A stretch of 63,738 bases of DNA, counting the filler, from Licmophora abbreviata (taxonomy: Eukaryota), in the NCBI GenBank assembly GCA_900291995.1. It is 18 parts of 18 records of this genome, joined end to end, with 100 filler letters (N's around TTAATTAATTAA, not from the genome) between each part and the next. Parts side by side here need not be neighbours in the genome. Positions count along the whole stretch, not along the records: positions 33,388 to 39,901 come from OLMU01000994.1; positions 40,002 to 41,767 come from OLMU01000996.1; positions 41,868 to 43,335 come from OLMU01000997.1; positions 43,436 to 45,490 come from OLMU01000998.1; positions 45,591 to 46,888 come from OLMU01001000.1; positions 46,989 to 49,981 come from OLMU01001001.1; positions 50,082 to 51,339 come from OLMU01001002.1; positions 51,440 to 52,792 come from OLMU01001004.1; 10 more parts are not named here. One strand, 5' to 3'. This document shows positions 1 to 63,738 of the stretch, one piece after another (within the stretch, counting starts at the first letter, position 1; every line of letters begins with the position of its first letter). The translations under genes and the position numbers were made by a program. The notes under the pieces were generated by a model. It was not told the DNA's origin. It made no database searches and saw only the letters and a program-made list of their open reading frames with translations.

Positions 1-2
1 GT

Positions 3-581
3 ATTTTCACCCCGACCGAGGCCGCCATTGTCGCCACTGTCTATGCCCTCGCCGTGGGGGCATTTGCCTATCGCACCCTGAATGTGAAGACGCTTTTCGA
101 TGCGTTGGGGGATGCGGCGGCTTCTTCTGCGGTGGTGATGCTGATCGTGGCCTATGCCAGCCTGTTTGGCTGGGTGGTCACAGTCGATGATCTGGTGGGC
201 AGCTATTCCACGGCGCTTTTGGGTGTGAGCGAGAGCGGTTGGGTGATCCTTCTTGTGGTCATGGTGATCCTGCTGCTGGCCGGGATGTTCATGGACCCTG
301 TGACCGTCATGTTCATCGCCCTGCCGATTTTCCTGCCGGTGGCGCGTGAAATGGGATGGGATCCGGTCTGGTTCGGGGTGCTTGTCATGGTCAATCTGGC
401 CATCGGCCTGATCACCCCGCCCGTCGGGATAAATCTCTATGTGGCGGCTAACGTGACCAAGCTCAGCATCGAGCGAGTGGCACGAGGCACAATGCCGTTC
501 CTTCTGGCAAGTCTGGTGGGCCTGATCGTGATTGCGGCGGTGCCGCAGATGTCGCTGATGTTGGTGGAATGGTTGCGATAA
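3..581 (+). CDS. dctM: TRAP transporter large permease (DctM family), 5'-truncated by window edge
   Basis: Frame reads IFTPTEAA at the window start; hydrophobic; C-terminal DPVWFGV...GLITPPVGINLYV motif typical of DctM. Confidence 0.9.
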   Translation: MFTPTEAAIVATVYALAVGAFAYRTLNVKTLFDALGDAAASSAVVMLIVAYASLFGWVVTVDDLVGSYSTALLGVSESGWVILLVVMVILLLAGMFMDPVTVMFIALPIFLPVAREMGWDPVWFGVLVMVNLAIGLITPPVGINLYVAANVTKLSIERVARGTMPFLLASLVGLIVIAAVPQMSLMLVEWLR

Positions 582-606
582 GAAAACGGAAAGAAAGGGT
601 TTGAGT

Positions 607-1365
607 ATGCAGGCAGCAATCGTAACGGGGGCCGCGCGCGGCATAGGACTGGCGACGACGAAGCTGATGGTGGCCGAGGGCTGGCAGGTCGCGATGATTG
701 ACCGCGATGAGGCCGCGCTGATGGCCGCGGCGGAAGAGCTGGAGAGTGTCCTTCCCGTGGTTTGCGATGTCTCGGACCCGGACCAGGTCAGCGCCATGAC
801 AGCCAAGGTGATGGACCGCTTCGGGCGCATAGATGCCTTGGTCAACAACGCAGGTGTGGCAGACTTCCGGCCCCTTGCAGATACCGATCTCGCGATCTGG
901 CGGGAGGTGATGGCCACCAATCTCGATGGGGTCTTCCTGACCAGCCAAGCGGTTCTGCCCCATCTGAAGGAGACGCAGGGCGCGATCGTCAATATCGCCT
1001 CGATCTCGGGTCTCAGGGCCAGCACTCTACGGGTTGCGTATGGCACGTCGAAAGCCGCCGTGATCCATCTGACGCGGCAGCAGGCGGCCGAGCTGGGGGA
1101 ATGGGGGGTGCGGGCCAATTGCGTGGCGCCCGGTCCGGTGGATACCAAGCTGGCACTGGCCGTTCATTCACCGGCCATTCGCGCCGCCTATCACGATTCC
1201 ATTCCCTTGAACCGCTATGGCAGCGAACTTGAGATTGCCGAGGCGATCGTCTTTCTGTGTTCCAGACGCGCCAGCTATGTCACCGGGCAGGTGATCGCCG
1301 TGGATGGAGGGTTCGACGCGGTGGGCGTCGGGTTGCCGGCGCTGCGGGATCAGCAGTCGAGCTGA
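607..1365 (+). CDS. Short-chain dehydrogenase/reductase (SDR)
   Basis: TGAARGIG, NNAG, YGTSK (YxxxK) and YVTGQVIAVDGG motifs; start could instead be TTG 601. Confidence 0.92.
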   Translation: MQAAIVTGAARGIGLATTKLMVAEGWQVAMIDRDEAALMAAAEELESVLPVVCDVSDPDQVSAMTAKVMDRFGRIDALVNNAGVADFRPLADTDLAIWREVMATNLDGVFLTSQAVLPHLKETQGAIVNIASISGLRASTLRVAYGTSKAAVIHLTRQQAAELGEWGVRANCVAPGPVDTKLALAVHSPAIRAAYHDSIPLNRYGSELEIAEAIVFLCSRRASYVTGQVIAVDGGFDAVGVGLPALRDQQSS

Positions 1366-1529
1366 CCGTCACTCCGCGAAGCTGGGGTATCCGGGACCAT
1401 TGACGCCCTGCAAAGCGCCGCGCGAGGACGCTTTGATGAAGGGCATCGGGGTCAACCCGGATGTGCCCCAGCCGTGCTTACCGTATGAGCAAGCAGATTG
1501 GTCAAGGCAATCTCAGGGATCGAAAATAT

Positions 1530-1606
1530 TGGTCGGAGTGAGAGGATTCGAACCTCCGGCCCCTGCCTCCCGAAGACAGTGCTCTACCAGGCTGAGCTAC
1601 ACTCCG
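1530..1606 (-). tRNA. tRNA-Pro, anticodon CGG
   Basis: Reverse complement CGGAGTGTAGCTCAGCCTGGTAGAGCACTGTCTTCGGGAGGCAGGGGCCGGAGGTTCGAATCCTCTCACTCCGACCA: D-loop, CTGTC/GGCAG anticodon stem, GTTCGAATC T-loop, encoded CCA. Confidence 0.97.
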
Positions 1607-1718
1607 ACCGTGGAACAGGCGATTACAGATCGTTGCTGCGCTTTGCAAGGGGGATTCGGGCGGGCGCTTGTATTCACGCGCGATGATCCACATTCTGACA
1701 TCATGGGGTGACGCTGAG

Positions 1719-3311
1719 ATGATGCAGATGGTGACGGCCCTTGGCGGGATAGGCTTGTTCCTGCTGGGCATGAAGATCATGACAGAGGCGCTGCGCGAGG
1801 CGGCGGGGGCCGATCTGCGGCGGTTGCTGGCGCGCTTCACGACGACGCCGCTGCGCGGTGTCGCCAGCGGTGCCACGACCACGGCGGTGATCCAATCCTC
1901 ATCGGCGACGACGGTCATGACGGTGGGCTTTGTCGGAGCGGGGCTGCTGACGTTTCCACATGCGCTCGGGGTGATCTATGGCGCCAATATCGGCACCACG
2001 GTGACCGGTTGGATCGTGTCGCTGGTGGGGTTCAAGCTGAAGCTGGGCGCGGTGGCGATGGTGCTGCTGTTCGCGGCGAGCCTGAGCCTGCTGGTGTCGC
2101 AAGCGCGCGCGGCGCGGATCGGGCGGATCGTGGCGGGGTTCAGCCTGCTGTTCATCGGGCTGGACATGATGCAGGAGGGGCTGGCGGGTGCTGCCGACTG
2201 GCTGACGCCCGAACGCCTGCCGGGCAGCGGACTTGGCGGGATGCTGGCGATGGCGGCGTTGGGTCTGGTGCTGACGGTGGTGATGCAATCCTCGTCGGCG
2301 GCGGTTGCGGTGGTGCTGGTTCTGCTGACCACGGGCGCGCTGCCGCTGGTGCAGGCGGCCGCGGCCGTCATCGGCATGAACCTTGGCACTACGTTCACGG
2401 CGCTTCTTGCGGCGCTTGGCGGATCGCGGGCGATGCAACAGACATCGCTTGCCAACCTTCTGTTCAACGTCGGCACCATGCTGATCGCGTTTCCGGCGCT
2501 GTGGCTGATCGCGGGACCGCTGGAAACCTTGGCGGCGCAAGCCGGACCGGATACCGCATTGGTGCTGTTTCACACTGGGTTCAACCTGTTGGGGACGGCG
2601 GTGTTTCTGCCGATGACCGGGCAATTCGCGGCACTGGTGGAGCGGCTGCGCCCGGCGGAGGGCGGAGGCGGCGCGCCGCAGCTTGACCCGCGCTTGCTGA
2701 GCGATGAGGGCGCCGCGCTGCAGTCGGCGCATGGGACGGTGACATGGGCCGCACGCGAAGTCTTTGCGGCCTATGCGGCGGCCCTTGGACCGCAAGGGGA
2801 TCTGCGGCGGCTGTCGGCGCTGGAGCCGCGGGTGGGCATGGCGCTCGACGATCTCAAGGACTTCATGGCGCGCATATCGGTGCCGAGGGACAAGGCCGAC
2901 GAAGCTGCTGTCTTTGCCGCGCTGATGCATCAGGCGGATCATCTGGTGCGGTTGCTGGAGCAAAGCCGGCGGCGCGGCTTCATCGCCATACTTGGCCGAG
3001 AGCCGGTGACAAAGCGCCCGGCACAGTGGTTCGCGGGCTGCCTGTCACCACGCGGGGCGCTGGACCTGCCAGATATCGGCGCAAGGATGGCGCGGATGGC
3101 AGGGCCGGTGGCGCATCGCTTTGCGCGGCATCGGCGCGGTCTGCTTCTGGGAGAGCATGCGGGGATCTATTCGGTGCAGGACACGTTCGAGACCACCGAT
3201 GCGATGCGGTGGCTCACGCGGATCATGCACAATGTCCAGCGCATCGGAGAGTATGACCACGCGTTGGGCAAGCATTTGGGGCGGCCCGACAGGACCGCCC
3301 CGGATGTCTGA
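1719..3311 (+). CDS. Na/Pi cotransporter family protein
   Basis: GGIGLFLLGM start, two QSSSA repeats, GANIGTT/GMNLGTT motifs, helical C-terminal domain; start codon approximate. Confidence 0.9.
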   Translation: MMQMVTALGGIGLFLLGMKIMTEALREAAGADLRRLLARFTTTPLRGVASGATTTAVIQSSSATTVMTVGFVGAGLLTFPHALGVIYGANIGTTVTGWIVSLVGFKLKLGAVAMVLLFAASLSLLVSQARAARIGRIVAGFSLLFIGLDMMQEGLAGAADWLTPERLPGSGLGGMLAMAALGLVLTVVMQSSSAAVAVVLVLLTTGALPLVQAAAAVIGMNLGTTFTALLAALGGSRAMQQTSLANLLFNVGTMLIAFPALWLIAGPLETLAAQAGPDTALVLFHTGFNLLGTAVFLPMTGQFAALVERLRPAEGGGGAPQLDPRLLSDEGAALQSAHGTVTWAAREVFAAYAAALGPQGDLRRLSALEPRVGMALDDLKDFMARISVPRDKADEAAVFAALMHQADHLVRLLEQSRRRGFIAILGREPVTKRPAQWFAGCLSPRGALDLPDIGARMARMAGPVAHRFARHRRGLLLGEHAGIYSVQDTFETTDAMRWLTRIMHNVQRIGEYDHALGKHLGRPDRTAPDV

Positions 3312-3329
3312 GCCAGACGGCGCCTGCGC

Positions 3330-4436
3330 TTAGAGGCTGGCGTCGAGGGCTGCGATCACGGCATCGCCCATTTCCGAGGTCGAGACGGGCTGAACGCCCT
3401 CGTCGCCCAGAAGATCGGCGGTGCGCAGACCATCGGCCAGCACCTTTTCCACGGCCTTTTCAAGGCGTGTCGCCTCGTCCCCGGCATCGAAGCTGTAGCG
3501 CAGCGCCATGGCGAAGCTGAGGATACAGGCGATCGGGTTGGCCTTGCCCTGCCCCGCGATATCGGGGGCCGAGCCATGCACCGGCTCGTAGAGCGCCTTG
3601 GGACGGCCATTGGCCATCGGGGCGCCAAGGCTGGCCGAGGGCAGCATGCCAAGGCTGCCGGTGAGCATCGCGGCCAGATCCGACAGGATATCACCAAAGA
3701 GGTTGTCGGTCACGATCACGTCGAATTGCTTGGGCCAGCGGGTGAGCTGCATCGCGCCGGCATCGGCGTACATATGCGTCAGCTCAACATCGGCGTAATC
3801 GGCGTCATGCACCTTTTGCACCACTTCGCGCCACAGGATGCCAGATTCCATCACGTTGGCCTTTTCCATCGAGCAGACCTTGTTGCCACGGCGGCGGGCC
3901 AGTTCGAAGGCGGCGCGCGCGACGCGGTCGATCTCGGACTCGGTGTAGCGTTGGGTGTTGATGCCCACACGCTCGTTGCCTTCTTCGAAGATGCCGCGCG
4001 GCTCGCCGAAATAGACACCCGAGGTCAGCTCGCGGACGATCATGATATCGAGCCCGGCGACCACATCACGCTTGAGGCTGGAGAAATCGGCCAGAGCGTC
4101 AAAGCACTGCGCGGGGCGCAGGTTGGCGAAGAGGTCCATTTCCTTGCGCAGACGCAGAAGGCCGCGTTCCGGCTTGAGCGAGAAATCAAGCGTGTCATAG
4201 GCCGGGCCACCCACGGCGCCCAAGAGAACCGCGTCCGCCGCTTGGGCGCGGGCCATGGTGTCATCATGCAGCGGTGTGCCATGCGCGTCATAGGCGGCGC
4301 CACCGACGAGATCCTCGCTCACGTCGAAGGGCATGTCGCGCTTGGCGCCATACCAGTCGATGATCTTGACGACCTCGGCCATGACTTCGGGGCCGATGCC
4401 ATCGCCGGGCAGGATCAGAAGCGAGGGGTTGCTCAT
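3330..4436 (-). CDS. leuB: 3-isopropylmalate dehydrogenase
   Basis: [45 protein letters not shown]. Confidence 0.98.
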
Positions 4437-4524
4437 TGGGCGTGTCCTTTAGAATTGAGAGTTCCGCAAATCGCTATCCCGTCGCCGGGGAATGGTCAAG
4501 AAAGCCGATGGGGACGCGCAAGGC

Positions 4525-5680
4525 TCAGGGGAGGTCGATATCCACCCAGACAAGACGGTGGCGGCTGGCGGTTTCGACCTCGGCCAGAGCGGCGCCGGAG
4601 GCGGGCCAGTGCACGCCCGCGTCCCGCAGGATCAGATCCGCAGATGGCAGGATGTAATCCACGCGACGGGGGCCGGGGCCGGGCGGCGGCCAGTCGACGG
4701 TATCGAGCGAAGGATCGGCACGGCGTGAGGGGTTGGGACGCAAGCTTGCGGGACGGCGGGGGCGCGCATCCCGAAGCCGGGGGTCTGACAGCAGCGCCAG
4801 AAGCGGCGCCTTGCGCCCCTCGCCCTCGGACGGCGACAGATTGATCGCTCCGAGAAGCGCGAAGCGGCTGACGGGGGTGGGGCCGAAAGCGCCATCGAGA
4901 TACAGGCGCCAGAACCGGGTTTCATCATGGTTGCGACGGCCATTGCGATCTTCGGGGCCGTCGAAGACCGGCGCTGTGGCATGGTATGTCAGGATATGGA
5001 ACGGACCCGAAGGCAGGATCACCGGAACCACCCAATGCGCCACGGACGAAAGGCGCTGTATCGCCTGCGCCTGTGCCGAGGGGAATGGTGCGCCGTTGAT
5101 CGACGGCAGCAGCGCGCCGGGAAGATCGGACCAAAGCAGTCCCGAGAAGTCCTGCAGTCGGGCGGCATCGACGGGATAGCGCGACAGGATCGCCATGCCC
5201 CCCTGCCCCGAGAAGGCCCCGTATCCCTGACGGTCCGAGGCGTCGCCGGTGCGCCCGTCGCCATCCATATCAAGCCCGGTGGGCATCCCGGTGTTGGGTC
5301 TCAGCGCAAAAAGATGGGGATACGCGACCCCTTTTGGGCGATGCTGTCNNNNNNNNNNNNNNNNNNNNNNNNNNNNNNNNNNNNNNNNNNNNTTAATTAA
5401 TTAANNNNNNNNNNNNNNNNNNNNNNNNNNNNNNNNNNNNNNNNNNNNGAGGGCCAGCAGATCCATGTCGTAATCGATGCCCTGCAGAACGATGATGTCG
5501 GCCCGTGCGCGCGCGATCACGGCGGCCACGGCGAGCACCTGAGGATCGTCGCCACGCCGGATGTCGCGCAAAAGAAGCCGGGGCCTTCGCGCTCAAGCTC
5601 GGTGTGGAAGGTGGCCGAGGCGCAGGCTGTCGGCCATCGCGAGCGAGGCCCACCAGACCGTCAGAAGTGCTGTCAGGCCT
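4525..5680 (-). CDS. Endonuclease/exonuclease/phosphatase family protein, split by a linker, with frameshifts near contig ends
   Basis: C-terminal part has GMAILSRYP, RNHDE, RVDYILPS, ASRHRLVWVD; N-terminal pieces (ADSLRL, TFHTELEREGPG, ADIIVLQGIDYD) at 5449-5680 lie in shifting frames; start approximate. Confidence 0.8.
5349..5448. other. Artificial contig linker, first of 17 (others start at 14147, 19618, 25868, 33288, 39902, 41768, 43336, 45491, 46889, 49982, 51340, 52793, 55067, 57687, 60793, 62585)
   Basis: Identical N44-TTAATTAATTAA-N44 spacer giving stops in all six frames. Confidence 0.98.
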
Positions 5681-6512
5681 GCTGCAGCGCCTCGGATTCG
5701 GCGCGGGCATAGGCGCGTCTGCGCTTTTCCTCGATCATCTCGGCAATGCGGGACATCGCGATACCGCGCATCAACATGCTTGCGGGAAGGAAAGCCCATG
5801 CGGTCATCGTCCAGATCAGGGTCTGCGAATTGGCGATCGAGATCGGGTCGATCAGATCAGATGCCGCCTTGATCGCCGCCGGGATCAAGAATGGCAGCAA
5901 ACTTCCTAACACAATGTTAAGACCCGCATCACGCTTGAGCCGATGGAGCACATCGCCGCCGCCGGTCGGATCGAAAAGCGGCAGGTTCACCCAGACGTTG
6001 AAGGCGCCATTGCGGATCGGCCAGCCCTGAAAGCGGACGCAGGTGATGAAGACGAACATCATCACGATCGAGATCGTGTAGGATAGCCCCGCCGCAGTGC
6101 GTACCGACGTGACAAGCTCGGGGCTGGCATCTGCGGGCAACATCAGCACCACGAGCCGCACCGGCGAATAAGGGAAGTCGATCGCCTGCCCCAGCCCATT
6201 GCCGAGCGTCGTCAGGAAGATCGTCAGCTCGGAGGGATAGGCCTCGCCGCGCAGGATCAGGGTGAGCAACAGGACCGTCAGAAAAAGGCCCACGAACTTG
6301 AGCCGGTTGAAGGGCGGCGCGAAGCGGAACTCGACGATGCTGGGATAGCGCCCGTAATATTCGATGAAGGTCATCAGGGATGCGAGGATCGCCAGAACCA
6401 TCACCAGCTGTGCCGTATCGGAGGACACGGACGGCAGCAGAAGCGACGGAGTCGCTATCAACAACGCCACCAGAACGGCGCGCGCAAGCGCATTTACCAC
6501 CTGTGAAACCAC
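5673..6512 (-). CDS. Hypothetical multi-pass membrane protein
   Basis: 279-aa ORF with several hydrophobic segments and coding-like codon usage; no motif recognised. Confidence 0.75.
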   Translation of the reverse strand: MVSQVVNALARAVLVALLIATPSLLLPSVSSDTAQLVMVLAILASLMTFIEYYGRYPSIVEFRFAPPFNRLKFVGLFLTVLLLTLILRGEAYPSELTIFLTTLGNGLGQAIDFPYSPVRLVVLMLPADASPELVTSVRTAAGLSYTISIVMMFVFITCVRFQGWPIRNGAFNVWVNLPLFDPTGGGDVLHRLKRDAGLNIVLGSLLPFLIPAAIKAASDLIDPISIANSQTLIWTMTAWAFLPASMLMRGIAMSRIAEMIEEKRRRAYARAESEALQQA

Positions 6513-6816
6513 TACCCGATTCCCTTCAAACTGGTCCGGCCCGGTTCAATGCCACGCCGTTGTTCCAACTTGATCCCGCCAAATGTGACGGCTTGCCCCA
6601 ATTTGGTCCAACTTTTGCCCACTTTCGGCCCCCGGCTCAACCTGTTGGTTAACAGGACCCGTTTTTTGGGGCCGATTGATGGAAAGGGTGGTGCGGGAAT
6701 GCATCATTTCCGGTGCGGAAATTGGGCAGGCTTGTGGTTGGCCACAACATGTTGGGGAAAAAGGAAAATCCGCCACAATTCGGGCAAGCTATCCTGCATG
6801 CAGAAAGGCACAACAG

Positions 6817-6849
6817 AAAAACCGCCGCCGGGGCGACCCGGGCGGCGGC
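6817..6849 (-). terminator. Intrinsic terminator after leuD
   Basis: GC hairpin gccgccgcccggg/ccccggcggcgg followed by a T-run on the minus strand. Confidence 0.7.
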
Positions 6850-6885
6850 ATGTCAGATACGCAAGAAAGCCGGTTGCGGCGGCGC

Positions 6886-7491
6886 TCAAACCCAGGGGCG
6901 GGATGTGGCGGCGCTGGCTTCGAACGTGTCGATGGCCGAGGCCTTTTCAAGTGTCAGGCCGATATCGTCGAGCCCTTCCAGAAGGCAGTGCTTCTTGAAC
7001 TGATCGACCTCGAACGCGATCGTTTCCCCATCCGAGGTGGTCACGGTCTGGTTTTCCAGATCGACGATCATCCGCGCGTTCGAGCCTTTCTCGGCGTCCT
7101 TCATCAGCAGATTGACCTTGTCCTGCGGCAAGGCGATCGGCAGGATGCCGTTCTTGAAGCAGTTGTTGAAGAAGATATCCGCAAAGCTGGGCGCGATGAC
7201 GCAGCGGATGCCAAAATCCTTGATCGCCCAGGGCGCATGTTCGCGCGAGGAGCCGCAGCCGAAATTCTCGCCCGCGACAAGGATCTCGGCGTCGCGATAT
7301 TGCGGCTTGTTCAGCACGAAATCGGGCCGTTCGTTGCCGTCATCGTCGAAGCGCATCTCGTCGAACAGGTTCTTGCCAAGGCCCGAGCGCTTGATGGTCT
7401 TGAGGAACTGCTTGGGGATGATCATGTCGGTATCGACATTGATCAGCGGCATCGGCGCAGCGACGCCGGTGAGTGTCTTGAACTTTTCCAT
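6886..7491 (-). CDS. leuD: 3-isopropylmalate dehydratase small subunit
   Basis: [36 protein letters not shown] overlaps the leuC stop (ATGA). Confidence 0.97.
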
Positions 7492-8894
7492 CACATCATC
7501 TCCCGGACATCGGTCAGGCGGCCTGTCACGGCGGCGGCGGCGGCCATCGCGGGGCTCATCAGATGGGTGCGCCCGCCACGGCCTTGGCGGCCTTCGAAAT
7601 TGCGGTTCGAGGTGGCGGCACAACGCTCACCGGGGCTCAGCTGATCGGGGTTCATGGCGAGGCACATCGAACACCCGGCAAGGCGCCATTCGAAACCGGC
7701 CTCCTTGAAGATATCGGCCAGCCCCTCTTCCTCGGCCTGGGCGCGGACAAGGCCCGATCCGGGCACGACCATAGCGCGCAGACCGTCCTTGATCTTCTTG
7801 CCCTTGACGATCGCGGCGGCGGCGCGCAGGTCTTCGATCCGGCCATTGGTGCAGGAGCCGATGAAGACGGTGTCGATCTCGATCTCGCTCAGCTTCTGAC
7901 CGGGCTTGAGGTCCATGTATTCCAGCGCGCGACGGGCGGCATCCACCTTGCCGCCGGTGAAATCCTCGGGCGCGGGCACCACATCGGTGATGGCAAGGAC
8001 GTCCTCGGGGCTGGTGCCCCATGTGACCACGGGCGCGATATCCTCGCCCTTGAGCGTCACGACCTTGTCCCAATGCGCGTCGTCATCAGAATAGAGCGTC
8101 TGCCACCAGGCCATCGCCGCTTCCCACTGAGCGCCCTTGGGTGCATGGGGACGGCCCATGATGTATTCGAAGGTCTTTTCGTCCGGCGCGATCAGGCCGG
8201 CGCGGGCGCCACCTTCGATCGCCATGTTGCAGACGGTCATGCGGCCTTCCATCGACAGGCCGCGGATCGCCTCGCCGCAATATTCGATGACATAGCCCGT
8301 GCCGCCGGCGGTGCCGGTGCGGCCGATCACCGACAGGGTGATGTCCTTGGCGGTGACACCGGGGCGCAACTGGCCTGTGATCTCGACCTTCATGTTCTTC
8401 GACTTGGTCTGGATCAGGGTCTGAGTGGCCAGAACATGCTCCACCTCAGAGGTGCCGATGCCATGCGCCAAGGCGCCGAAAGCGCCATGGGTGGCGGTGT
8501 GGCTGTCACCGCAGACCACGGTCATGCCCGGCAGCGTCCAGCCCTGTTCAGGCCCGACGATATGCACGATCCCCTGACGGATATCGTTGACCGGGTAGTA
8601 GTGAATGCCGAAATCGCGCGCGTTCTTGTCCAGCGCCTCGACCTGAATGCGGCTTTCCTCGTTCTTGATACCTTCCAGCCGGTCTGGCGTGGTGGGCACG
8701 TTGTGATCCGGCACCGCGATGGTGTTTTCCGGCTTGCGCACCTTGCGCCCCGCCATGCGCAGGCCCTCGAAAGCCTGCGGGCTGGTCACCTCGTGAACGA
8801 GATGGCGGTCGATATACAGAAGGGATGTGCCATCCTCGGCCTCGTGCACCAGATGCGCATCCCAGATCTTGTCATAGAGTGTCTTGGGGGACAT
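7491..8894 (-). CDS. leuC: 3-isopropylmalate dehydratase large subunit
   Basis: [56 protein letters not shown]. Confidence 0.98.
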
Positions 8895-8949
8895 GGGTCC
8901 TCTCCCGTTTGGCGATGTGTGAAAGTGGCTCAACAGGTCTGGTCCCGCC

Positions 8950-9036
8950 TCATAGGCGGGCCAGCACCGTCAGGGACGCGCCGAAGAACCGCCAGGGCAG
9001 TCGCGCGCGATCATCCATGTCGAAAATCCGTTTCAT
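8950..9036 (-). CDS. Candidate 28-aa leader peptide upstream of leuC ([28 protein letters not shown])
   Basis: Intact short ORF, too small for the ORF track, ending 55 nt before the leuC ATG; stop codon lies inside hairpin cccgcct-cat-aggcggg. Confidence 0.55.
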
Positions 9037-9101
9037 GCGAGTCAGATACAGTCGATCCCCCCTTCTATCAAGAGGATTGGCGACATGGCCCCGCGCCGCG
9101 C

Positions 9102-9180
9102 GTTTCTTCTGGCCGGAAATATCCCGGGGGCGTCGTTGAAATCCCTCTTGGGGGATTTCAACGGCGGGGGCAGGGCCCCC
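9102..9180. repeat. Intergenic palindromic (REP-like) element, copy 1
   Basis: gtttcttctggccggaaatatcc (23 bp) is identical at 35373; long internal hairpin; ends ggggcagggccccc. Confidence 0.75.
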
Positions 9181-9195
9181 ATGACGACGGTTCCG

Positions 9196-9897
9196 TCAGT
9201 CCGGCGCCAGCATGTAGCCTTCGCCGCGCACCGTCTGCAGGTAGCGCGGCTGTTTGGGATCGGATTCGATCTTGCGGCGCAGACGGGTGATCTGCACGTC
9301 CACGGCCCGTTCCTGCGCCTGTCCGCGGTCGCGGCCCAGATCCTCGACCAGCTTGGCGCGGGTGACGGGCTGGCGCAGATGTTCGGAGAAGATGCGCATC
9401 AATTGCACCTCGGTCGCGGTCAGGCGGATCGGGTCGGTGCCGCGCATCAGTTCGGAGCGTTCCATATCGAACCGCACCTGCCCCATCTGCAGCATCTTGG
9501 GCATCACGGTTTCCGGCTCGGGATCGGGCATGCGGCGCAGGATCGCGTTGATCCGCAGCAGAAGTTCCTTTGGCTCGAAGGGCTTGGGCAGGTAATCATC
9601 GGCCCCGGCCTCCAGTCCGGCAATGCGATCCTCGGTCTCGCCACGGGCAGTGAGCAACAGGATCGGCGTTTGCAAGCTGGTCCGCAGTGACCGTGTCAGC
9701 GCCACGCCGTCTTCGCCGGGCATCATCACGTCCATCACGATCAGATCAAATTCCAGCCCCGCCAGGACGCGCCTTGCATGGGCGGCGTCGCGCGCGACAG
9801 ACACCAGAAAGCCATGCCGCGCCAGAAACTTGCGCAGCAAGCCCCGGATGCGTTCATCGTCATCGACGATCAGAAGATGCGGATGTGGATCGCTCAT
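9196..9897 (-). CDS. petR: OmpR-family response regulator (PetR-like)
   Basis: Receiver motifs VDDD, DVMMPG, GADDYLPKPF plus winged helix RAVDVQITRLRRKIE, YLQTVRGEGY; coupled to an upstream MarR gene. Confidence 0.85.
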   Translation of the reverse strand: MSDPHPHLLIVDDDERIRGLLRKFLARHGFLVSVARDAAHARRVLAGLEFDLIVMDVMMPGEDGVALTRSLRTSLQTPILLLTARGETEDRIAGLEAGADDYLPKPFEPKELLLRINAILRRMPDPEPETVMPKMLQMGQVRFDMERSELMRGTDPIRLTATEVQLMRIFSEHLRQPVTRAKLVEDLGRDRGQAQERAVDVQITRLRRKIESDPKQPRYLQTVRGEGYMLAPD

Positions 9898-10391
9898 GTG
9901 TCCTTGTCCCTGATCGCATGGTAACGCCGACGCATGTCCGGGTCCATCATCGCTTCGAGCACCTGTCGGAAGCCTGCCACGGCCTCGGGACCGGCGGCGC
10001 GATAGGCGGCGCGCATCCGCGCGCGTTGGGCATCCGACAGTCGACGCTCGAGCGCCTGCCCGGTTTCGGTCAGGTGCAGGTGCCGTTCGCGCTTGTCGGT
10101 GGTGCCGACGCGGCTTTCGACCAGCCCGTCCTCGATCAGGGTCCGCAGCACCCGGTTGAGCGATTGCTTGGTCACGCCGAGAATGGCCAGAAGGTTGTTC
10201 ACGGTCGTGCCGGGTATGCGGGATATGAAATGGATCGCCCGATGATGCGCCCGGCCATAGGCGAGGGTGGCAAGGATACGGTCGGGATCGGCGGTGAACC
10301 CGCGATAGGCGAAGAACATCGCCTCGATGCCCTGGCGCAACTGCTCATCTGTCAGGAAAAGAAGGGTTTCACCGCCTGGGCGTTCGGGCAT
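9894..10391 (-). CDS. petP: MarR-family regulator (PetP-like)
   Basis: LFLTDEQLRQGIEAMFFAYRGFT, TKQSLNRVL, DKRERHLHLT; GGAGG RBS before ATG 10391. Confidence 0.85.
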   Translation of the reverse strand: MPERPGGETLLFLTDEQLRQGIEAMFFAYRGFTADPDRILATLAYGRAHHRAIHFISRIPGTTVNNLLAILGVTKQSLNRVLRTLIEDGLVESRVGTTDKRERHLHLTETGQALERRLSDAQRARMRAAYRAAGPEAVAGFRQVLEAMMDPDMRRRYHAIRDKDT

Positions 10392-10559
10392 GGTCATCCT
10401 CCAGTCACGACGATGGCGTGCGGCCATATATTATGTCAGCTTTATTGACATTCCAAGGGTGAAATGATAGCGAATCTCAGTTTCGTTGTAATTTTATGTC
10501 CGTCCCGGACATTTTGAGCGCAACATATGGAAATATCTAGCCCAAAGAGGAGATGGACC

Positions 10560-11426
10560 ATGGCTGGCTATGATGACCGTGACGGCAAGATCTGGATGGA
10601 TGGCACTCTGGTCGACTGGCGCGATGCCAATGTCCATATCCTGTCCCATGCGCTGCATTACGCCAGCTCCGTTTTCGAGGGCGAGCGCTGCTATGACGGC
10701 AAGATTTTCCTGTCGCGCAAACATTCCGAGCGGCTGCACAAATCAGGCGAGCTGATGGATATGAAAATCCCCTATTCCGTCGACGAGATCGAAGCGGCCA
10801 AGCAAGCGGTCGTGGACGCCAACAACCTGTCGAACGCCTATGTGCGGGTCGTGGCGTTTCGCGGCGCGGGCGAGGATATGGGTGTCGCCTCGTCGCGCAA
10901 CCCGGTGCGGATGGCCGTGGCAGCCTGGGAATGGGGCAATTACTATGGCGACGCCAAGATGAAGGGCGCCAAGCTGGATATCGCCAAATGGAAGCGACCC
11001 AGCCCCGAGACGATCCCGACGGCAGCCAAGGCGGCGGGGCTTTACATGATCTGCACCATGTCCAAGCACGCCGCCGAGGCAAAGGGATGTTCGGATGCAC
11101 TGTTCATGGATTATCGCGGCTACGTGGCCGAGGCGACGGGTGCGAATGTGTTCTTCGTCAAGGATGGCGAGGTGCACACGCCTGATCCCGATGCGATCCT
11201 CAACGGTCTGACACGCCAGACGGTGATCGGGATGCTCGAAGAGCGCGGCGTCAAGGTGCATGTGCGCCACATCATGCCCGAAGAGCTGGAAGGGTTCGAG
11301 CAGTGCTGGCTGACCGGATCGGCCGCCGAGGTGACACCCGTGGGTCAGATCGGCGATTACAATTTCGAGGTGGGCGCGCTGACCCGTGAGATCGCGGAAG
11401 GCTACGAGGCGCTTGTGCGGGCCTGA
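10560..11426 (+). CDS. ilvE: Branched-chain amino acid aminotransferase (class IV)
   Basis: HALHYASSVFEG, AKAAGLY, EATGANVFFV, LNGLTRQTV, TGSAAEVTP. Confidence 0.93.
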   Translation: MAGYDDRDGKIWMDGTLVDWRDANVHILSHALHYASSVFEGERCYDGKIFLSRKHSERLHKSGELMDMKIPYSVDEIEAAKQAVVDANNLSNAYVRVVAFRGAGEDMGVASSRNPVRMAVAAWEWGNYYGDAKMKGAKLDIAKWKRPSPETIPTAAKAAGLYMICTMSKHAAEAKGCSDALFMDYRGYVAEATGANVFFVKDGEVHTPDPDAILNGLTRQTVIGMLEERGVKVHVRHIMPEELEGFEQCWLTGSAAEVTPVGQIGDYNFEVGALTREIAEGYEALVRA

Positions 11427-11452
11427 TCCGAGGGCGGTCTACAGAACAGAAG

Positions 11453-11494
11453 AAAGCGCCAAGGCTGTTGGATCAGCCTTGGCGCTTTTCTTTT
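11453..11494. terminator. Bidirectional intrinsic terminator
   Basis: Perfect 15-bp stem aaagcgccaaggctg/cagccttggcgcttt with T-tail, between convergent genes. Confidence 0.85.
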
Positions 11495-11511
11495 GCGGGT
11501 CGTGTCTGGGT

Positions 11512-12696
11512 TTAGCCCGGTGACAGGCCGCGCATGCGTTCGGAGCGGCGGCGCAACAGCTCGACCGTGGTCAGCAGCAGGATTGACAGCGTCACGAGGA
11601 TCGTGGCCACCGCAAGGATGGTCGGCGAAATCTGCTCGCGCAGGCCGATGAACATCTGCCAAGGCAGTGTCTTCTGCCCCGCGGACCCGACGAACAGCAC
11701 CACCACGACCTCGTCGAAGGAGGTGATGAAGGCAAAGAGCCCGCCCGAGATCACGCCCGGCAGGATCAGCGGCATCTGCACGCGGAAGAAGGTGGTCACC
11801 GGGTTGGCGCCCATATTGGCGGCCGCGCGCGTCAAGGAGCGATCAAAGCCCACAAGCGTCGCAGTCACGGTGATGATGACGAAGGGAATGCCAAGGGCGG
11901 CGTGCGCCAGAACCACGCCCCAGTAAGTGCCCTGCAGTCCGAGGCGAGAGTAGAAGAAATACATGCCAGCCGCAGAAATGATCAGCGGCACGATCATCGG
12001 AGAGATCAGGATGGCCATGATCGCGCGGCGAAACGGCACATGCTCGGAGCTGAGGCCGATGGCGGCCAAGGTGCCGAAAGTGACCGACAGGAAGGTCGCC
12101 ATGGGCGCGATCGACAGCGAATTCCACATCGCCTGCTGCCAGTCGGCATTGGTGAAGAAATCACGGTAGTGCTTGAGCGAATAGCCCGCAGGATCAAGCC
12201 GCAACATCTCGGGCGTGAAGGTGAAGAAATTCTGCGCGTTGAAGCTCAGCGGCATGACCACGACGATCGGCGTGATCAGGAAGAAGAAGATCAACCCGCA
12301 GAGCACGCGGAACCCAAAATGCAAGAACACCTGCATCGGCGTCGTATAGGGCGGGAGCTTGGCGCGATACCGTCCCTCGCCCAGCCAGAAGATGAACCAG
12401 CCGAAGATCCAGCCGAAGATCAGACCGACAATCCCCCCCATGAGACCGACTGTCAGAAAACCGGCCGCAGCCATGCCAAGGGTCGTGACCCACCGTGCGA
12501 TACGCTCGTTGCGCAGGACGGTGAGCCAGAGAAAGGCAAGCGCTGCCGTCAGAACGAAACCGCCGATCACACCGATCAGGGCCGAGCCCTGAGCCGTGCC
12601 GACGAACAGCCCGGCAAAGGCGCCGGCAATGCCGACGACAGGAGCGACAAAGGAGACGGGTTTGGGTTGGATAATCGTCAAAGTCATGTCCGTCAC
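11512..12696 (-). CDS. Polyamine/opine-type ABC transporter permease (PotC-like) with N-terminal extension
   Basis: EAA-like loop LTRAAANMGA, FAFITSFDEVVV, TLPWQMF. Confidence 0.88.
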   Translation of the reverse strand: MTDMTLTIIQPKPVSFVAPVVGIAGAFAGLFVGTAQGSALIGVIGGFVLTAALAFLWLTVLRNERIARWVTTLGMAAAGFLTVGLMGGIVGLIFGWIFGWFIFWLGEGRYRAKLPPYTTPMQVFLHFGFRVLCGLIFFFLITPIVVVMPLSFNAQNFFTFTPEMLRLDPAGYSLKHYRDFFTNADWQQAMWNSLSIAPMATFLSVTFGTLAAIGLSSEHVPFRRAIMAILISPMIVPLIISAAGMYFFYSRLGLQGTYWGVVLAHAALGIPFVIITVTATLVGFDRSLTRAAANMGANPVTTFFRVQMPLILPGVISGGLFAFITSFDEVVVVLFVGSAGQKTLPWQMFIGLREQISPTILAVATILVTLSILLLTTVELLRRRSERMRGLSPG

Positions 12697-14146
12697 CCCA
12701 ATTTCACGTTGTCGATGCCGACGATCTTGTCATAGGCCCAGTAGAGCACCAGAACCGCCACCAGAAGGATCGAGCCGAGCGCCGCCGCCAGACCCCAGTT
12801 CAGGGAGCTCGAGATGTGATAGGCGATCCGGTTCGAGATGAACGTGCCGGTGGTGCCGCCGACGATCTCGGGCGTGATGTAGTAGCCGATGGCGAGGATG
12901 AACACGAGGATCGATCCCGCCCCGATGCCCGGCACCGATTGCGGGAAATAGACCCGCCAGAAGGCGGTCCAGTTGGTCGCGCCCAGGGATTTCGCGGCCC
13001 GCACATAGGTCTGCGGTATGGTCGACATGACCGAATACATCGGCAGGATCATGAAGGGCAGCAGGATATGCGTCATCGCCACGATCGTGCCGAACTGGTT
13101 GTTGATCATCACCAGTCTGCCGGCCTCGTCGATAAGACCCAGCCAGACCAGCGTATCGTTGATGACACCCTGTTGCTGCAGCATCACCTTCCAGGCCGAG
13201 GTCCGCACCAGAAGCGATGTCCAGAACGGCAACAGAACAAGGATCATCAGAAGGTTCGCGGTGCGCATCGGCAGGTTCGCCAGCAGATAGGCGATCGGAT
13301 AACCCAGCAGAATGCAGCTTCCCATGATCATCAGCGACATGAACAAAGTACGCTGGAACAGTGTGTTGTAGATCTGCTCGTTCTCGGGACGCGGCGCGAA
13401 GCCATCGGGCGTTTTCTGGTAATCCACCGCATTCAGGAAATAGCCGCTGGTGAAATCAGGGCTGTACATCTTGATGGTGGTCCAGTTCTCGGCATCGGCC
13501 CATTCTTCGTCGATGTCGATGAAGCCCGCCTTGAAATCGACAGGTGGCAGGCTTGTCGCGAGATCCTGCGCTTCGGCCAATTCCGCGGCACCCGGACCGG
13601 AATATGAGGACAGGTCCACACCGGAGCGAAGGTCCTGGATCAAGGCAAGCTTGACAGCCGCCCAAGGCTCTTCCTCGGCGACGACATCGCCGTTATCCAC
13701 GGCGGAGAACAAGGCGAATGAGGTATAGGCGCTGGCGGTTCGCGGCAGCAAATCCGAGATGGCCTGACCCGGCACGAAACCGATATCGGCAGGATAGGTG
13801 TTGTCGGTCAGGCGCGCGAGGCTTGCGGCCTGCTCTTGCAGAAGTGCGCTGTTGCCTTCGGCCCCATCGCCGCCGGTCATTAGGGTGAACCAGAAGGTTT
13901 CATCCTCCCAGACACCGTTGAGATCCTCGAGCGCCTTGATCTGGTCTTCACCGATCTCGTCGACGTTACGGCCAGTGGCGCGGAACATCGAGGACACGCC
14001 CGGCTGTTCGTAATTCAGACGGCTTCCCAAGCGTGTGTGCTTCTTCGCCTCGGCGGCAAGGAACATGTCCGTGTAAAGCGCCTCGAACACAGTGTCGTCG
14101 GGCAACTCGGAAGTGTCGGAGTCCCACGCGGCCAGTTCGGCGGTCG
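12693..14146 (-). CDS. Polyamine-type ABC transporter permease (PotB-like) with large periplasmic insert, 5' end lost in gap
   Basis: LLPFWTSLLVRT, ILPMYSVM, RAAKSLGA, SSLNWGLAAALG. Confidence 0.88.
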
Positions 14147-14246
14147 NNNNNNNNNNNNNNNNNNNNNNNNNNNNNNNNNNNNNNNNNNNNTTAATTAATT
14201 AANNNNNNNNNNNNNNNNNNNNNNNNNNNNNNNNNNNNNNNNNNNN

Positions 14247-14400
14247 CGAGATAGGGTTCGACATAGGCTTTGTGCTGACTTTCCTGATAGGCGCCGCCCC
14301 AGGACACAAGCGTCATCGAATCCGCCATGTCCTGCGCGTGAGCCGAAGCTCCTGCGACGGTAAGCGCCGTCGTGGCCAAAAGTGTCTTAGTCAGTTTCAT
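14247..14400 (-). CDS. ABC transporter substrate-binding protein, N-terminal fragment
   Basis: Signal peptide MKLTKTLLATTAL...AHA, then LVSWGGAYQESQ typical of PotD/PotF-like binding proteins; rest lost in gap. Confidence 0.8.
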
Positions 14401-14513
14401 TTCATACTCCCAGTTTACATCCCGTGTTTGATTCTTCGGCACCGGGTCACGGGAAAGACCGTCGGAACCTCAAGATCATCACATCTCTCGCAAGAGATAC
14501 GATTATCTAAGAC

Positions 14514-15617
14514 CTATACCGCGTCGAGTGCGCGGCAATCCCGCGGCAGCCAGCCGATCTCGATCTGCTCGCCCGGTTGCAGGCGGCGCTGATCTGCCGA
14601 ATTGCGAGTCTTGATGATGAAATTGTCCTTGCCGGCCACCTTGAGACGGGTGCGGAACACGTCGCCCATATAGATGAATTCCATCACCTCCGCTTTGAGG
14701 GTGTGCGCCTTGTCGCCCAGCTTGGCAGTGTCCACCTCGACCCTCTCGGGGCGGATGGAAATCGTGGTGCGATCACCCACCTTGGACACGTTCACGGGCT
14801 TGGCGTCGATCAGTTCACCATCGTCCAGCTGGACAAGACACACGTCATCGCCGATCTCCTTGATGGTGCCTTCGAGCGTGTTGTTCTCACCGATGAATTG
14901 CGCCACGAAGCTGTTTTCGGGGCTTTCATACAGTTCGTCCGGGGGCGCAAGCTGCTGAATGCGGCCATCGTCGAACACCGCGACGCGGTCGGACATGGTG
15001 AGGGCTTCGGTCTGGTCATGGGTCACGTAGACCACGGTGATTCCCAGCTGATGCGCCAGATTGGTGATCTCGAACTGCATATGCTCGCGCAGCTGCTTGT
15101 CCAGCGCGCCGAGAGGTTCGTCCATCAGGACCAGCTCGGGTTCGAACACCAGAGCGCGGGCCAGCGCGATACGCTGCTGCTGACCGCCCGAAAGCTGCGC
15201 CGGACGGCGACCGCCGAAAGACCCCATCTGGACCATGTCCAGCGCCCGCTTGACCTTGGCCTCGCGGTCGGACTTGCCGATCTTGCGCACTTCCAGAGGG
15301 AAGGACAGGTTCTCGGCAACCGTCATGTGCGGGAACAGGGCGTAATTCTGGAACACCATGCCGATGCCACGCTTGTGCGGCGGAATGTTGTTGATCGGCC
15401 GACCATCCAACTTGATCTCGCCATGGGTGGCTGTCTCGAACCCGGCCAGCATCATGAGGCAGGTCGTCTTGCCAGACCCAGACGGTCCGAGCATCGTGAG
15501 AAACTCACCCTTGGGCATGGACAGGTTGAGGTCTTTGACTACGAGGGTTTCGCCGTCATAACTCTTTTGTACGCGTTCGAATTCGACGAACGCATCACTG
15601 TTCGCAGTGTCGGCCAA
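14514..15617 (-). CDS. Polyamine-type ABC transporter ATP-binding protein (PotA-like)
   Basis: GPSGSGKT, VFQNYALFPH, LSGGQQQR, MDEP; TTG start behind AGGGAG. Confidence 0.93.
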   Translation of the reverse strand: MADTANSDAFVEFERVQKSYDGETLVVKDLNLSMPKGEFLTMLGPSGSGKTTCLMMLAGFETATHGEIKLDGRPINNIPPHKRGIGMVFQNYALFPHMTVAENLSFPLEVRKIGKSDREAKVKRALDMVQMGSFGGRRPAQLSGGQQQRIALARALVFEPELVLMDEPLGALDKQLREHMQFEITNLAHQLGITVVYVTHDQTEALTMSDRVAVFDDGRIQQLAPPDELYESPENSFVAQFIGENNTLEGTIKEIGDDVCLVQLDDGELIDAKPVNVSKVGDRTTISIRPERVEVDTAKLGDKAHTLKAEVMEFIYMGDVFRTRLKVAGKDNFIIKTRNSADQRRLQPGEQIEIGWLPRDCRALDAV

Positions 15618-15847
15618 TGGTGGCTCCCTGTCTTTGTTAGTCGTGGTTTCTCCACGTTCGGTCACAAACTAAACCGACAATGAATGTGGGTTGCAAGCCT
15701 ATTTCGTGAAGTTTGGGCCAATTTGACCCGCACCGGGAAGTTTGCGCAGTCAAAATTGGCATTTCAGGAAAATCGACCAGTCCTTAAGCAGGGAGATTCG
15801 GACCATGGCCGGTCAATTTGCCATGGTCCGGATCAAGTGACCAAGCG

Positions 15848-17218
15848 TCAACCGAGGATCTTGCCCACCGCGGCGGCGGTTTTGGAGACAACTTCGTCTG
15901 CTTCGGCCCGGGTGAGGCAGAAGGGCGGCGCAAAGCCCAGAATGTCGCCCTGAGGCATGGCGCGTGCGATCACGCCGTCGGCGGCCAGCGCGCCCGAGAT
16001 CTGCGGGCCGATCTTGTCGGCGGGATCGAAGAAGGTGCGGCTGTCGCGATCCTTCACGAATTCCACGGCGCAGAGCATGCCTTCGCCCCGGACCTCGCCG
16101 ACATGGGGATGGTCACCCAATGCCTCGGCCATGGTCTTGTTCAGATAGCCGCCCACATCGCGGTTGTTGGCGATCAGGTCCAACTCGTCCAGCAGCTTGA
16201 GATTGGCGACACCGGCCGCAGCGCCGATCGGGTGGGCCGAATAGGTCCAGCCATGGCCGATCGGGCCGTTTTCATCGGTGCCCTGTTCGAGCACTTTCCA
16301 CATCTTGTCGCCGACGATCGAGCCAGACAGCGGCGCATAGGCCGAGGTCAGCCCCTTGGCGATGGTGATGAGATCGGGCTTGAGGCCATAGTGATCCGAG
16401 CCGAACATGGTGCCCAGACGGCCAAAACCGGTGACGACCTCGTCGACGACCAGAAGGATGTCATGCTTCTGAAGCACCTTCTGGATCGCATCCCAATAGC
16501 CAGCAGGCGGCGGCACGATGCCACCGGTGCCCAGCACCGGCTCACCGATGAAGGCGGCGATGGTATCCGCCCCTTCGCGCTCGATCAGCGCCTCGAGCGA
16601 GTCGACGCAGTGCTGCACGAATTGCTCTTCGGTCTGGTCGAGGTTTTCGCGGCGATAGTAATAGGGCGCCTCGGTATGGAGCACCTGCGCGAGTGGCAGA
16701 TCGAATTTCTTGTGAAACAGCTCGAGCCCGGTGAGCGAGCCGGTCACCAGCCCCGAGCCATGATAGCCGCGCCAACGAGAGATGATCTTCTTCTTCTCGG
16801 GACGCCCGAGGATGTTGTTGTAGTACCAGATCAGCTTGACGTTGGTTTCGTTGGCATCCGATCCCGACATCCCGAAATAGACCTTGGACATGCCCTTGGG
16901 CGCGCGGTCCATAATCATCTTGGACAGGGTGATGCTGGCCTCGGTGCCGTGGCCGACATAGGCATGATAATAGGCCAGTTCGCGGGCTTGGGCGGCGATG
17001 GCGTCGGCGATGTCCTGACGGCCATAGCCGACGTTCACGCAATAGAGCCCGGCAAAGGCATCGAGCAGGCGATTGCCGTCACGATCCTCGATATGGCAGT
17101 TGGTGCCGCCGGTGATCACGCGATTGGGCGCTTCGCCCCGGGCGAATTGGGCAAGATGGGTCGAGGGATGAAAGAAGTTCTCGCGGTCCCATTGATCGAG
17201 TTGGTCGTTCTTCAGCAT
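15848..17218 (-). CDS. doeD: Class III aminotransferase, diaminobutyrate transaminase of ectoine degradation (DoeD/Atf-like)
   Basis: MLKNDQLDQWDRENFFHPSTHL, DEVVTGFGRLG, TIAKGLTSAY; eut/doe context. Confidence 0.85.
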   Translation of the reverse strand: MLKNDQLDQWDRENFFHPSTHLAQFARGEAPNRVITGGTNCHIEDRDGNRLLDAFAGLYCVNVGYGRQDIADAIAAQARELAYYHAYVGHGTEASITLSKMIMDRAPKGMSKVYFGMSGSDANETNVKLIWYYNNILGRPEKKKIISRWRGYHGSGLVTGSLTGLELFHKKFDLPLAQVLHTEAPYYYRRENLDQTEEQFVQHCVDSLEALIEREGADTIAAFIGEPVLGTGGIVPPPAGYWDAIQKVLQKHDILLVVDEVVTGFGRLGTMFGSDHYGLKPDLITIAKGLTSAYAPLSGSIVGDKMWKVLEQGTDENGPIGHGWTYSAHPIGAAAGVANLKLLDELDLIANNRDVGGYLNKTMAEALGDHPHVGEVRGEGMLCAVEFVKDRDSRTFFDPADKIGPQISGALAADGVIARAMPQGDILGFAPPFCLTRAEADEVVSKTAAAVGKILG

Positions 17219-17306
17219 GGTTCAGTCCTTCCATATGCTTGTCGCCGAGGGTTTTGGGAAACGCAGGGCGACATAAGATCGAGATGCCGGTGGGTGAGGC
17301 ACAGTC

Positions 17307-18782
17307 TCAGGCCCAGTCGCGGCAGACGTATTTCACTTCCATGAATTCCTCCATGCCCTTGCGGGCACCTTCGCGGCCAAGGCCGGATTGCTTGACCCCG
17401 CCGAACGGGATCGGCGCGCCGGTCACCTTGGTGCGGTTGACCGCGACCATGCCGAATTGCAGCGCGCGCGTCACGCGGTAGATGCGGCGAGGATCATGGC
17501 TGTGCAGATAGGCGACAAGGCCGAACTCGGTCGCGTTGGCGCGGGCGATCACCTCGTCCTCGGTGTCGAAAGGCGTGATCGCGGCGACGGGACCAAAGGT
17601 TTCCTCGCGCATGATCGCCGCCTCGTCGGGCACGTCGGTCAGCACCGTGGGCTGATAGAAGAGCGGCCCCTGATCGTCGCGCGTGCCGCCACAGGCCAGT
17701 TTCGCCCCTTTCGACAGCGCGTCGGCCACATGCTCTTCCTGCTTCTGAACCGCCTTTTCGTTCATCAGAGGGCCAATGTCGGGATCGTCCATGCCGGACC
17801 CAAGGCTGAGTGCCTGTGTCGCTTCGGTGAAGCGGCGGCAGAATTCGTCATAGACGGGGCGTTCCACGTAGATGCGGTTGGCGGCCAGACAATCCTGACC
17901 AGAGGTGGCGAATTTCGCCTTGATGCTTTCGTCGATGGCGGTGTCCAGATCGGCGTTGCGAAACACGATCACCGGCGCATGGCCCCCCAGTTCCATCACC
18001 AGACGCTTGACGGTATCGGCGGACTGGCGGCACAACAGACGCCCGATTTCGGTCGAGCCGGTGAAGGACAGCGCCCGCACACGAGAATCGGCTGTCCAAG
18101 GCTCGACGATGGTCGATGCCTTTCCGGTCAGCACGTTGAACACCCCCGCCGGTATGCCTGCACGTTCGGCCAGCTCAGCCAGGGCCAAGGCGGAATAAGG
18201 CGTTTCGCCCGAGGGATGGGCCACCACAGTGCAGCCTGCGGCCATCGCGGCGGCGGCCTTGCGGGTCAACATGGCGGCGGGAAAGTTCCACGGCGTAATC
18301 AACGCCGCAACACCCACGGGTTCAAGCCAGAGCTCGACCTCGGCGTCGGGCAGGTGGCTGGTGACGCCCTCGATATTGGGGCGCTTGGCCTCTTCGGCGT
18401 AGTATTCGAGGAAGCTTGCGGCATAGTCGATCTCGCCGCGGGCCTCGGACAGGGGTTTGCCCTGTTCCAGCACCATGATCCGGGCCAGATCCTCGCGGTT
18501 TTCGATCATCAGGTCGAACCAGCGCCGCAACAACGCCGAACGGTCCTGCGGCAAGGTCATAGACCAGTCGCCAAAAGCCGCTTGCGCCGCATCCACGGCA
18601 GCGCGGGCCTGATCGGCGGAGAGGCTGGCCACCTCGCCCAGACGAAGCCCATCGGCGGGATTGGTCACGGCGATGGTCTGGCTGTCATCGCCAGCAGTCC
18701 ATTTGCCGTTCACGTAGGAAAAATTGCGCACGAGGCGCGTGTCGGTGATCCCGTTGCGGGTCCAGGTCGCTGAATCGGACAT
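17307..18782 (-). CDS. doeC: Semialdehyde dehydrogenase (DoeC/Ssd-like)
   Basis: ITPWNFP, FTGSTEIG, MELGGHAP, SGQDC, EETFGPV; context. Confidence 0.85.
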   Translation of the reverse strand: MSDSATWTRNGITDTRLVRNFSYVNGKWTAGDDSQTIAVTNPADGLRLGEVASLSADQARAAVDAAQAAFGDWSMTLPQDRSALLRRWFDLMIENREDLARIMVLEQGKPLSEARGEIDYAASFLEYYAEEAKRPNIEGVTSHLPDAEVELWLEPVGVAALITPWNFPAAMLTRKAAAAMAAGCTVVAHPSGETPYSALALAELAERAGIPAGVFNVLTGKASTIVEPWTADSRVRALSFTGSTEIGRLLCRQSADTVKRLVMELGGHAPVIVFRNADLDTAIDESIKAKFATSGQDCLAANRIYVERPVYDEFCRRFTEATQALSLGSGMDDPDIGPLMNEKAVQKQEEHVADALSKGAKLACGGTRDDQGPLFYQPTVLTDVPDEAAIMREETFGPVAAITPFDTEDEVIARANATEFGLVAYLHSHDPRRIYRVTRALQFGMVAVNRTKVTGAPIPFGGVKQSGLGREGARKGMEEFMEVKYVCRDWA

Positions 18783-18952
18783 GAAGGCCCTCCTTTCGCC
18801 GGAAGAATGCACCGAAGGGATCAGAAAGCGGGGCTGAACTTGGCGCTTGGGCCAGAGGTTTCATCGATCAGATCGGATATGTGCAGACGATCCTTCTGTG
18901 CGAGGGCCTCCAGCCGTAAACAGGTCATGATCCGGCAGGGATATTCTGCCGG

Positions 18953-19435
18953 TCAGGAGTTGTTGTCCATGAAGATCTGGAACGGGGGTGCGCCGGGCGC
19001 CTTGACCGGTTTGGTCACGATATAGGTGAAATACCGCGCCAGCCCGATCCGCGACTCGAGCATGTCGTCGATCAGCCGCTGATAGGCGTCGATATCGGTG
19101 GTCACGATCTGCAGAAGGTAATCGAACCCCCCGCCAAGCGCCCAACAGGCGGTGATTTCGGGATAGCGCTGCACGCTGTCCTCGAAGGCGCGAAAGCTGG
19201 CGGGCGTGTGATCGGCCAGCTCGGCCGCCACGAAAACCGTCACGTTCGGCCCCAGCTTCTTGAGGTTGATCCGGGCGTTGTAGCCTTCGATGATGCCGGC
19301 CTGTTCCAGCCTCTTCAGCCGCTCCCAGCAGGGGCTGGCGGAAAGACCCACACGTTCGGCCAGATCGGCCTTGGTGATGCGGCCCTCGGCGGACAAGACG
19401 CGCAGAATGTCCAGATCGCGCGCGTCGAGCTTCAT
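18953..19435 (-). CDS. doeX: Lrp/AsnC-family regulator (DoeX-like)
   Basis: LAERVGLSASPCWERLKRLEQAGIIEGY, GGFDYLL; context. Confidence 0.85.
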   Translation of the reverse strand: MKLDARDLDILRVLSAEGRITKADLAERVGLSASPCWERLKRLEQAGIIEGYNARINLKKLGPNVTVFVAAELADHTPASFRAFEDSVQRYPEITACWALGGGFDYLLQIVTTDIDAYQRLIDDMLESRIGLARYFTYIVTKPVKAPGAPPFQIFMDNNS

Positions 19436-20515
19436 GCCGAGATCACCGTGCCTGAGGGGCTGTCCTGCAGCATCTGGAAGACATGGCTGGCGATGGCCGT
19501 GTCCTGCGCCCCTGTTCCGGTCAGATCGGCGATCGTGATGTCGTCATCGCTGCGCCGTCCGGGCGCGTCGCCGGTGATGACCTGACCCAGCTCGGCGGGG
19601 ATGCCACCCTGCCAGAGNNNNNNNNNNNNNNNNNNNNNNNNNNNNNNNNNNNNNNNNNNNNTTAATTAATTAANNNNNNNNNNNNNNNNNNNNNNNNNNN
19701 NNNNNNNNNNNNNNNNNATGTGCGCTGCGCAGCTCGCCCATGATCTCGGTCTGGCTGACGCGGTCGGCCACATAAAGATCGGCGGCGGCGAGCGCCTTGG
19801 GGTCGATCTCGTTCTTGCCGTGCTGGTCAGATCCCATGGCAGTGATATGCAGGCCCGGATGCAGCCATTCGGCCCGCAGCACAGGCGTGCGCGCCGGTGT
19901 GGTGGTGACGACTAGCTGGCTTTGCGCGACCAGATGAGCGGGGTCCGAGACGGGCAGCACCTCGATCCCCATGAGCGCGGCAAGGTCTTCGGCGCAGGTC
20001 TGCGCCTTGGCGCCATCGCGGCCCCAGACCAGAAGCCGCTCAAAAGGCCGGACAAGATGCGCGGCCTGCATCTGCAACCGCGCCTGAACGCCGGTGCCGA
20101 TCACCCCCGCCGTCTGCACCTTGGAGGGGGCCAGATGGCGCGCGGCCACGGCCCCTGCGGCAGCGGTGCGGATATCGGTCAGGTAGCCATTGTCAAGAAA
20201 CAGAGCCTGCACCAACCCGGTGGTGGCCGAAAACAGGATCATCAACCCGTTGAGCGACGGCAGGCCCAGCTTGGGATTGTCGAAAAATCCGGGGCTGACC
20301 TTGATCGCGAACCCGTCGAAACCGGGAATATAGGCGGTTTTGACATCCACCTCGCCATTGGCGGCGGGCAGGTCCATCGACAGGACGGGCGGCATCACCA
20401 CCTCGCCCCCGGCCAGCGCGGCAAAGGCGCGTTCGACCACATCGACCGTGGACAGATCGAGGCCCACTGCCGCGCGAAGTTCGGCCTCGGTGAGAATGCG
20501 GATGTCATGCGGCAT
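19432..20515 (-). CDS. eutC: Cyclodeaminase-family ectoine utilisation protein, split by linker
   Basis: GEVDVKTAY, KVSPGFFDNP, LTDIRTAAAGA; C-terminus DITIADLTGTGAQD at 19432-19617. Confidence 0.88.
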
Positions 20516-21506
20516 AGGGTTTTCCTTTCACTGTGACATCGCCAAGCTGCACATCCTGCCCCGTGATGATCCGGGTGAACACCTCCATGTCCAGATTGCG
20601 CCCGGTGACGATGGTGGCGGTGAGGCCATCCAGAGTGACCTTGCCGGACAGAACGGCGGCCAGCCCCACGACACAGGCGCCTTCGGCAACGATCCTGTCT
20701 TCGTAGTACAGCACCTGCATGGCGTGATAAATCTCGTCCTCGGTCACCAGAACGATCTGATCCAGCAGATCGCGGCACATCGGAAAGCTGAGCCGGTTCT
20801 GCATGCCGATCCCACCCCCGAGCGAATCCGCAAGGCTTGACACCTCTTCGACCTCGACGGGATGACCGGCCAGGATGCTCTCATGCATGGCAGCACCGCG
20901 ATCCATGCTGATGCCGATCACCCGGATCGCCGGGTTGATCGACTTGGCCGCCAGCGCCACCCCGGCGGCAAGACCCCCGCCCGACAAAGGCACCAGAAGC
21001 GTGGTCACATCGGGACGGGCCGCAAGGATTTCCAGCCCGATGGTCCCCTGCCCCGCGATCACAAGCGGATCGTCGAACGGCGAGATTTCGACCAGACCTT
21101 CTTCGGCGACAAGGCGGTGAGATTCGGCCAGTGCATCGTCTTGACTGCGGCCCTTGATATGCACGTCGGCACCGAGCGCGTGGATCCCGTCCACCTTGGC
21201 CTGCGGCACCAGTTCGGACATGCAGATCACCGCCCGCATCCCCCGCTGCGCGGCGGCAAAGGCCACGCCGCGACCGTGATTTCCAGTGGAACAACAGGTC
21301 ACACCGGAGGCGTCGCGCACGGCCGCAACGGCGTTATAGGCGCCGCGCAGCTTGAAGGCGCCAATGGGCTGCATGTTCTCGAGTTTCAGCAGAAACTCGG
21401 CCCCTCCGCGATCCGTCATGTAGGGAGAAGGGACCAGAGGCGTGCCGTCGGCAACCCCGCGGATCACCTTGGCGGCGGCGTAGATATCGGCAAGGGTCGG
21501 TTGCAT
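20505..21506 (-). CDS. eutB: Hydroxyectoine utilisation dehydratase (threonine dehydratase family)
   Basis: LKLENMQPIGAFKLRGA, STGNHG, AGQGTIGLE, LADSLGGGIG. Confidence 0.88.
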   Translation of the reverse strand: MQPTLADIYAAAKVIRGVADGTPLVPSPYMTDRGGAEFLLKLENMQPIGAFKLRGAYNAVAAVRDASGVTCCSTGNHGRGVAFAAAQRGMRAVICMSELVPQAKVDGIHALGADVHIKGRSQDDALAESHRLVAEEGLVEISPFDDPLVIAGQGTIGLEILAARPDVTTLLVPLSGGGLAAGVALAAKSINPAIRVIGISMDRGAAMHESILAGHPVEVEEVSSLADSLGGGIGMQNRLSFPMCRDLLDQIVLVTEDEIYHAMQVLYYEDRIVAEGACVVGLAAVLSGKVTLDGLTATIVTGRNLDMEVFTRIITGQDVQLGDVTVKGKPYAA

Positions 21507-21684
21507 GTCATGCTCCGGATGGGTGGTGTGAGGCCCGCCGCGCAGCTTTGCGCCGGGACAGGGTATCGTCAACCGTAGGACGGGGAATTTCCTGAAAACG
21601 ACATTTGGTGACGTTTTCCTTGGGGCAGGGCGCAGGCCTGAGGCAGTATCGCGGGGTTAGACCCCAAACATCAGGCCCATTGCT

Positions 21685-22869
21685 ATGATCCACAAATCCT
21701 TGCCGTTTTCCGATGCCGAGTTTCAACGGCGCCTTACCAAGACCCGTCATGCGATGGAAGCCGCCGGTGTCGATGCGCTGTTCATCACCGATCCGTCGAA
21801 CCAGAACTGGCTGACCGGCTATGACGGCTGGTCTTTCTATGTGCATCAGGGGGTTATCGTTCTGCCGGATGCCGACCCGATCTGGTGGGGCCGCAATCAG
21901 GATGCCAATGGCGGCGTGCGGACCGTATGGATGACCGATGACCGGGTGATCGGCTATGCGGACAATTACGTGCAATCCACCGAACGTCACCCGATGCAGG
22001 ACCTTGCCGAACGGATGAAAGGCATGGGGCTGGACACCGCGCGGATCGGCGTTGAGATGGATAATTATTATTTTTCTGCAAAGGCTTATGCCGTGCTGCA
22101 GGCCGAGTTGCCGGATGCCAGCTTTCAGGATGTCACAGCATTGGTGAACTGGCAGCGGGCGGTCAAATCCGACGAGGAGCTGGCCTTTATCCGCAAGGCG
22201 GCGGCGATCAGCGAGAAGATCGTCGATGGCCTGTTGGAGCGGGTCGAGCCGGGGATTCCCAAGAATGAGATCGTGGCCGAGATCTTCCGCGATGCGATCC
22301 GGGGTGTGGATGGCGCATGGGGCGATTATCCGGCGATCGTGCCGCTTCTGCCGTCGGGCAGCGATGCGGCGGCGCCGCACCTGACGTGGGATGGCCGCGA
22401 CTTTGCCGAGGGCGAGGCGACTTTCTTTGAGATTTCAGGCTGTTACCGGCGTTATCACGCGCCGTTCTGCCGGACGCTTTTCCTTGGCAAGCCGCCGCAA
22501 TTCCTGCTGGATGCGGAAAAGGCGCTGGTCGAGGGGCTGGAAAACGGGCTTGAGGCCGCGAAGGCCGGCAACCGGGCTTGCGACATCGCCAATGCGCTGG
22601 CCGCACCGCTGGAGCGTGCAGGGATTCAGCGGGGGGCGCGCTGTGGCTATCCCATCGGTCTGAGCTATCCGCCGGATTGGGGCGAGCGCACCATCAGCCT
22701 GCGTGCCGAAGACGAGACCGTGCTGGAGCCGGGCATGACGTTCCACTTCATGCCGGGTCTGTGGATGTCCGATTGGGGGCTGGAAATCACCGAGTCCATC
22801 CTCATCAAGGAGGACGGCGCGGCCGAGACGTTCTGCAACCGGCCGCGGAAGATGTTCGTTAAGGATTGA
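21685..22869 (+). CDS. doeA: Ectoine hydrolase (M24 fold, DoeA/EutD)
   Basis: WLTGYDGWSFYVHQ, YVQSTERHPM, AAPHLTW, GLSYPPDWGERT, FHFMPGLW. Confidence 0.92.
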   Translation: MIHKSLPFSDAEFQRRLTKTRHAMEAAGVDALFITDPSNQNWLTGYDGWSFYVHQGVIVLPDADPIWWGRNQDANGGVRTVWMTDDRVIGYADNYVQSTERHPMQDLAERMKGMGLDTARIGVEMDNYYFSAKAYAVLQAELPDASFQDVTALVNWQRAVKSDEELAFIRKAAAISEKIVDGLLERVEPGIPKNEIVAEIFRDAIRGVDGAWGDYPAIVPLLPSGSDAAAPHLTWDGRDFAEGEATFFEISGCYRRYHAPFCRTLFLGKPPQFLLDAEKALVEGLENGLEAAKAGNRACDIANALAAPLERAGIQRGARCGYPIGLSYPPDWGERTISLRAEDETVLEPGMTFHFMPGLWMSDWGLEITESILIKEDGAAETFCNRPRKMFVKD

Positions 22870-22913
22870 CGGCGAATCACCCCAAGACCCAAGTTAACAA
22901 GGCAAAACCCGCT

Positions 22914-22957
22914 TCGGTATCGCGTCGGTACAACGTCGGTATCGCGTCGGTATGACA
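22914..22957. repeat. Four tandem 11-nt units
   Basis: tcggtatcgcg-tcggtacaacg-tcggtatcgcg-tcggtatgaca. Confidence 0.8.
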
Positions 22958-23063
22958 GCGGCAGGAGCCATGCGTTAACAGAGCGTTCGCGCGAATGCCG
23001 GTGACATCAAGGGCGCCGCTTGGTAAAGGAGCCAAGCGGCGTTTTTACAGGGGAGCCAGCGTC

Positions 23064-23630
23064 TTGAAGGTCACGGAAACCAAACTGCCCGGTGTGCTGC
23101 TGTTGGAGCCGCGCCGGTTCGGTGATGAACGGGGATTCTTTGCCGAAAGCTGGAACCGGAAAACATTTCTGGATCTTGGACTTGATATTGATTTCGTACA
23201 GGACAACCACTCGGTTTCGGCTGCGGTGGGCACGGTGCGCGGCCTGCATTTTCAGTCACCGCCCCATGCGCAGGACAAGCTGGTGCGCTGCGGGCGCGGT
23301 CGGTTTCTGGATGTGGCGGTGGATGCGCGCAAGGGAAGCCCCACCTATGGCCAGTGGGTCGGGTGCGAACTGAGCTTCGAAAACGGGTTGCAACTGCTGG
23401 TGCCCAAGGGGTTTCTGCACGGCTTTGTCACCCGCGAGCCGGATACCGAGATCATCTACAAATGCTCGGATTATTACGCGCCCGACTGTGATGGCGCGGT
23501 GCGGTTCGACGATCCCGATCTTGGCATCGACTGGGGTCTTGATGGCGCGCCCGTGCTGTCCGAGAAGGACGCCAAGGCGCAATCCTTTGCCGCGTTCGAC
23601 AGCCCATTCATCTACGGAGAGACCGCATGA
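23064..23630 (+). CDS. rmlC: dTDP-4-dehydrorhamnose 3,5-epimerase
   Basis: [32 protein letters not shown] start after GGGAG. Confidence 0.96.
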
Positions 23631-24667
23631 AGATACTGGTGACAGGCGGTGCCGGGTTCATCGGCTCGGCGGTGGTGCGGCTGGCGATTGCGCGCGGCCA
23701 TGAGGTGGTGAACCTCGATGCTCTGACCTATGCGGGGCGGCTGGAGAATGTCGCGAGCGTCGCGGATGATCCGCGCTACCGGTTCGAACAGGTCGATATC
23801 CGCGACCGCGCCGAGCTGGGCCGGGTGTTCACACAGCACAAGCCCGATGCGGTGATGCATCTGGCGGCGGAATCGCATGTCGACCGGTCGATCGACGGGC
23901 CGGGCGATTTCATCGAAACGAACATCATCGGCACCTACAACATGCTGGAGGCCGCGCGCACCCATTGGATCGGTGAGGGCCGGCCCGAGGGGTTCCGGTT
24001 TCATCATATCTCGACCGATGAGGTCTTTGGCTCGCTTGGCGAGACGGGGCTCTTCACCGAAGAGACGCCCTATGATCCGCGCAGTCCCTATTCCGCCTCG
24101 AAAGCGTCGTCGGATCACCTGGTGCGGGCCTGGTTCCATACCTATGGGCTGCCCGTGGTGCTGACCAATTGCTCGAACAATTACGGCGCGTTTCATTTCC
24201 CCGAGAAGCTGATCCCCAAGGTGATCCTGAACGCGCTGCACGAGCGCGCGATCCCGGTCTATGGTCAGGGGCTGAATGTGCGCGACTGGCTTTATGTGGA
24301 CGATCACGCCGATGCGCTGCTGCTGGCGGTGGAAAAGGGCGAACCCGGTCGCAGTTATAACGTGGGCGGGCATAACGAGCGGCGCAACATCGATCTGGTG
24401 CATGCGATCTGCGATATCCTTGACGACAAGCGCCCGCGCGGCACCGGCAGCTACCGCGATCTTATCGCCTTTGTCGAAGATCGCCCCGGCCATGATGCGC
24501 GCTATGCGATCGATCCCGACAGGATCATGGAAGAATTGGGGTGGAGACCGTCGGTGACGGTGGAACAGGGTCTGGAAAAGACCGTGCAATGGTATCTGGA
24601 CAACCCCGATTGGTGGCAACCGCTGCTGGAGATTGACGGCGTCGGCACACGGGTGGGCACGGGATGA
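23627..24667 (+). CDS. rmlB: dTDP-glucose 4,6-dehydratase
   Basis: [42 protein letters not shown]. Confidence 0.97.
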
Positions 24668-25512
24668 GCCTTCTGGTTTTCGGCAAGACGGGACAGGTGG
24701 CAACGGAACTGGCCGCGCGCGCGCCGGATGCCGTTTTTCTGGACCGAACCGAGGCGCATCTGAGCCAGCCGGAGGCGTGTGCTGCCGCGATTGAGGCGCA
24801 TCGGCCATGGGCGGTGATCAATGCCGCCGCCTATACCGCCGTGGACCGCGCCGAAGAGGAAGAGGCGCTGGCGCATGTCGTCAATGCGGACGCGCCGGGG
24901 GCCATGGCGCGGGCCTGTGCTGTGGCTGGCATCCCGCTGATCCATATCTCGACCGATTATGTCTTTGATGGCTCAGGTGAGACGCCGCGCGCCACAACAG
25001 ACCCTGTTGCACCGCAAAACGCCTATGGGCGCAGCAAGCTTGCGGGCGAAGAGGCGATTGCGCAGGCCGGGGGCGCTTATGCGATTCTTCGAACGTCATG
25101 GGTGTTTTCGGCGCATGGGGCGAATTTCCTCAAGACCATGCTGCGCCTGTCGGAAAGCCGTGATGCGCTGAACATCGTGGACGATCAGATCGGGGGGCCG
25201 ACGCCGGCGGCGGATATCGCGGCCGCCTGCCTTGCGATGACCGAGCAGATGCGCGCCGATCCGGGCAAGACCGGCATCTATCATTTCTCAGGCGCGCCTG
25301 ATGTGAGCTGGAAAGAGTTTGCCGAAACCATTTTCGAGATGGCGGGACGCCGCGTTGCGGTAAGTGGCATTCCGACCGCAAACTATCCGACACCTGCGGC
25401 GCGACCATTGAACTCGAGGCTGGATTGCGCTTTGACAGAGACTGTTTTCGGCATTTCCCGGCCAGACTGGCGGATGGGTGTGGGATCGGTTTTGAAAGAC
25501 TTGGGAGTTTAA
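24664..25512 (+). CDS. rmlD: dTDP-4-dehydrorhamnose reductase
   Basis: [37 protein letters not shown]. Confidence 0.96.
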
Positions 25513-25517
25513 GGCGC

Positions 25518-26456
25518 ATGACGCAGCGAAAAGGCATTATTCTGGCCGGGGGATCCGGCACACGGCTTTATCCGATCACCATGGGTGTCTCGAAGCAGCT
25601 TTTGCCGATCTATGACAAGCCGATGATCTATTACCCACTGTCGGTGCTGATGCTGGCGGGGATCCGCGAGATCGCGATGATCACCACGCCGCACGATCAG
25701 GAGCAGTTCCAGCGCGTTCTGGGCGATGGCAGCCAGTGGGGGCTGTCGCTGACCTATATCGTGCAGCCTTCGCCCGACGGGCTGGCGCAGGCCTATATCC
25801 TGGCGGATGGGTTCCTGAATGGTGCGCCGTCGGCGATGGTGCTGGGGGATAACATCTTTTTCGGGCANNNNNNNNNNNNNNNNNNNNNNNNNNNNNNNNN
25901 NNNNNNNNNNNTTAATTAATTAANNNNNNNNNNNNNNNNNNNNNNNNNNNNNNNNNNNNNNNNNNNNCAGACCGTGGGCGGCACGGTGTTCGGCTATCAC
26001 GTGGCCGATCCAGAACGCTATGGCGTGGTCAGTTTCGACGCCGAGGGGCGCGCGCAGCAGATCATCGAAAAGCCCGAGGTGCCGCCGTCGAACTATGCGG
26101 TGACGGGCTTGTATTTCCTCGATGGCGACGCGCCGAAGCTGGCGCGGGAGGTGCAACCATCGGAGCGCGGAGAGCTGGAGATCACCACGCTTCTCGAGAT
26201 GTATCTGCATGCCGGCAAGCTTGAGGTGAAGCGGATGGGGCGCGGCTATGCGTGGCTGGACACGGGAACCCACGCAAGCCTGCTGGACGCGGGCAATTTC
26301 GTGCGCACGCTGACCATGCGGCAGGGGCTTCAGACCGGCTGTCTGGACGAGATCGCCTATGACATGGGCTGGATCAGCCGGGAGGATCTGGAAAAGCGGG
26401 CCGAGATGTTCGCCAAGAACGATTACGGCCGATACTTGAAAGGCCGCCTGAAATAA
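25518..26456 (+). CDS. rmlA: Glucose-1-phosphate thymidylyltransferase, split by linker
   Basis: [22 protein letters not shown], then PERYGVV, RGELEIT, WLDTGT after the gap. Confidence 0.95.
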
Positions 26457-26467
26457 GGCGGCCTTTC
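26439..26467. terminator. Hairpin terminator at the rmlA stop
   Basis: aaaggccgcct/aggcggccttt stem, between convergent genes. Confidence 0.7.
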
Positions 26468-26523
26468 GGTGGGGTTGCCAGGGGTCTTGGCAGGGGTCGT
26501 GTCGGGAGTCGCGCCGGAAACGG

Positions 26524-27921
26524 TCAACTGGCAGCGACCAGAAGTCCTTCGTCCTTGATGCGCGTGTAAGCACTATTGAGGGCGATGGTTGCACGCTCGA
26601 TCAGGGTGTCGATCTCGGGCTTGGAAATGATGAGCGGCGGGGAGATCACCATGCGGTCGCCCACATGGCGCATCACCAGATTGTTGGCGAAACATTCCTC
26701 GCGGCAGATGAACCCGGCGGTGCCGGCCTCGGCGGCGAATTTGGCGCGGCTTGCCTTGTGCGGCGTCAAGGCGATGGAGCCCATGAGCCCGGCGATCTTC
26801 GCCTCGCCCACCAGCGGGTGATCGGCCAGCGTTTCCCATTTTTCCTTGAGATAGGGGGCGGTGTCGCGACCGGCGCGCTCGACGATGCCCTCTTCTTGCA
26901 GGATGCGGAGGTTTTCCAGCGCCACGGCACAAGAAACCGGGTGACCGGAATAGGTGTAGCCATGGGCGAAATCGCACTCGTTCATCACCTCGGCCACCTC
27001 GTCGCAAACGAGCGAGCCGCCGATCGGGGCATAGCCGGAGCTTAGCCCCTTGGCGATGGTCATGATATGCGGGCGGATGCCATAGCTTTCGGAGGCGAAC
27101 CACTGGCCGGTCCGGCCAAAGCCACAGATCACTTCGTCAGCGATGAGCAGGATCTCGTACTTGTCGCAGATGCGCTGAATTTCGGGCCAATAGGTCGAGG
27201 GCGGCACGATGACGCCGCCAGCGCCCTGCACCGGTTCGCCGATAAAGGCGGCGACGCGGTCCTCGCCGATCTGATGGATCGCCTCTTCGAGTTCGCGGGC
27301 ACGGGCAAGGCCGAATTCCTCGGGCGTCATGTCGCCGCCTTCGGCATACCAGTGCGGCTGGTTGATATGGTGCACATCGGGGATCGGCAGGCCGCCCTGC
27401 GCATGCATCGCGGACATGCCACCCAAGCTGGCGCTGCCGACGGACGAGCCGTGATAGGCGTTCTTGCGGCTGATGATGACCTTCTTGGAGGGCTTGCCCT
27501 TCTGTTCCCAATAGGTGCGCACCAGACGGATATTGGTGTCGTTCGCTTCAGAGCCTGAACCGGCGTAGAACACGTGATTGAGGTCATACGGCGTCAGTTC
27601 CGCCAGCTTGTCGGCCAGAGCGATGGCGGGGACATGGGTGGTCTGGAAGAAGGTGTTGTAATAGGGCAGTTCGCGCATCTGACGGGCCGCAGCCTCGGCC
27701 AGTTCGTGGCGGCCATAGCCGATATTGACGCACCAGAGCCCGGCCATGGCATCGAGGATCTCATTGCCTTCGCTGTCGGTCAGGGTGACGCCGTTGGCGC
27801 GGGTGATGACGCGCGCGCCCTTGCGTTCCAGATCATGACCATGGGTGAAAGGGTGCATGTGATGGGCCGCATCGAGCGCCTGCAATTCCGCCGTGGGCAT
27901 GTGATTTGTGATCAGCGTCAT
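26524..27921 (-). CDS. Class III aminotransferase (putrescine:pyruvate, SpuC-like)
   Basis: DAAHHMHPF, DAMAGLWC, ADEVICGFGRTG, AKGLSSGY; next to potFGHI. Confidence 0.85.
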   Translation of the reverse strand: MTLITNHMPTAELQALDAAHHMHPFTHGHDLERKGARVITRANGVTLTDSEGNEILDAMAGLWCVNIGYGRHELAEAAARQMRELPYYNTFFQTTHVPAIALADKLAELTPYDLNHVFYAGSGSEANDTNIRLVRTYWEQKGKPSKKVIISRKNAYHGSSVGSASLGGMSAMHAQGGLPIPDVHHINQPHWYAEGGDMTPEEFGLARARELEEAIHQIGEDRVAAFIGEPVQGAGGVIVPPSTYWPEIQRICDKYEILLIADEVICGFGRTGQWFASESYGIRPHIMTIAKGLSSGYAPIGGSLVCDEVAEVMNECDFAHGYTYSGHPVSCAVALENLRILQEEGIVERAGRDTAPYLKEKWETLADHPLVGEAKIAGLMGSIALTPHKASRAKFAAEAGTAGFICREECFANNLVMRHVGDRMVISPPLIISKPEIDTLIERATIALNSAYTRIKDEGLLVAAS

Positions 27922-28014
27922 GACAAGACCTTTCGCGAAGTGGCATCGCGGCACAACACCCGCGCGCCGCCTTTTGGCGCCAGAATATGATCAAATTATC
28001 CGGTGTCAATCGAA

Positions 28015-28710
28015 TCAGCGGATCGGGGTGGGTGTCTCGAAGGATTGGCGGACCTGTTCCATGCCCTGGATCACATCCTCGCGGATCGAGCGCGCCGCGG
28101 ATTCGGCGTCGCGCGCCCGCATCGCGGCGAGCAAATCCTTGTGCTTATCCGGCAGATTCTGGGTGCCAAGACGCCCGCAAACCACCCTGAGAGACGGCCC
28201 GAACCGCAGCCAGAGACCATCGGCCATATTGGCCAGAATCGGGGCATCGGCCAATTCGTAGAGCCGTTTGTGAAACCGGTAATTCAGTTCCAGATAGCCG
28301 CGCAAATCGCCCCGGCGAATCGCCTCGTCGAGATCGGCATCCATGGCGGCAAGCTGATCGAGGTCACAGGGCGTTGCCCGCTCAGTTGCACGGAGACTCA
28401 GATGAGGATCAAGCCATTGGCGAGCAAGGATAAGTTCGCTGATATTATCCGCCGACAGAAGCGGAACGCAGACCCGTCTGTTGCCCTGAAACTCCAGCGC
28501 CCCCTCGCTGATGAGACGGCGAATCGCCTCGCGCACCGGGGTCATTCCGGCGCCGAGCCTGTCGGTCAGGCCCTGGATCGTGACGGGCTGTCCCGGCGCA
28601 AGATCGCCGAACAGAACGAGGTCGCGCAACTGGCGGTAAATCAGCTCATGTGCAGGCAGCCGTCCCTTTTCAGGGACGGAGGTGTCCAATTTTCGGGCAG
28701 CCTTGGTCAT
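28015..28710 (-). CDS. GntR/FCD-family transcriptional regulator
   Basis: GDLAPG, GMTPVREAIRRL HTH; NYRFH in the FCD domain. Confidence 0.9.
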   Translation of the reverse strand: MTKAARKLDTSVPEKGRLPAHELIYRQLRDLVLFGDLAPGQPVTIQGLTDRLGAGMTPVREAIRRLISEGALEFQGNRRVCVPLLSADNISELILARQWLDPHLSLRATERATPCDLDQLAAMDADLDEAIRRGDLRGYLELNYRFHKRLYELADAPILANMADGLWLRFGPSLRVVCGRLGTQNLPDKHKDLLAAMRARDAESAARSIREDVIQGMEQVRQSFETPTPIR

Positions 28711-28801
28711 CTTTCGCCTTTCCGGACCGCGCTCACAAGCAAGCATCTTGCGAGTTTAGCGACTGCATGAAAACATTGCCATATTGCCATGTGCGGAAAT
28801 T

Positions 28802-28811
28802 TTTGATCAAA
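28802..28811. promoter_or_regulatory. Candidate GntR operator TTTGATCAAA
   Basis: Perfect palindrome in the gntR/potF divergent region; 1-mismatch copy TATGATCAAA at 27986-27995. Confidence 0.45.
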
Positions 28812-28857
28812 TCCGCAGCCACGGCAGAGCAACATGCCGAACCAACGGGAGATCGCA

Positions 28858-29943
28858 ATGCGAAATCTGTTTCTGACGACCACCGCCGCGCTGGCCCTTG
28901 GAGCCATGAGCGCCACGGCGCAGGAGGTGCGGGTCTACAACTGGTCCGACTATATCGACGAAGACCTGCTGACGCAGTTCGAGGAAGAGACCGGGCTGGA
29001 TCTGGTCTATGACGTCTTCGACAGCAACGAGGTGCTGGAAACCAAGATGCTGGCCGGCGGCTCGGGCTATGATGTGGTGGTGCCGTCGGGCACCTTCCTG
29101 CAGCGGCAGATCCAGGCGGGCGCATTCCAGAAGCTGGACAAGTCCAAGCTGCCCAATCTGGAGAACATGTGGAGCGTCGTGCAGGATCGTACGGCCAAGT
29201 ACGACCCCGGCCATGACTATTCGATCAACTACATGTGGGGCACCACGGGACTCGGCGTGAATGTCGGCAAGGTCACCGAATTGCTGGGCGAAGATGCCCC
29301 GATGAACAGCTGGGCGCTGGTGTTCGAGCCGGAGAACATGGCAAAGCTGGCGGAATGCGGCGTGCATTTCCTTGATGCGCCGGCCGAGATGATCCCCGCC
29401 GCGCTGAATTATATCGGCGAAGACCCCGACAGCCACGATCCCGATGTGATCGCCAAGGTCGAAGAGGTCTATATGGGCATCCGCCCGCATATCCAGAAGT
29501 TCCATAGCTCGGAATACATCAACGCTCTGGCCAATGGCGATATCTGTGTCGCGGTGGGCTGGTCCGGGGATATCCTGCAGGCGCGCGACCGCGCCGCCGA
29601 GGCCGATAACGGTGTCGAGATCGTCTATAACGCCCCCAAGGAAGGCGCGCAGATGTGGTTCGACCAGATGGCCATTCCGGTGGATGCCCCCAACCCCGAG
29701 GGCGCGCATGTGTTCCTCAACTTCATCATGGATGCGCAGAACATGGCGAAGGCGTCGAACTATGTCTATTACGCCAACGGCAACAAGGCATCGCAGGAGT
29801 TTCTGATCGAGGATGTGATCGGCGATCCGGCGATCTATCCGGATGAGGAAACGCTGAACAACCTGTTCACGACCACGCCCTATCCGGCCAATGTTCAGCG
29901 GACGGTCACGCGCCTTTGGACCAAGATCAAGTCCGGCACCTGA
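28858..29943 (+). CDS. potF: Putrescine ABC transporter substrate-binding protein
   Basis: Signal peptide, VYNWSDYI, FDSNE, YMWGTTG, YINALANGDICVAVGWSGD. Confidence 0.92.
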   Translation: MRNLFLTTTAALALGAMSATAQEVRVYNWSDYIDEDLLTQFEEETGLDLVYDVFDSNEVLETKMLAGGSGYDVVVPSGTFLQRQIQAGAFQKLDKSKLPNLENMWSVVQDRTAKYDPGHDYSINYMWGTTGLGVNVGKVTELLGEDAPMNSWALVFEPENMAKLAECGVHFLDAPAEMIPAALNYIGEDPDSHDPDVIAKVEEVYMGIRPHIQKFHSSEYINALANGDICVAVGWSGDILQARDRAAEADNGVEIVYNAPKEGAQMWFDQMAIPVDAPNPEGAHVFLNFIMDAQNMAKASNYVYYANGNKASQEFLIEDVIGDPAIYPDEETLNNLFTTTPYPANVQRTVTRLWTKIKSGT

Positions 29944-30003
29944 CCCGTGACATGACGGCCCGCGCGGAATGTCGCGCGGGCCATTCTCAGCCGAGGGACA
30001 GGT

Positions 30004-31128
30004 ATGCCGGAAAAGATATTCGAGCCCTGGAACGATCCTGACGCCAAGCCGCTGATCCAGTTCAAGGGCGTGACCAAGCGGTTCGGCGATTTTACCGCCA
30101 TCGACAACCAGACCTTCGATATCTACGAGCGCGAGTTCTTTGCCCTGCTCGGCCCGTCGGGCTGTGGCAAAACGACGATGATGCGGATGCTGGCCGGGTT
30201 CGAGAAACCCACCGAAGGCACGATCCTGCTGGCGGGGCAGGACATGGCTCCGATCCCGCCCAACAAGCGGGCGGTGAACATGATGTTCCAGTCCTATGCG
30301 CTGTTTCCGCATCTGTCGGTCTGGGAGAATATCGCCTTTGGCCTCAGGCGCGACGGGCGCCCCAAAGACGAGATCGCGGCGCGGGTGAGCGACATGCTCA
30401 AGCTGACGCGGCTGGAGAAATTCGCCAAGCGCAAGCCACACCAGATCTCGGGTGGGCAAAGGCAGCGCGTGGCGCTGGCCCGGAGCCTTGCCAAGGCGCC
30501 CAAACTGCTGCTGCTGGACGAGCCGCTTGGCGCGCTGGATGCCAAGCTGCGGCAGGCGACACAGTTTGAGTTGATGGATATTCAGGAAAAGACCGGCACC
30601 ACATTCGTCATCGTCACCCACGATCAGGAAGAGGCGATGACCGTGGCCAGCCGCGTGGCGGTGATGGATGACGGCAAGATCGTGCAGGCCGATACGCCAG
30701 CGCGGATCTATGAATCGCCGAATTCGGTCTATGTGGCGGATTTCATCGGGGATGTGACGATCATCGAAGGCACCGCCCGCAAATCCGGCGACGGCTATGA
30801 GATCAGCCATGCCGAAGGGCTGCCCGCGCTTTACGCCGTGTCGGATGCGCAGCTGACAGACGGGCAGCGCGTCTTTCTGGCGATCCGGCCCGAAAAGGTC
30901 GAGATCACCGCCGACAAACCCGAAAGCAAGCGCAATGCGCTGCGCGGCAAGATCATCGACATCGCCTATCTGGGCAATATCTCGACCTATCACGTGGCGC
31001 TGCCGAACGGGCAGATCGTCAAGGCGCAGACGGCCAATACGCGGCGCCTGTCGCGCCGGTCCTTCACATGGGAGGACGAGGTCTGGCTAAGCTGGACCGA
31101 TACCGCCGCCGTCCTGCTGGAGCATTAG
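30004..31128 (+). CDS. potG: Putrescine ABC transporter ATP-binding protein
   Basis: GPSGCGKT, MMFQSYALFPH, SGGQRQR, LDEP. Confidence 0.9.
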   Translation: MPEKIFEPWNDPDAKPLIQFKGVTKRFGDFTAIDNQTFDIYEREFFALLGPSGCGKTTMMRMLAGFEKPTEGTILLAGQDMAPIPPNKRAVNMMFQSYALFPHLSVWENIAFGLRRDGRPKDEIAARVSDMLKLTRLEKFAKRKPHQISGGQRQRVALARSLAKAPKLLLLDEPLGALDAKLRQATQFELMDIQEKTGTTFVIVTHDQEEAMTVASRVAVMDDGKIVQADTPARIYESPNSVYVADFIGDVTIIEGTARKSGDGYEISHAEGLPALYAVSDAQLTDGQRVFLAIRPEKVEITADKPESKRNALRGKIIDIAYLGNISTYHVALPNGQIVKAQTANTRRLSRRSFTWEDEVWLSWTDTAAVLLEH

Positions 31129-31131
31129 GAG

Positions 31132-32022
31132 ATGCGGCGCGCCGGTCTCATCCTTGTCCCGTATCTGTGGCTTCTGGCACTATTCCTTGTGCCGTTCATC
31201 ATCGTGCTCAAGATCAGTCTGAGCGATATCGCGCTGGCCATTCCGCCCTATACGCCGACGCTGGACCTGTCCGAGGGCTGGGCCGGGATCAAGGCGTTCT
31301 TCGGCGCGCTGGATTTCGAGAACTTCTGGTTTCTGACGACGGATGATCTGTATTGGAAAGCCTATCTGTCTTCGGTGCAGATCGCGGCCATCGCCACGCT
31401 GCTGACGCTTCTGGTGGGCTATCCCATCGCCTATGGCATGGCGAATGCGCCGGATCACTGGCGCCCGACGCTGATGCTTCTGGTGATCCTGCCGTTCTGG
31501 ACCAGCTTCCTGATCCGGGTCTATTCGTGGATGGGGATCCTGTCGAATGAGGGATATCTCAACCAGTTCCTGCTGTGGACCGGGCTGATATCCGAGCCGC
31601 TGACCATCCTGAACACGCCGATCGCGGTCTATATCGGGATCGTCTATACCTATTTGCCGTTCATGATCCTGCCGATCTATGCGGCGCTTGAGCGGATGGA
31701 TGGCTCTTTGCTGGAAGCGGCCGAGGATCTTGGCTGTTCGCGGCTTTCGGCCTTTTGGCTGGTGACCATTCCGCTGAGCCGCAACGGAATCATCGCCGGG
31801 TGCTTTCTGGTGTTCATCCCCACCATCGGCGAATTCGTGATCCCGTCGCTTCTGGGGGGGTCGCAAACGCTGATGATCGGCAAGGTCTTGTGGGAGGAAT
31901 TCTTCAACAACCGAGACTGGCCGGTGGCCAGCGCCGTCGCGGTGATCCTGCTGTTGATCCTGATTATTCCGATCATCCTGTTCCAGCGCAACGAACAGAA
32001 AAACCGCGAGGCTGACGGATGA
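31132..32022 (+). CDS. potH: Putrescine ABC transporter permease
   Basis: PYLWL, LPFWTSFLIRVY, LLEAAEDLG, NRDWPVASA. Confidence 0.9.
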   Translation: MRRAGLILVPYLWLLALFLVPFIIVLKISLSDIALAIPPYTPTLDLSEGWAGIKAFFGALDFENFWFLTTDDLYWKAYLSSVQIAAIATLLTLLVGYPIAYGMANAPDHWRPTLMLLVILPFWTSFLIRVYSWMGILSNEGYLNQFLLWTGLISEPLTILNTPIAVYIGIVYTYLPFMILPIYAALERMDGSLLEAAEDLGCSRLSAFWLVTIPLSRNGIIAGCFLVFIPTIGEFVIPSLLGGSQTLMIGKVLWEEFFNNRDWPVASAVAVILLLILIIPIILFQRNEQKNREADG

Positions 32023-32834
32023 GACGCCTGACATGGTTCAACGCCACCTCGCTGACCTTCGGCTTTGCGTTTCTCTATCTGCCAATGGTCCTTTTGGTGA
32101 TCTACAGCTTCAACGAATCCAAGCTGGTGACCGTCTGGGCCGGGTTTTCGACCAAATGGTATGGCGAATTGCTGCGCAACGAGGCGTTTCTGGATGCGGC
32201 CTGGGTCACGATACAGGTGGCGTTCATCAGTTCCACCATCGCCACCATCCTGGGCACGATGGGGGCCTATGTGATCGTGCGGGCGGGGCGGTTCACCGGG
32301 CGCACCCTGTTTTCCGGGATGATCTATGCGCCGCTGGTGATGCCCGAGGTGATCACCGGCCTGTCGCTCTTGCTGCTGTTCATCGGGATCGGGCTGGACC
32401 GGGGGATGTTCACCATCATCCTGGCGCATACGACGTTTTCGATGTGCTACGTTTCGGTGGTGGTGTCGTCACGGCTGGTGACGTTCGACCGCTCGCTGGA
32501 AGAGGCGGCGCTTGATCTGGGGTGTTCCCCGATGCAGGCATTCCGGCTGGTGACCCTGCCGATCATCGCGCCTGCGGTGGTGGCGGGCTGGCTGCTGGCG
32601 TTTACGCTGTCGCTGGATGATCTGGTGATCGCGTCGTTCACCGCTGGCCCATCGGCCACCACCCTGCCGATCAAGATCTGGTCGTCGATCCGGTTGGGCG
32701 TGTCGCCCGAGATCAACGCCCTGTCGACGCTGCTGATCGCGGTGGTTTCGGTGGGCGTCATCGCGGCGTCGATTGTGACGAAACGATCGGCCCTGCGGCA
32801 AGAGGCCGAAGAGCGCGCCGCCGAACGCACATGA
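32019..32834 (+). CDS. potI: Putrescine ABC transporter permease
   Basis: YSFNESKLVTVW, PLVMPEVITG, LEEAALDLG, SLDDLVI, GVSPEINA. Confidence 0.9.
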   Translation: MRRLTWFNATSLTFGFAFLYLPMVLLVIYSFNESKLVTVWAGFSTKWYGELLRNEAFLDAAWVTIQVAFISSTIATILGTMGAYVIVRAGRFTGRTLFSGMIYAPLVMPEVITGLSLLLLFIGIGLDRGMFTIILAHTTFSMCYVSVVVSSRLVTFDRSLEEAALDLGCSPMQAFRLVTLPIIAPAVVAGWLLAFTLSLDDLVIASFTAGPSATTLPIKIWSSIRLGVSPEINALSTLLIAVVSVGVIAASIVTKRSALRQEAEERAAERT

Positions 32835-33287
32835 TGCGGATATTTCCCAACCATACCTATGGCGAGGGCCCCCGTGCGCGGTGTTATTGGGGTGAAACAG
32901 TCTCTGATCCGGGGTATCCGCAGGCATCCGGCCAAATGCGCTGCGATGTCGCCGTGATCGGCGCGGGGTTTACCGGATTGTCAGCAGCCTTGCACCTGGC
33001 GCAGGCGGGCGCGGATGTGGTGCTGCTCGAGGCGCAGACCCCCGGTTGGGGGGCATCGGGGCGCAATGGCGGGTTTTGCTGCCTTGGCGGGTTCGGCGCA
33101 CCGGATGGGATGATGGCCAGCCTGCATGGCGAAAGCGCACGGCAAGAGGCACGGCGCGCGGAACTGGCCGCCGTCGAGACGGTCGCAGGGCTGATCGACC
33201 GGCTGTCTTTGGAGGTGGACCGCCATTCGCGGGGCGAGACTGTGATGGGCTTCACGCCCAAATCGCTGACCGATTTCGAGACGGGGG
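32831..33287 (+). CDS. FAD-dependent oxidoreductase (PuuB/DAO-like), 3'-truncated
   Basis: DVAVIGAGFTGLSAA, GWGASGRNGG. Confidence 0.85.
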
Positions 33288-33387
33288 NNNNNNNNNNNNN
33301 NNNNNNNNNNNNNNNNNNNNNNNNNNNNNNNTTAATTAATTAANNNNNNNNNNNNNNNNNNNNNNNNNNNNNNNNNNNNNNNNNNNN

Positions 33388-34273
33388 ACGGGCCCACCTG
33401 CGCGCCCGCCGGATCGATCATCGGCTTGCCCCCGCGCAGCACGGCCACATCCGTGGTCGTGCCCCCGATATCGGACACCAGCGCGTGATCGGCCCCGGTC
33501 AGCCAGCGCGCGCCCACGATGCTGGCGGCAGGCCCGCTCAGGATCGTCTCGATCGGGCGCTCTCGGGCCTGATCGGCCGAAATCAGCGCGCCATCGCCAC
33601 GCACCACCATCAAGGGCGCCGCAATACCCAGATCGCGCAACGTGCCTTCGGCCCGGTCGATCAGCCCGGCGATCATCCCGATCAGACGCGCATTCAACAG
33701 TGCGGTCAGCGCCCGTTTCGGCCCGTTCAGCTTGGCCGACAGATGATGCGAACACGACACCGGCTTGCCCGTGACGCGGCGCACGATCTCGGCGGCGCGC
33801 AACTCATGGGCCGGGTTCCGAGTGGCGAACTGGGCCGCCACGGCAAAGGCCGACACATCACGCACCGTCTCTAACCATGCATGAAGTGCTGCTTCATCCA
33901 AAGGCATCGCCTCGGATCCAGCATGGCTGTGCCCACCGGCCAGAACCAGCGCCGGATCGCCTGCCAGCGCCTTGTCCAATCCGTGCCCTTCCAGATCGCT
34001 TGCGCGAAACCCGATATAGATCAGCGCGGCGCGCCCGCCCTGACCCTCGACCAAGGCATTGGTGGCCAGCGTCGTCGACAAGGCGGCAAGCCCGATCCCC
34101 GCAGCCGCCTCGCCACTCTGCTGCAGCACATCGCGGATCGCCCGGCCGATGCCGATCGCCAGATCCTGCCGCGTCGTCAGCGCCTTGGCCTTGGCCACAA
34201 CATCCCGTTCGTCGCGGATCAGCACCGCATCGGTATAGGTTCCCCCGGTATCGACACCCAACAGCAACGCCAT
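33388..34273 (-). CDS. Hydantoinase/oxoprolinase family protein, 3'-truncated
   Basis: GVDTGGTYTD, STTLATNA, LSGPAAS, DIGGTTTD. Confidence 0.9.
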
Positions 34274-34321
34274 GCATCCGTTCCCTCGCCTGCCTGCCGC
34301 CGGTTTAGCGGGTTTTCGGGG

Positions 34322-35371
34322 TCATGCCATCCCGTTTGCGTCACCATCCAGTCGCAGCACCGCCCAACGCGCCGCATCGGCCACCGTCGGGTCGTCATCC
34401 TCGCACAGGGCTTGCGCCACCGGCCTGAGCCCGGGCATCCCGGAATTGCCGATTGCATAAAGCACATTGCGCACGAACCTGTCGCGCCCGATGCGCTTGA
34501 TCGGACTGCCGGAAAACCTTGCGCGAAATGCGGCATCATCCAACTTCGCCAACTCCGCCAGCTTCGGCGCCTTCAGATCGTCGCGCGCATGATACCTGAC
34601 CTCACGCGCCTCTTGGGCGAACTTGTTCCAGGGGCAGACCGCCAGACAATCGTCGCAGCCATAGATGCGATTGCCCATCAAGCCCCGCAACCCAAGATCC
34701 ACCGGCCCCTTATGCTCGATCGTCAGATAGGAAATGCAGCGCCTCGCGTCCAATTGGTAAGGCGCCGGAAACGCATCCGTCGGACAGATATCGAGACAGG
34801 CACGGCACGAGCCGCAATGGTCGATTTCCGCCGGATCAGGCTCGATATCCAAGGTGGTGAAGATCGACCCAATGAAAAACCAACTGCCCAGATCCCGGCT
34901 GACAAGGTTGGTATGCTTTCCCTGCCAGCCAAGCCCCGCCGCCTGGCCAAGCGCCTTTTCCGGCACGGGTGCTGTGTCCACGAACACCTTCACCTCACCG
35001 CCCGCCTCGTCGATCAGCCAACGCGCCAGCCGCTTGAGCCGCTTCTTGACCAGATCGTGATAATCCCGGTTTCTTGCATAGACCGAGACGACTCCCACAT
35101 CCCCTTGGCCCAGACAGGCCAGCGGATCCTCCTCGGGCGTGTAGCTTTCGCCCAGCATCACGATCGTGCGGGCCTCCGGCCACAGGGCCGAAGGATCGCC
35201 GCGCCACGCCGCGCGCTCGGCCAGCCAGCCCATCTGGCCGTGATATCCCTTGTCGAGAAACGCCTTCAGCCGCTCCGGCACATGCCCCACATCCCAGGGC
35301 CGACAGAGCCGCGCCAGATCGAACCCTTCCTCCTGGGCCCGCGCCACCAGCCTGTCTTTCAAACCCGGCAT
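34322..35371 (-). CDS. queG: Epoxyqueuosine reductase
   Basis: [52 protein letters not shown]. Confidence 0.97.
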
Positions 35372-35372
35372 G

Positions 35373-35430
35373 GTTTCTTCTGGCCGGAAATATCCTGGAG
35401 GGAGGCCGCAGGCCGGGGGGCAAAGCCCCC
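35373..35430. repeat. Intergenic palindromic (REP-like) element, copy 2
   Basis: Shares the 23-bp left end with 9102 and a near-identical ggggcaaagccccc right end. Confidence 0.75.
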
Positions 35431-35434
35431 TTCT

Positions 35435-36100
35435 TCAGAAATCAAGATCGGCATAATGCGCAGGCGGCGGGAAACCGGGCACCTGATCCGCCAGGATCCC
35501 GCGAAATGCCGGGCGCGACTTGATCTTGGCGTACCAGTCCTTGACCGTCTCGCTCCGGGTCCAATCCACGTCGCTGATATAATCCAGCGCGCTGAAATGC
35601 GCCGCGGCCGCGAAATCCGCCAGCGTCATCGCATCCCCCGCAAGCCAGCGCCGCCGGTCCAGCAGCCATGTCATGTAATCCAGATGATACTTGATCGCCT
35701 TGGCGCCCGCTTTCACGTTGCTGCTGTCGGGAAAACCAAGCCCCATCACCTTCTTGTTCACCCGCTCATAGACCAGTTTCGACGTGACCTCGGAATGGAA
35801 CTTGTCATCGAACCAGCTGATCAGCCGACGCACCTCGTATCGGGCCTCGGGGCTTTTCGGCATCAGGACGGGATCGGGGTATCGTTCTTCCAGATATTCG
35901 CAGATCGCCGCGCTTTCAGCCATGGTCATGCCGTCGATCTTCAGAACCGGCACCTTTCCGGCGGGGTTACGGCGCAGGAAATCAGGGTCCTTCTCCCAAT
36001 AGCGCTCTTCGATCAATTCGCACTCGATCTTCTTTTCCGCAAGGCTCAGACGGACCTTGCGACAAAAAGGGGAAAGGGGAACGTGATAAAGTTTGGCCAT
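35435..36100 (-). CDS. fzlA: Glutathione S-transferase family protein (FzlA-like)
   Basis: LSPFCRKVRL, NPAGKVPVL, KSRPAFR, C-terminal HYADLDF. Confidence 0.88.
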   Translation of the reverse strand: MAKLYHVPLSPFCRKVRLSLAEKKIECELIEERYWEKDPDFLRRNPAGKVPVLKIDGMTMAESAAICEYLEERYPDPVLMPKSPEARYEVRRLISWFDDKFHSEVTSKLVYERVNKKVMGLGFPDSSNVKAGAKAIKYHLDYMTWLLDRRRWLAGDAMTLADFAAAAHFSALDYISDVDWTRSETVKDWYAKIKSRPAFRGILADQVPGFPPPAHYADLDF

Positions 36101-36161
36101 GTCGAAATAGAACCTTGTCAGGCAGCACCTCACCCCTCCATGCCGCGAATGGCCTGGATTT

Positions 36162-36884
36162 TCAATCCTCGAAACAATCCGCGCGCCCATCCCGGTCGAT
36201 CGTTGCCGCCCCGTCGAGGATCGCGGCGGATCGTTTGCGCAGCCAATCCCCCGGGTTCGACGCCGAACGCGCCTTGGGATCGGGCAGAACCGCAGCCAGC
36301 CGCGCCGCCTGAACCGGCGTCAAATCCGAAGGCGGCACGCCGAAATAATGCCGGGCCGCTGCCGCAACCCCGAACACCCCTTCATCGAACTCGGCCACGT
36401 TGAGATAGACCTCGACGATCCGGCGCTTGGGCCACAGCATTTCGACAACCGGCGTGATCGCCGCCTCCAACGCCTTGCGCGGCCAGCTTCGCCCGTGCCA
36501 GAGATAGACGTTCTTGACGACCTGCTGGCTGAGGGTCGAGGCCCCGCGCGCGCCGCCATCCTCGATCGCGGTGCGGATCGCCATCATGTCGAAGCCCCAA
36601 TGCAGGCAGTAATTGGCGTCTTCTGCGGCAACGACCGAACGCGCCATGACGGGCGCCACCGCCTCGAGCGGGACCCAAAGGTGGTCGATCCCCCCAAGAC
36701 GCCGGGCTTCCTGTCCCATGTAGAAGGTGCGCGGCGGGTCGATCACGCGATGGACGGCCACTGTGCCAAGCACGATCAGCACGGCCAAAACGCCCAGCCT
36801 GATGGTCCAACGCCGCAACCATCGCACCGGGCGCGTGCCGGGCGCGGGTTTGCGCGGTGTCCTGGTCGAGCTACGTTTTGCCAT
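36162..36884 (-). CDS. mtgA: Monofunctional peptidoglycan transglycosylase
   Basis: AAEDA, HWGFD, GASTLSQQVVKN, RKALE, EVYLN, LAAVLP. Confidence 0.95.
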   Translation of the reverse strand: MAKRSSTRTPRKPAPGTRPVRWLRRWTIRLGVLAVLIVLGTVAVHRVIDPPRTFYMGQEARRLGGIDHLWVPLEAVAPVMARSVVAAEDANYCLHWGFDMMAIRTAIEDGGARGASTLSQQVVKNVYLWHGRSWPRKALEAAITPVVEMLWPKRRIVEVYLNVAEFDEGVFGVAAAARHYFGVPPSDLTPVQAARLAAVLPDPKARSASNPGDWLRKRSAAILDGAATIDRDGRADCFED

Positions 36885-36954
36885 CCTTCAAGCTATAGAC
36901 AGGACCGCCCCCCGGGGTAAAGCCAAAGGCCGGTGACATGGAGCGCGCGTCCCG

Positions 36955-38043
36955 TCATTCGCCGTCGCAATAGGCGCGGATCGCAAGTTGCACATGGTAA
37001 AGGCTCGAGGCCGGCATCAGGCGCGAGCGCAGCGCGCCTTGCACGTCACGCTGATCGAACCAGCCGCCTGGAACATCCGTTGTCAGATAGTCCAGCCAGA
37101 TGCGCTCCATGATCGCCGAGGGGCTGTCACCGGGGCCAAGGTCATGGCCACGCCAATACACCACCATGGCCGCGCGCAGATATTCCAGTTGCGGCCACAA
37201 TCGGCGGGTGCGGGCAAGTGGCTGGCTGGTATCGGGCAGAAATCCTGAAACGAGTTTTCGGGCCCGGACCGCCCTGAACAGGCGCACGAGGCTAATCCCG
37301 GTGCACCGCCCCGTCACCTGCTCATAGCGGTGCAGCAGATACACCCATTCAGCCATATGCCCCGGCTCGACCGATTGCCGGGGCCATGGCATCGGGGAAA
37401 GATCAGCCTGATGGTATTCCAGAAGCCGGCCATCAGGCTGCAGAAAGACATCGCGCAACAGGCCAAGGCATTCATCGGCAATCGCAAGATGGCGGGGCGC
37501 GCGCGTGACCCTGTAAAGCTCGGTCGCGGCCTCAAAGAGATGCATATGCGGGTTCTGACGGCGCGGCAGGGACTGTGCCGCGTTTTCATGCCAGCCACGC
37601 GGCGCCTTCAGCCGGGCCAGTCCCGCCTCGAGCCTCGGCAGGTCATCGCTGCGCAAACGCCCATGCTGCAGCAGCGCAGATGCCGCCAGCAGCATGAACG
37701 CCAGATCGTAGAGATCATGCGGCGCGGACAGGATCCCAAGCCGATGATCGAAAAGCGCCACCAGATTGCCGTTGCCGGGATCAAAGCCGTGATCCATCGC
37801 GAAACGGAACTGGCGTTCACCCAGATCCAGCAGATCCGCGCGCCCGGCCGAGGCAAAGCAATAGGCCTGCCGCGCCTGAACCCGCAAGCGGCGGTCAATA
37901 TCGCGCAGCGGGCGTCCTGCGTGATCCAACGCCTCCCAACTGACCCCGGTTGCCGGGTCGATCGCCACACCCGACCACAGGGGATAGACTTGGGTTTCCA
38001 GCCAAAGCCGCGGATCATGGACCGTCTTGCGCAGCGCGATCAT
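36955..38043 (-). CDS. AGE-family epimerase/isomerase
   Basis: RLRVQARQAY, LYDLAF, QNPHMHLFEA, EPGHMAEW, RLWPQ, ASSLYH. Confidence 0.88.
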   Translation of the reverse strand: MIALRKTVHDPRLWLETQVYPLWSGVAIDPATGVSWEALDHAGRPLRDIDRRLRVQARQAYCFASAGRADLLDLGERQFRFAMDHGFDPGNGNLVALFDHRLGILSAPHDLYDLAFMLLAASALLQHGRLRSDDLPRLEAGLARLKAPRGWHENAAQSLPRRQNPHMHLFEAATELYRVTRAPRHLAIADECLGLLRDVFLQPDGRLLEYHQADLSPMPWPRQSVEPGHMAEWVYLLHRYEQVTGRCTGISLVRLFRAVRARKLVSGFLPDTSQPLARTRRLWPQLEYLRAAMVVYWRGHDLGPGDSPSAIMERIWLDYLTTDVPGGWFDQRDVQGALRSRLMPASSLYHVQLAIRAYCDGE

Positions 38044-38840
38044 GCCGGTTTCCCCCACCGCATACTGCGTTGCCAGCGTCGCATCCGGCGCATCATCCTG
38101 AGCATGTCGATATGGTAAAGACCGCTGCGCGCGGCCCAATCCGCCGGAGGCTGGCGCGGCGTGGCGATCACCGCCTGCCCCTTACGGATCGGAGCCAAAG
38201 GCAGAAGATCGTCAAGCCCGGTATCATCGCTCGCCCGCATCAGATCGACATCGCCCCGCTCCATCAACATTTCGAGGATCCTGCGATCGAGCAGCGGATC
38301 ATGCAGCCGCCCGTCAAGACCCCGATGCCCCAGATCCTGCCCCAGAAGCGCCCTGCAGCGCGGTCCCGGCTGATAGGGATAGCGCCGGGAGCCGCCATAC
38401 ATGTCGAAACCCGCCAGAATGATCCGCTCGAACCCCAGAGCATGCGCCATCAGAACCGCATAGGTGCCGGTCATCGGCTTGCGATCATGCTGCGCGATCA
38501 GCACCCCGAGCCGCTGCGCAAGATCGTGACTGCGAAAGCCGACCCTGCGATACAGGGACGAAAATCGTCTTTGTCCTGCGCGGGTGACCAAAGGGTTATG
38601 GCTTGTCCAACCCTGCAGATCGTAATCCACCCGGCATTGCCAAAGGGTCGCGAATACGAAAGGTGCGACCCGCGGATCGCCCGCCATGACCGCCAGATCC
38701 ACCCGTCGGCCAAGATAGTGCATCGGCTCGAAAAAGAAGTTGTTGGTGCGCAGGATCGTGTCACTGGTCAGAACGCGCCCCATATCGATGCGAGCGACGG
38801 ACGGCCCGTTTCCGGCGACCACGGCGGTCCGCCCCGTCAT
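38040..38840 (-). CDS. CST-I/CST-II-like (GT42) sialyltransferase
   Basis: VVAGNGPS...RTNNFFFE..YLG and TGTYAVLMAHALGFERIILAGFDMY parallel the Campylobacter Cst-II motifs. Confidence 0.82.
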   Translation of the reverse strand: MTGRTAVVAGNGPSVARIDMGRVLTSDTILRTNNFFFEPMHYLGRRVDLAVMAGDPRVAPFVFATLWQCRVDYDLQGWTSHNPLVTRAGQRRFSSLYRRVGFRSHDLAQRLGVLIAQHDRKPMTGTYAVLMAHALGFERIILAGFDMYGGSRRYPYQPGPRCRALLGQDLGHRGLDGRLHDPLLDRRILEMLMERGDVDLMRASDDTGLDDLLPLAPIRKGQAVIATPRQPPADWAARSGLYHIDMLRMMRRMRRWQRSMRWGKPA

Positions 38841-39901
38841 TGCCGACCCATATGCGCCAAAAGCGCGTCGGCCATCGCGCGCAAGGCGCCCGCACCACCC
38901 GGAAAGGGCAGGATCCAGTCCGCAATCGCCATGATCTCAGGGTGGCTGTCGCTGGGGCAAGCCGAGAGGCCCACCGCCTGCATCACCGCCTTGTCGTTCA
39001 CGTCATTACCGACATAGAGCACCTGTTGCCGGGTCAGCCCTTCAACGCTCAACCAGGCATCCAGAGTACCCAGCTTGTCGTCGATGCCATGCAACGCGGG
39101 AATGGTCAGCTTTTCGGCCCGCCGGGCGACGACCGGATTACGTTCTTTCGACAGGATCAACATGCGCCAATGCCCCGCATCGCGCATCATCGACAGGCCC
39201 AACCCGTCATAGCGCGAGCTGCGCACCGTTTCCTGGCCGGTCTCATCCACCTGAACCCGGTTGTCGGTATGAACCCCGTCGAAATCCATCACCACGGCGC
39301 GCAGGCCACGCAGCCTTGCGGGATCGACCCCGACACGCCCCATCTGCTGCAACATAAGCGCGCATACCTGCAGATCGCGTTCACTGTCGATCTCGATCGG
39401 GGGATGATCCACGGGGCATAGCGCAACCTTGCCGCAAAACCGTTGACCCGCCGCCTCGAACGCATCGGCCTGCACGCAATAGATCGCTCCGCTTTCGCGA
39501 AACGCCGGCTGCATATCCTGCCGGCGCTGGCGCGGATCGGCGGGGGTATGGTTCACCCCTTGCCCCCATCCATCCGCATCCTGCGACCACAAGAAGGAAT
39601 GATCCGCGATCACCGACAGGGCGCAATCGGCACCCTTGTCCTGCATGGATTTGAGACAGTCGTCGATATCGGCGCCAGTGGTGAAGGGCGATGTGCATTG
39701 CAAGAACACCAGCCGGGACAGATCGGGCATGTCCCGCCGCAGGTGCGGCAGCGCGTGCAGCCAGCCGGATTCGGAACTGGCGGTGTCACTGGCCAACGCG
39801 GCGGGCCGGTCGATGATCCGCGCCCCGTAAAGCCGCGCCTCGGTCGCGATGGCGGCATCGTCGGTCGATACATAGACGCGGCCAACCTGCCTGGCCATGC
39901 G
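38837..39901 (-). CDS. Acylneuraminate cytidylyltransferase fused to a KdsC-like HAD phosphatase, 5' end lost in gap
   Basis: VSTDD, RPAALASDTASSE, LQCTSPF, RQRRQD, ESGAIY, EIDSERD, then MDFDGVHTD, YVGNDVND, GGAGALR. Confidence 0.88.
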   Translation of the reverse strand, partial: RMARQVGRVYVSTDDAAIATEARLYGARIIDRPAALASDTASSESGWLHALPHLRRDMPDLSRLVFLQCTSPFTTGADIDDCLKSMQDKGADCALSVIADHSFLWSQDADGWGQGVNHTPADPRQRRQDMQPAFRESGAIYCVQADAFEAAGQRFCGKVALCPVDHPPIEIDSERDLQVCALMLQQMGRVGVDPARLRGLRAVVMDFDGVHTDNRVQVDETGQETVRSSRYDGLGLSMMRDAGHWRMLILSKERNPVVARRAEKLTIPALHGIDDKLGTLDAWLSVEGLTRQQVLYVGNDVNDKAVMQAVGLSACPSDSHPEIMAIADWILPFPGGAGALRAMADALLAHMGRQ

Positions 39902-40001
39902 NNNNNNNNNNNNNNNNNNNNNNNNNNNNNNNNNNNNNNNNNNNNTTAATTAATTAANNNNNNNNNNNNNNNNNNNNNNNNNNNNNNNNNNNNNNNNNNN
40001 N

Positions 40002-40338
40002 GCTGACCGCCCGGACGATGGCACAGGCCCTTTCCAATGCCAGCCTCGGGATCACCTGCACCTCCACCGCCGCGATTGATCTGGTCCGCGAGGGCGTGCC
40101 CGCGATGGTCCATCTGGACTATCCCGACACCGCGCTCGACCCACTGGTGGGACCGATGCGGCGCCTGTTCACGGGAAGCAACCTGATCAAACCTCTGGAT
40201 GATATCCTCAATCTGCGCTTCGATGCCCCGGACCCGGACTGGCTTGCGGACATTTTCTGCGCGCGGGAGCTGGGCCGCGATGTGCTGTCGATGATCGCGG
40301 GCGGCCCGGCGAAAAAGGCCGACAGGATCGGCGCCTGA
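40002..40338 (+). CDS. C-terminal fragment of a putative GT-B glycosyltransferase-like protein
   Basis: ITCTSTAAIDLVREGVP resembles the GT-B donor-binding segment; most of the gene is lost in gap. Confidence 0.45.
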
Positions 40339-40379
40339 CAGGCGCATCCGGGCAAGACCGGCAAATCATCAAGAAAAGA

Positions 40380-40405
40380 TTAATCGGAAGTTATCAACTT
40401 ATTAA
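40380..40405. promoter_or_regulatory. Candidate tandem CtrA-like site upstream of pseB
   Basis: TTAA-N7-TTAT-N7-TTAA in an AT-rich promoter region. Confidence 0.4.
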
Positions 40406-40462
40406 GATTTGGCCCCGATAGTTTCAACAAATGCGTGTAAAATTGGGACTATCGGGTGCCAC

Positions 40463-41473
40463 ATGTTTAACAATAAAAGACTTCTCATAACCGGTGGGAC
40501 CGGGTCTTTCGGACAGCAGTTCATATGCAATGTCCTCGAAAACTACACCCCTTCCGCCGTCGTGATCTATAGCCGCGATGAGTTGAAACAGTTCGAGATG
40601 CAGCAGCGTTTTCCGGGCGAAAGCCGGCTGCGCTATTTCATCGGCGATGTGCGCGATGGCCAGCGCCTGACCGATGCGATGGAGAATGTGGATCTCGTGG
40701 TTCATGCCGCCGCGCTCAAGCAGGTTCCAGCGGCCGAATACAACCCCATGGAATGCGTGCGCACCAATATCTCCGGCGCCGAAAACGTGATCCGGGCCGC
40801 CATCGCGCAGAAGGTCGACAAGGTGGTTGCCCTGTCCACCGACAAGGCCGCGAAGCCCATCAGCCTTTATGGCGCGACCAAGCTGGTTTCGGACAAGCTG
40901 TTCGTCTCGGCCAACAATACCGTCGGCACCAACCGCACCCGTTTTTCCGTGGTGCGCTATGGCAATGTGGTGGGCTCGCGCGGGTCAGTCATCCCCTTTT
41001 TCCACAACATGATCGGCAAAGGGACAAATTTCCTGCCGATCACCGACAACCGGATGACCCGTTTTTGGATCACGCTGGATCAGGGTGTGGATTTCGTCAC
41101 CAAGGCCTTCGAACGCATGTGGGGCGGCGAGATTTTCGTGCCGCGCATTCCAAGCACCCGGATCACCGATCTGGCACAGGCCATGGCCCCCGATCTCGAA
41201 AAGCGCGTCGTCGGCATTCGCCCGGGCGAAAAACTACACGAGGTCATGTGCCCCGAGGAAGACGCCCACCAGACGCTCCGCTTCGACAATTTCTTTTCGA
41301 TCACCCCCGCGATCACGTTCAACAACACCGATGTCGATTTCGCCCGCACCCGGCTGGGTGAAACCGGCAAGCGTGTGGATCCCGAGTTCGAATACAATTC
41401 CGGCAACAACCCGGTTTTCTTGAATCAAGTTGAAATAGAGACGCTTTTGGCCGCAACCGGTTTCGGACGATGA
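40463..41473 (+). CDS. pseB: UDP-N-acetylglucosamine 4,6-dehydratase (inverting)
   Basis: TGGTGSFG, SRDELKQ, HAAALKQVPAAEYNP, STDKA, RYGNVVGSRGSV, GIRPGEKLHE. Confidence 0.93.
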   Translation: MFNNKRLLITGGTGSFGQQFICNVLENYTPSAVVIYSRDELKQFEMQQRFPGESRLRYFIGDVRDGQRLTDAMENVDLVVHAAALKQVPAAEYNPMECVRTNISGAENVIRAAIAQKVDKVVALSTDKAAKPISLYGATKLVSDKLFVSANNTVGTNRTRFSVVRYGNVVGSRGSVIPFFHNMIGKGTNFLPITDNRMTRFWITLDQGVDFVTKAFERMWGGEIFVPRIPSTRITDLAQAMAPDLEKRVVGIRPGEKLHEVMCPEEDAHQTLRFDNFFSITPAITFNNTDVDFARTRLGETGKRVDPEFEYNSGNNPVFLNQVEIETLLAATGFGR

Positions 41474-42708
41474 TCCCCTATGGGCGCCAATGGATCAGCC
41501 CCGAGGATGTCGCAAGCGTGGTCGATATCCTCATCTCGGATCACCTGACCCAGGGGCCCGCAATCCCGCGCTTCGAACAAACCCTGCGCAGCGCCTGCGC
41601 GGCGCCCCATGCCGTCGCGGTCAACAGCGCCACCTCCGGGTTGCATATCGCCTGTCTCGCCCTTGGGCTTGAGACCGGCAAACGGCTCTGGACCTCGCCC
41701 AACAGTTTCGTGGCCTCGGCCAATGTCGCCCGTCTTTGTGGCGCCGAGGTTGATTTCGTGGATATCGNNNNNNNNNNNNNNNNNNNNNNNNNNNNNNNNN
41801 NNNNNNNNNNNTTAATTAATTAANNNNNNNNNNNNNNNNNNNNNNNNNNNNNNNNNNNNNNNNNNNNCAAACTGCATGTCGCCCGTCGCAAGAGCCGTCT
41901 GCCGCATATCGTGATGCCCGTGCATTTCGGAGGACAATCCTGCGACATGCCAGCGATCCACACCCTCGCGGCCGAGTTCGGTTTTCACGTGATCGAAGAC
42001 GCGTCCCACGCGATCGGCGCGCTGCATGACGGGGCACCCGTGGGCGATTGCCGCTATTCGGACGCCTGCGTGTTTTCATTCCACCCAGTCAAGATCGTTA
42101 CCACGGGCGAGGGCGGCGCCGTGACCACCCGCGACGACCGGCTTGCCGCGAAACTGGACAGGCTGCGCAGCCACGGGATCACCCGCAACCCCGCCCTGAT
42201 GACACGGGACACGGATGGCCCTTGGTATTACCAACAGCTCGATCTTGGCCTGAATTACCGCATGACCGACATGCAAGCCGCCCTTGGCACCAGTCAGATG
42301 ACGCGGCTCGAGCCGTTCATCGCTCTGCGCCACGGCCTTGCCCGGCGCTATGACAGGGCGCTGGCCGATCTGCCGCTGCGCCGCCAGCAGCGCCCTGTCG
42401 CGGATCGCTCGGCGCTGCATCTCTATCCGGTTCAGCTTGACCCGTCCCTGCCAGACCGCGCCCGCCTGCGCCGGCGCCTTTTCGACCATTTGCGCAGCCA
42501 CGGAATCGGCGTGAACGTGCATTACATCCCGATCCATACACAGCCCTATTACCGCGCGCTCGGTTTCACGCCCGGCCAATTTCCCGTGGCCGAGGCTTAT
42601 TACGACGGCGCCTTGTCGCTGCCGCTGCACCCGCAAATGTCCGATGCCGATCAATCCGCCGTGATCGAGAGCCTAAGATCCGGCCTGACATCTCTGGGCC
42701 TGATCTGA
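41470..42708 (+). CDS. pseC: UDP-4-amino-4,6-dideoxy-N-acetyl-altrosamine transaminase, split by linker
   Basis: MIPYGRQ, LTQGP, NSATSGLH, then EDASHAIG, FSFHPVK, LGLNYRMTD. Confidence 0.9.
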
Positions 42709-42806
42709 AACCGCGCCACGCAACGCCTGCGCACGGTGCACTCACCATTTGTCAGGGAATTGGACTCAGGGTCTGACGCAGCAGCAACCTGATCCGAGAG
42801 ACCAGC

Positions 42807-43880
42807 ATGTCCGACATTTCACCGCGCCTTTCCCTTCCCTTCCTGATGCCCTCGCAGGCCCAGAAACACGTCACCCACAACGAAGCGCTGGAGCGGCTTG
42901 ACGCTCTGGTCCAACTCAGCGTTCAGGCCTTCGACACTCTCCAGCCCCCCGCCTCGCCCGGCTTGGGCGAAATTCATGCGATCGGGACCGGTGCAAGTGA
43001 CGCATGGGCTGGCCGCGAAGGGCAACTGGGCCTTTTCACAGAGACCGGCTGGAGCTTCATACCCCCGCAGCAAGGCTGGCGCGCATGGGGCGTGACCGAG
43101 GGCGAATTGAGGGTCTATTCCGGTGGAATATGGCTTTCTGTCATGCCTCCCCTGCAAAATCTGGACGGTGTCGGGATCGGCACGTCATGGGACAGCACGA
43201 ACCGCCTGTCGGTCGCCTCGGGCGCCTCGCTGCTCAGCCATGCGGGCGGCGGTCACCAGCTCAAGGTCAACAAGGCCGACACCGGCGATACCGCCAGCCT
43301 CCTGTTCCAGTCCAACTGGTCGGGTCGCGCCGAAANNNNNNNNNNNNNNNNNNNNNNNNNNNNNNNNNNNNNNNNNNNNTTAATTAATTAANNNNNNNNN
43401 NNNNNNNNNNNNNNNNNNNNNNNNNNNNNNNNNNNCGAAATGGGCCTGACCGGCGACGATGATTTCCGCATCAAGGTCAGCCCCGATGGCGCCAGCTTCC
43501 ATGACGCGATGCAGGTGCGCAGCGCGGATGGCGTGGCCCTGATCCCCTGCCTGATGAGCGGCAAGGTCAGCATCACGATCGACAGCGTGGTCAGCATCCC
43601 GACACCGGGCGCGGGCGGGTTGATCGCCGTCTCGATGGTGGACACGGCTTATCCCCAGACACCCCATGCTGGCCTGTTTTCGTATGATACAGGCCCGTCG
43701 CTGTCTCTGCTGACACTGGCCAAGGGCGCCAGCCTCGAGGATCACGGCACCACGGCCCTGACCGGTACGACCGGCACCAACGGGCGCAGTTCGATTGCCG
43801 TCACGGATGGTGCAATCCTTCTGGAAAACCGCCACGGCCCCGAACGCTTCTATGCCTATACGTTCCTGAACACGTTCTGA
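42807..43880 (+). CDS. DUF2793-domain protein, split by linker
   Basis: LPFLMPSQAQKHVTHNEALERLD, WSFIPPQQGW, GHQLKVNK, SGRAE|MGLTGDDDFRIKVSPDG; both contig ends carry cgaaa, suggesting a short overlap. Confidence 0.85.
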
Positions 43881-44029
43881 CCTGCCGCCTTGCGGCTCCG
43901 GCCCACACCCTGAGGGCCGGGGCAACGCCGCGCCCTTGTCGACATCGAAACCTTACGGCGCAAACAGTGCCGATCCCGTTCCTCTCGCAGCCTTTGACAA
44001 AGACCGCAGGAGGGGCAGCAGATCGGCGG

Positions 44030-46315
44030 TCATGACGCTTTGCTTTCCGACAAGCGTGCCCGCAATCTCAGGCTGTCCAGCGCCATGAGTCGGCTGGCCT
44101 GCTCTGTGCGCAAGCGCGGGGTGATCTGCCCCGCCACCTCTTCCCGCTCCCGCCTGTGCCTCAGCGCCGCATCACCGCCGGGTTCCAGACGCTCTCCAAG
44201 GGCACGTCCCACAAGCTCTTCGATCTCCGGGATCGGCGCTGCCGCCGCCCGGTCCAGATCTTCAGCAAACCAATAGGGTGGGTACAGCACCTTGTTGGTC
44301 ACCGGACGCGCGTGAAAGCGATAGTGCTGGGTGAAATCCTCATTGGCCATGTAATCCAGCCAGACACCCGCGCGCTCGCGGATATCCAATGCCACCATCG
44401 CCGGTTTCTCGAACCGCAGATACGCCTCGTAATCGGCGCGGTCCTTGGGCACCACATGCCCGATGGGATAATCGACGGGCGCGAAATCCCCGCACAACAC
44501 CGCGGGAATGCCCATCAGCCCCAGTTCGATTGCCGTCGTTCCATTATAGATCAGCCCCAGATCCATCCGCTCTCGCATGTCGTGCATGTCGAACCAGCGA
44601 TGCCCCAGAAACAGCACGTTCTCGGACATGGGCGCATCGATCAGATCTCGGAAATACTCCGTCGGAAAGGTCGCAATCTCGTTGTTCAACTCATGCGGAT
44701 GCGGCTTTATCAGCAGCAGCGTATCAGACCCCTCTACCGCGCGAACCGAATGGTTGATCCAATCCTTCATGCTGCGATGAGCCGGCCCGCCATCATGCGG
44801 CACCCCGCTGTCACACACCACCTTGCCAAAGGCGCAGGCCAGTTTGCCGCCCCTTGCGCGCCATGCCGCGATCCTTGCATCCGCCTCTGCCGCCTCGGGC
44901 GCCCGGGTCTTGAGGCCCACGGTCGAGCGTGTGACCTTCGTGATCCCCGCGAACCTCTCCATGATCTGCGGAATGCGCGCCGTGTTCTCTGCGTAATAGG
45001 CCTCGAAATACTCGGGGATCGGAAAACTGGCCGACCGCAGCCTGGGCACTTTCGTCATGTTCCGCAGCACAAAGCGGTGCGAGATGTTGGTCGAGAAATT
45101 GCTGAAGTAATTCTGATAGCCATTCGCGGCATGCAGGAAAAAGAACGTCTCCGGATCGCCGCGCGCGGCACAATAGAACCGAAACAGCGCATCGGGCATC
45201 CGGCTGTTGAACAGCGACATGCAGGCCGTCTTGCACCCCGTGAGATCATGCTGACCCTTGGCATGCTCCAGAACCCGACCGATCGCCGCGCTCCAGCTCA
45301 TCAGCCGACCGATGTAATGCTGCAATTCCGGGCAAGCCCAGTTGATGCTGTATCGCCGCCGGTTGATCGCCGCATCCTCCCAAACGGCATGCGACAGGTC
45401 CATCTCGCCCCATCGCAGGGTGCCCGTGGACGGATCGGCCACGAAATCCGTAAGCTCCGGCATCGCCCGTTCCGCCGCCTGCGACAGCTTNNNNNNNNNN
45501 NNNNNNNNNNNNNNNNNNNNNNNNNNNNNNNNNNTTAATTAATTAANNNNNNNNNNNNNNNNNNNNNNNNNNNNNNNNNNNNNNNNNNNNGCCGCTCCTG
45601 TAGCGCTTTTTCCTTGAAGTCTCCCGCAAGTGGCGGCGCTGCCTCGCGATCCGGCGGGCATCCTGGGCTGGGGATCCTCGCTCCAATCCATCGACTCCCG
45701 CGCGATCAGGTCGACGACACGCCAGGACTGCTCCAATATCCGGCGCCGCTTTTCCATCAAAGCGGGCGGCGCAGCATTTGGCGTGTCGATCTCTTGCAAA
45801 AGACGGTGGGCCGCCTGACGATAGTCCCCCTGCATCGCCTCGCAGAGCGAAATCAGATGGCTGAGATAGGCGCTCTCCCTGAACCGTTTCCGGGCCTGTC
45901 GCGCGCTTTCAAGAAGCCTTTTTCGACCCTCTTCCGTCACAAGCTGCCGTGCGATCATCTGCCCGGCCTTGAACTGGATCGTCAGATGCGTGCGCTCCAT
46001 CTCGGCCATCACGATCAGAAGACCGGTGTAATCCCGCCTCTCGATCAACGGCACCACCAGTCGCCGCAAGCGTCTCGCCCGCAACTGCGCCGCCATCTGC
46101 TCGCGCCCCCGATGTTCCGCGGCAATGGCGCGCAGATGCATCACCCGCAAGTCATCCGGATAAAGCCGCGCCACAACGCCCAGCATACACGCCGCCGCGC
46201 CATGATGCCCGGCATCCAGACACTGCCGACCCAGTTGCAATGGCGCGGCCAACAACAGTTTTCGGACAAGACGACGGTCCCTGAGCGGCTTCACGTGGTT
46301 TTGCGGATCACTCAT
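44030..46315 (-). CDS. Large uncharacterised protein with C-terminal capsule-synthesis/GT-B-like domain, probably one gene split by linker
   Basis: 44030-45490 has LLIKPHPHE and NGTTAIELGLMGIPAV; 45591-46315 is a helical N-terminal part on the same strand, open into the gap. Confidence 0.55.
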
Positions 46316-46358
46316 CACATTTCCAGATATGGACGCGCTCGCCTCGGCCGATCGCAGG

Positions 46359-47505
46359 TCACTGACTGTCAAGCAAGTCCCATGTCACAGGCGTTCCGCG
46401 CGTGACATCGCGGCCCACCTTGCGTCCCAGCAGCGCCTCGTAATGGCGCGGCGCAAGCCCCAGACCGGGCCTGATGCGCCGCAAGCTCCGGGGCGACAGC
46501 ACATCGCCCGCCTTCATGTCCTCACCGATATAAAGCGAGCGCCGCTTGCGCCGGCCCGGCTGTTCGGCCTCGGTCCCGCCGAACCGAACCTCCCCCATGG
46601 CCTGTGCTGCGCGGGTGGTTTCCTCCACCAATGCGCGGAAGTCGTCCGGCTCCAGCGAAAAGGCACTGTCCACGCCGCCCTCGGCCCGATCGAGGGTGAA
46701 ATGCTTTTCGATCACGCTGGCGCCCAACGCCGTGGCCGCCACCGCAACGCCAATACCAAGGGTATGATCGGACAAGCCGTAATTCACCCCAAAGCTCTGC
46801 CCGATCACCGGCATCGTCACCAGATTGCTGGCCTCCGGGCGGGCAGGATAGCTCGAGGTGCATTTCAGCAAGGTCAGATTGGGGCACCNNNNNNNNNNNN
46901 NNNNNNNNNNNNNNNNNNNNNNNNNNNNNNNNTTAATTAATTAANNNNNNNNNNNNNNNNNNNNNNNNNNNNNNNNNNNNNNNNNNNNCCGCCTCGCCGA
47001 TCTCCGACAGGCTGGCCATGCCGGTGGACATGATGATCGGCTTGCCCGTTTCAGCGACGCAGCGGATCAGCGGCAGGTCCACCAGCTCGAAGGACGCAAT
47101 CTTGTAGACCGGCGCATCGAGCCGTTCCAGCAGCTCGACCGGCTCCTCGGAAAACGGGGTCGAAAACGCTAGGATACCCCGCTCTCTGGCCCTTTCGAAG
47201 ATCGGCCCATGCCATGCCTCGGGGGTCATCGCCTCGGCATAAAGATCGTACAGGCGCCGCCCATGCCACAGCGATTTGGGGTCGGTGATGGTGAACTCGC
47301 CCTCTTGCAGATCCAGTGTCATGCTGTCGGGTGTGAAGCTCTGTATCTTCAGGGCATCCGCCCCGCTCGCCGCCGCCGCATCGACGATCTCCAGCGCACG
47401 GTCAAGCGACTGATTGTGATTGCCCGACATCTCGGCAACCACGAACGGTGCGCCCGTATCGGCGACACCGTAGGTTCCGGCCAGATACTGTCTCAGCGTC
47501 GGCAT
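46359..47505 (-). CDS. pseI: Pseudaminic acid synthase, split by linker
   Basis: AEMSGNHNQSL, YKIASFE, MSTGMA, then LKCTSSYP, GLSDHT, EKHFTL, GGVDSAFS, SAF domain IRPGLGL. Confidence 0.92.
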
Positions 47506-48440
47506 GCCATATCCTCTTCGATGATGGCGCCACAGGCCAGCATCACCTTGCGCATATCCTGCAAGCCGGCCTCCAGATCATAGACCGGTCTCCAGCCCAG
47601 ATCGCGCACCGCACGATCCAGCGCCATGATGCAGCGATCAGGGCGGCCTTTGCTGTCGGTCTTGTCGATCAGATTGCCCATGTTGCCGTGGATGACATTC
47701 ACCGTCTCGGCGATCCGCCGCACCGGCAACGCCGCGCCACCCCCGATATTGCAGATACCCGTCACCTCCGGATGGCGCAGCGCCGCGAGAATCGCGGCGG
47801 TGGCGTCGCGCACATAGATCTGGTCGATCGCGGTGTCGGGATGGCCCGTCACCATGATCGTTTCGCCCGCCAGTGCCTGATCCACAAAGCGCATCATAAC
47901 GGGCGTGTCCTTTTCGCCATGGCCGTAAACCGACGCCAACCTCAGCGCCACGGAAGACGGACCCCCGGCGCGGGTCAGCATGCCAAGATGCGCTTCGGCC
48001 ATCAGCTTGGACGTGGCATAGGCGTTGATCGGCTGCACGCTCGTGCCTTCATGACAGGGCTGCGGCTGGTTACGGCCATAGACCGCGATGGTCGATGCCA
48101 GCACGATCCGCCGCACACCCGCCTGCCGGGCCGCGGCGACCAGATCGCCGATCACCGCCACATTCGGCTTCTGAAAGGGCGTCATATCATCGGGATCGTC
48201 TTGCCGTGTCATCCGGCGCCCCGCCAGATGCACCACGGCCTCGGCCCCTTCCAGCGCCTTTGCCAGACTGTCTCGCGAATAATCCGTCTGCCGTTCCACA
48301 GCCGCCTGTGGCGCCCCCCGACCCAAGCGCAGCGGCTTGTATCCCGCTGCCTCCAGATCCTCGCAAAGATAGCGCCCGATAAACCCCGACGCTCCGGTAA
48401 CGGCAACCTTGCCGCCCGCAACACATCCATCCACACTCAT
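47493..48440 (-). CDS. NAD-dependent epimerase/dehydratase
   Basis: TGASGFIG, YATSK, VYGHG, IYVRD. Confidence 0.88.
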   Translation of the reverse strand: MSVDGCVAGGKVAVTGASGFIGRYLCEDLEAAGYKPLRLGRGAPQAAVERQTDYSRDSLAKALEGAEAVVHLAGRRMTRQDDPDDMTPFQKPNVAVIGDLVAAARQAGVRRIVLASTIAVYGRNQPQPCHEGTSVQPINAYATSKLMAEAHLGMLTRAGGPSSVALRLASVYGHGEKDTPVMMRFVDQALAGETIMVTGHPDTAIDQIYVRDATAAILAALRHPEVTGICNIGGGAALPVRRIAETVNVIHGNMGNLIDKTDSKGRPDRCIMALDRAVRDLGWRPVYDLEAGLQDMRKVMLACGAIIEEDMACRR

Positions 48441-49576
48441 GACCACGGCCTCACATAATACCCGACAACGTCGAGCGATCCGTTCACCGCACGGATTCGC
48501 TCACCGTCACCATAACGAAACTCGTGGTATATGGCATCGTCGGGAGGTGGAAAATTACCGCTGTCAAAGATCGTGCCCGGCGGCGCCTGCTGGAACATCA
48601 GCTCCATGACGGGACGGCCCTGCCGGTCTGCTTCGGGTGCTGCTTCTATCTCGTTCGGGAGTCCAGACACGGGCGCCTCGCCGGTCAGGCATGTCACCAT
48701 CATGTCCAACAGGTCCACGCCCCGCGCCAGCGCGATCAGCCGCCACATATGGCAGCCGTCGAGCCTTGGGGCGATCTCAACGATTCGCGGCCCGTCCCGT
48801 GTCACGATCATCTGTACATAAAGCGCCCCGTCCGGATGGCCCATGACCGTCAGGATACGCCCCACCAGATCATGCGCCGCCTCCTGATCCGCCTCAGACA
48901 CGGCAACCGGCGGCACCAGATGGCCGCGCGGCACCCCCATCGCGGGCGCTTGATGCACCAGCCGCTCGGACAACACCTGCAACCGGACCTCACCACCCGC
49001 TATCAGCAGGTTGCACGACAGTTCCACGCCGTCCAGAAACGCCTCGATGATCGCACATCCACTGCGCGACAGCGCGCGGACCAGCGCCGCCGCCAAGGCG
49101 TCTGGCTCATCGACCCGCTCGACACCTCTCTGGCCCTGCGCATCCACCGGCTTCACGACACAGGGAAACTGCCTCCAGCCCTCGGCCTCCTCAAGCCTGC
49201 GCACGCGCCGGAAAGGCACAGCACCCAGCTCATGCTCGGCCAGAAACGCGCGCAGCGCCGCCTTGTCATCCAGCAAGTCGACAAAGGCGCTGTCGTGGAA
49301 ATGCGGCAAACCCAGCCTCTCGGACAAGGCCACGACCGACCGCATCGCCACATCCGAGGCCACCGACAGGATCAGATCCACCGCGTGCCGCCGCGCCACT
49401 GCCTCCAGCGCCTCCAGATCGGAGATATCGACCGGCTCCACCACATCGCAAAAGCGCTGGCCCACCTCATCGGGTACCGGCGAACAGCCGATCACGTGCC
49501 AGTGCCGCGCGCGCATATGCCGGATGAGATCGGCCTGCCCCGCATTCGTCCCCAGAACAAGGATAGACCGGCTCAT
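48437..49576 (-). CDS. ATP-grasp domain protein
   Basis: DKAALRAFL, PCVVKPVDAQGQRGV, IIEAFLDGVELS, IVEIAPRLDG. Confidence 0.88.
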   Translation of the reverse strand: MSRSILVLGTNAGQADLIRHMRARHWHVIGCSPVPDEVGQRFCDVVEPVDISDLEALEAVARRHAVDLILSVASDVAMRSVVALSERLGLPHFHDSAFVDLLDDKAALRAFLAEHELGAVPFRRVRRLEEAEGWRQFPCVVKPVDAQGQRGVERVDEPDALAAALVRALSRSGCAIIEAFLDGVELSCNLLIAGGEVRLQVLSERLVHQAPAMGVPRGHLVPPVAVSEADQEAAHDLVGRILTVMGHPDGALYVQMIVTRDGPRIVEIAPRLDGCHMWRLIALARGVDLLDMMVTCLTGEAPVSGLPNEIEAAPEADRQGRPVMELMFQQAPPGTIFDSGNFPPPDDAIYHEFRYGDGERIRAVNGSLDVVGYYVRPWS

Positions 49577-50589
49577 GCCATCGCCCTTTCCAAAAGCGCC
49601 GAAATCAGCCGCTCCACCCCTCGTCCATCCACCGCTTGCCGGCCTTTCACCGCCATCGCCTCGCGCTGACTGTCAGCCCGGATCAGAGACGAAACCGCCT
49701 CAAAAAGCGCTTCAGGCCCAACATCCGCAATCCGCCCCAGATAAGGCGCACCGGTCAGCGCCTGCCAGCCAAGGCAGGGCCGCTCCTGATTTGCGGCAAG
49801 CGCCAGCGTTACCATCGGCAGCCCACAGATCGCCGCCTCATAACTCATCGTGCCGCCGCCGATCACCGCCAGATCACAGCCCGCCATAAGCCCCGGCATA
49901 TCCTCAGGACCCACATGCAACTCCACCTGCCCGGGTCCCATCTCGGCCACCGCCCGCTCCACGGCGGCGCGTCCCGGATTGNNNNNNNNNNNNNNNNNNN
50001 NNNNNNNNNNNNNNNNNNNNNNNNNTTAATTAATTAANNNNNNNNNNNNNNNNNNNNNNNNNNNNNNNNNNNNNNNNNNNNCGCGGCGCCTTACCACCTG
50101 ACGAAACCCGCGCCGCAGCACCGCATGGGCCGGGCCGAACAGGGTCTGCACCCGCTCGGGCCTCTCCAGCCTCTGCAGATACGCGGAACGCCGCTCGAGC
50201 GGGCCGGCATTGACCAGCACATCACAGCAAAACCGCCAGTCGCAGCTGGCATCGAACTGTTGCAGCCACCGCAAACCACCCGCCTTCAGCACCTTCTGAA
50301 ATGCTGGATCGGCCCGATAATCGTCAATCACCGCATGGCGCGTGCCAAGCCGGTCGCACAGCGCCACCACCCTTGCCGCGTCGCGCGCCGATCCCTGCCG
50401 GTCTTCAACCGCCTGCCAGTGCTGGAACAGATCGCTATCCTCGGCCAGCCGCAGCCCCTCTGCGGGCCCGATCATCGCCGAGCCGATGCCCTGATCCCGC
50501 AAATGTCGCGCCATCTCGCGGCAGCGCATCACATGGCCCAGCCCCACGCCCTCACCGCTCTGGCAGCGAAAGACGACCCAGCGGCTCAT
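49573..50589 (-). CDS. pseG: UDP-sugar hydrolase PseG-like, split by linker
   Basis: GVGLGHVMRC, VIDDY, then MPGLMAGCDLAVIGGGTMSYE, ANQ, VDGRG. Confidence 0.85.
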
Positions 50590-51308
50590 GGCTTGGTCCC
50601 GGCGGGACGCAACCGCTCGAAAAGCGTCTCTGCAAAGGCCCAATCTTCGGGTGTGTCGATATCCTGCGCCCTGTCGCGCGGGATCATGCAGGGCAGCGAA
50701 CGGGGCGAAAACATCGGCGCATCCTCCATGAACGCATCGCGCCGACCCCAATAGAACATCCCGGCATCGTGAAACGCCTCCGGCAAATCCTGTGTCCGGG
50801 ACCGCGCATGCTCGGGCAAGATCATCCGCACACCGCCGGTACCCCTGAGCTGCAAGGCCCGGTGCACCGGATGCGCATACCCCACGGCGGCAAACACGAA
50901 ATCCAGCGCAGGCCGATCCGCCAGCATCTCGAACCCGCGCCTCAGATCCTCGGCGCGCAGCATCGCGGCGGTGGCATAGATGCAGCAGGCCATGGTCACC
51001 GGCCTGTCATGCCGCGCCTCGGCATCGGCAATCGCATGGGTGATGACGCCGCGCGTCGGTGTCAGATCACCGGACAAATAGGCTGGCCTTCGAAACGGCA
51101 CCAATGCACCGGCATTTTCGGCGACAGACGCAATCTCCTCATCATCGGTCGAGACGATCACCTCGTCGAACAGCCCCACCTCCAGTGCCGCGGCAATCGG
51201 CCAATGGATCATCGGGCACCCGCCGAAGGGCTTGATGTTCTTGCGCGGAATACGCTTGCTGCCGCCGCGCGCCGGAACGATCGCGATCTGCAAAAAAGCC
51301 CCTGTCAC
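50586..51308 (-). CDS. pseF: Pseudaminic acid cytidylyltransferase
   Basis: PARGGSKRIPRKNIK, VSTDD, CCIYATA, RTQDL, HDAGMFYWG, DIDTPEDW. Confidence 0.9.
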   Translation of the reverse strand: MTGAFLQIAIVPARGGSKRIPRKNIKPFGGCPMIHWPIAAALEVGLFDEVIVSTDDEEIASVAENAGALVPFRRPAYLSGDLTPTRGVITHAIADAEARHDRPVTMACCIYATAAMLRAEDLRRGFEMLADRPALDFVFAAVGYAHPVHRALQLRGTGGVRMILPEHARSRTQDLPEAFHDAGMFYWGRRDAFMEDAPMFSPRSLPCMIPRDRAQDIDTPEDWAFAETLFERLRPAGTKP

Positions 51309-51439
51309 ACTCGGGTTCCTCTCGACACGCTTGCCGGTCNNNNNNNNNNNNNNNNNNNNNNNNNNNNNNNNNNNNNNNNNNNNTTAATTAATTAANNNNN
51401 NNNNNNNNNNNNNNNNNNNNNNNNNNNNNNNNNNNNNNN

Positions 51440-51843
51440 AGCATGTGCAGCCCCGCCCTGCGACCATGTTTCGGCAAGCGGTCCTCGCGCCAACCCGCGA
51501 CAAAACTCAGATCGGGCCGCGATTGCAGATGCGTCGCCAGCGCCAAAAGCCCCTCGGGCCGCAACACCATGTCATCATCGGCAAAGACCACCAGATCGGT
51601 CTCGGCCGTCTCCAACGCGATATTGCGGCTTTGCGACAGGCCCAGTCCCTCGACCTCCAGAACGTGCAGATCGCCGCGCCCGCAAAGCTGCCCCGAAAGC
51701 GTGTGCCCGTCCGGTGCCTGCACCACGAGGAGATACTGCAGTCGCTCCACAGGGTCCGGCAGCGCGATCCCGCGCAGCCTCGATCCCATCGTCGCGATGG
51801 CAACCGTCAACTCGTTCCTGTCATCCGGCAAACGATTGCGCAC
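51440..51843 (-). CDS. GT2-family glycosyltransferase, 3'-truncated
   Basis: TVAIAT, GLSQSRNIAL, VFADDD. Confidence 0.75.
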
Positions 51844-51946
51844 TCATAACCCGATCATCACTGGCATGTTCAACCCTGAATGGTCTTTTTTCGCAGGTGG
51901 CGCAGATTCGGTCAATCTTCGGCCCATGCTCCGGCACAGCACCGGG

Positions 51947-54196
51947 TCACAGGAACTGGATGTTGTCCGCAAGATCGCCCAGACCCAGATAGAGGGTCAC
52001 CTCGATGATATCGCCACTCCCGAAATCCAGCGTCACCGTGCCATCGCCAAAGCTGGCATGACGATCCAGCACCGTCTGCGGCGTGGCCGGGCCATCCACC
52101 AGCGCCGCATCCAGCATCAGGATGTCATGCGCCGCCTCGAAATCCAGAATTGCGTCCCGGTCATCCCCCCGCCGAAAGATGAACTCATCCGCAAGGCTTC
52201 CGCCCCGCATCGTGTCGTTTCCGGGTCCTCCCTCGATCACGTCCAGCCCTTGTGACCCCTGGATCACATCATTGCCCGGCCCACCGCGAAGCGTATCGTT
52301 CCCTGTCGCCCCAAAGAGACTGTCATTGCCCGATCCGCCCTCAAGCAGATCCGATCCAAGATTACCGAAAATCGCATCATGCCCGTCACCTCCGTATAGG
52401 AAATCAAATCCGAACCCTCCCGACAGCGTGTCATCGCCTGCCTCGCCGTACAGATCGTCCTGCCCTTCGCTGCCCAGAAGACTGTCATCGCCATCCCCCC
52501 CGAACAGCGTGTCCCAACCGGTGCGCCCGATCACCGTGTCGTTGCCCGCATCTCCGTACACCACATCCACGCCGTTACCCGGACTGATCCAGTCATCCCC
52601 GTCACCGCCATAAATCAGATCGACCCCGGTATTGCCCAACAGCCGGTCATTCCCCGACCCGCCATAAAGCGTATCCGCCCCGATCCCCCCGGCCAGCGTG
52701 TCATGACCCGCCTCGCCGAACAGCAAATCGATCGAACTCAGCCCCTCCAGACTGTCATTGCCATCGCCGCCATAAAGGCTGTCGGCCCCTGTNNNNNNNN
52801 NNNNNNNNNNNNNNNNNNNNNNNNNNNNNNNNNNNNTTAATTAATTAANNNNNNNNNNNNNNNNNNNNNNNNNNNNNNNNNNNNNNNNNNNNATCCGCGC
52901 GCCATCGCTCAGCGTCTCGAGCCCGATCTGCAGCGTCGAATACAACCCCTCCCAATCCGACAGATCCACCCGGTCCTGTCCCGGCGCAAACCCCCGGATC
53001 TCGTCCGGCGCGCCATCCTGCACCAGCACGAACAGATCGGCACCCGCTCCACCAATCAGCGTATCGGCCCCGCCCCCATCCCAGATCAGCCCGCCATCAG
53101 CCCCGATGCCCAGCACATCGGCGCCCTCGGTCCCGATGACCACCTCCCGACCGGGCAGCAGCGGCGCGGAAAGCAAGCTCAGCCCCGCCTCCCGCTCCGA
53201 GCTCGCCACCACATGCAACGCACCCCCAAACACCGTCAGCGCCACCGCATTGGGGTTGTTCAGGCCCAGCGCCCGGGTGTCCGACACCGTATCAAGATGC
53301 ACCATCCGCCCATTGGGCAAGAGCTGCAGCAGGCTCAACCCGTCATCGGCGCCCCCGGCCAGCACATAAACCTGCCCCTCATGGCGGAGTGTCTGCAACA
53401 CGCTGATCCCGCCGAACCGGGTCTGGCGATCATCCAGCGTGCTCTCCACAAGGGTCAGCGCACCGCTTCCCGTAACCTCCAGCACACTGATCGCACCCGC
53501 CTCGAAACTGCCCGCCAGCAGAAAATCCCGCCCCTCCAAAGTGACCGTCTCGAGCAGGGTGGGCCGGAAAGAAACGCCCTCCTCTTCGATCCCCAGCGAG
53601 GCGCGCCGGGTCAGCCCGCCCTCGGCGGTGACCTCAAAGGCGCTGATCCCGGACTCCTGCTGCGAGGCGACAAAAACCATAGTGCGCCCCGACAAGGTCT
53701 GCACCGCAGCCAAGGCAATCGGCCCCGCAAGGTACGCCTCATCGCTGTCCGCCATCTGCGACACCTGCACGAGCCCCCCCGAAGGCTCTCGCCGCAACAC
53801 CGACAGCCCGCTGCCATCCGGCACGGCGGCGACCATATAGGCCGTGCCATTCACCGGCGTCGCCACCAGATGCACCAGATCACCGTAATGCCCACTTTGT
53901 GCGGAATAGAGACTGATCTTGTCGCCAAACTCCTGCAACCGGTCGAGCTCCTCGGTCAGCAACCGGAACTGCCGACCGGCGATCACCGACGCGACATAAG
54001 CCTCGGCGCGCATCTGTGCCGCCACAAAAGAAAACTGCCCCGTCTCGGTCAGCCGCCAGATGCCTTGGGACAGCCCCATGCCCCCCAGAACCGAAATCCC
54101 GAGATCCGCCCCAAGCGGCGAAAACACCAGGGTCGGCATGATGCCCGAATGCAGACCATCAGCACCCGGATCATGCGTCTGTTGCGTAAACTCCAT
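51947..54196 (-). CDS. Calcium-binding RTX-repeat protein with N-terminal propeller-like region, split by linker
   Basis: Many GGxGxDxLx nonamers at 51947-52792 and GGAGADLF...DRVDLS near 52960-53100; that both pieces are one gene is inferred. Confidence 0.75.
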
Positions 54197-54321
54197 CGCA
54201 GGTCTCCCACCACCAACGATGGAATCCTGTCAAAGGGCTGGGTCACCGGCCTGAAACTCTCGCGGCAAAACCGTGGCGTTCGCTTGCGATTTTCGTCAAC
54301 TTGTCGCGGATCAGACCTGCG

Positions 54322-54984
54322 TCACATGGGCTTTTCCATGTTCTTCACATGCCGGGCAATCGCCTCTTCGACCGTATCGTAAAAGCTCAGCTTGCCATCC
54401 TCGAGGATCGCACCCGCGGTGCACAGGTTGCGCACTTCGGCCAGCGAATGGGTCACCACGATCGCGCTGCTTTGCTGCAACCGGGCCTTGAACACCTCGG
54501 CGCTTCTGGCGCGAAACGCCCGGTCGCCCACCGATGTCACCTCATCCACCAGATAGGTGTCGAAACGAATGCCCATCGAAATGCCAAAGGCCAAGCGCGA
54601 CCGCATCCCCGACGAATAGCTGCGCACCGGCATTCGGAAATGCCCGCCCAACCCCGAAAACTCCGCGACGAAAGCGATCAACTCGTCGGTATCCACGCCA
54701 TAGACACGCGCGATGAACCGGCAATTCTGCGCGCCCGTCAGATCGCGGTGGAACGTGCCGGTGAACCCCACCGGAAACGAGACACTGCCCCGTCTGACGA
54801 TCCGCCCCTCGTCATGGCGCATATTGCCGGAAATCATCCGTAACAGGGTCGATTTTCCCGCCCCGTTGCGCCCCATCAACGCCACCGCCTGCCCGGCAGG
54901 AAACAGCGCGTTGATCCCTCGCGCCACGTATTTGCGGCCCCTCGATGTCGGAAAGCTCTTGGTCAGATTTCGCAGCTCGATCAT
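54322..54984 (-). CDS. kpsT: Capsular polysaccharide ABC exporter ATP-binding protein
   Basis: GRNGAGKST, YSSGMRSRLAFG, YLVDEVTSVGD. Confidence 0.93.
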   Translation of the reverse strand: MIELRNLTKSFPTSRGRKYVARGINALFPAGQAVALMGRNGAGKSTLLRMISGNMRHDEGRIVRRGSVSFPVGFTGTFHRDLTGAQNCRFIARVYGVDTDELIAFVAEFSGLGGHFRMPVRSYSSGMRSRLAFGISMGIRFDTYLVDEVTSVGDRAFRARSAEVFKARLQQSSAIVVTHSLAEVRNLCTAGAILEDGKLSFYDTVEEAIARHVKNMEKPM

Positions 54985-54996
54985 CGCGCCACCGGC

Positions 54997-55364
54997 TCAC
55001 CTGCGATCCCGCAGAGAATAATAGATCAGCACCAGAATGCTCCATCCCACGCTCAGAAACAGCACCNNNNNNNNNNNNNNNNNNNNNNNNNNNNNNNNNN
55101 NNNNNNNNNNTTAATTAATTAANNNNNNNNNNNNNNNNNNNNNNNNNNNNNNNNNNNNNNNNNNNNAGAGGCATATTGATCCGCCGCGCGTTCCCACAGA
55201 TACCAGCCCGCCACCAGCGCCGGCAGCAGGATCAACAGCTGCGCCGAGATCATCAGGAAAAGATGCCGTTTGCGTGGCCTCACCCGCCGCATGGCCCTGC
55301 CCGAGACCGGCGGCTTTTGCGGGTCTTTGCGGGTCTCTTCACCTTTCGATTGTTCATCGGTCAC
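54997..55364 (-). CDS. KpsE-like capsule export inner-membrane protein, middle lost in gap
   Basis: N-terminal TM LPALVAGWYLWERAADQYAS and C-terminal WSILVLIYYSLRDRR flank the linker; directly upstream of kpsT. Confidence 0.75.
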
Positions 55365-55428
55365 AGGTATGATCCAATCGACACAACTTTAACGAGTTTA
55401 GAGTTTCACGATTCTCGCAGGAATACCA

Positions 55429-56238
55429 GTGTCGATCAGCCGGCCCAATCTTCGCACACCGCAGCGGCCCGCCCGCCGTTTTCGCATGGCCCGCGTGATC
55501 CTCGCCCTCGTGCTGCGCGAGATGTCGACCACCTATGGCCGCTCTCCCGGTGGGTATGTCTGGGCCATTCTGCAACCTGTCGGGCTTATCCTGATCCTCG
55601 CGATCGGGTTTTCGCTGCTGCTGCGGGCGCCCTCGCTCGGTACGTCGTTCCTTTTGTTCTACGCCTCCGCCCTTCTGCCGCTGCGCATGTTTCAGGACAT
55701 GTCCGTCAATGTCGGCGCCGCCATCAGCTTCAACCGCGCCCTGATGGAATATCCCCGCGTCACCGTGATGGACGCGGTTCTGGCCCGTGCGCTGCTGGTT
55801 GTGCTCACGCAAGCCGTGGTCTCCGCCTTGATCTTCACCGGCATCTTCCTCGCCGATGACATCCGCGAAACCATCGATCCCGCTCCCATCGTGACGGCCT
55901 TCGCGCTGGCCGCGTTTCTCGGCTTCGGGTTCGGGATGTTCAACTGCTATGCGATGATGGCCTTTCCGGTCTGGAAAACCCTCTGGACCGTGCTGACCCG
56001 TCCCCTGATCCTGATCTCCGGCGTGTTTTTCCTGTACGAGGACCTCCCCCGCGGTCTTCAGGACATGCTGTGGTTCAACCCGCTTCTGCATATCGCCGGC
56101 ATCGCGCGGGAGGGGGTCTATGCCATTTACCAACCCGGCTACATTTCCATCCCCCTGATCGCGGGCATGGCCATGGCCCCGATGTTCCTTGGCGCGCTTC
56201 TGCTGTTCCGCTTCGGGCGCAGCCTGATCTACAAATGA
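55429..56238 (+). CDS. kpsM: Capsular polysaccharide ABC exporter permease
   Basis: ALVLREMSTTYGRSPGGYVWA, YPRV, SGVFF, FNPLLH. Confidence 0.9.
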   Translation: MSISRPNLRTPQRPARRFRMARVILALVLREMSTTYGRSPGGYVWAILQPVGLILILAIGFSLLLRAPSLGTSFLLFYASALLPLRMFQDMSVNVGAAISFNRALMEYPRVTVMDAVLARALLVVLTQAVVSALIFTGIFLADDIRETIDPAPIVTAFALAAFLGFGFGMFNCYAMMAFPVWKTLWTVLTRPLILISGVFFLYEDLPRGLQDMLWFNPLLHIAGIAREGVYAIYQPGYISIPLIAGMAMAPMFLGALLLFRFGRSLIYK

Positions 56239-56251
56239 GCCCACCTGCGGA

Positions 56252-57172
56252 TCATGACGCCTTGGCATGCCGTGCGCGCAGCCATTTCAGCTTGTCGCGC
56301 TGCACCTGTTCGACCGGCAGGATCTCTTCGGGCTTCATGGCCAGTGTCTGATCCACCTCGCGAATGTCCCGGCACAACCGCCCAAGCCCATCCGGCTCGA
56401 GGCTCGCGGCGTGATCGGTGCCCTTCCAGCTCCGGTCAAGGGTGAAATGCCGCTCGATATGGCTGAACCGGCCCCAGCCTTCGGCCTCCATCATCCGGCC
56501 CACCGCCAAGGCCGCGACATCCGTGCCGATCCCCAGGTGATGCCCGGAAAACCCGATGCTGTTCACCCGTGTTCCATAGCGTTCCATCAGGTTGCGGATC
56601 TCGAACAGGCACACATCCGCGAAGGCCACCGGATACCCCGAGGTGCAGCTGTAGATCACCAGATCCTTTGCCCGTCCCCGATCCTCGTAGAAGGCCACGA
56701 GATCAGCGATCTCGCGCCCCGTCGACATGCCGGTCGAGACATGGATCTCACCCTCGAAATGCCGGCACAGATAGTCCTGCAAATCGAAATGCTGATTGGT
56801 CGCCGAGGGGATTTTCAGCATCATGGGCCCAAGCGCCGCCATCTCCCGCGCCGAGGTCAGATCCCACACGCTGGTCGAATAGGCGATGCCATGCGCCTTG
56901 CACGTCTCGATCAGCTCACGATGTTGATCGACATCGAATTCCAGAAACTCCCGATGCGCCCCATAGGTCGGCCCATAGGCATTCTGGGGCACCGGATGCG
57001 GCGTCGCATATTCAAGCGGAGTCAGCAATTCACGATTGCAGCGTTTCTGAAACTTGGCGACATCGGCGCCGCACTCCTCGGCGGCGACGCGAATCAACTC
57101 TTTGGCGAGGTTCAGATCACCTTTGTGATTGCATCCGATTTCGGCGATCACCTGAACTGGCTGTCTTTTCAT
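56252..57172 (-). CDS. NeuB-family nonulosonate synthase, short form without SAF domain
   Basis: IAEIGCNHKGD, KFQK, LKIPSA, STGMS, CTSGYP, GFSGH, ERHFTLDR, GTDHAASLEP; ends at about 306 aa. Confidence 0.88.
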   Translation of the reverse strand: MKRQPVQVIAEIGCNHKGDLNLAKELIRVAAEECGADVAKFQKRCNRELLTPLEYATPHPVPQNAYGPTYGAHREFLEFDVDQHRELIETCKAHGIAYSTSVWDLTSAREMAALGPMMLKIPSATNQHFDLQDYLCRHFEGEIHVSTGMSTGREIADLVAFYEDRGRAKDLVIYSCTSGYPVAFADVCLFEIRNLMERYGTRVNSIGFSGHHLGIGTDVAALAVGRMMEAEGWGRFSHIERHFTLDRSWKGTDHAASLEPDGLGRLCRDIREVDQTLAMKPEEILPVEQVQRDKLKWLRARHAKAS

Positions 57173-57263
57173 AGCGATATACCCCTGAGACTTAACAGTT
57201 TCACAATCTTTGCATGCAAGTCTTAAGGAAGCCCTAGCGTGTCCAAGGTTTTCGAAAATCATC

Positions 57264-58059
57264 ATGCTGCAGCCTTCGGTCTCGATCCTCATGCCAGCCC
57301 ATAACGTCGCCCCTTGGGTGGGCGCTGCCATCGCTTCGGTGCGCGCGCAGCAGTTTCGCGATTGGGAACTGATCCTCGTCAACGACGCCTCGAGCGACGA
57401 TACCGCCGCTTGCGCCCGGGCTGCCGCCCATGGCGATCCGCGTCTGCGCCTGATCGACACCGCGCTGCATATCGGCGCCGCCGGGGCGCGCAACCTCGCG
57501 CTCGATGCCGCGCGTGGACGCTATATCGCCTTTCTCGATGCCGATGACACTTGGCACCCCGACAAGCTGCACCGCCAGATCCCCTTCATGCAGGCCGAAG
57601 ACGCCGCCCTGTCCTATACCGGCTTCTGGCGTCAGACCGCATTCCGGCGTCACCATGTCCGCGTCCCCCGCACCGTCACCCGTGACNNNNNNNNNNNNNN
57701 NNNNNNNNNNNNNNNNNNNNNNNNNNNNNNTTAATTAATTAANNNNNNNNNNNNNNNNNNNNNNNNNNNNNNNNNNNNNNNNNNNNGACACCGCCCATCT
57801 TGGCAAGGTGCCGATGCCCGATCTGCCCATGCGGCACGATTTCGCCCTCTGGCTCGATCTTCTGGGCCGCGCCGGTCTGGCGCATGGGCTCGATCTGCCG
57901 CTGGCCACCCATCTGCGCCGGGCCGGGTCACTGTCGTCCAACAGGCTTCGGGCGATGGCGGCGACATGGCGGGTCTACCGCGATCATGCCGGTTTGCGGC
58001 GCAGCGCGGCGATGCTGTGCCTGTGCTCGCATCTGGCCAGACGGCTCCAACGCGGATGA
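57264..58059 (+). CDS. GT2-family glycosyltransferase (TuaG-like), split by linker
   Basis: SILMPAHN, VNDASSD, GAAGARN, FLDADD, then MRHDFALWL, SLSSNR. Confidence 0.82.
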
Positions 58060-58120
58060 GCGGGCATCACACCCTTCATCCCATGCTGAAATGGCGCGGT
58101 CTGCGCGCGGAAAGGATGTG

Positions 58121-58897
58121 ATGAGTTTCAGAACAAGGCTTGATGCCGCCTTCAAGGCGTTCAGCGATCCCCAATGCGTCGTCTCATACGACTCGCTTGG
58201 CGATCTGATCGACGCCCGCATCACAACCGCACTTCAGAACCAGCGGCTCGAGGCCGAACAAAGCCTTGCTCTGGCCCAGACCGAAGGCGCGCAGCTTGCC
58301 GCCGATATCACCCGCGACGGCACTGCCTGGAAATCCGCACCGCCCCGGTGGGACCGTGTCCGCGAGATGACCCGCTCCGCCCTGACGCAGGCTGGGCTGA
58401 CCGGCGGGAAGATGCTGGAAATCGGCGGTCGTCACAATCCGCGCAATGCCGACTTCCCCGACTTCGACTATCAGGCGCTCGACCTCCAAGGCGCCCCCGG
58501 CGCCAAGATCGACGTAATGGCCGGCGACATCACGCAATGCCCCCATATCCCCGACGCAAGCTATGACTTCATCTTCAGCTTCGATGTATTCGAGCATATC
58601 GACAAGCCGTGGCTGGCCGCGTCCGAGATCACGCGCCTCCTGCGCCCCGGCGGTGTGACGGTGCATTCCACGCTCTTTGCATGGCGCTACCATCCCTGCC
58701 CGATCGATTACTGGCGCTACACCGCCGAAGGGCTGAAATCATTGTTCGGCGATCTGGATTGCCTGTGTTCCGAATTCGACGCCACCGAGCGTCGCCGCGA
58801 CATTCGCGGGCAGGGCGGCAATGCCGTCACCCCCGATGCCTTCGGCGGCTGGCGCGAAAACATCCGCGTCAACTACGCGGGCCGCAAAGCGGCCTGA
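58121..58897 (+). CDS. Class I SAM-dependent methyltransferase
   Basis: MLEIGG, GDI, YDFIFSFDVFEHI, LLRPGG, HPCPIDYWRY. Confidence 0.85.
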   Translation: MSFRTRLDAAFKAFSDPQCVVSYDSLGDLIDARITTALQNQRLEAEQSLALAQTEGAQLAADITRDGTAWKSAPPRWDRVREMTRSALTQAGLTGGKMLEIGGRHNPRNADFPDFDYQALDLQGAPGAKIDVMAGDITQCPHIPDASYDFIFSFDVFEHIDKPWLAASEITRLLRPGGVTVHSTLFAWRYHPCPIDYWRYTAEGLKSLFGDLDCLCSEFDATERRRDIRGQGGNAVTPDAFGGWRENIRVNYAGRKAA

Positions 58898-59134
58898 CGT
58901 CGCCCTTGCCGTGAACCCCGGACAAGATCGCAACGCCCCGGCGCGGATTCAAGGCCGCAGGCCGCCGCGCATCGCCGGGCCGCCCCCCGGCACGGCGATT
59001 TGGCAAAGCCGGGTGCACCGCTCATGGGGTACTCGGATTTGGCCGGGATAAAGTGCTGTGGACCAACCCTTGGATCGCCGCACCGCGACCCGCCGAGACG
59101 CACCCTCTTTGCCACAGGACAAAGCCGCCCCAAC

Positions 59135-59164
59135 AAAATGGCCCCCTTTGATCGGGGGCCTTTG
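59135..59164. repeat. Hairpin, inverted near-copy of 60338-60366
   Basis: aaaatggccccctttgatcgggggcctttt; its reverse complement nearly equals aaaaaggcccccgatcaagggggcctttt. Confidence 0.7.
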
Positions 59165-59275
59165 GCGTAAACGGTGTAAATGATCGCTGCTGGCTCAGAG
59201 CGCAATGACCACTTGGAGCCCTCTTTGCGAGATGCTGCAGGTTGCACGAATTTCCGCTATACGACTGGATAAGCG

Positions 59276-60055
59276 TCAACGATTAGCAGCTTTTCGAGTA
59301 CCTCTGCACTTAGGAAAACTCGCACATCCCAAGAAAGCATCACCTGTTTTGCCGTTAGTCCGTTTTACCATCTTTTTGCCACACTTCGGGCATGCTGTTT
59401 GATCCAAGTTGATAACGGTTTTTTGGGCTGATGTCTGCTTCTTGGCTACCGCCTTCTTTTCCAAATTTTGCAGGTGCTCGTTGCGCATTGCATTCGTGTT
59501 TTCCAGAGCCTGATCGCGCAGTTTTTTCACGTAAGTGTTAACTTGCACATCAGTTAGTATCTGCTTCCTTTGAACCGCGATAAGTCTGCCAAGGTCTTTC
59601 AAACCCCAAGCAACGCTATCCGGCATTGCCGTCTTTGGTTCGGCTGTCCCAGTAAACACAATTAGATTGTGTAGAGCTTCTTGATCGATCTGCAAAATTT
59701 CCTGCACCGCCTTTACGTGTGCATAGTTCTGTCGAAGAGGATTTTGAAAACTTCGTTTAGTGCGCTTTTGCACCTGCGTCCATTTCTGTTGGTCGGCACC
59801 GCCAAAAATCCAGCCGGACATATTCTTGGTTTCAATCACAAAAATCCCAAAGCGGGATAGCACAAGATGGTCAATCTGGGTTGTCCCACCGGCGACTGGC
59901 AAAATTAAATCTGTCAAAACCCGATACTCTTGTTCGTTTAGAACAGATGTGAGCGCATTGTGAACCAGCCGTTCACCTCTAGCACCCTTTCTTTCAGGTG
60001 TGTTGTAACTAGCTTCGACCGCCCAGATTGCGGACTTTAAAAGAAACTTCAGCAT
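59276..60055 (-). CDS. NERD-domain nuclease with C-terminal topoisomerase-type C4 zinc ribbon
   Basis: GARGE, TTQIDHLVLSRFGIFVIETKN, FQNPLRQN; CPKCG...FLGCASFPKCR; visibly AT-richer than flanks. Confidence 0.9.
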   Translation of the reverse strand: MLKFLLKSAIWAVEASYNTPERKGARGERLVHNALTSVLNEQEYRVLTDLILPVAGGTTQIDHLVLSRFGIFVIETKNMSGWIFGGADQQKWTQVQKRTKRSFQNPLRQNYAHVKAVQEILQIDQEALHNLIVFTGTAEPKTAMPDSVAWGLKDLGRLIAVQRKQILTDVQVNTYVKKLRDQALENTNAMRNEHLQNLEKKAVAKKQTSAQKTVINLDQTACPKCGKKMVKRTNGKTGDAFLGCASFPKCRGTRKAANR

Positions 60056-60337
60056 TAGATCTCACGCCATTCTTAATCACCGATTGCATACACCGTCATC
60101 TTTGATGGTATCTCTGTCGATTGTTTCCAATGATTTGGGTCATATTTTGGAGACTTTAGCAAAAGCAAAACCCTTCGTAGTGATCATGCAAGGCGCATCT
60201 CCAATCGAAGTTACATTCAGTCCCATAGCAGACCTCCGTACGCACATTATAAGCGACTGCTCCGCCCCCGCAAAGCCGTCCTCCAAAACGCAAGTCAGCC
60301 CCACTGAGACCTTAGCCACACCTTACGCCGACCAAAC

Positions 60338-60366
60338 AAAAAGGCCCCCGATCAAGGGGGCCTTTT
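60338..60366 (-). terminator. Intrinsic terminator after gltB
   Basis: aaaaggccccc/gggggcctttt stem about 20 nt after the gltB stop. Confidence 0.75.
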
Positions 60367-60385
60367 CACCAATCACAAACCCGGA

Positions 60386-62584
60386 TCACTCTGCCGGAAC
60401 GGCGGTGTCCTCGATCCCAAGCGGATGCTCCAGCTTGTTGAGCATCTCGGTCGGGCAGACCTGCAGGAACTTGGCCTTTTCGACATCCCAATATTGCAGG
60501 ATATCCTTGGCCTTGCGGCTGCCTGTCTCCTCGGCATGGCGGCGCACCAGGGCTTCCAGTTCCGCCATCCAGTGATCCGTGCTCACCGGGCAGGTGACAA
60601 CCGTTTCGCGGTTAATCAGCGTATCGGCCAGACCCTCGGGATCATACAGATACGCCATGCCCCCGGTCATGCCCGCACCAAAGTTGGCGCCAATCGGCCC
60701 AAGGATCACCGCGACACCGCCGGTCATGTATTCACACCCGTTGCTGCCACAGCCCTCGACCACCACTTTCCTCTCTATGGGCAGTCGGTGATNNNNNNNN
60801 NNNNNNNNNNNNNNNNNNNNNNNNNNNNNNNNNNNNTTAATTAATTAANNNNNNNNNNNNNNNNNNNNNNNNNNNNNNNNNNNNNNNNNNNNCGCCCTCG
60901 CCACTGTCGCTGCGCGCCCCGATCCGGTTCATCGCCACGTTCAGCGTCTTGTGCGCCTCCGGGCTCAGCGCGCCAAGGCTCATCCCCGGCGTGACAAACC
61001 GCTTGCGGATCGCGGTGACGCTTTCCACCTGGTCCAGAGGCACAGGCTCGCCCAGCGGCTTGATCGCCATCAGATCGCGCAGATGGATCGGCGGGTTCGC
61101 CTGCATCGCCTTGGAATACTGCTGCCACAGCGCATAGGACGCCTTGTTGCAGGCCATCTGCATCATGTGCATCGTCTGCGCGCCCCAGGCATGGGTCTCG
61201 CCCGATTTGCGCATCTTGTAGAAGCCACCAATCGGCAACACATCCTTGCCGCCGCGGAACGCCTCGGCGTGGATCACCTCCAGCTTGGCCTGAATCCCGC
61301 TCACACCGATCCCGCTGATCCGGCTGGTCAGCCCGGGGAAATACTCGTTGCACATCGCCCGGCTCAGACCCACCGCCTCAAAGTTCAGACCGCCGCGATA
61401 GGACGAGATCACCGAGATCCCCATCTTCGACATGATCTTGAGGATACCCAGATCAATCGCCTCGCGATACCGCGCCACCGCCTCGGTCAGCGTGCCATCC
61501 AACAGCCCCCGCTCGATCCGGTCCGCCAGCGTGTCCTCGGCAAGGTAAGCGTTGACCACCGTGGCGCCCGCCCCGATCAGCACGGCAAAATAATGCGGGT
61601 CGATACATTCCGCCGACCGCACATTGAGCGAACAGAAGGTCCGCAGCCCCTTGCGCGTCAGATGCGAATGCACCGCACTGGTGGCAAGGATCATCGGCAT
61701 CCCGACGCGGCTTTCGTTCAGATGCTGATCGGTCAGCAGGATATGCCCCGAACCGCTGCGCACGGCATCCTCGGCCTCGGCCCGGATCCGCTCCAGCCCG
61801 GCTTGCAGCGCACCCTTGCCCGGCTCGAACGAGCAATCGATCTCGGTCACGTCACCGTCGAATTCGCGCATCAGCTCGGACCATTGCGCATTGCCGATGA
61901 ACGGGCTTTCCAGAACCAGGATCTCGGTCTGCGCGCTGGATTCGTCCAACACGTTCTTCAGGTTCCCGAACCGCGTCTTGAGGCTCATGACCCGGTATTC
62001 GCGCAAGCTGTCAATCGGCGGGTTCGTCACCTGACTGAAGTTCTGCCGGAAATAATGGCTCAGCGGGCGATACTTGGTCGACAGCACGGCACTTGGCGTA
62101 TCGTCGCCCATGCTGGCCACGGCTTCTTTCGCGTCCTCGGCCATCGGCGCAAGGATCGTCTCGATCTCTTCCACCGAATACCCGGCCGCATATTGCCGCT
62201 TGCGCAGCTCGCCCCCGGTGAACAGCGGCTTTTCCGTCACGCTGCCCAGCACATCATCCAGATCCTTGATCTTGCCGACCCATTCGCCGAACGGCTGGGC
62301 ATGGGCCAGTTTGTCCTTGATCTCGGTGTCGTGATAGAGCTTGCCCTCGACCATATCGACAGCCAGCAACTGCCCCGGTCCAAGCGCGCCCTTTTCCTTT
62401 ACCGTGGCCTCGTCGATCGGCACCATCCCGGTCTCCGAACCGGCGATCACCAGACCATCGCCCGTCACCACATACCGCATCGGGCGCAGCCCGTTACGGT
62501 CCAGACCGGCACAGACCCAGCGCCCGTCGGTCATCGCCAAGGCTGCGGGGCCATCCCACGGCTCCATCACCGAATTGCAGTAGG
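60386..62584 (-). CDS. gltB: Glutamate synthase large subunit, two fragments separated by a linker; 5' end and a central part missing
   Basis: MEPWDGPAA, LDRNGLRP, SMGDD, FSQVTNPPID, MSLGALSPEAH, SGEG; C-terminal VVEGCG, CEYMTGG, NFGAGMTGG. Confidence 0.95.
60766..60792 (+). other. Ion Torrent P1 adapter remnant (artefact)
   Basis: ctttcctctctatgggcagtcggtgat matches the 3' end of the P1 adapter and sits exactly at a contig end. Confidence 0.92.
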
Positions 62585-62684
62585 NNNNNNNNNNNNNNNN
62601 NNNNNNNNNNNNNNNNNNNNNNNNNNNNTTAATTAATTAANNNNNNNNNNNNNNNNNNNNNNNNNNNNNNNNNNNNNNNNNNNN

Positions 62685-63005
62685 CGACAGCTTGTAACTA
62701 TGCGTCGTCGTCCAGAGCGAGACGTCGGGTTGCTCCGCCAGAAACGCAGTCGTGCCGTCATCGCTGGCATTGTCCACCATCAGGAAATGCCCGACCCCCA
62801 GCTTGCGGTGATGCTCCAGAAAATGCGGCAGCCGCACCATCTCGTTGCGCACGGTCGCTGCCCCAAGGATCGTATCCGGCGCGATGCTGCCGGTGCGGTC
62901 AGCCACCGGGCGCAGCTGATCCCGCTTGCGCCAGGCACGAAACAGCAGCCGCCGCCGTTTCCAGCGCAGCCGATAGGCGATACCAGCGTGCCTCAACCAC
63001 TCCAT
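62685..63005 (-). CDS. GT2-like glycosyltransferase, 3'-truncated
   Basis: VRNEMVRLPHFLEHHRKLGV, VDNASDDGT. Confidence 0.8.
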
Positions 63006-63047
63006 ACCCGTCCGCCTGTGATCCGCCGACTGACGACAGAATCGGCT

Positions 63048-63738
63048 CTATTTCGTGTAATGTCCAGTTTGATACCAGCGCCACGCATCGCCGATCATCC
63101 GATCAAGGCTCGAGCGTTCGGGCGCCCACCCCAACTCGGTCATCGCGCGGGTCGATCCGGACACAAGCTTGGTGCAGTCCCCCGGTCGCCTCATGCCTTC
63201 GATCACCGGAACCGTCTTGCCGGTGATCTCCTCGGCGCGGTCGATCACCTCACGCACCGAAAACCCGCTTCCGGTGCCAAGGTTGAAGACGCGGCTTGGC
63301 CTGTCATCCTGCAGCCATCTCAGCCCGAGAATATGGGCATCCACCAGATCCATCACATGCACGTAATCGCGGATGCAGGTGCCGTCGGGCGTGTCATAAT
63401 CCGTGCCGAAAATCGTGAGCGCATCGCGCGTGCCTGCGATCGCCTCGAGGATCAGCGGGATCAGATGCGTCTCGGGCTGGTGAAACTCTCCCACCTCGGC
63501 CTCGGGATCGGCCCCCGCCACGTTGAAATACCGGAAAATCACGTGGCGCAGCCCATGCGCCGCCTCAAAATCGCGCAGGATATCCTCGATCGCGCGCTTC
63601 GATCCGCCATAGGCGTTGATCGGGTTGCGATCGCTGGTTTCATCCAGCACCACATTGTCCTGGTCGCCATAGGTCGCACAGGTCGACGAGAACACCACCT
63701 TCAGACAACCCGCCTGCACCGCCGCCTCGAACAGGCAC
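63048..63738 (-). CDS. galE: UDP-glucose 4-epimerase, 5'-truncated by window edge
   Basis: VFSSTCATYG, YGGSK, FRYFNVAGA, ETHLIP, TPDGTCIRDYVHV, NLGTG, RRPGD. Confidence 0.95.
   Translation of the reverse strand, partial: CLFEAAVQAGCLKVVFSSTCATYGDQDNVVLDETSDRNPINAYGGSKRAIEDILRDFEAAHGLRHVIFRYFNVAGADPEAEVGEFHQPETHLIPLILEAIAGTRDALTIFGTDYDTPDGTCIRDYVHVMDLVDAHILGLRWLQDDRPSRVFNLGTGSGFSVREVIDRAEEITGKTVPVIEGMRRPGDCTKLVSGSTRAMTELGWAPERSSLDRMIGDAWRWYQTGHYTK

Follow-up and report, generated by a model that had tools for sequence, protein, structure and literature searches.

A probable phosphorylated route to CMP-Kdn in a marine roseobacter capsule locus, built on a conserved pair of a short NeuB and a CMP-synthetase/phosphatase fusion

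The path from mannose-6-phosphate (Man-6-P) through Kdn-9-phosphate (Kdn-9-P) and Kdn to CMP-Kdn has been established in Bacteroides thetaiotaomicron and in the alga Prymnesium parvum (PMC6200933). In B. thetaiotaomicron, BT1714 is the Kdn-9-P synthase and BT1713 the Kdn-9-P phosphatase (as cited through PMC6200933 and PMC10483923), while the algal synthase is strictly specific for Man-6-P according to Table 1 of PMC6200933. Kdn polymers are an established component of the bacterial cell surface, and a Kdn teichulosonic-acid cluster, SCO4873-4882, is described for Streptomyces coelicolor (PMC13011467, PMC11481543). In NeuB enzymes that use ManNAc, the SAF domain supplies substrate-binding residues, including R314 (PMC8208679).

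The window, that is, the whole stretch of 63,738 nucleotides analyzed here, is a pseudomolecule of 18 contigs with 17 junctions, each of the form N44-TTAATTAATTAA-N44. The earlier note overlooked these junctions, ten of which separate the operon from the short NeuB gene. Gaps were filled from a relative, G001, which is 95–97% identical and 99% complete. All window contigs from 33388 to 62584 are collinear with one G001 contig at 95–97% identity, and the contig order is therefore credible; the contig at 57787-60792 matches G001 only partially, in four pieces of 83–92% identity. Relative to G001, the window lacks about 4.8 kb of the locus, and pseC, pseI and pseG appear split only because of the junctions. 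The relevant features are as follows.

36955..38043, minus strand: epimerase/isomerase of the AGE superfamily (N-acylglucosamine 2-epimerase fold), 362 aa, closing the operon (PF07221, 127.5 bits)
38040..38840, minus strand: putative nonulosonate transferase of 266 aa, GT42-like (Cst-I/Cst-II type) (PF06002)
38837..39901, minus strand: CMP-nonulosonate synthetase fused to a KdsC-like C0 HAD phosphatase, about 48 N-terminal residues lost at the contig end
39902..40001, no strand: assembly junction, N44-TTAATTAATTAA-N44, non-genomic, corresponding to 1209 bp in G001
40018..40338, plus strand: DUF6716 putative glycosyltransferase, C-terminal fragment, reading away from the operon (PF20471, 39.9 bits)
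54322..54984, minus strand: KpsT-like ABC exporter ATPase (PF00005)
54997..55364, minus strand: kpsE, two end fragments flanking the junction at 55067-55166, placed by collinearity with G001
55429..56238, plus strand: KpsM-like ABC-2 permease (PF01061, 44.4 bits, cut-off 26.9)
56252..57172, minus strand: short SAF-less NeuB-family synthase, 306 aa, predicted Kdn-9-P synthase (PF03102, 191.5 bits)
57210..57686, plus strand: GT2 glycosyltransferase, reading away from the short NeuB and interrupted by the junction at 57687 (PF00535, 110 bits)
57800..58897, plus strand: class I SAM methyltransferase (PF08241 and related families)

We propose that the locus probably encodes a phosphorylated route to a CMP-activated nine-carbon ulosonic acid, most likely Kdn. 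The short NeuB would condense PEP with Man-6-P to Kdn-9-P, the KdsC-like HAD domain at the C-terminal end of the fusion would dephosphorylate this product, and the N-terminal cytidylyltransferase domain would then form CMP-Kdn. The GT42-like enzyme, probably together with the neighboring DUF6716 and GT2 transferases, would introduce the sugar into a polysaccharide, which would be exported via the adjacent KpsM/KpsT/KpsE system. We infer every substrate and product, as well as the identity of the acceptor glycan, from gene content, domain integrity, conserved linkage, a shared phyletic pattern and natural gene fusions, all of which were directly observed. The earlier note had suggested a phosphorylated Kdn-type route with CMP activation and transfer to a Kps-exported glycan, and the linkage, phyletic pattern, fusions and flanking kps genes lend it support at the sequence level.

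The AGE, GT42-like and CMP-synthetase/HAD genes, with their overlapping starts and stops, were recovered as previously described by PF07221, PF06002 and NCBIfam models; both operon junctions are 4-bp ATGA overlaps, the ATG of the AGE gene overlapping the stop of the GT42-like gene. The "gap" at 39902, however, is an assembly junction, and the cytidylyltransferase domain is therefore truncated at the contig end, with loss of the N-terminus. Its PseF profile match begins at profile position 42, and the window protein shares 96% identity with residues 49-402 of its G001 ortholog, which has 402 aa and a full PF02348 domain. The best solved relatives of the cytidylyltransferase domain are CMP-Neu5Ac synthetases (N. 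meningitidis enzyme, 103 bits), and no matched PDB entry is named CMP-Kdn synthetase. The HAD domain has its best match in 3mmz (126 bits), a Streptomyces protein, and also matches 3ewi (61.9 bits), the mouse CMP-sialic acid synthetase C-terminal domain.

With NCBIfam models, the window fusion scores 83.2 bits for KdsC, 82.7 for Kdn-9-P phosphatase and 55.5 for PseF; the roseobacter HAD domain does not favor the Kdn-9-P phosphatase model, with 82.7–83.9 bits versus 83.2–85.4 for KdsC, all under the cut-offs. The Kdn-9-P phosphatase model, NF058599, is the best HAD model in 15 of the 24 scanned fusions and KdsC in the other 9. In Bacteroidales, Flavobacteriales and Lachnospiraceae fusions, NF058599 scores rise to 165–178 bits (cut-off 180), against 112–137 for KdsC. 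In an alignment of 58 fusions, every catalytic residue of the HAD domain is invariant (D254 and D256, nucleophile and acid of the DxD motif; the motif II Ser/Thr; K324 of motif III; D348 of motif IV), and the cytidylyltransferase motifs are likewise conserved. These intact motifs support the prediction of an active phosphatase, rather than the inactive HAD domain that the earlier note held would speak against its proposal.

The arrangement resembles the B. thetaiotaomicron pathway, reportedly described by Wang et al. in 2008, in combining a NeuB-family synthase, a KdsC-type C0 HAD phosphatase and a cytidylyltransferase, and the HAD domains of orthologous Bacteroidales modules score 165–178 bits on the BT1713-based NCBIfam model. 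It differs in that the phosphatase is fused to the cytidylyltransferase and that the roseobacter HAD domain reaches no more than about 83 bits on that model, equal to its KdsC score. The algal route has the same proposed chemistry, but its enzymes are eukaryotic and a phosphatase homolog was not found there. The vertebrate NANS/NANP/CMAS route also uses phosphorylated intermediates, and CMAS also has a C-terminal KdsC-like domain. However, NANS has a SAF/antifreeze-like domain and uses ManNAc-6-P as well, and the C-terminal domain of CMAS is reported to be inactive, in contrast to the retention of all catalytic HAD residues in the 58 fusions.

A second, short NeuB-like synthase was correctly recognized in the earlier note, and a separate pseI is encoded in the same locus. 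Like canonical NeuB, PseI and LegI, the short NeuB has the PF03102 TIM barrel and keeps the metal and PEP motifs (alignment to PseI 8h2c). Unlike them, it lacks the SAF domain (its TIGR03569 match ends at profile position 273 of 329), stays under the TIGR03569 and TIGR03586 equivalog cut-offs (NeuB, 169 versus 399.65; PseI, 121.6 versus 340.25), and has no NeuC beside it in G001. Solved NeuB, PseI and SpsE chains match it with only 46–62 bits, and 3g8r with 29 bits.

The association of this synthase with the fusion was examined in 80 loci encoding short-NeuB relatives that share 55–78% identity with the G001 ortholog and belong to Alphaproteobacteria, Bacteroidota, Firmicutes, Beta/Gammaproteobacteria, Verrucomicrobiota and others. 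A fusion homolog is present in the fetched DNA of 68 loci (full-length two-domain form in 59) and was not found in that of 12; the full-length fusion lies at most 100 bp from the short NeuB on the same strand in 43. The two genes are thus a conserved pair across phyla. Outside Alphaproteobacteria, the 28 commonest neighbor clusters of the pair comprise transferases, transporters and housekeeping genes, with no sugar-supply gene among them. Of 121 genomes sampled from the family, G001 and G047 are the two that carry the short NeuB (E<=1e-60); these same two also carry the fusion (E<=1e-30) and the GT42-like gene (E<=1e-10), and no other genome in the sample has any of the three. In G047 all five genes form one divergent cluster.

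Natural fusions within the same NeuB family provide a further indication. A PF01050 Man-6-P isomerase (PMI) cupin domain is joined to NeuB in 48 of the best 120 90%-identity clusters (query P0243), among them named records (Thalassospira, Flagellimonas, Hyphomicrobiales, Rhodospirillaceae) whose contigs reach 3.9 Mb; between the window short NeuB and the NeuB portion of P0243, identity is 57%. NeuB is also fused to HAD domains (P0244, P0277 and, by its DxDGV motif, P0246) and to cytidylyltransferases (P0273, P0296, P0302). These fusions point to Man-6-P as the substrate, in which case Kdn-9-P would be the product. In a tree of 142 sequences, a step suggested in the earlier note, the window NeuB falls with the 80 loci and the PMI fusions in a single clade (support 1.0) that excludes PseI and the SAF-bearing NeuBs. 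Since BT1714, the P. parvum enzyme and human NANS are not among the 142 sequences, orthology to a proven Kdn-9-P synthase is indirect. The roseobacter clade is sister to the clade with the PMI fusions, not within it, and its specificity could therefore differ.

Among the transferases, the GT42-like protein shares with C. jejuni Cst-I/Cst-II (CAZy GT42) the N-terminal AGNGPS, the R-x-N-x-F-x-F-E and G-x-D-x-Y...Y segments, and the His aligned with that of the Cst-II 'GHS', invariant in 8/8 orthologs. It matches both enzymes in the PDB (E ~1e-9), the Cst-I match spanning residues 6-159 (E 8e-10). Overall similarity is nevertheless low (~41 bits), the PF06002 (CST-I) match (40 bits, cut-off 25) covering the N-terminal 47 residues only. 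In G001 the 39902 gap, where a neuC might have been hidden, instead holds the DUF6716 gene (full length 368 aa, PF20471 124.7 bits), and the minus-strand ORF 39946-40347 over the window fragment is a shadow ORF. This glycosyltransferase, overlooked previously, is the fifth conserved gene: it adjoins the fusion in roseobacters and other lineages, and in a Lentibacter locus a ManC/PMI gene lies beside it. The GT2 gene keeps its position in 13 of 25 alphaproteobacterial loci, with the methyltransferase conserved beside it in 8 roseobacter loci; since the methyltransferase domain occupies the C-terminal third, the true start is probably later than 57800.

As in E. coli group 2 (kps) capsule loci, KpsM/T/E export genes stand beside sugar-nucleotide genes, with KpsC and KpsS encoded elsewhere in G001. 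The kpsT, kpsE and kpsM genes flank the short NeuB in the window and in 14–16 of the 25 alphaproteobacterial loci. Among NCBIfam models, the KpsT-like ATPase matches those of the polysaccharide exporters TagH, Wzt and VexC best. About 927 bp of kpsE is missing at the junction, and the full G001 gene scores 218 bits with TIGR01010 (BexC/CtrB/KpsE), under the cut-off of 437.5. Opposite the KpsM-like gene, the minus-strand ORF at 55354-56268 gave no match in the profile search and is a shadow ORF. Gene order differs, and the likeness to the S. coelicolor cluster SCO4873-4882 is a lead only.

The AGE-fold enzyme probably makes or balances a manno-configured precursor. The best PDB match of a profile of 8 orthologs is cellobiose 2-epimerase (96 bits), and H168, H229, H350, R52 and E232 are invariant among them. 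All known AGE-superfamily reactions yield gluco, manno or fructo configurations, which again indicates a manno substrate. A role as Man(-6-P) supplier must be weighed against the classical type II PMI/GMP already present in G001. Orthologs with at least 50% identity occur only in G001 and G047 among the 121 family genomes, and paralogs (32–39% identical) in 5 further genomes. Because the gene is absent from the fetched DNA of 55/55 non-alphaproteobacterial and 19/25 alphaproteobacterial loci, it lies outside the core module.

The AGE gene bears directly on an animal-like Neu5Ac route, in which it would convert GlcNAc to ManNAc, followed by a kinase, formation of Neu5Ac-9-P by the short NeuB, the HAD domain, CMP-Neu5Ac and GT42-like transfer. 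GlcNAc to ManNAc is the activity from which the AGE family and PF07221 take their name and would suit Neu5Ac; CMP-Neu5Ac synthetases are the best PDB matches of the cytidylyltransferase domain, Cst-I and Cst-II use CMP-Neu5Ac, and the HAD domain matches 3ewi. We nevertheless consider this route unlikely. The AGE protein scores 19.5 bits against an NCBIfam equivalog cut-off of 600 and stands outside the core module, a ManNAc kinase gene is absent from the locus, and nature has fused this NeuB family to a Man-6-P isomerase domain instead of an amino-sugar enzyme. Because the window consists of joined contigs with ~4.8 kb lost, it could not decide the earlier statement that no neuC is visible; this statement holds in G001, whose whole genome, searched in place of the window's own, contains neither PF02350 (NeuC/WecB family) nor PF04131 (NanE family) but does encode the type II PMI/GMP. 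The short NeuB also lacks the SAF domain from which ManNAc-using NeuB draws substrate-binding residues (PMC8208679).

Quite improbable, too, is that the module yields another 2-keto-3-deoxy ulosonic acid, from a different hexose-6-phosphate or as a further modified Kdn-like sugar. The separate roseobacter NeuB branch, a HAD domain that scores alike on the KdsC and Kdn-9-P phosphatase models, and the divergent AGE-fold C2 epimerase/isomerase and methyltransferase conserved in roseobacter loci would fit such a product, but 55–62% identity to non-alphaproteobacterial members usually goes with the same reaction, and the AGE-superfamily configurations favor a manno substrate. We give very little weight to a purely structural (oligomerization) HAD domain, with a pathway that, like the canonical bacterial NeuB routes, would use its sugar in free, unphosphorylated form. 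The homologous C-terminal domain of vertebrate CMP-sialic acid synthetase is said to be a tetramerization module with no phosphatase activity detected, and 3ewi matches the HAD domain. Against this, the catalytic residues are invariant in 58/58 fusions, independent HAD-NeuB fusions exist, and the stand-alone B. thetaiotaomicron relative is an active Kdn-9-P phosphatase (PMC6200933).

The phosphorylated Kdn route thus remains our preferred reading. A marine roseobacter capsule cluster carries a widespread, little-studied gene set, which most likely serves to place Kdn on an exported surface polysaccharide.

The short, SAF-less NeuB-family synthase and the CMP-nonulosonate synthetase/HAD phosphatase fusion are one module, which we regard as a phosphorylated-route ulosonic acid module with more confidence than we attach to Kdn itself as its product. 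The genes of the locus are listed here in the order found in G001, the nearest relative genome.

Gene order of the capsule locus in G001, with strand
1. mtgA, minus
2. AGE-fold enzyme, minus
3. GT42-like transferase, minus
4. CMP-synthetase/HAD fusion, minus
5. DUF6716 glycosyltransferase, plus
6. pseB, pseC, plus
7. DUF2793, plus
8. 1059-aa protein, minus
9. pseI, SDR, ATP-grasp, pseG, pseF, minus
10. sulfotransferase, GT2, minus
11. RTX-repeat protein, minus
12. kpsT, kpsE, minus
13. kpsM, plus
14. short NeuB, minus
15. GT2, methyltransferase, plus

Three of these genes form an operon in the window:

36955-38043, minus strand: AGE-fold gene, AGE superfamily (PF07221, 127.5 bits against a cut-off of 23.4)
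38040-38840, minus strand: GT42-like gene, GT42/CST-I family (PF06002, 40 bits against a cut-off of 25, aligned over residues 5-51 only)
38837-39901, minus strand: cytidylyltransferase/KdsC-like HAD fusion (NCBIfam profiles)

The operon with overlapping starts and stops, as described in the earlier note, is real, and ATGA overlaps are present at both gene junctions. Some 12 kb upstream of it are dTDP-rhamnose genes, rmlC (22956-23627) and rmlD (24637-25509) among them (window 22956-25509, and from about 25968 onward).

The 63,738 bases of the window are 18 contigs in series, separated by 17 identical 100-base linkers (N44-TTAATTAATTAA-N44). The first nine junctions are at 5349, 14147, 19618, 25868, 33288, 39902, 41768, 43336 and 45491, and the remaining eight at 46889, 49982, 51340, 52793, 55067, 57687, 60793 and 62585. 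Because of these linkers, any gene truncation or adjacency seen at a junction is an assembly artefact, and the span 36955-57172 includes 10 of them. G001 (3.9 Mb, 30 contigs, 99% complete) holds the entire region on a single contig. The window contigs from 33388 to 62584 are collinear with it at 95-97% identity, the exception being contig 57787-60792, which matches G001 partially, in four pieces of 83-92% identity. This collinearity makes the contig order of the window credible. Measured against G001, the window lacks about 4.8 kb of the locus, with 1209, 40, 938, 21, 133, 1203, 292, 927 and 45 bp lost at successive junctions. The breaks in pseC, pseI and pseG are such junctions, and all three genes are intact in G001, which rules them out as pseudogenes. 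Two minus-strand ORFs, 39946-40347 ('unk399') and 55354-56268 ('unk304'), are shadow ORFs; the opposite strand matches DUF6716 and, at kpsM, ABC2_membrane. The earlier note had allowed for a neuC at the 39902 break. The G001 counterpart of this 1209-bp gap carries instead the N-terminal part of the fusion that the window lacks, together with most of the gene for a DUF6716 putative glycosyltransferase (368 aa, plus strand, PF20471, 124.7 bits), of which the window retains only a C-terminal fragment (40018-40338).

In the short NeuB (306 aa, 56252-57172) the PF03102 domain is complete, matching profile positions 2-236 of 241 with 191.5 bits (threshold 22.1), which makes the protein a member of the NeuB family. 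As noted earlier, it occurs in addition to pseI, and G001 has the same two NeuB-family genes. No SAF domain (PF08666) was matched in the Pfam scan. The protein falls below the equivalog cut-offs of both TIGR03569 (NeuB/NnaB, 169.2 against 399.65, the match stopping at 273 of 329) and TIGR03586 (PseI, 121.6 against 340.25), and its ESM Atlas matches are only clusters named 'N-acetylneuraminate synthase family protein'. According to one report, the SAF domain adds substrate-binding residues, R314 among them, to ManNAc-using NeuB, and SAF-less NeuBs of environmental bacteria are noted there without functional assignment (PMC8208679). A role as a spare PseI is ruled out, since the short NeuB accompanies the fusion in loci without any pse genes.

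Scanning one genome per species gave 512 places with relatives of the short NeuB, of which the best 80 were retained. These 80 are 55-78% identical to the G001 ortholog and come from Alphaproteobacteria, Bacteroidota, Lachnospiraceae, Paenibacillus, Nitrosomonadaceae, Burkholderiales, Verrucomicrobiota, Kofleriaceae and Saccharibacteria. In a FastTree phylogeny (LG+gamma) of 142 NeuB domains, a set that leaves out BT1714, the Prymnesium parvum enzyme, NANS and the Streptomyces SCO488x proteins, the window short NeuB, the best 80 loci and the fusions to phosphomannose isomerase (PMI) form a single clade with support 1.0. This clade excludes PseI and the SAF-bearing NeuBs, and two PMI fusions are nested among its unfused members.

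The fusion partner is truncated in the window by the contig end, and its PseF profile match begins at position 42. It is 96% identical to residues 49-402 of the 402-aa G001 ortholog, which has a complete PF02348 domain (56.9 bits against 22.6) and belongs to the CTP_transf_3 family. The window copy misses the PF02348 threshold because the contig end removes its first ~48 residues. The G001 fusion scores below the PseF equivalog cut-off (95.9 against 205.7). Among 58 aligned fusions, the cytidylyltransferase motifs (P-loop R/K, Q-x-T-S-P) are conserved in 55-58. The HAD motifs of the G001 and window proteins are DFDGV, S299, K324 and GNDVND. D254 and D256 (nucleophile and general acid), K324 (motif III), D348 (motif IV) and the motif II Ser/Thr are invariant in 58/58, and the second motif IV Asp, at position 351, is D in 50. 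An inactive HAD domain would have spoken against the proposed route; conservation of the catalytic motif set in all these fusions points to a phosphatase that is probably functional.

The association of the two proteins is recurrent. A fusion homolog was found in 68 of the best 80 loci (of 512), full-length and two-domain in 59, and in 43 it lies within 100 bp of the short NeuB on the same strand (38/55 non-alphaproteobacterial and 5/25 alphaproteobacterial loci). No homolog was found in 12 of the 80 within the roughly 10 kb of DNA examined; the two genes are ~17 kb apart in the window, so that this is not proof of absence. A sample of 121 genomes from the same family, with each genus represented once, has the short NeuB in two, and the fusion and the GT42-like gene occur in the same two. 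AGE relatives are present in seven, at 50% identity or more only in the two with the short NeuB. In the second carrier, G047, the genes form a compact divergent cluster, with AGE, GT42-like and fusion genes on one strand and DUF6716 and short NeuB on the other. This distribution and the G047 cluster indicate that the module is an accessory, patchy trait, and a housekeeping role of the short NeuB family in roseobacters is ruled out by its occurrence in 2/121 sampled genomes.

Natural fusions tie the same functions to the synthase independently of gene order. A library of 1.84 billion proteins yielded 231 clusters of the short-NeuB family at E<=1e-30. Among them, HAD domains are joined to NeuB in both orders (NeuB-HAD, P0244; KdsC-like HAD-NeuB, P0277), a further DxDGV-motif domain is joined to it in P0246, and cytidylyltransferase-NeuB fusions are found in P0273, P0296 and P0302. 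Both phosphatase and CMP activation are thereby linked to the synthase. The best-scoring representative, P0243, has a NeuB domain 57% identical to the window short NeuB, preceded by a Man-6-P isomerase cupin domain (PF01050); the PMI domains encoded in G001 and in a Lentibacter locus share 41-44% identity with this cupin. The PF01050 + PF03102 architecture recurs in 48 of the best 120 clusters found with P0243, and named records of PMI-NeuB fusions exist from Thalassospira, Flagellimonas, Hyphomicrobiales and Rhodospirillaceae, on contigs of up to 3.9 Mb. Another cluster, P0232 (Bacteroides sp.), is 85% identical to a Bacteroidales short NeuB. Other NeuB-family fusion partners in public data are a hexapeptide-repeat acyltransferase, a methyltransferase, a GT29-like sialyltransferase and an Ldh_2 dehydrogenase (P0139, P0140, P0227, P0392, P0351, P0343); the fusions with the last two partners are SAF-bearing and lie outside the short family.

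The conserved module, the HAD motifs and the PMI, HAD and cytidylyltransferase fusions give computational support to the KDN-type phosphorylated route proposed in the earlier note, and we consider Kdn specifically to be a fairly likely product. The sequence Man-6-P, Kdn-9-P, Kdn, CMP-Kdn is established in Bacteroides thetaiotaomicron and P. parvum (PMC6200933). Assignment of the short NeuB as a putative Kdn-9-P synthase is supported indirectly, by the PMI-NeuB fusions in the same clade and by the near-equivalog phosphatase neighbor in Bacteroidales, and its orthology to a proven Kdn-9-P synthase is likewise indirect. The NCBIfam equivalog for the B. thetaiotaomicron Kdn-9-P phosphatase is the best HAD model in 15 of the 24 fusions scanned; fusions from Bacteroidales, Flavobacteriales and Lachnospiraceae reach 165-178 bits on it, where the cut-off is 180 (KdsC, 112-137). 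Several observations weaken the Kdn reading. The KdsC model scores best in the other 9 of the 24. The roseobacter HAD is equidistant from the two models, at about 83-85 bits each, the window domain missing the cut-offs of TIGR01670 (79.4 against 106.95), NF007019 (83.2 against 208) and NF058599, the Kdn-9-P phosphatase model (82.7 against 180). In addition, the roseobacter short-NeuB clade is sister to the clade with the PMI fusions and not within it.

The competing product is Neu5Ac, which the eponymous reaction of the AGE family would suit. A genome-wide search of G001 found no PF02350 (NeuC/WecB family), in line with the earlier statement that no neuC is visible, and no PF04131 (NanE); the strength of this argument for Kdn is reduced in that both absences are established in the relative and not in the window's own genome. 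An Arg present in 58/58 fusions, R202, occupies the position of F192 in the meningococcal CMP-Neu5Ac synthetase, where this Phe lines the pocket that receives the methyl of the N-acetyl group; the difference could be a hint of Kdn over Neu5Ac. The source of the sugar bears on the same question. G001 has one type II PMI/GMP, one AGE-fold gene and three PF02348 genes, with no type I PMI in the whole genome. Outside Alphaproteobacteria, no sugar-supply gene was found among the 28 commonest neighbor clusters of the module, which comprise GT52/polysialyltransferase-like, GT2 and GT4 transferases, transporters and housekeeping genes. A substrate drawn from central metabolism would fit this composition. 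In the Lentibacter locus, a ManC/PMI gene adjoins DUF6716.

The AGE gene is not part of the core module, being absent from the examined DNA of 55/55 non-alphaproteobacterial and 19/25 alphaproteobacterial loci. R52, H168, H229, E232 and H350, presumably the active-site Arg, three His and Glu of the AGE superfamily, are invariant in 8/8 orthologs. This conservation makes the protein very probably active, as a C2 epimerase or an aldose-ketose isomerase whose product is manno-configured. It scores 19.5 bits against the 600 of NF052547, the N-acyl-D-glucosamine 2-epimerase equivalog. By sequence it is remote from all solved members, and a PDB search with the single protein finds nothing but cellobiose 2-epimerase (20 bits). 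A profile of the eight orthologs finds cellobiose 2-epimerases first (up to 96 bits), then structural-genomics 'AGE' entries, then 5x32, a mannose isomerase that is named N-acylglucosamine 2-epimerase, and then YihS. It is possible, albeit unlikely, that the roseobacter enzyme converts Glc-6-P or Fru-6-P to Man-6-P. In that event it would do the work of the Man-6-P isomerase cupin domain that is fused to the synthase elsewhere, without being homologous to it, and no earlier member of the AGE superfamily is known to act on a sugar phosphate. The retained catalytic residues, the phyletic pattern of the module and the distance from every characterized member are compatible with such an activity, and the superfamily offers a precedent in YihS, a sulfoquinovose isomerase that handles a C6-sulfonated sugar. 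G001 has a classical PMI/GMP in addition to the AGE-fold gene. That some AGE-fold proteins are Man-6-P isomerases, which the earlier note took as established, holds for database names only; we know of no experimental example.

For transfer, the GT42-like protein is a putative transferase that aligns with the PDB sequence of Cst-I over residues 6-159. It retains the AGNGPS and R-x-N-x-F-F-x-E motifs of Cst-I/Cst-II and a Tyr-containing segment, and the His aligned with that of the Cst-II 'GHS' motif is invariant in 8/8 orthologs. DUF6716 proteins, encoded beside the fusion in 13/25 alphaproteobacterial and 2/55 other loci, are candidate second transferases. The genes kpsT, kpsE and kpsM flank the short NeuB, with most of kpsE lost at a junction; the KpsT and KpsM domains are present, and the KpsE of G001 scores 218 bits, under the 437.5 cut-off. 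Likewise, kps genes flank the short NeuB in 14-16 of the 25 alphaproteobacterial loci, and KpsC/KpsS-like PF05159 genes lie on another G001 contig. From these kps genes, we infer that a Kps-exported capsule is the most likely destination of the sugar.

In the roseobacter loci L008, L010, L011 and L014, the flanks are conserved (AGE/GT42/fusion/DUF6716 on one side, GT2/short NeuB/kpsMET on the other) and the middle, from DUF6716 to the short NeuB, is variable. Between the flanks, these other loci encode nothing but transferases (glycosyl-, sulfo- and methyl-) and TPR proteins; Pse genes fill this region in G001 and the window. The layout is reminiscent of E. coli kps loci, which have conserved regions and serotype-specific ones. 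The Pse set (pseB, pseC, pseI, pseG and pseF; window 40409-51308, G001 L004/L005) includes no pseH-like acetyltransferase. An ATP-grasp ligase (48437-49576) and an SDR (47493-48446) lie between pseI and pseG, the same trio occurring in G047, and their presence in place of pseH suggests an unusually N-acylated Pse derivative. Next to pseI, a 1059-aa protein (window 44030-46372, in pieces; G001 L004:14511-17690(-)) without a Pfam match has only a weak match (E 4e-4 to 5e-3) to the glycosyltransferase domain of the BFO_1060 family and may be a Pse transferase or polymerase. A DUF2793 protein (322 aa in G001; window 42807-43391(+), G001 L004:13393-14361(+)) is encoded between pseC and this gene. 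An 813-aa RTX-repeat protein (window 51947-54196, two contig pieces; G001 L005:6327-8768(-)) adjoins kpsT. Its N-terminal ~350 residues match no family, and homologs of ~850 aa occupy the same position in nine alphaproteobacterial loci.

The pathway type is known, and its presence in roseobacter capsule loci is apparently undescribed as far as our searches reach; a full-text search for Kdn and roseobacters gave two papers, both on other subjects to judge by their titles, and the earlier note likewise knew of no description. Kdn has been detected widely in environmental bacteria, and annotation cannot separate Kdn from Neu5Ac synthases (PMC10483923). A SAF-less NeuB adjoining a cytidylyltransferase/HAD fusion, together with the recurrent PMI, HAD and cytidylyltransferase fusions, would provide a genomic signature for a bacterial Kdn-type module. 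Genes with 79-81% identity occur in cultured strains, with Ruegeria pomeroyi, Phaeobacter gallaeciensis and Marinovum among the names. Roseobacters are abundant associates of marine algae, and their surface glycans influence attachment, recognition by phages and gene-transfer agents, and carbon flux. On our reading, some of these bacteria, a patchy subset, would carry a Kdn-type module within their Kps capsule loci.
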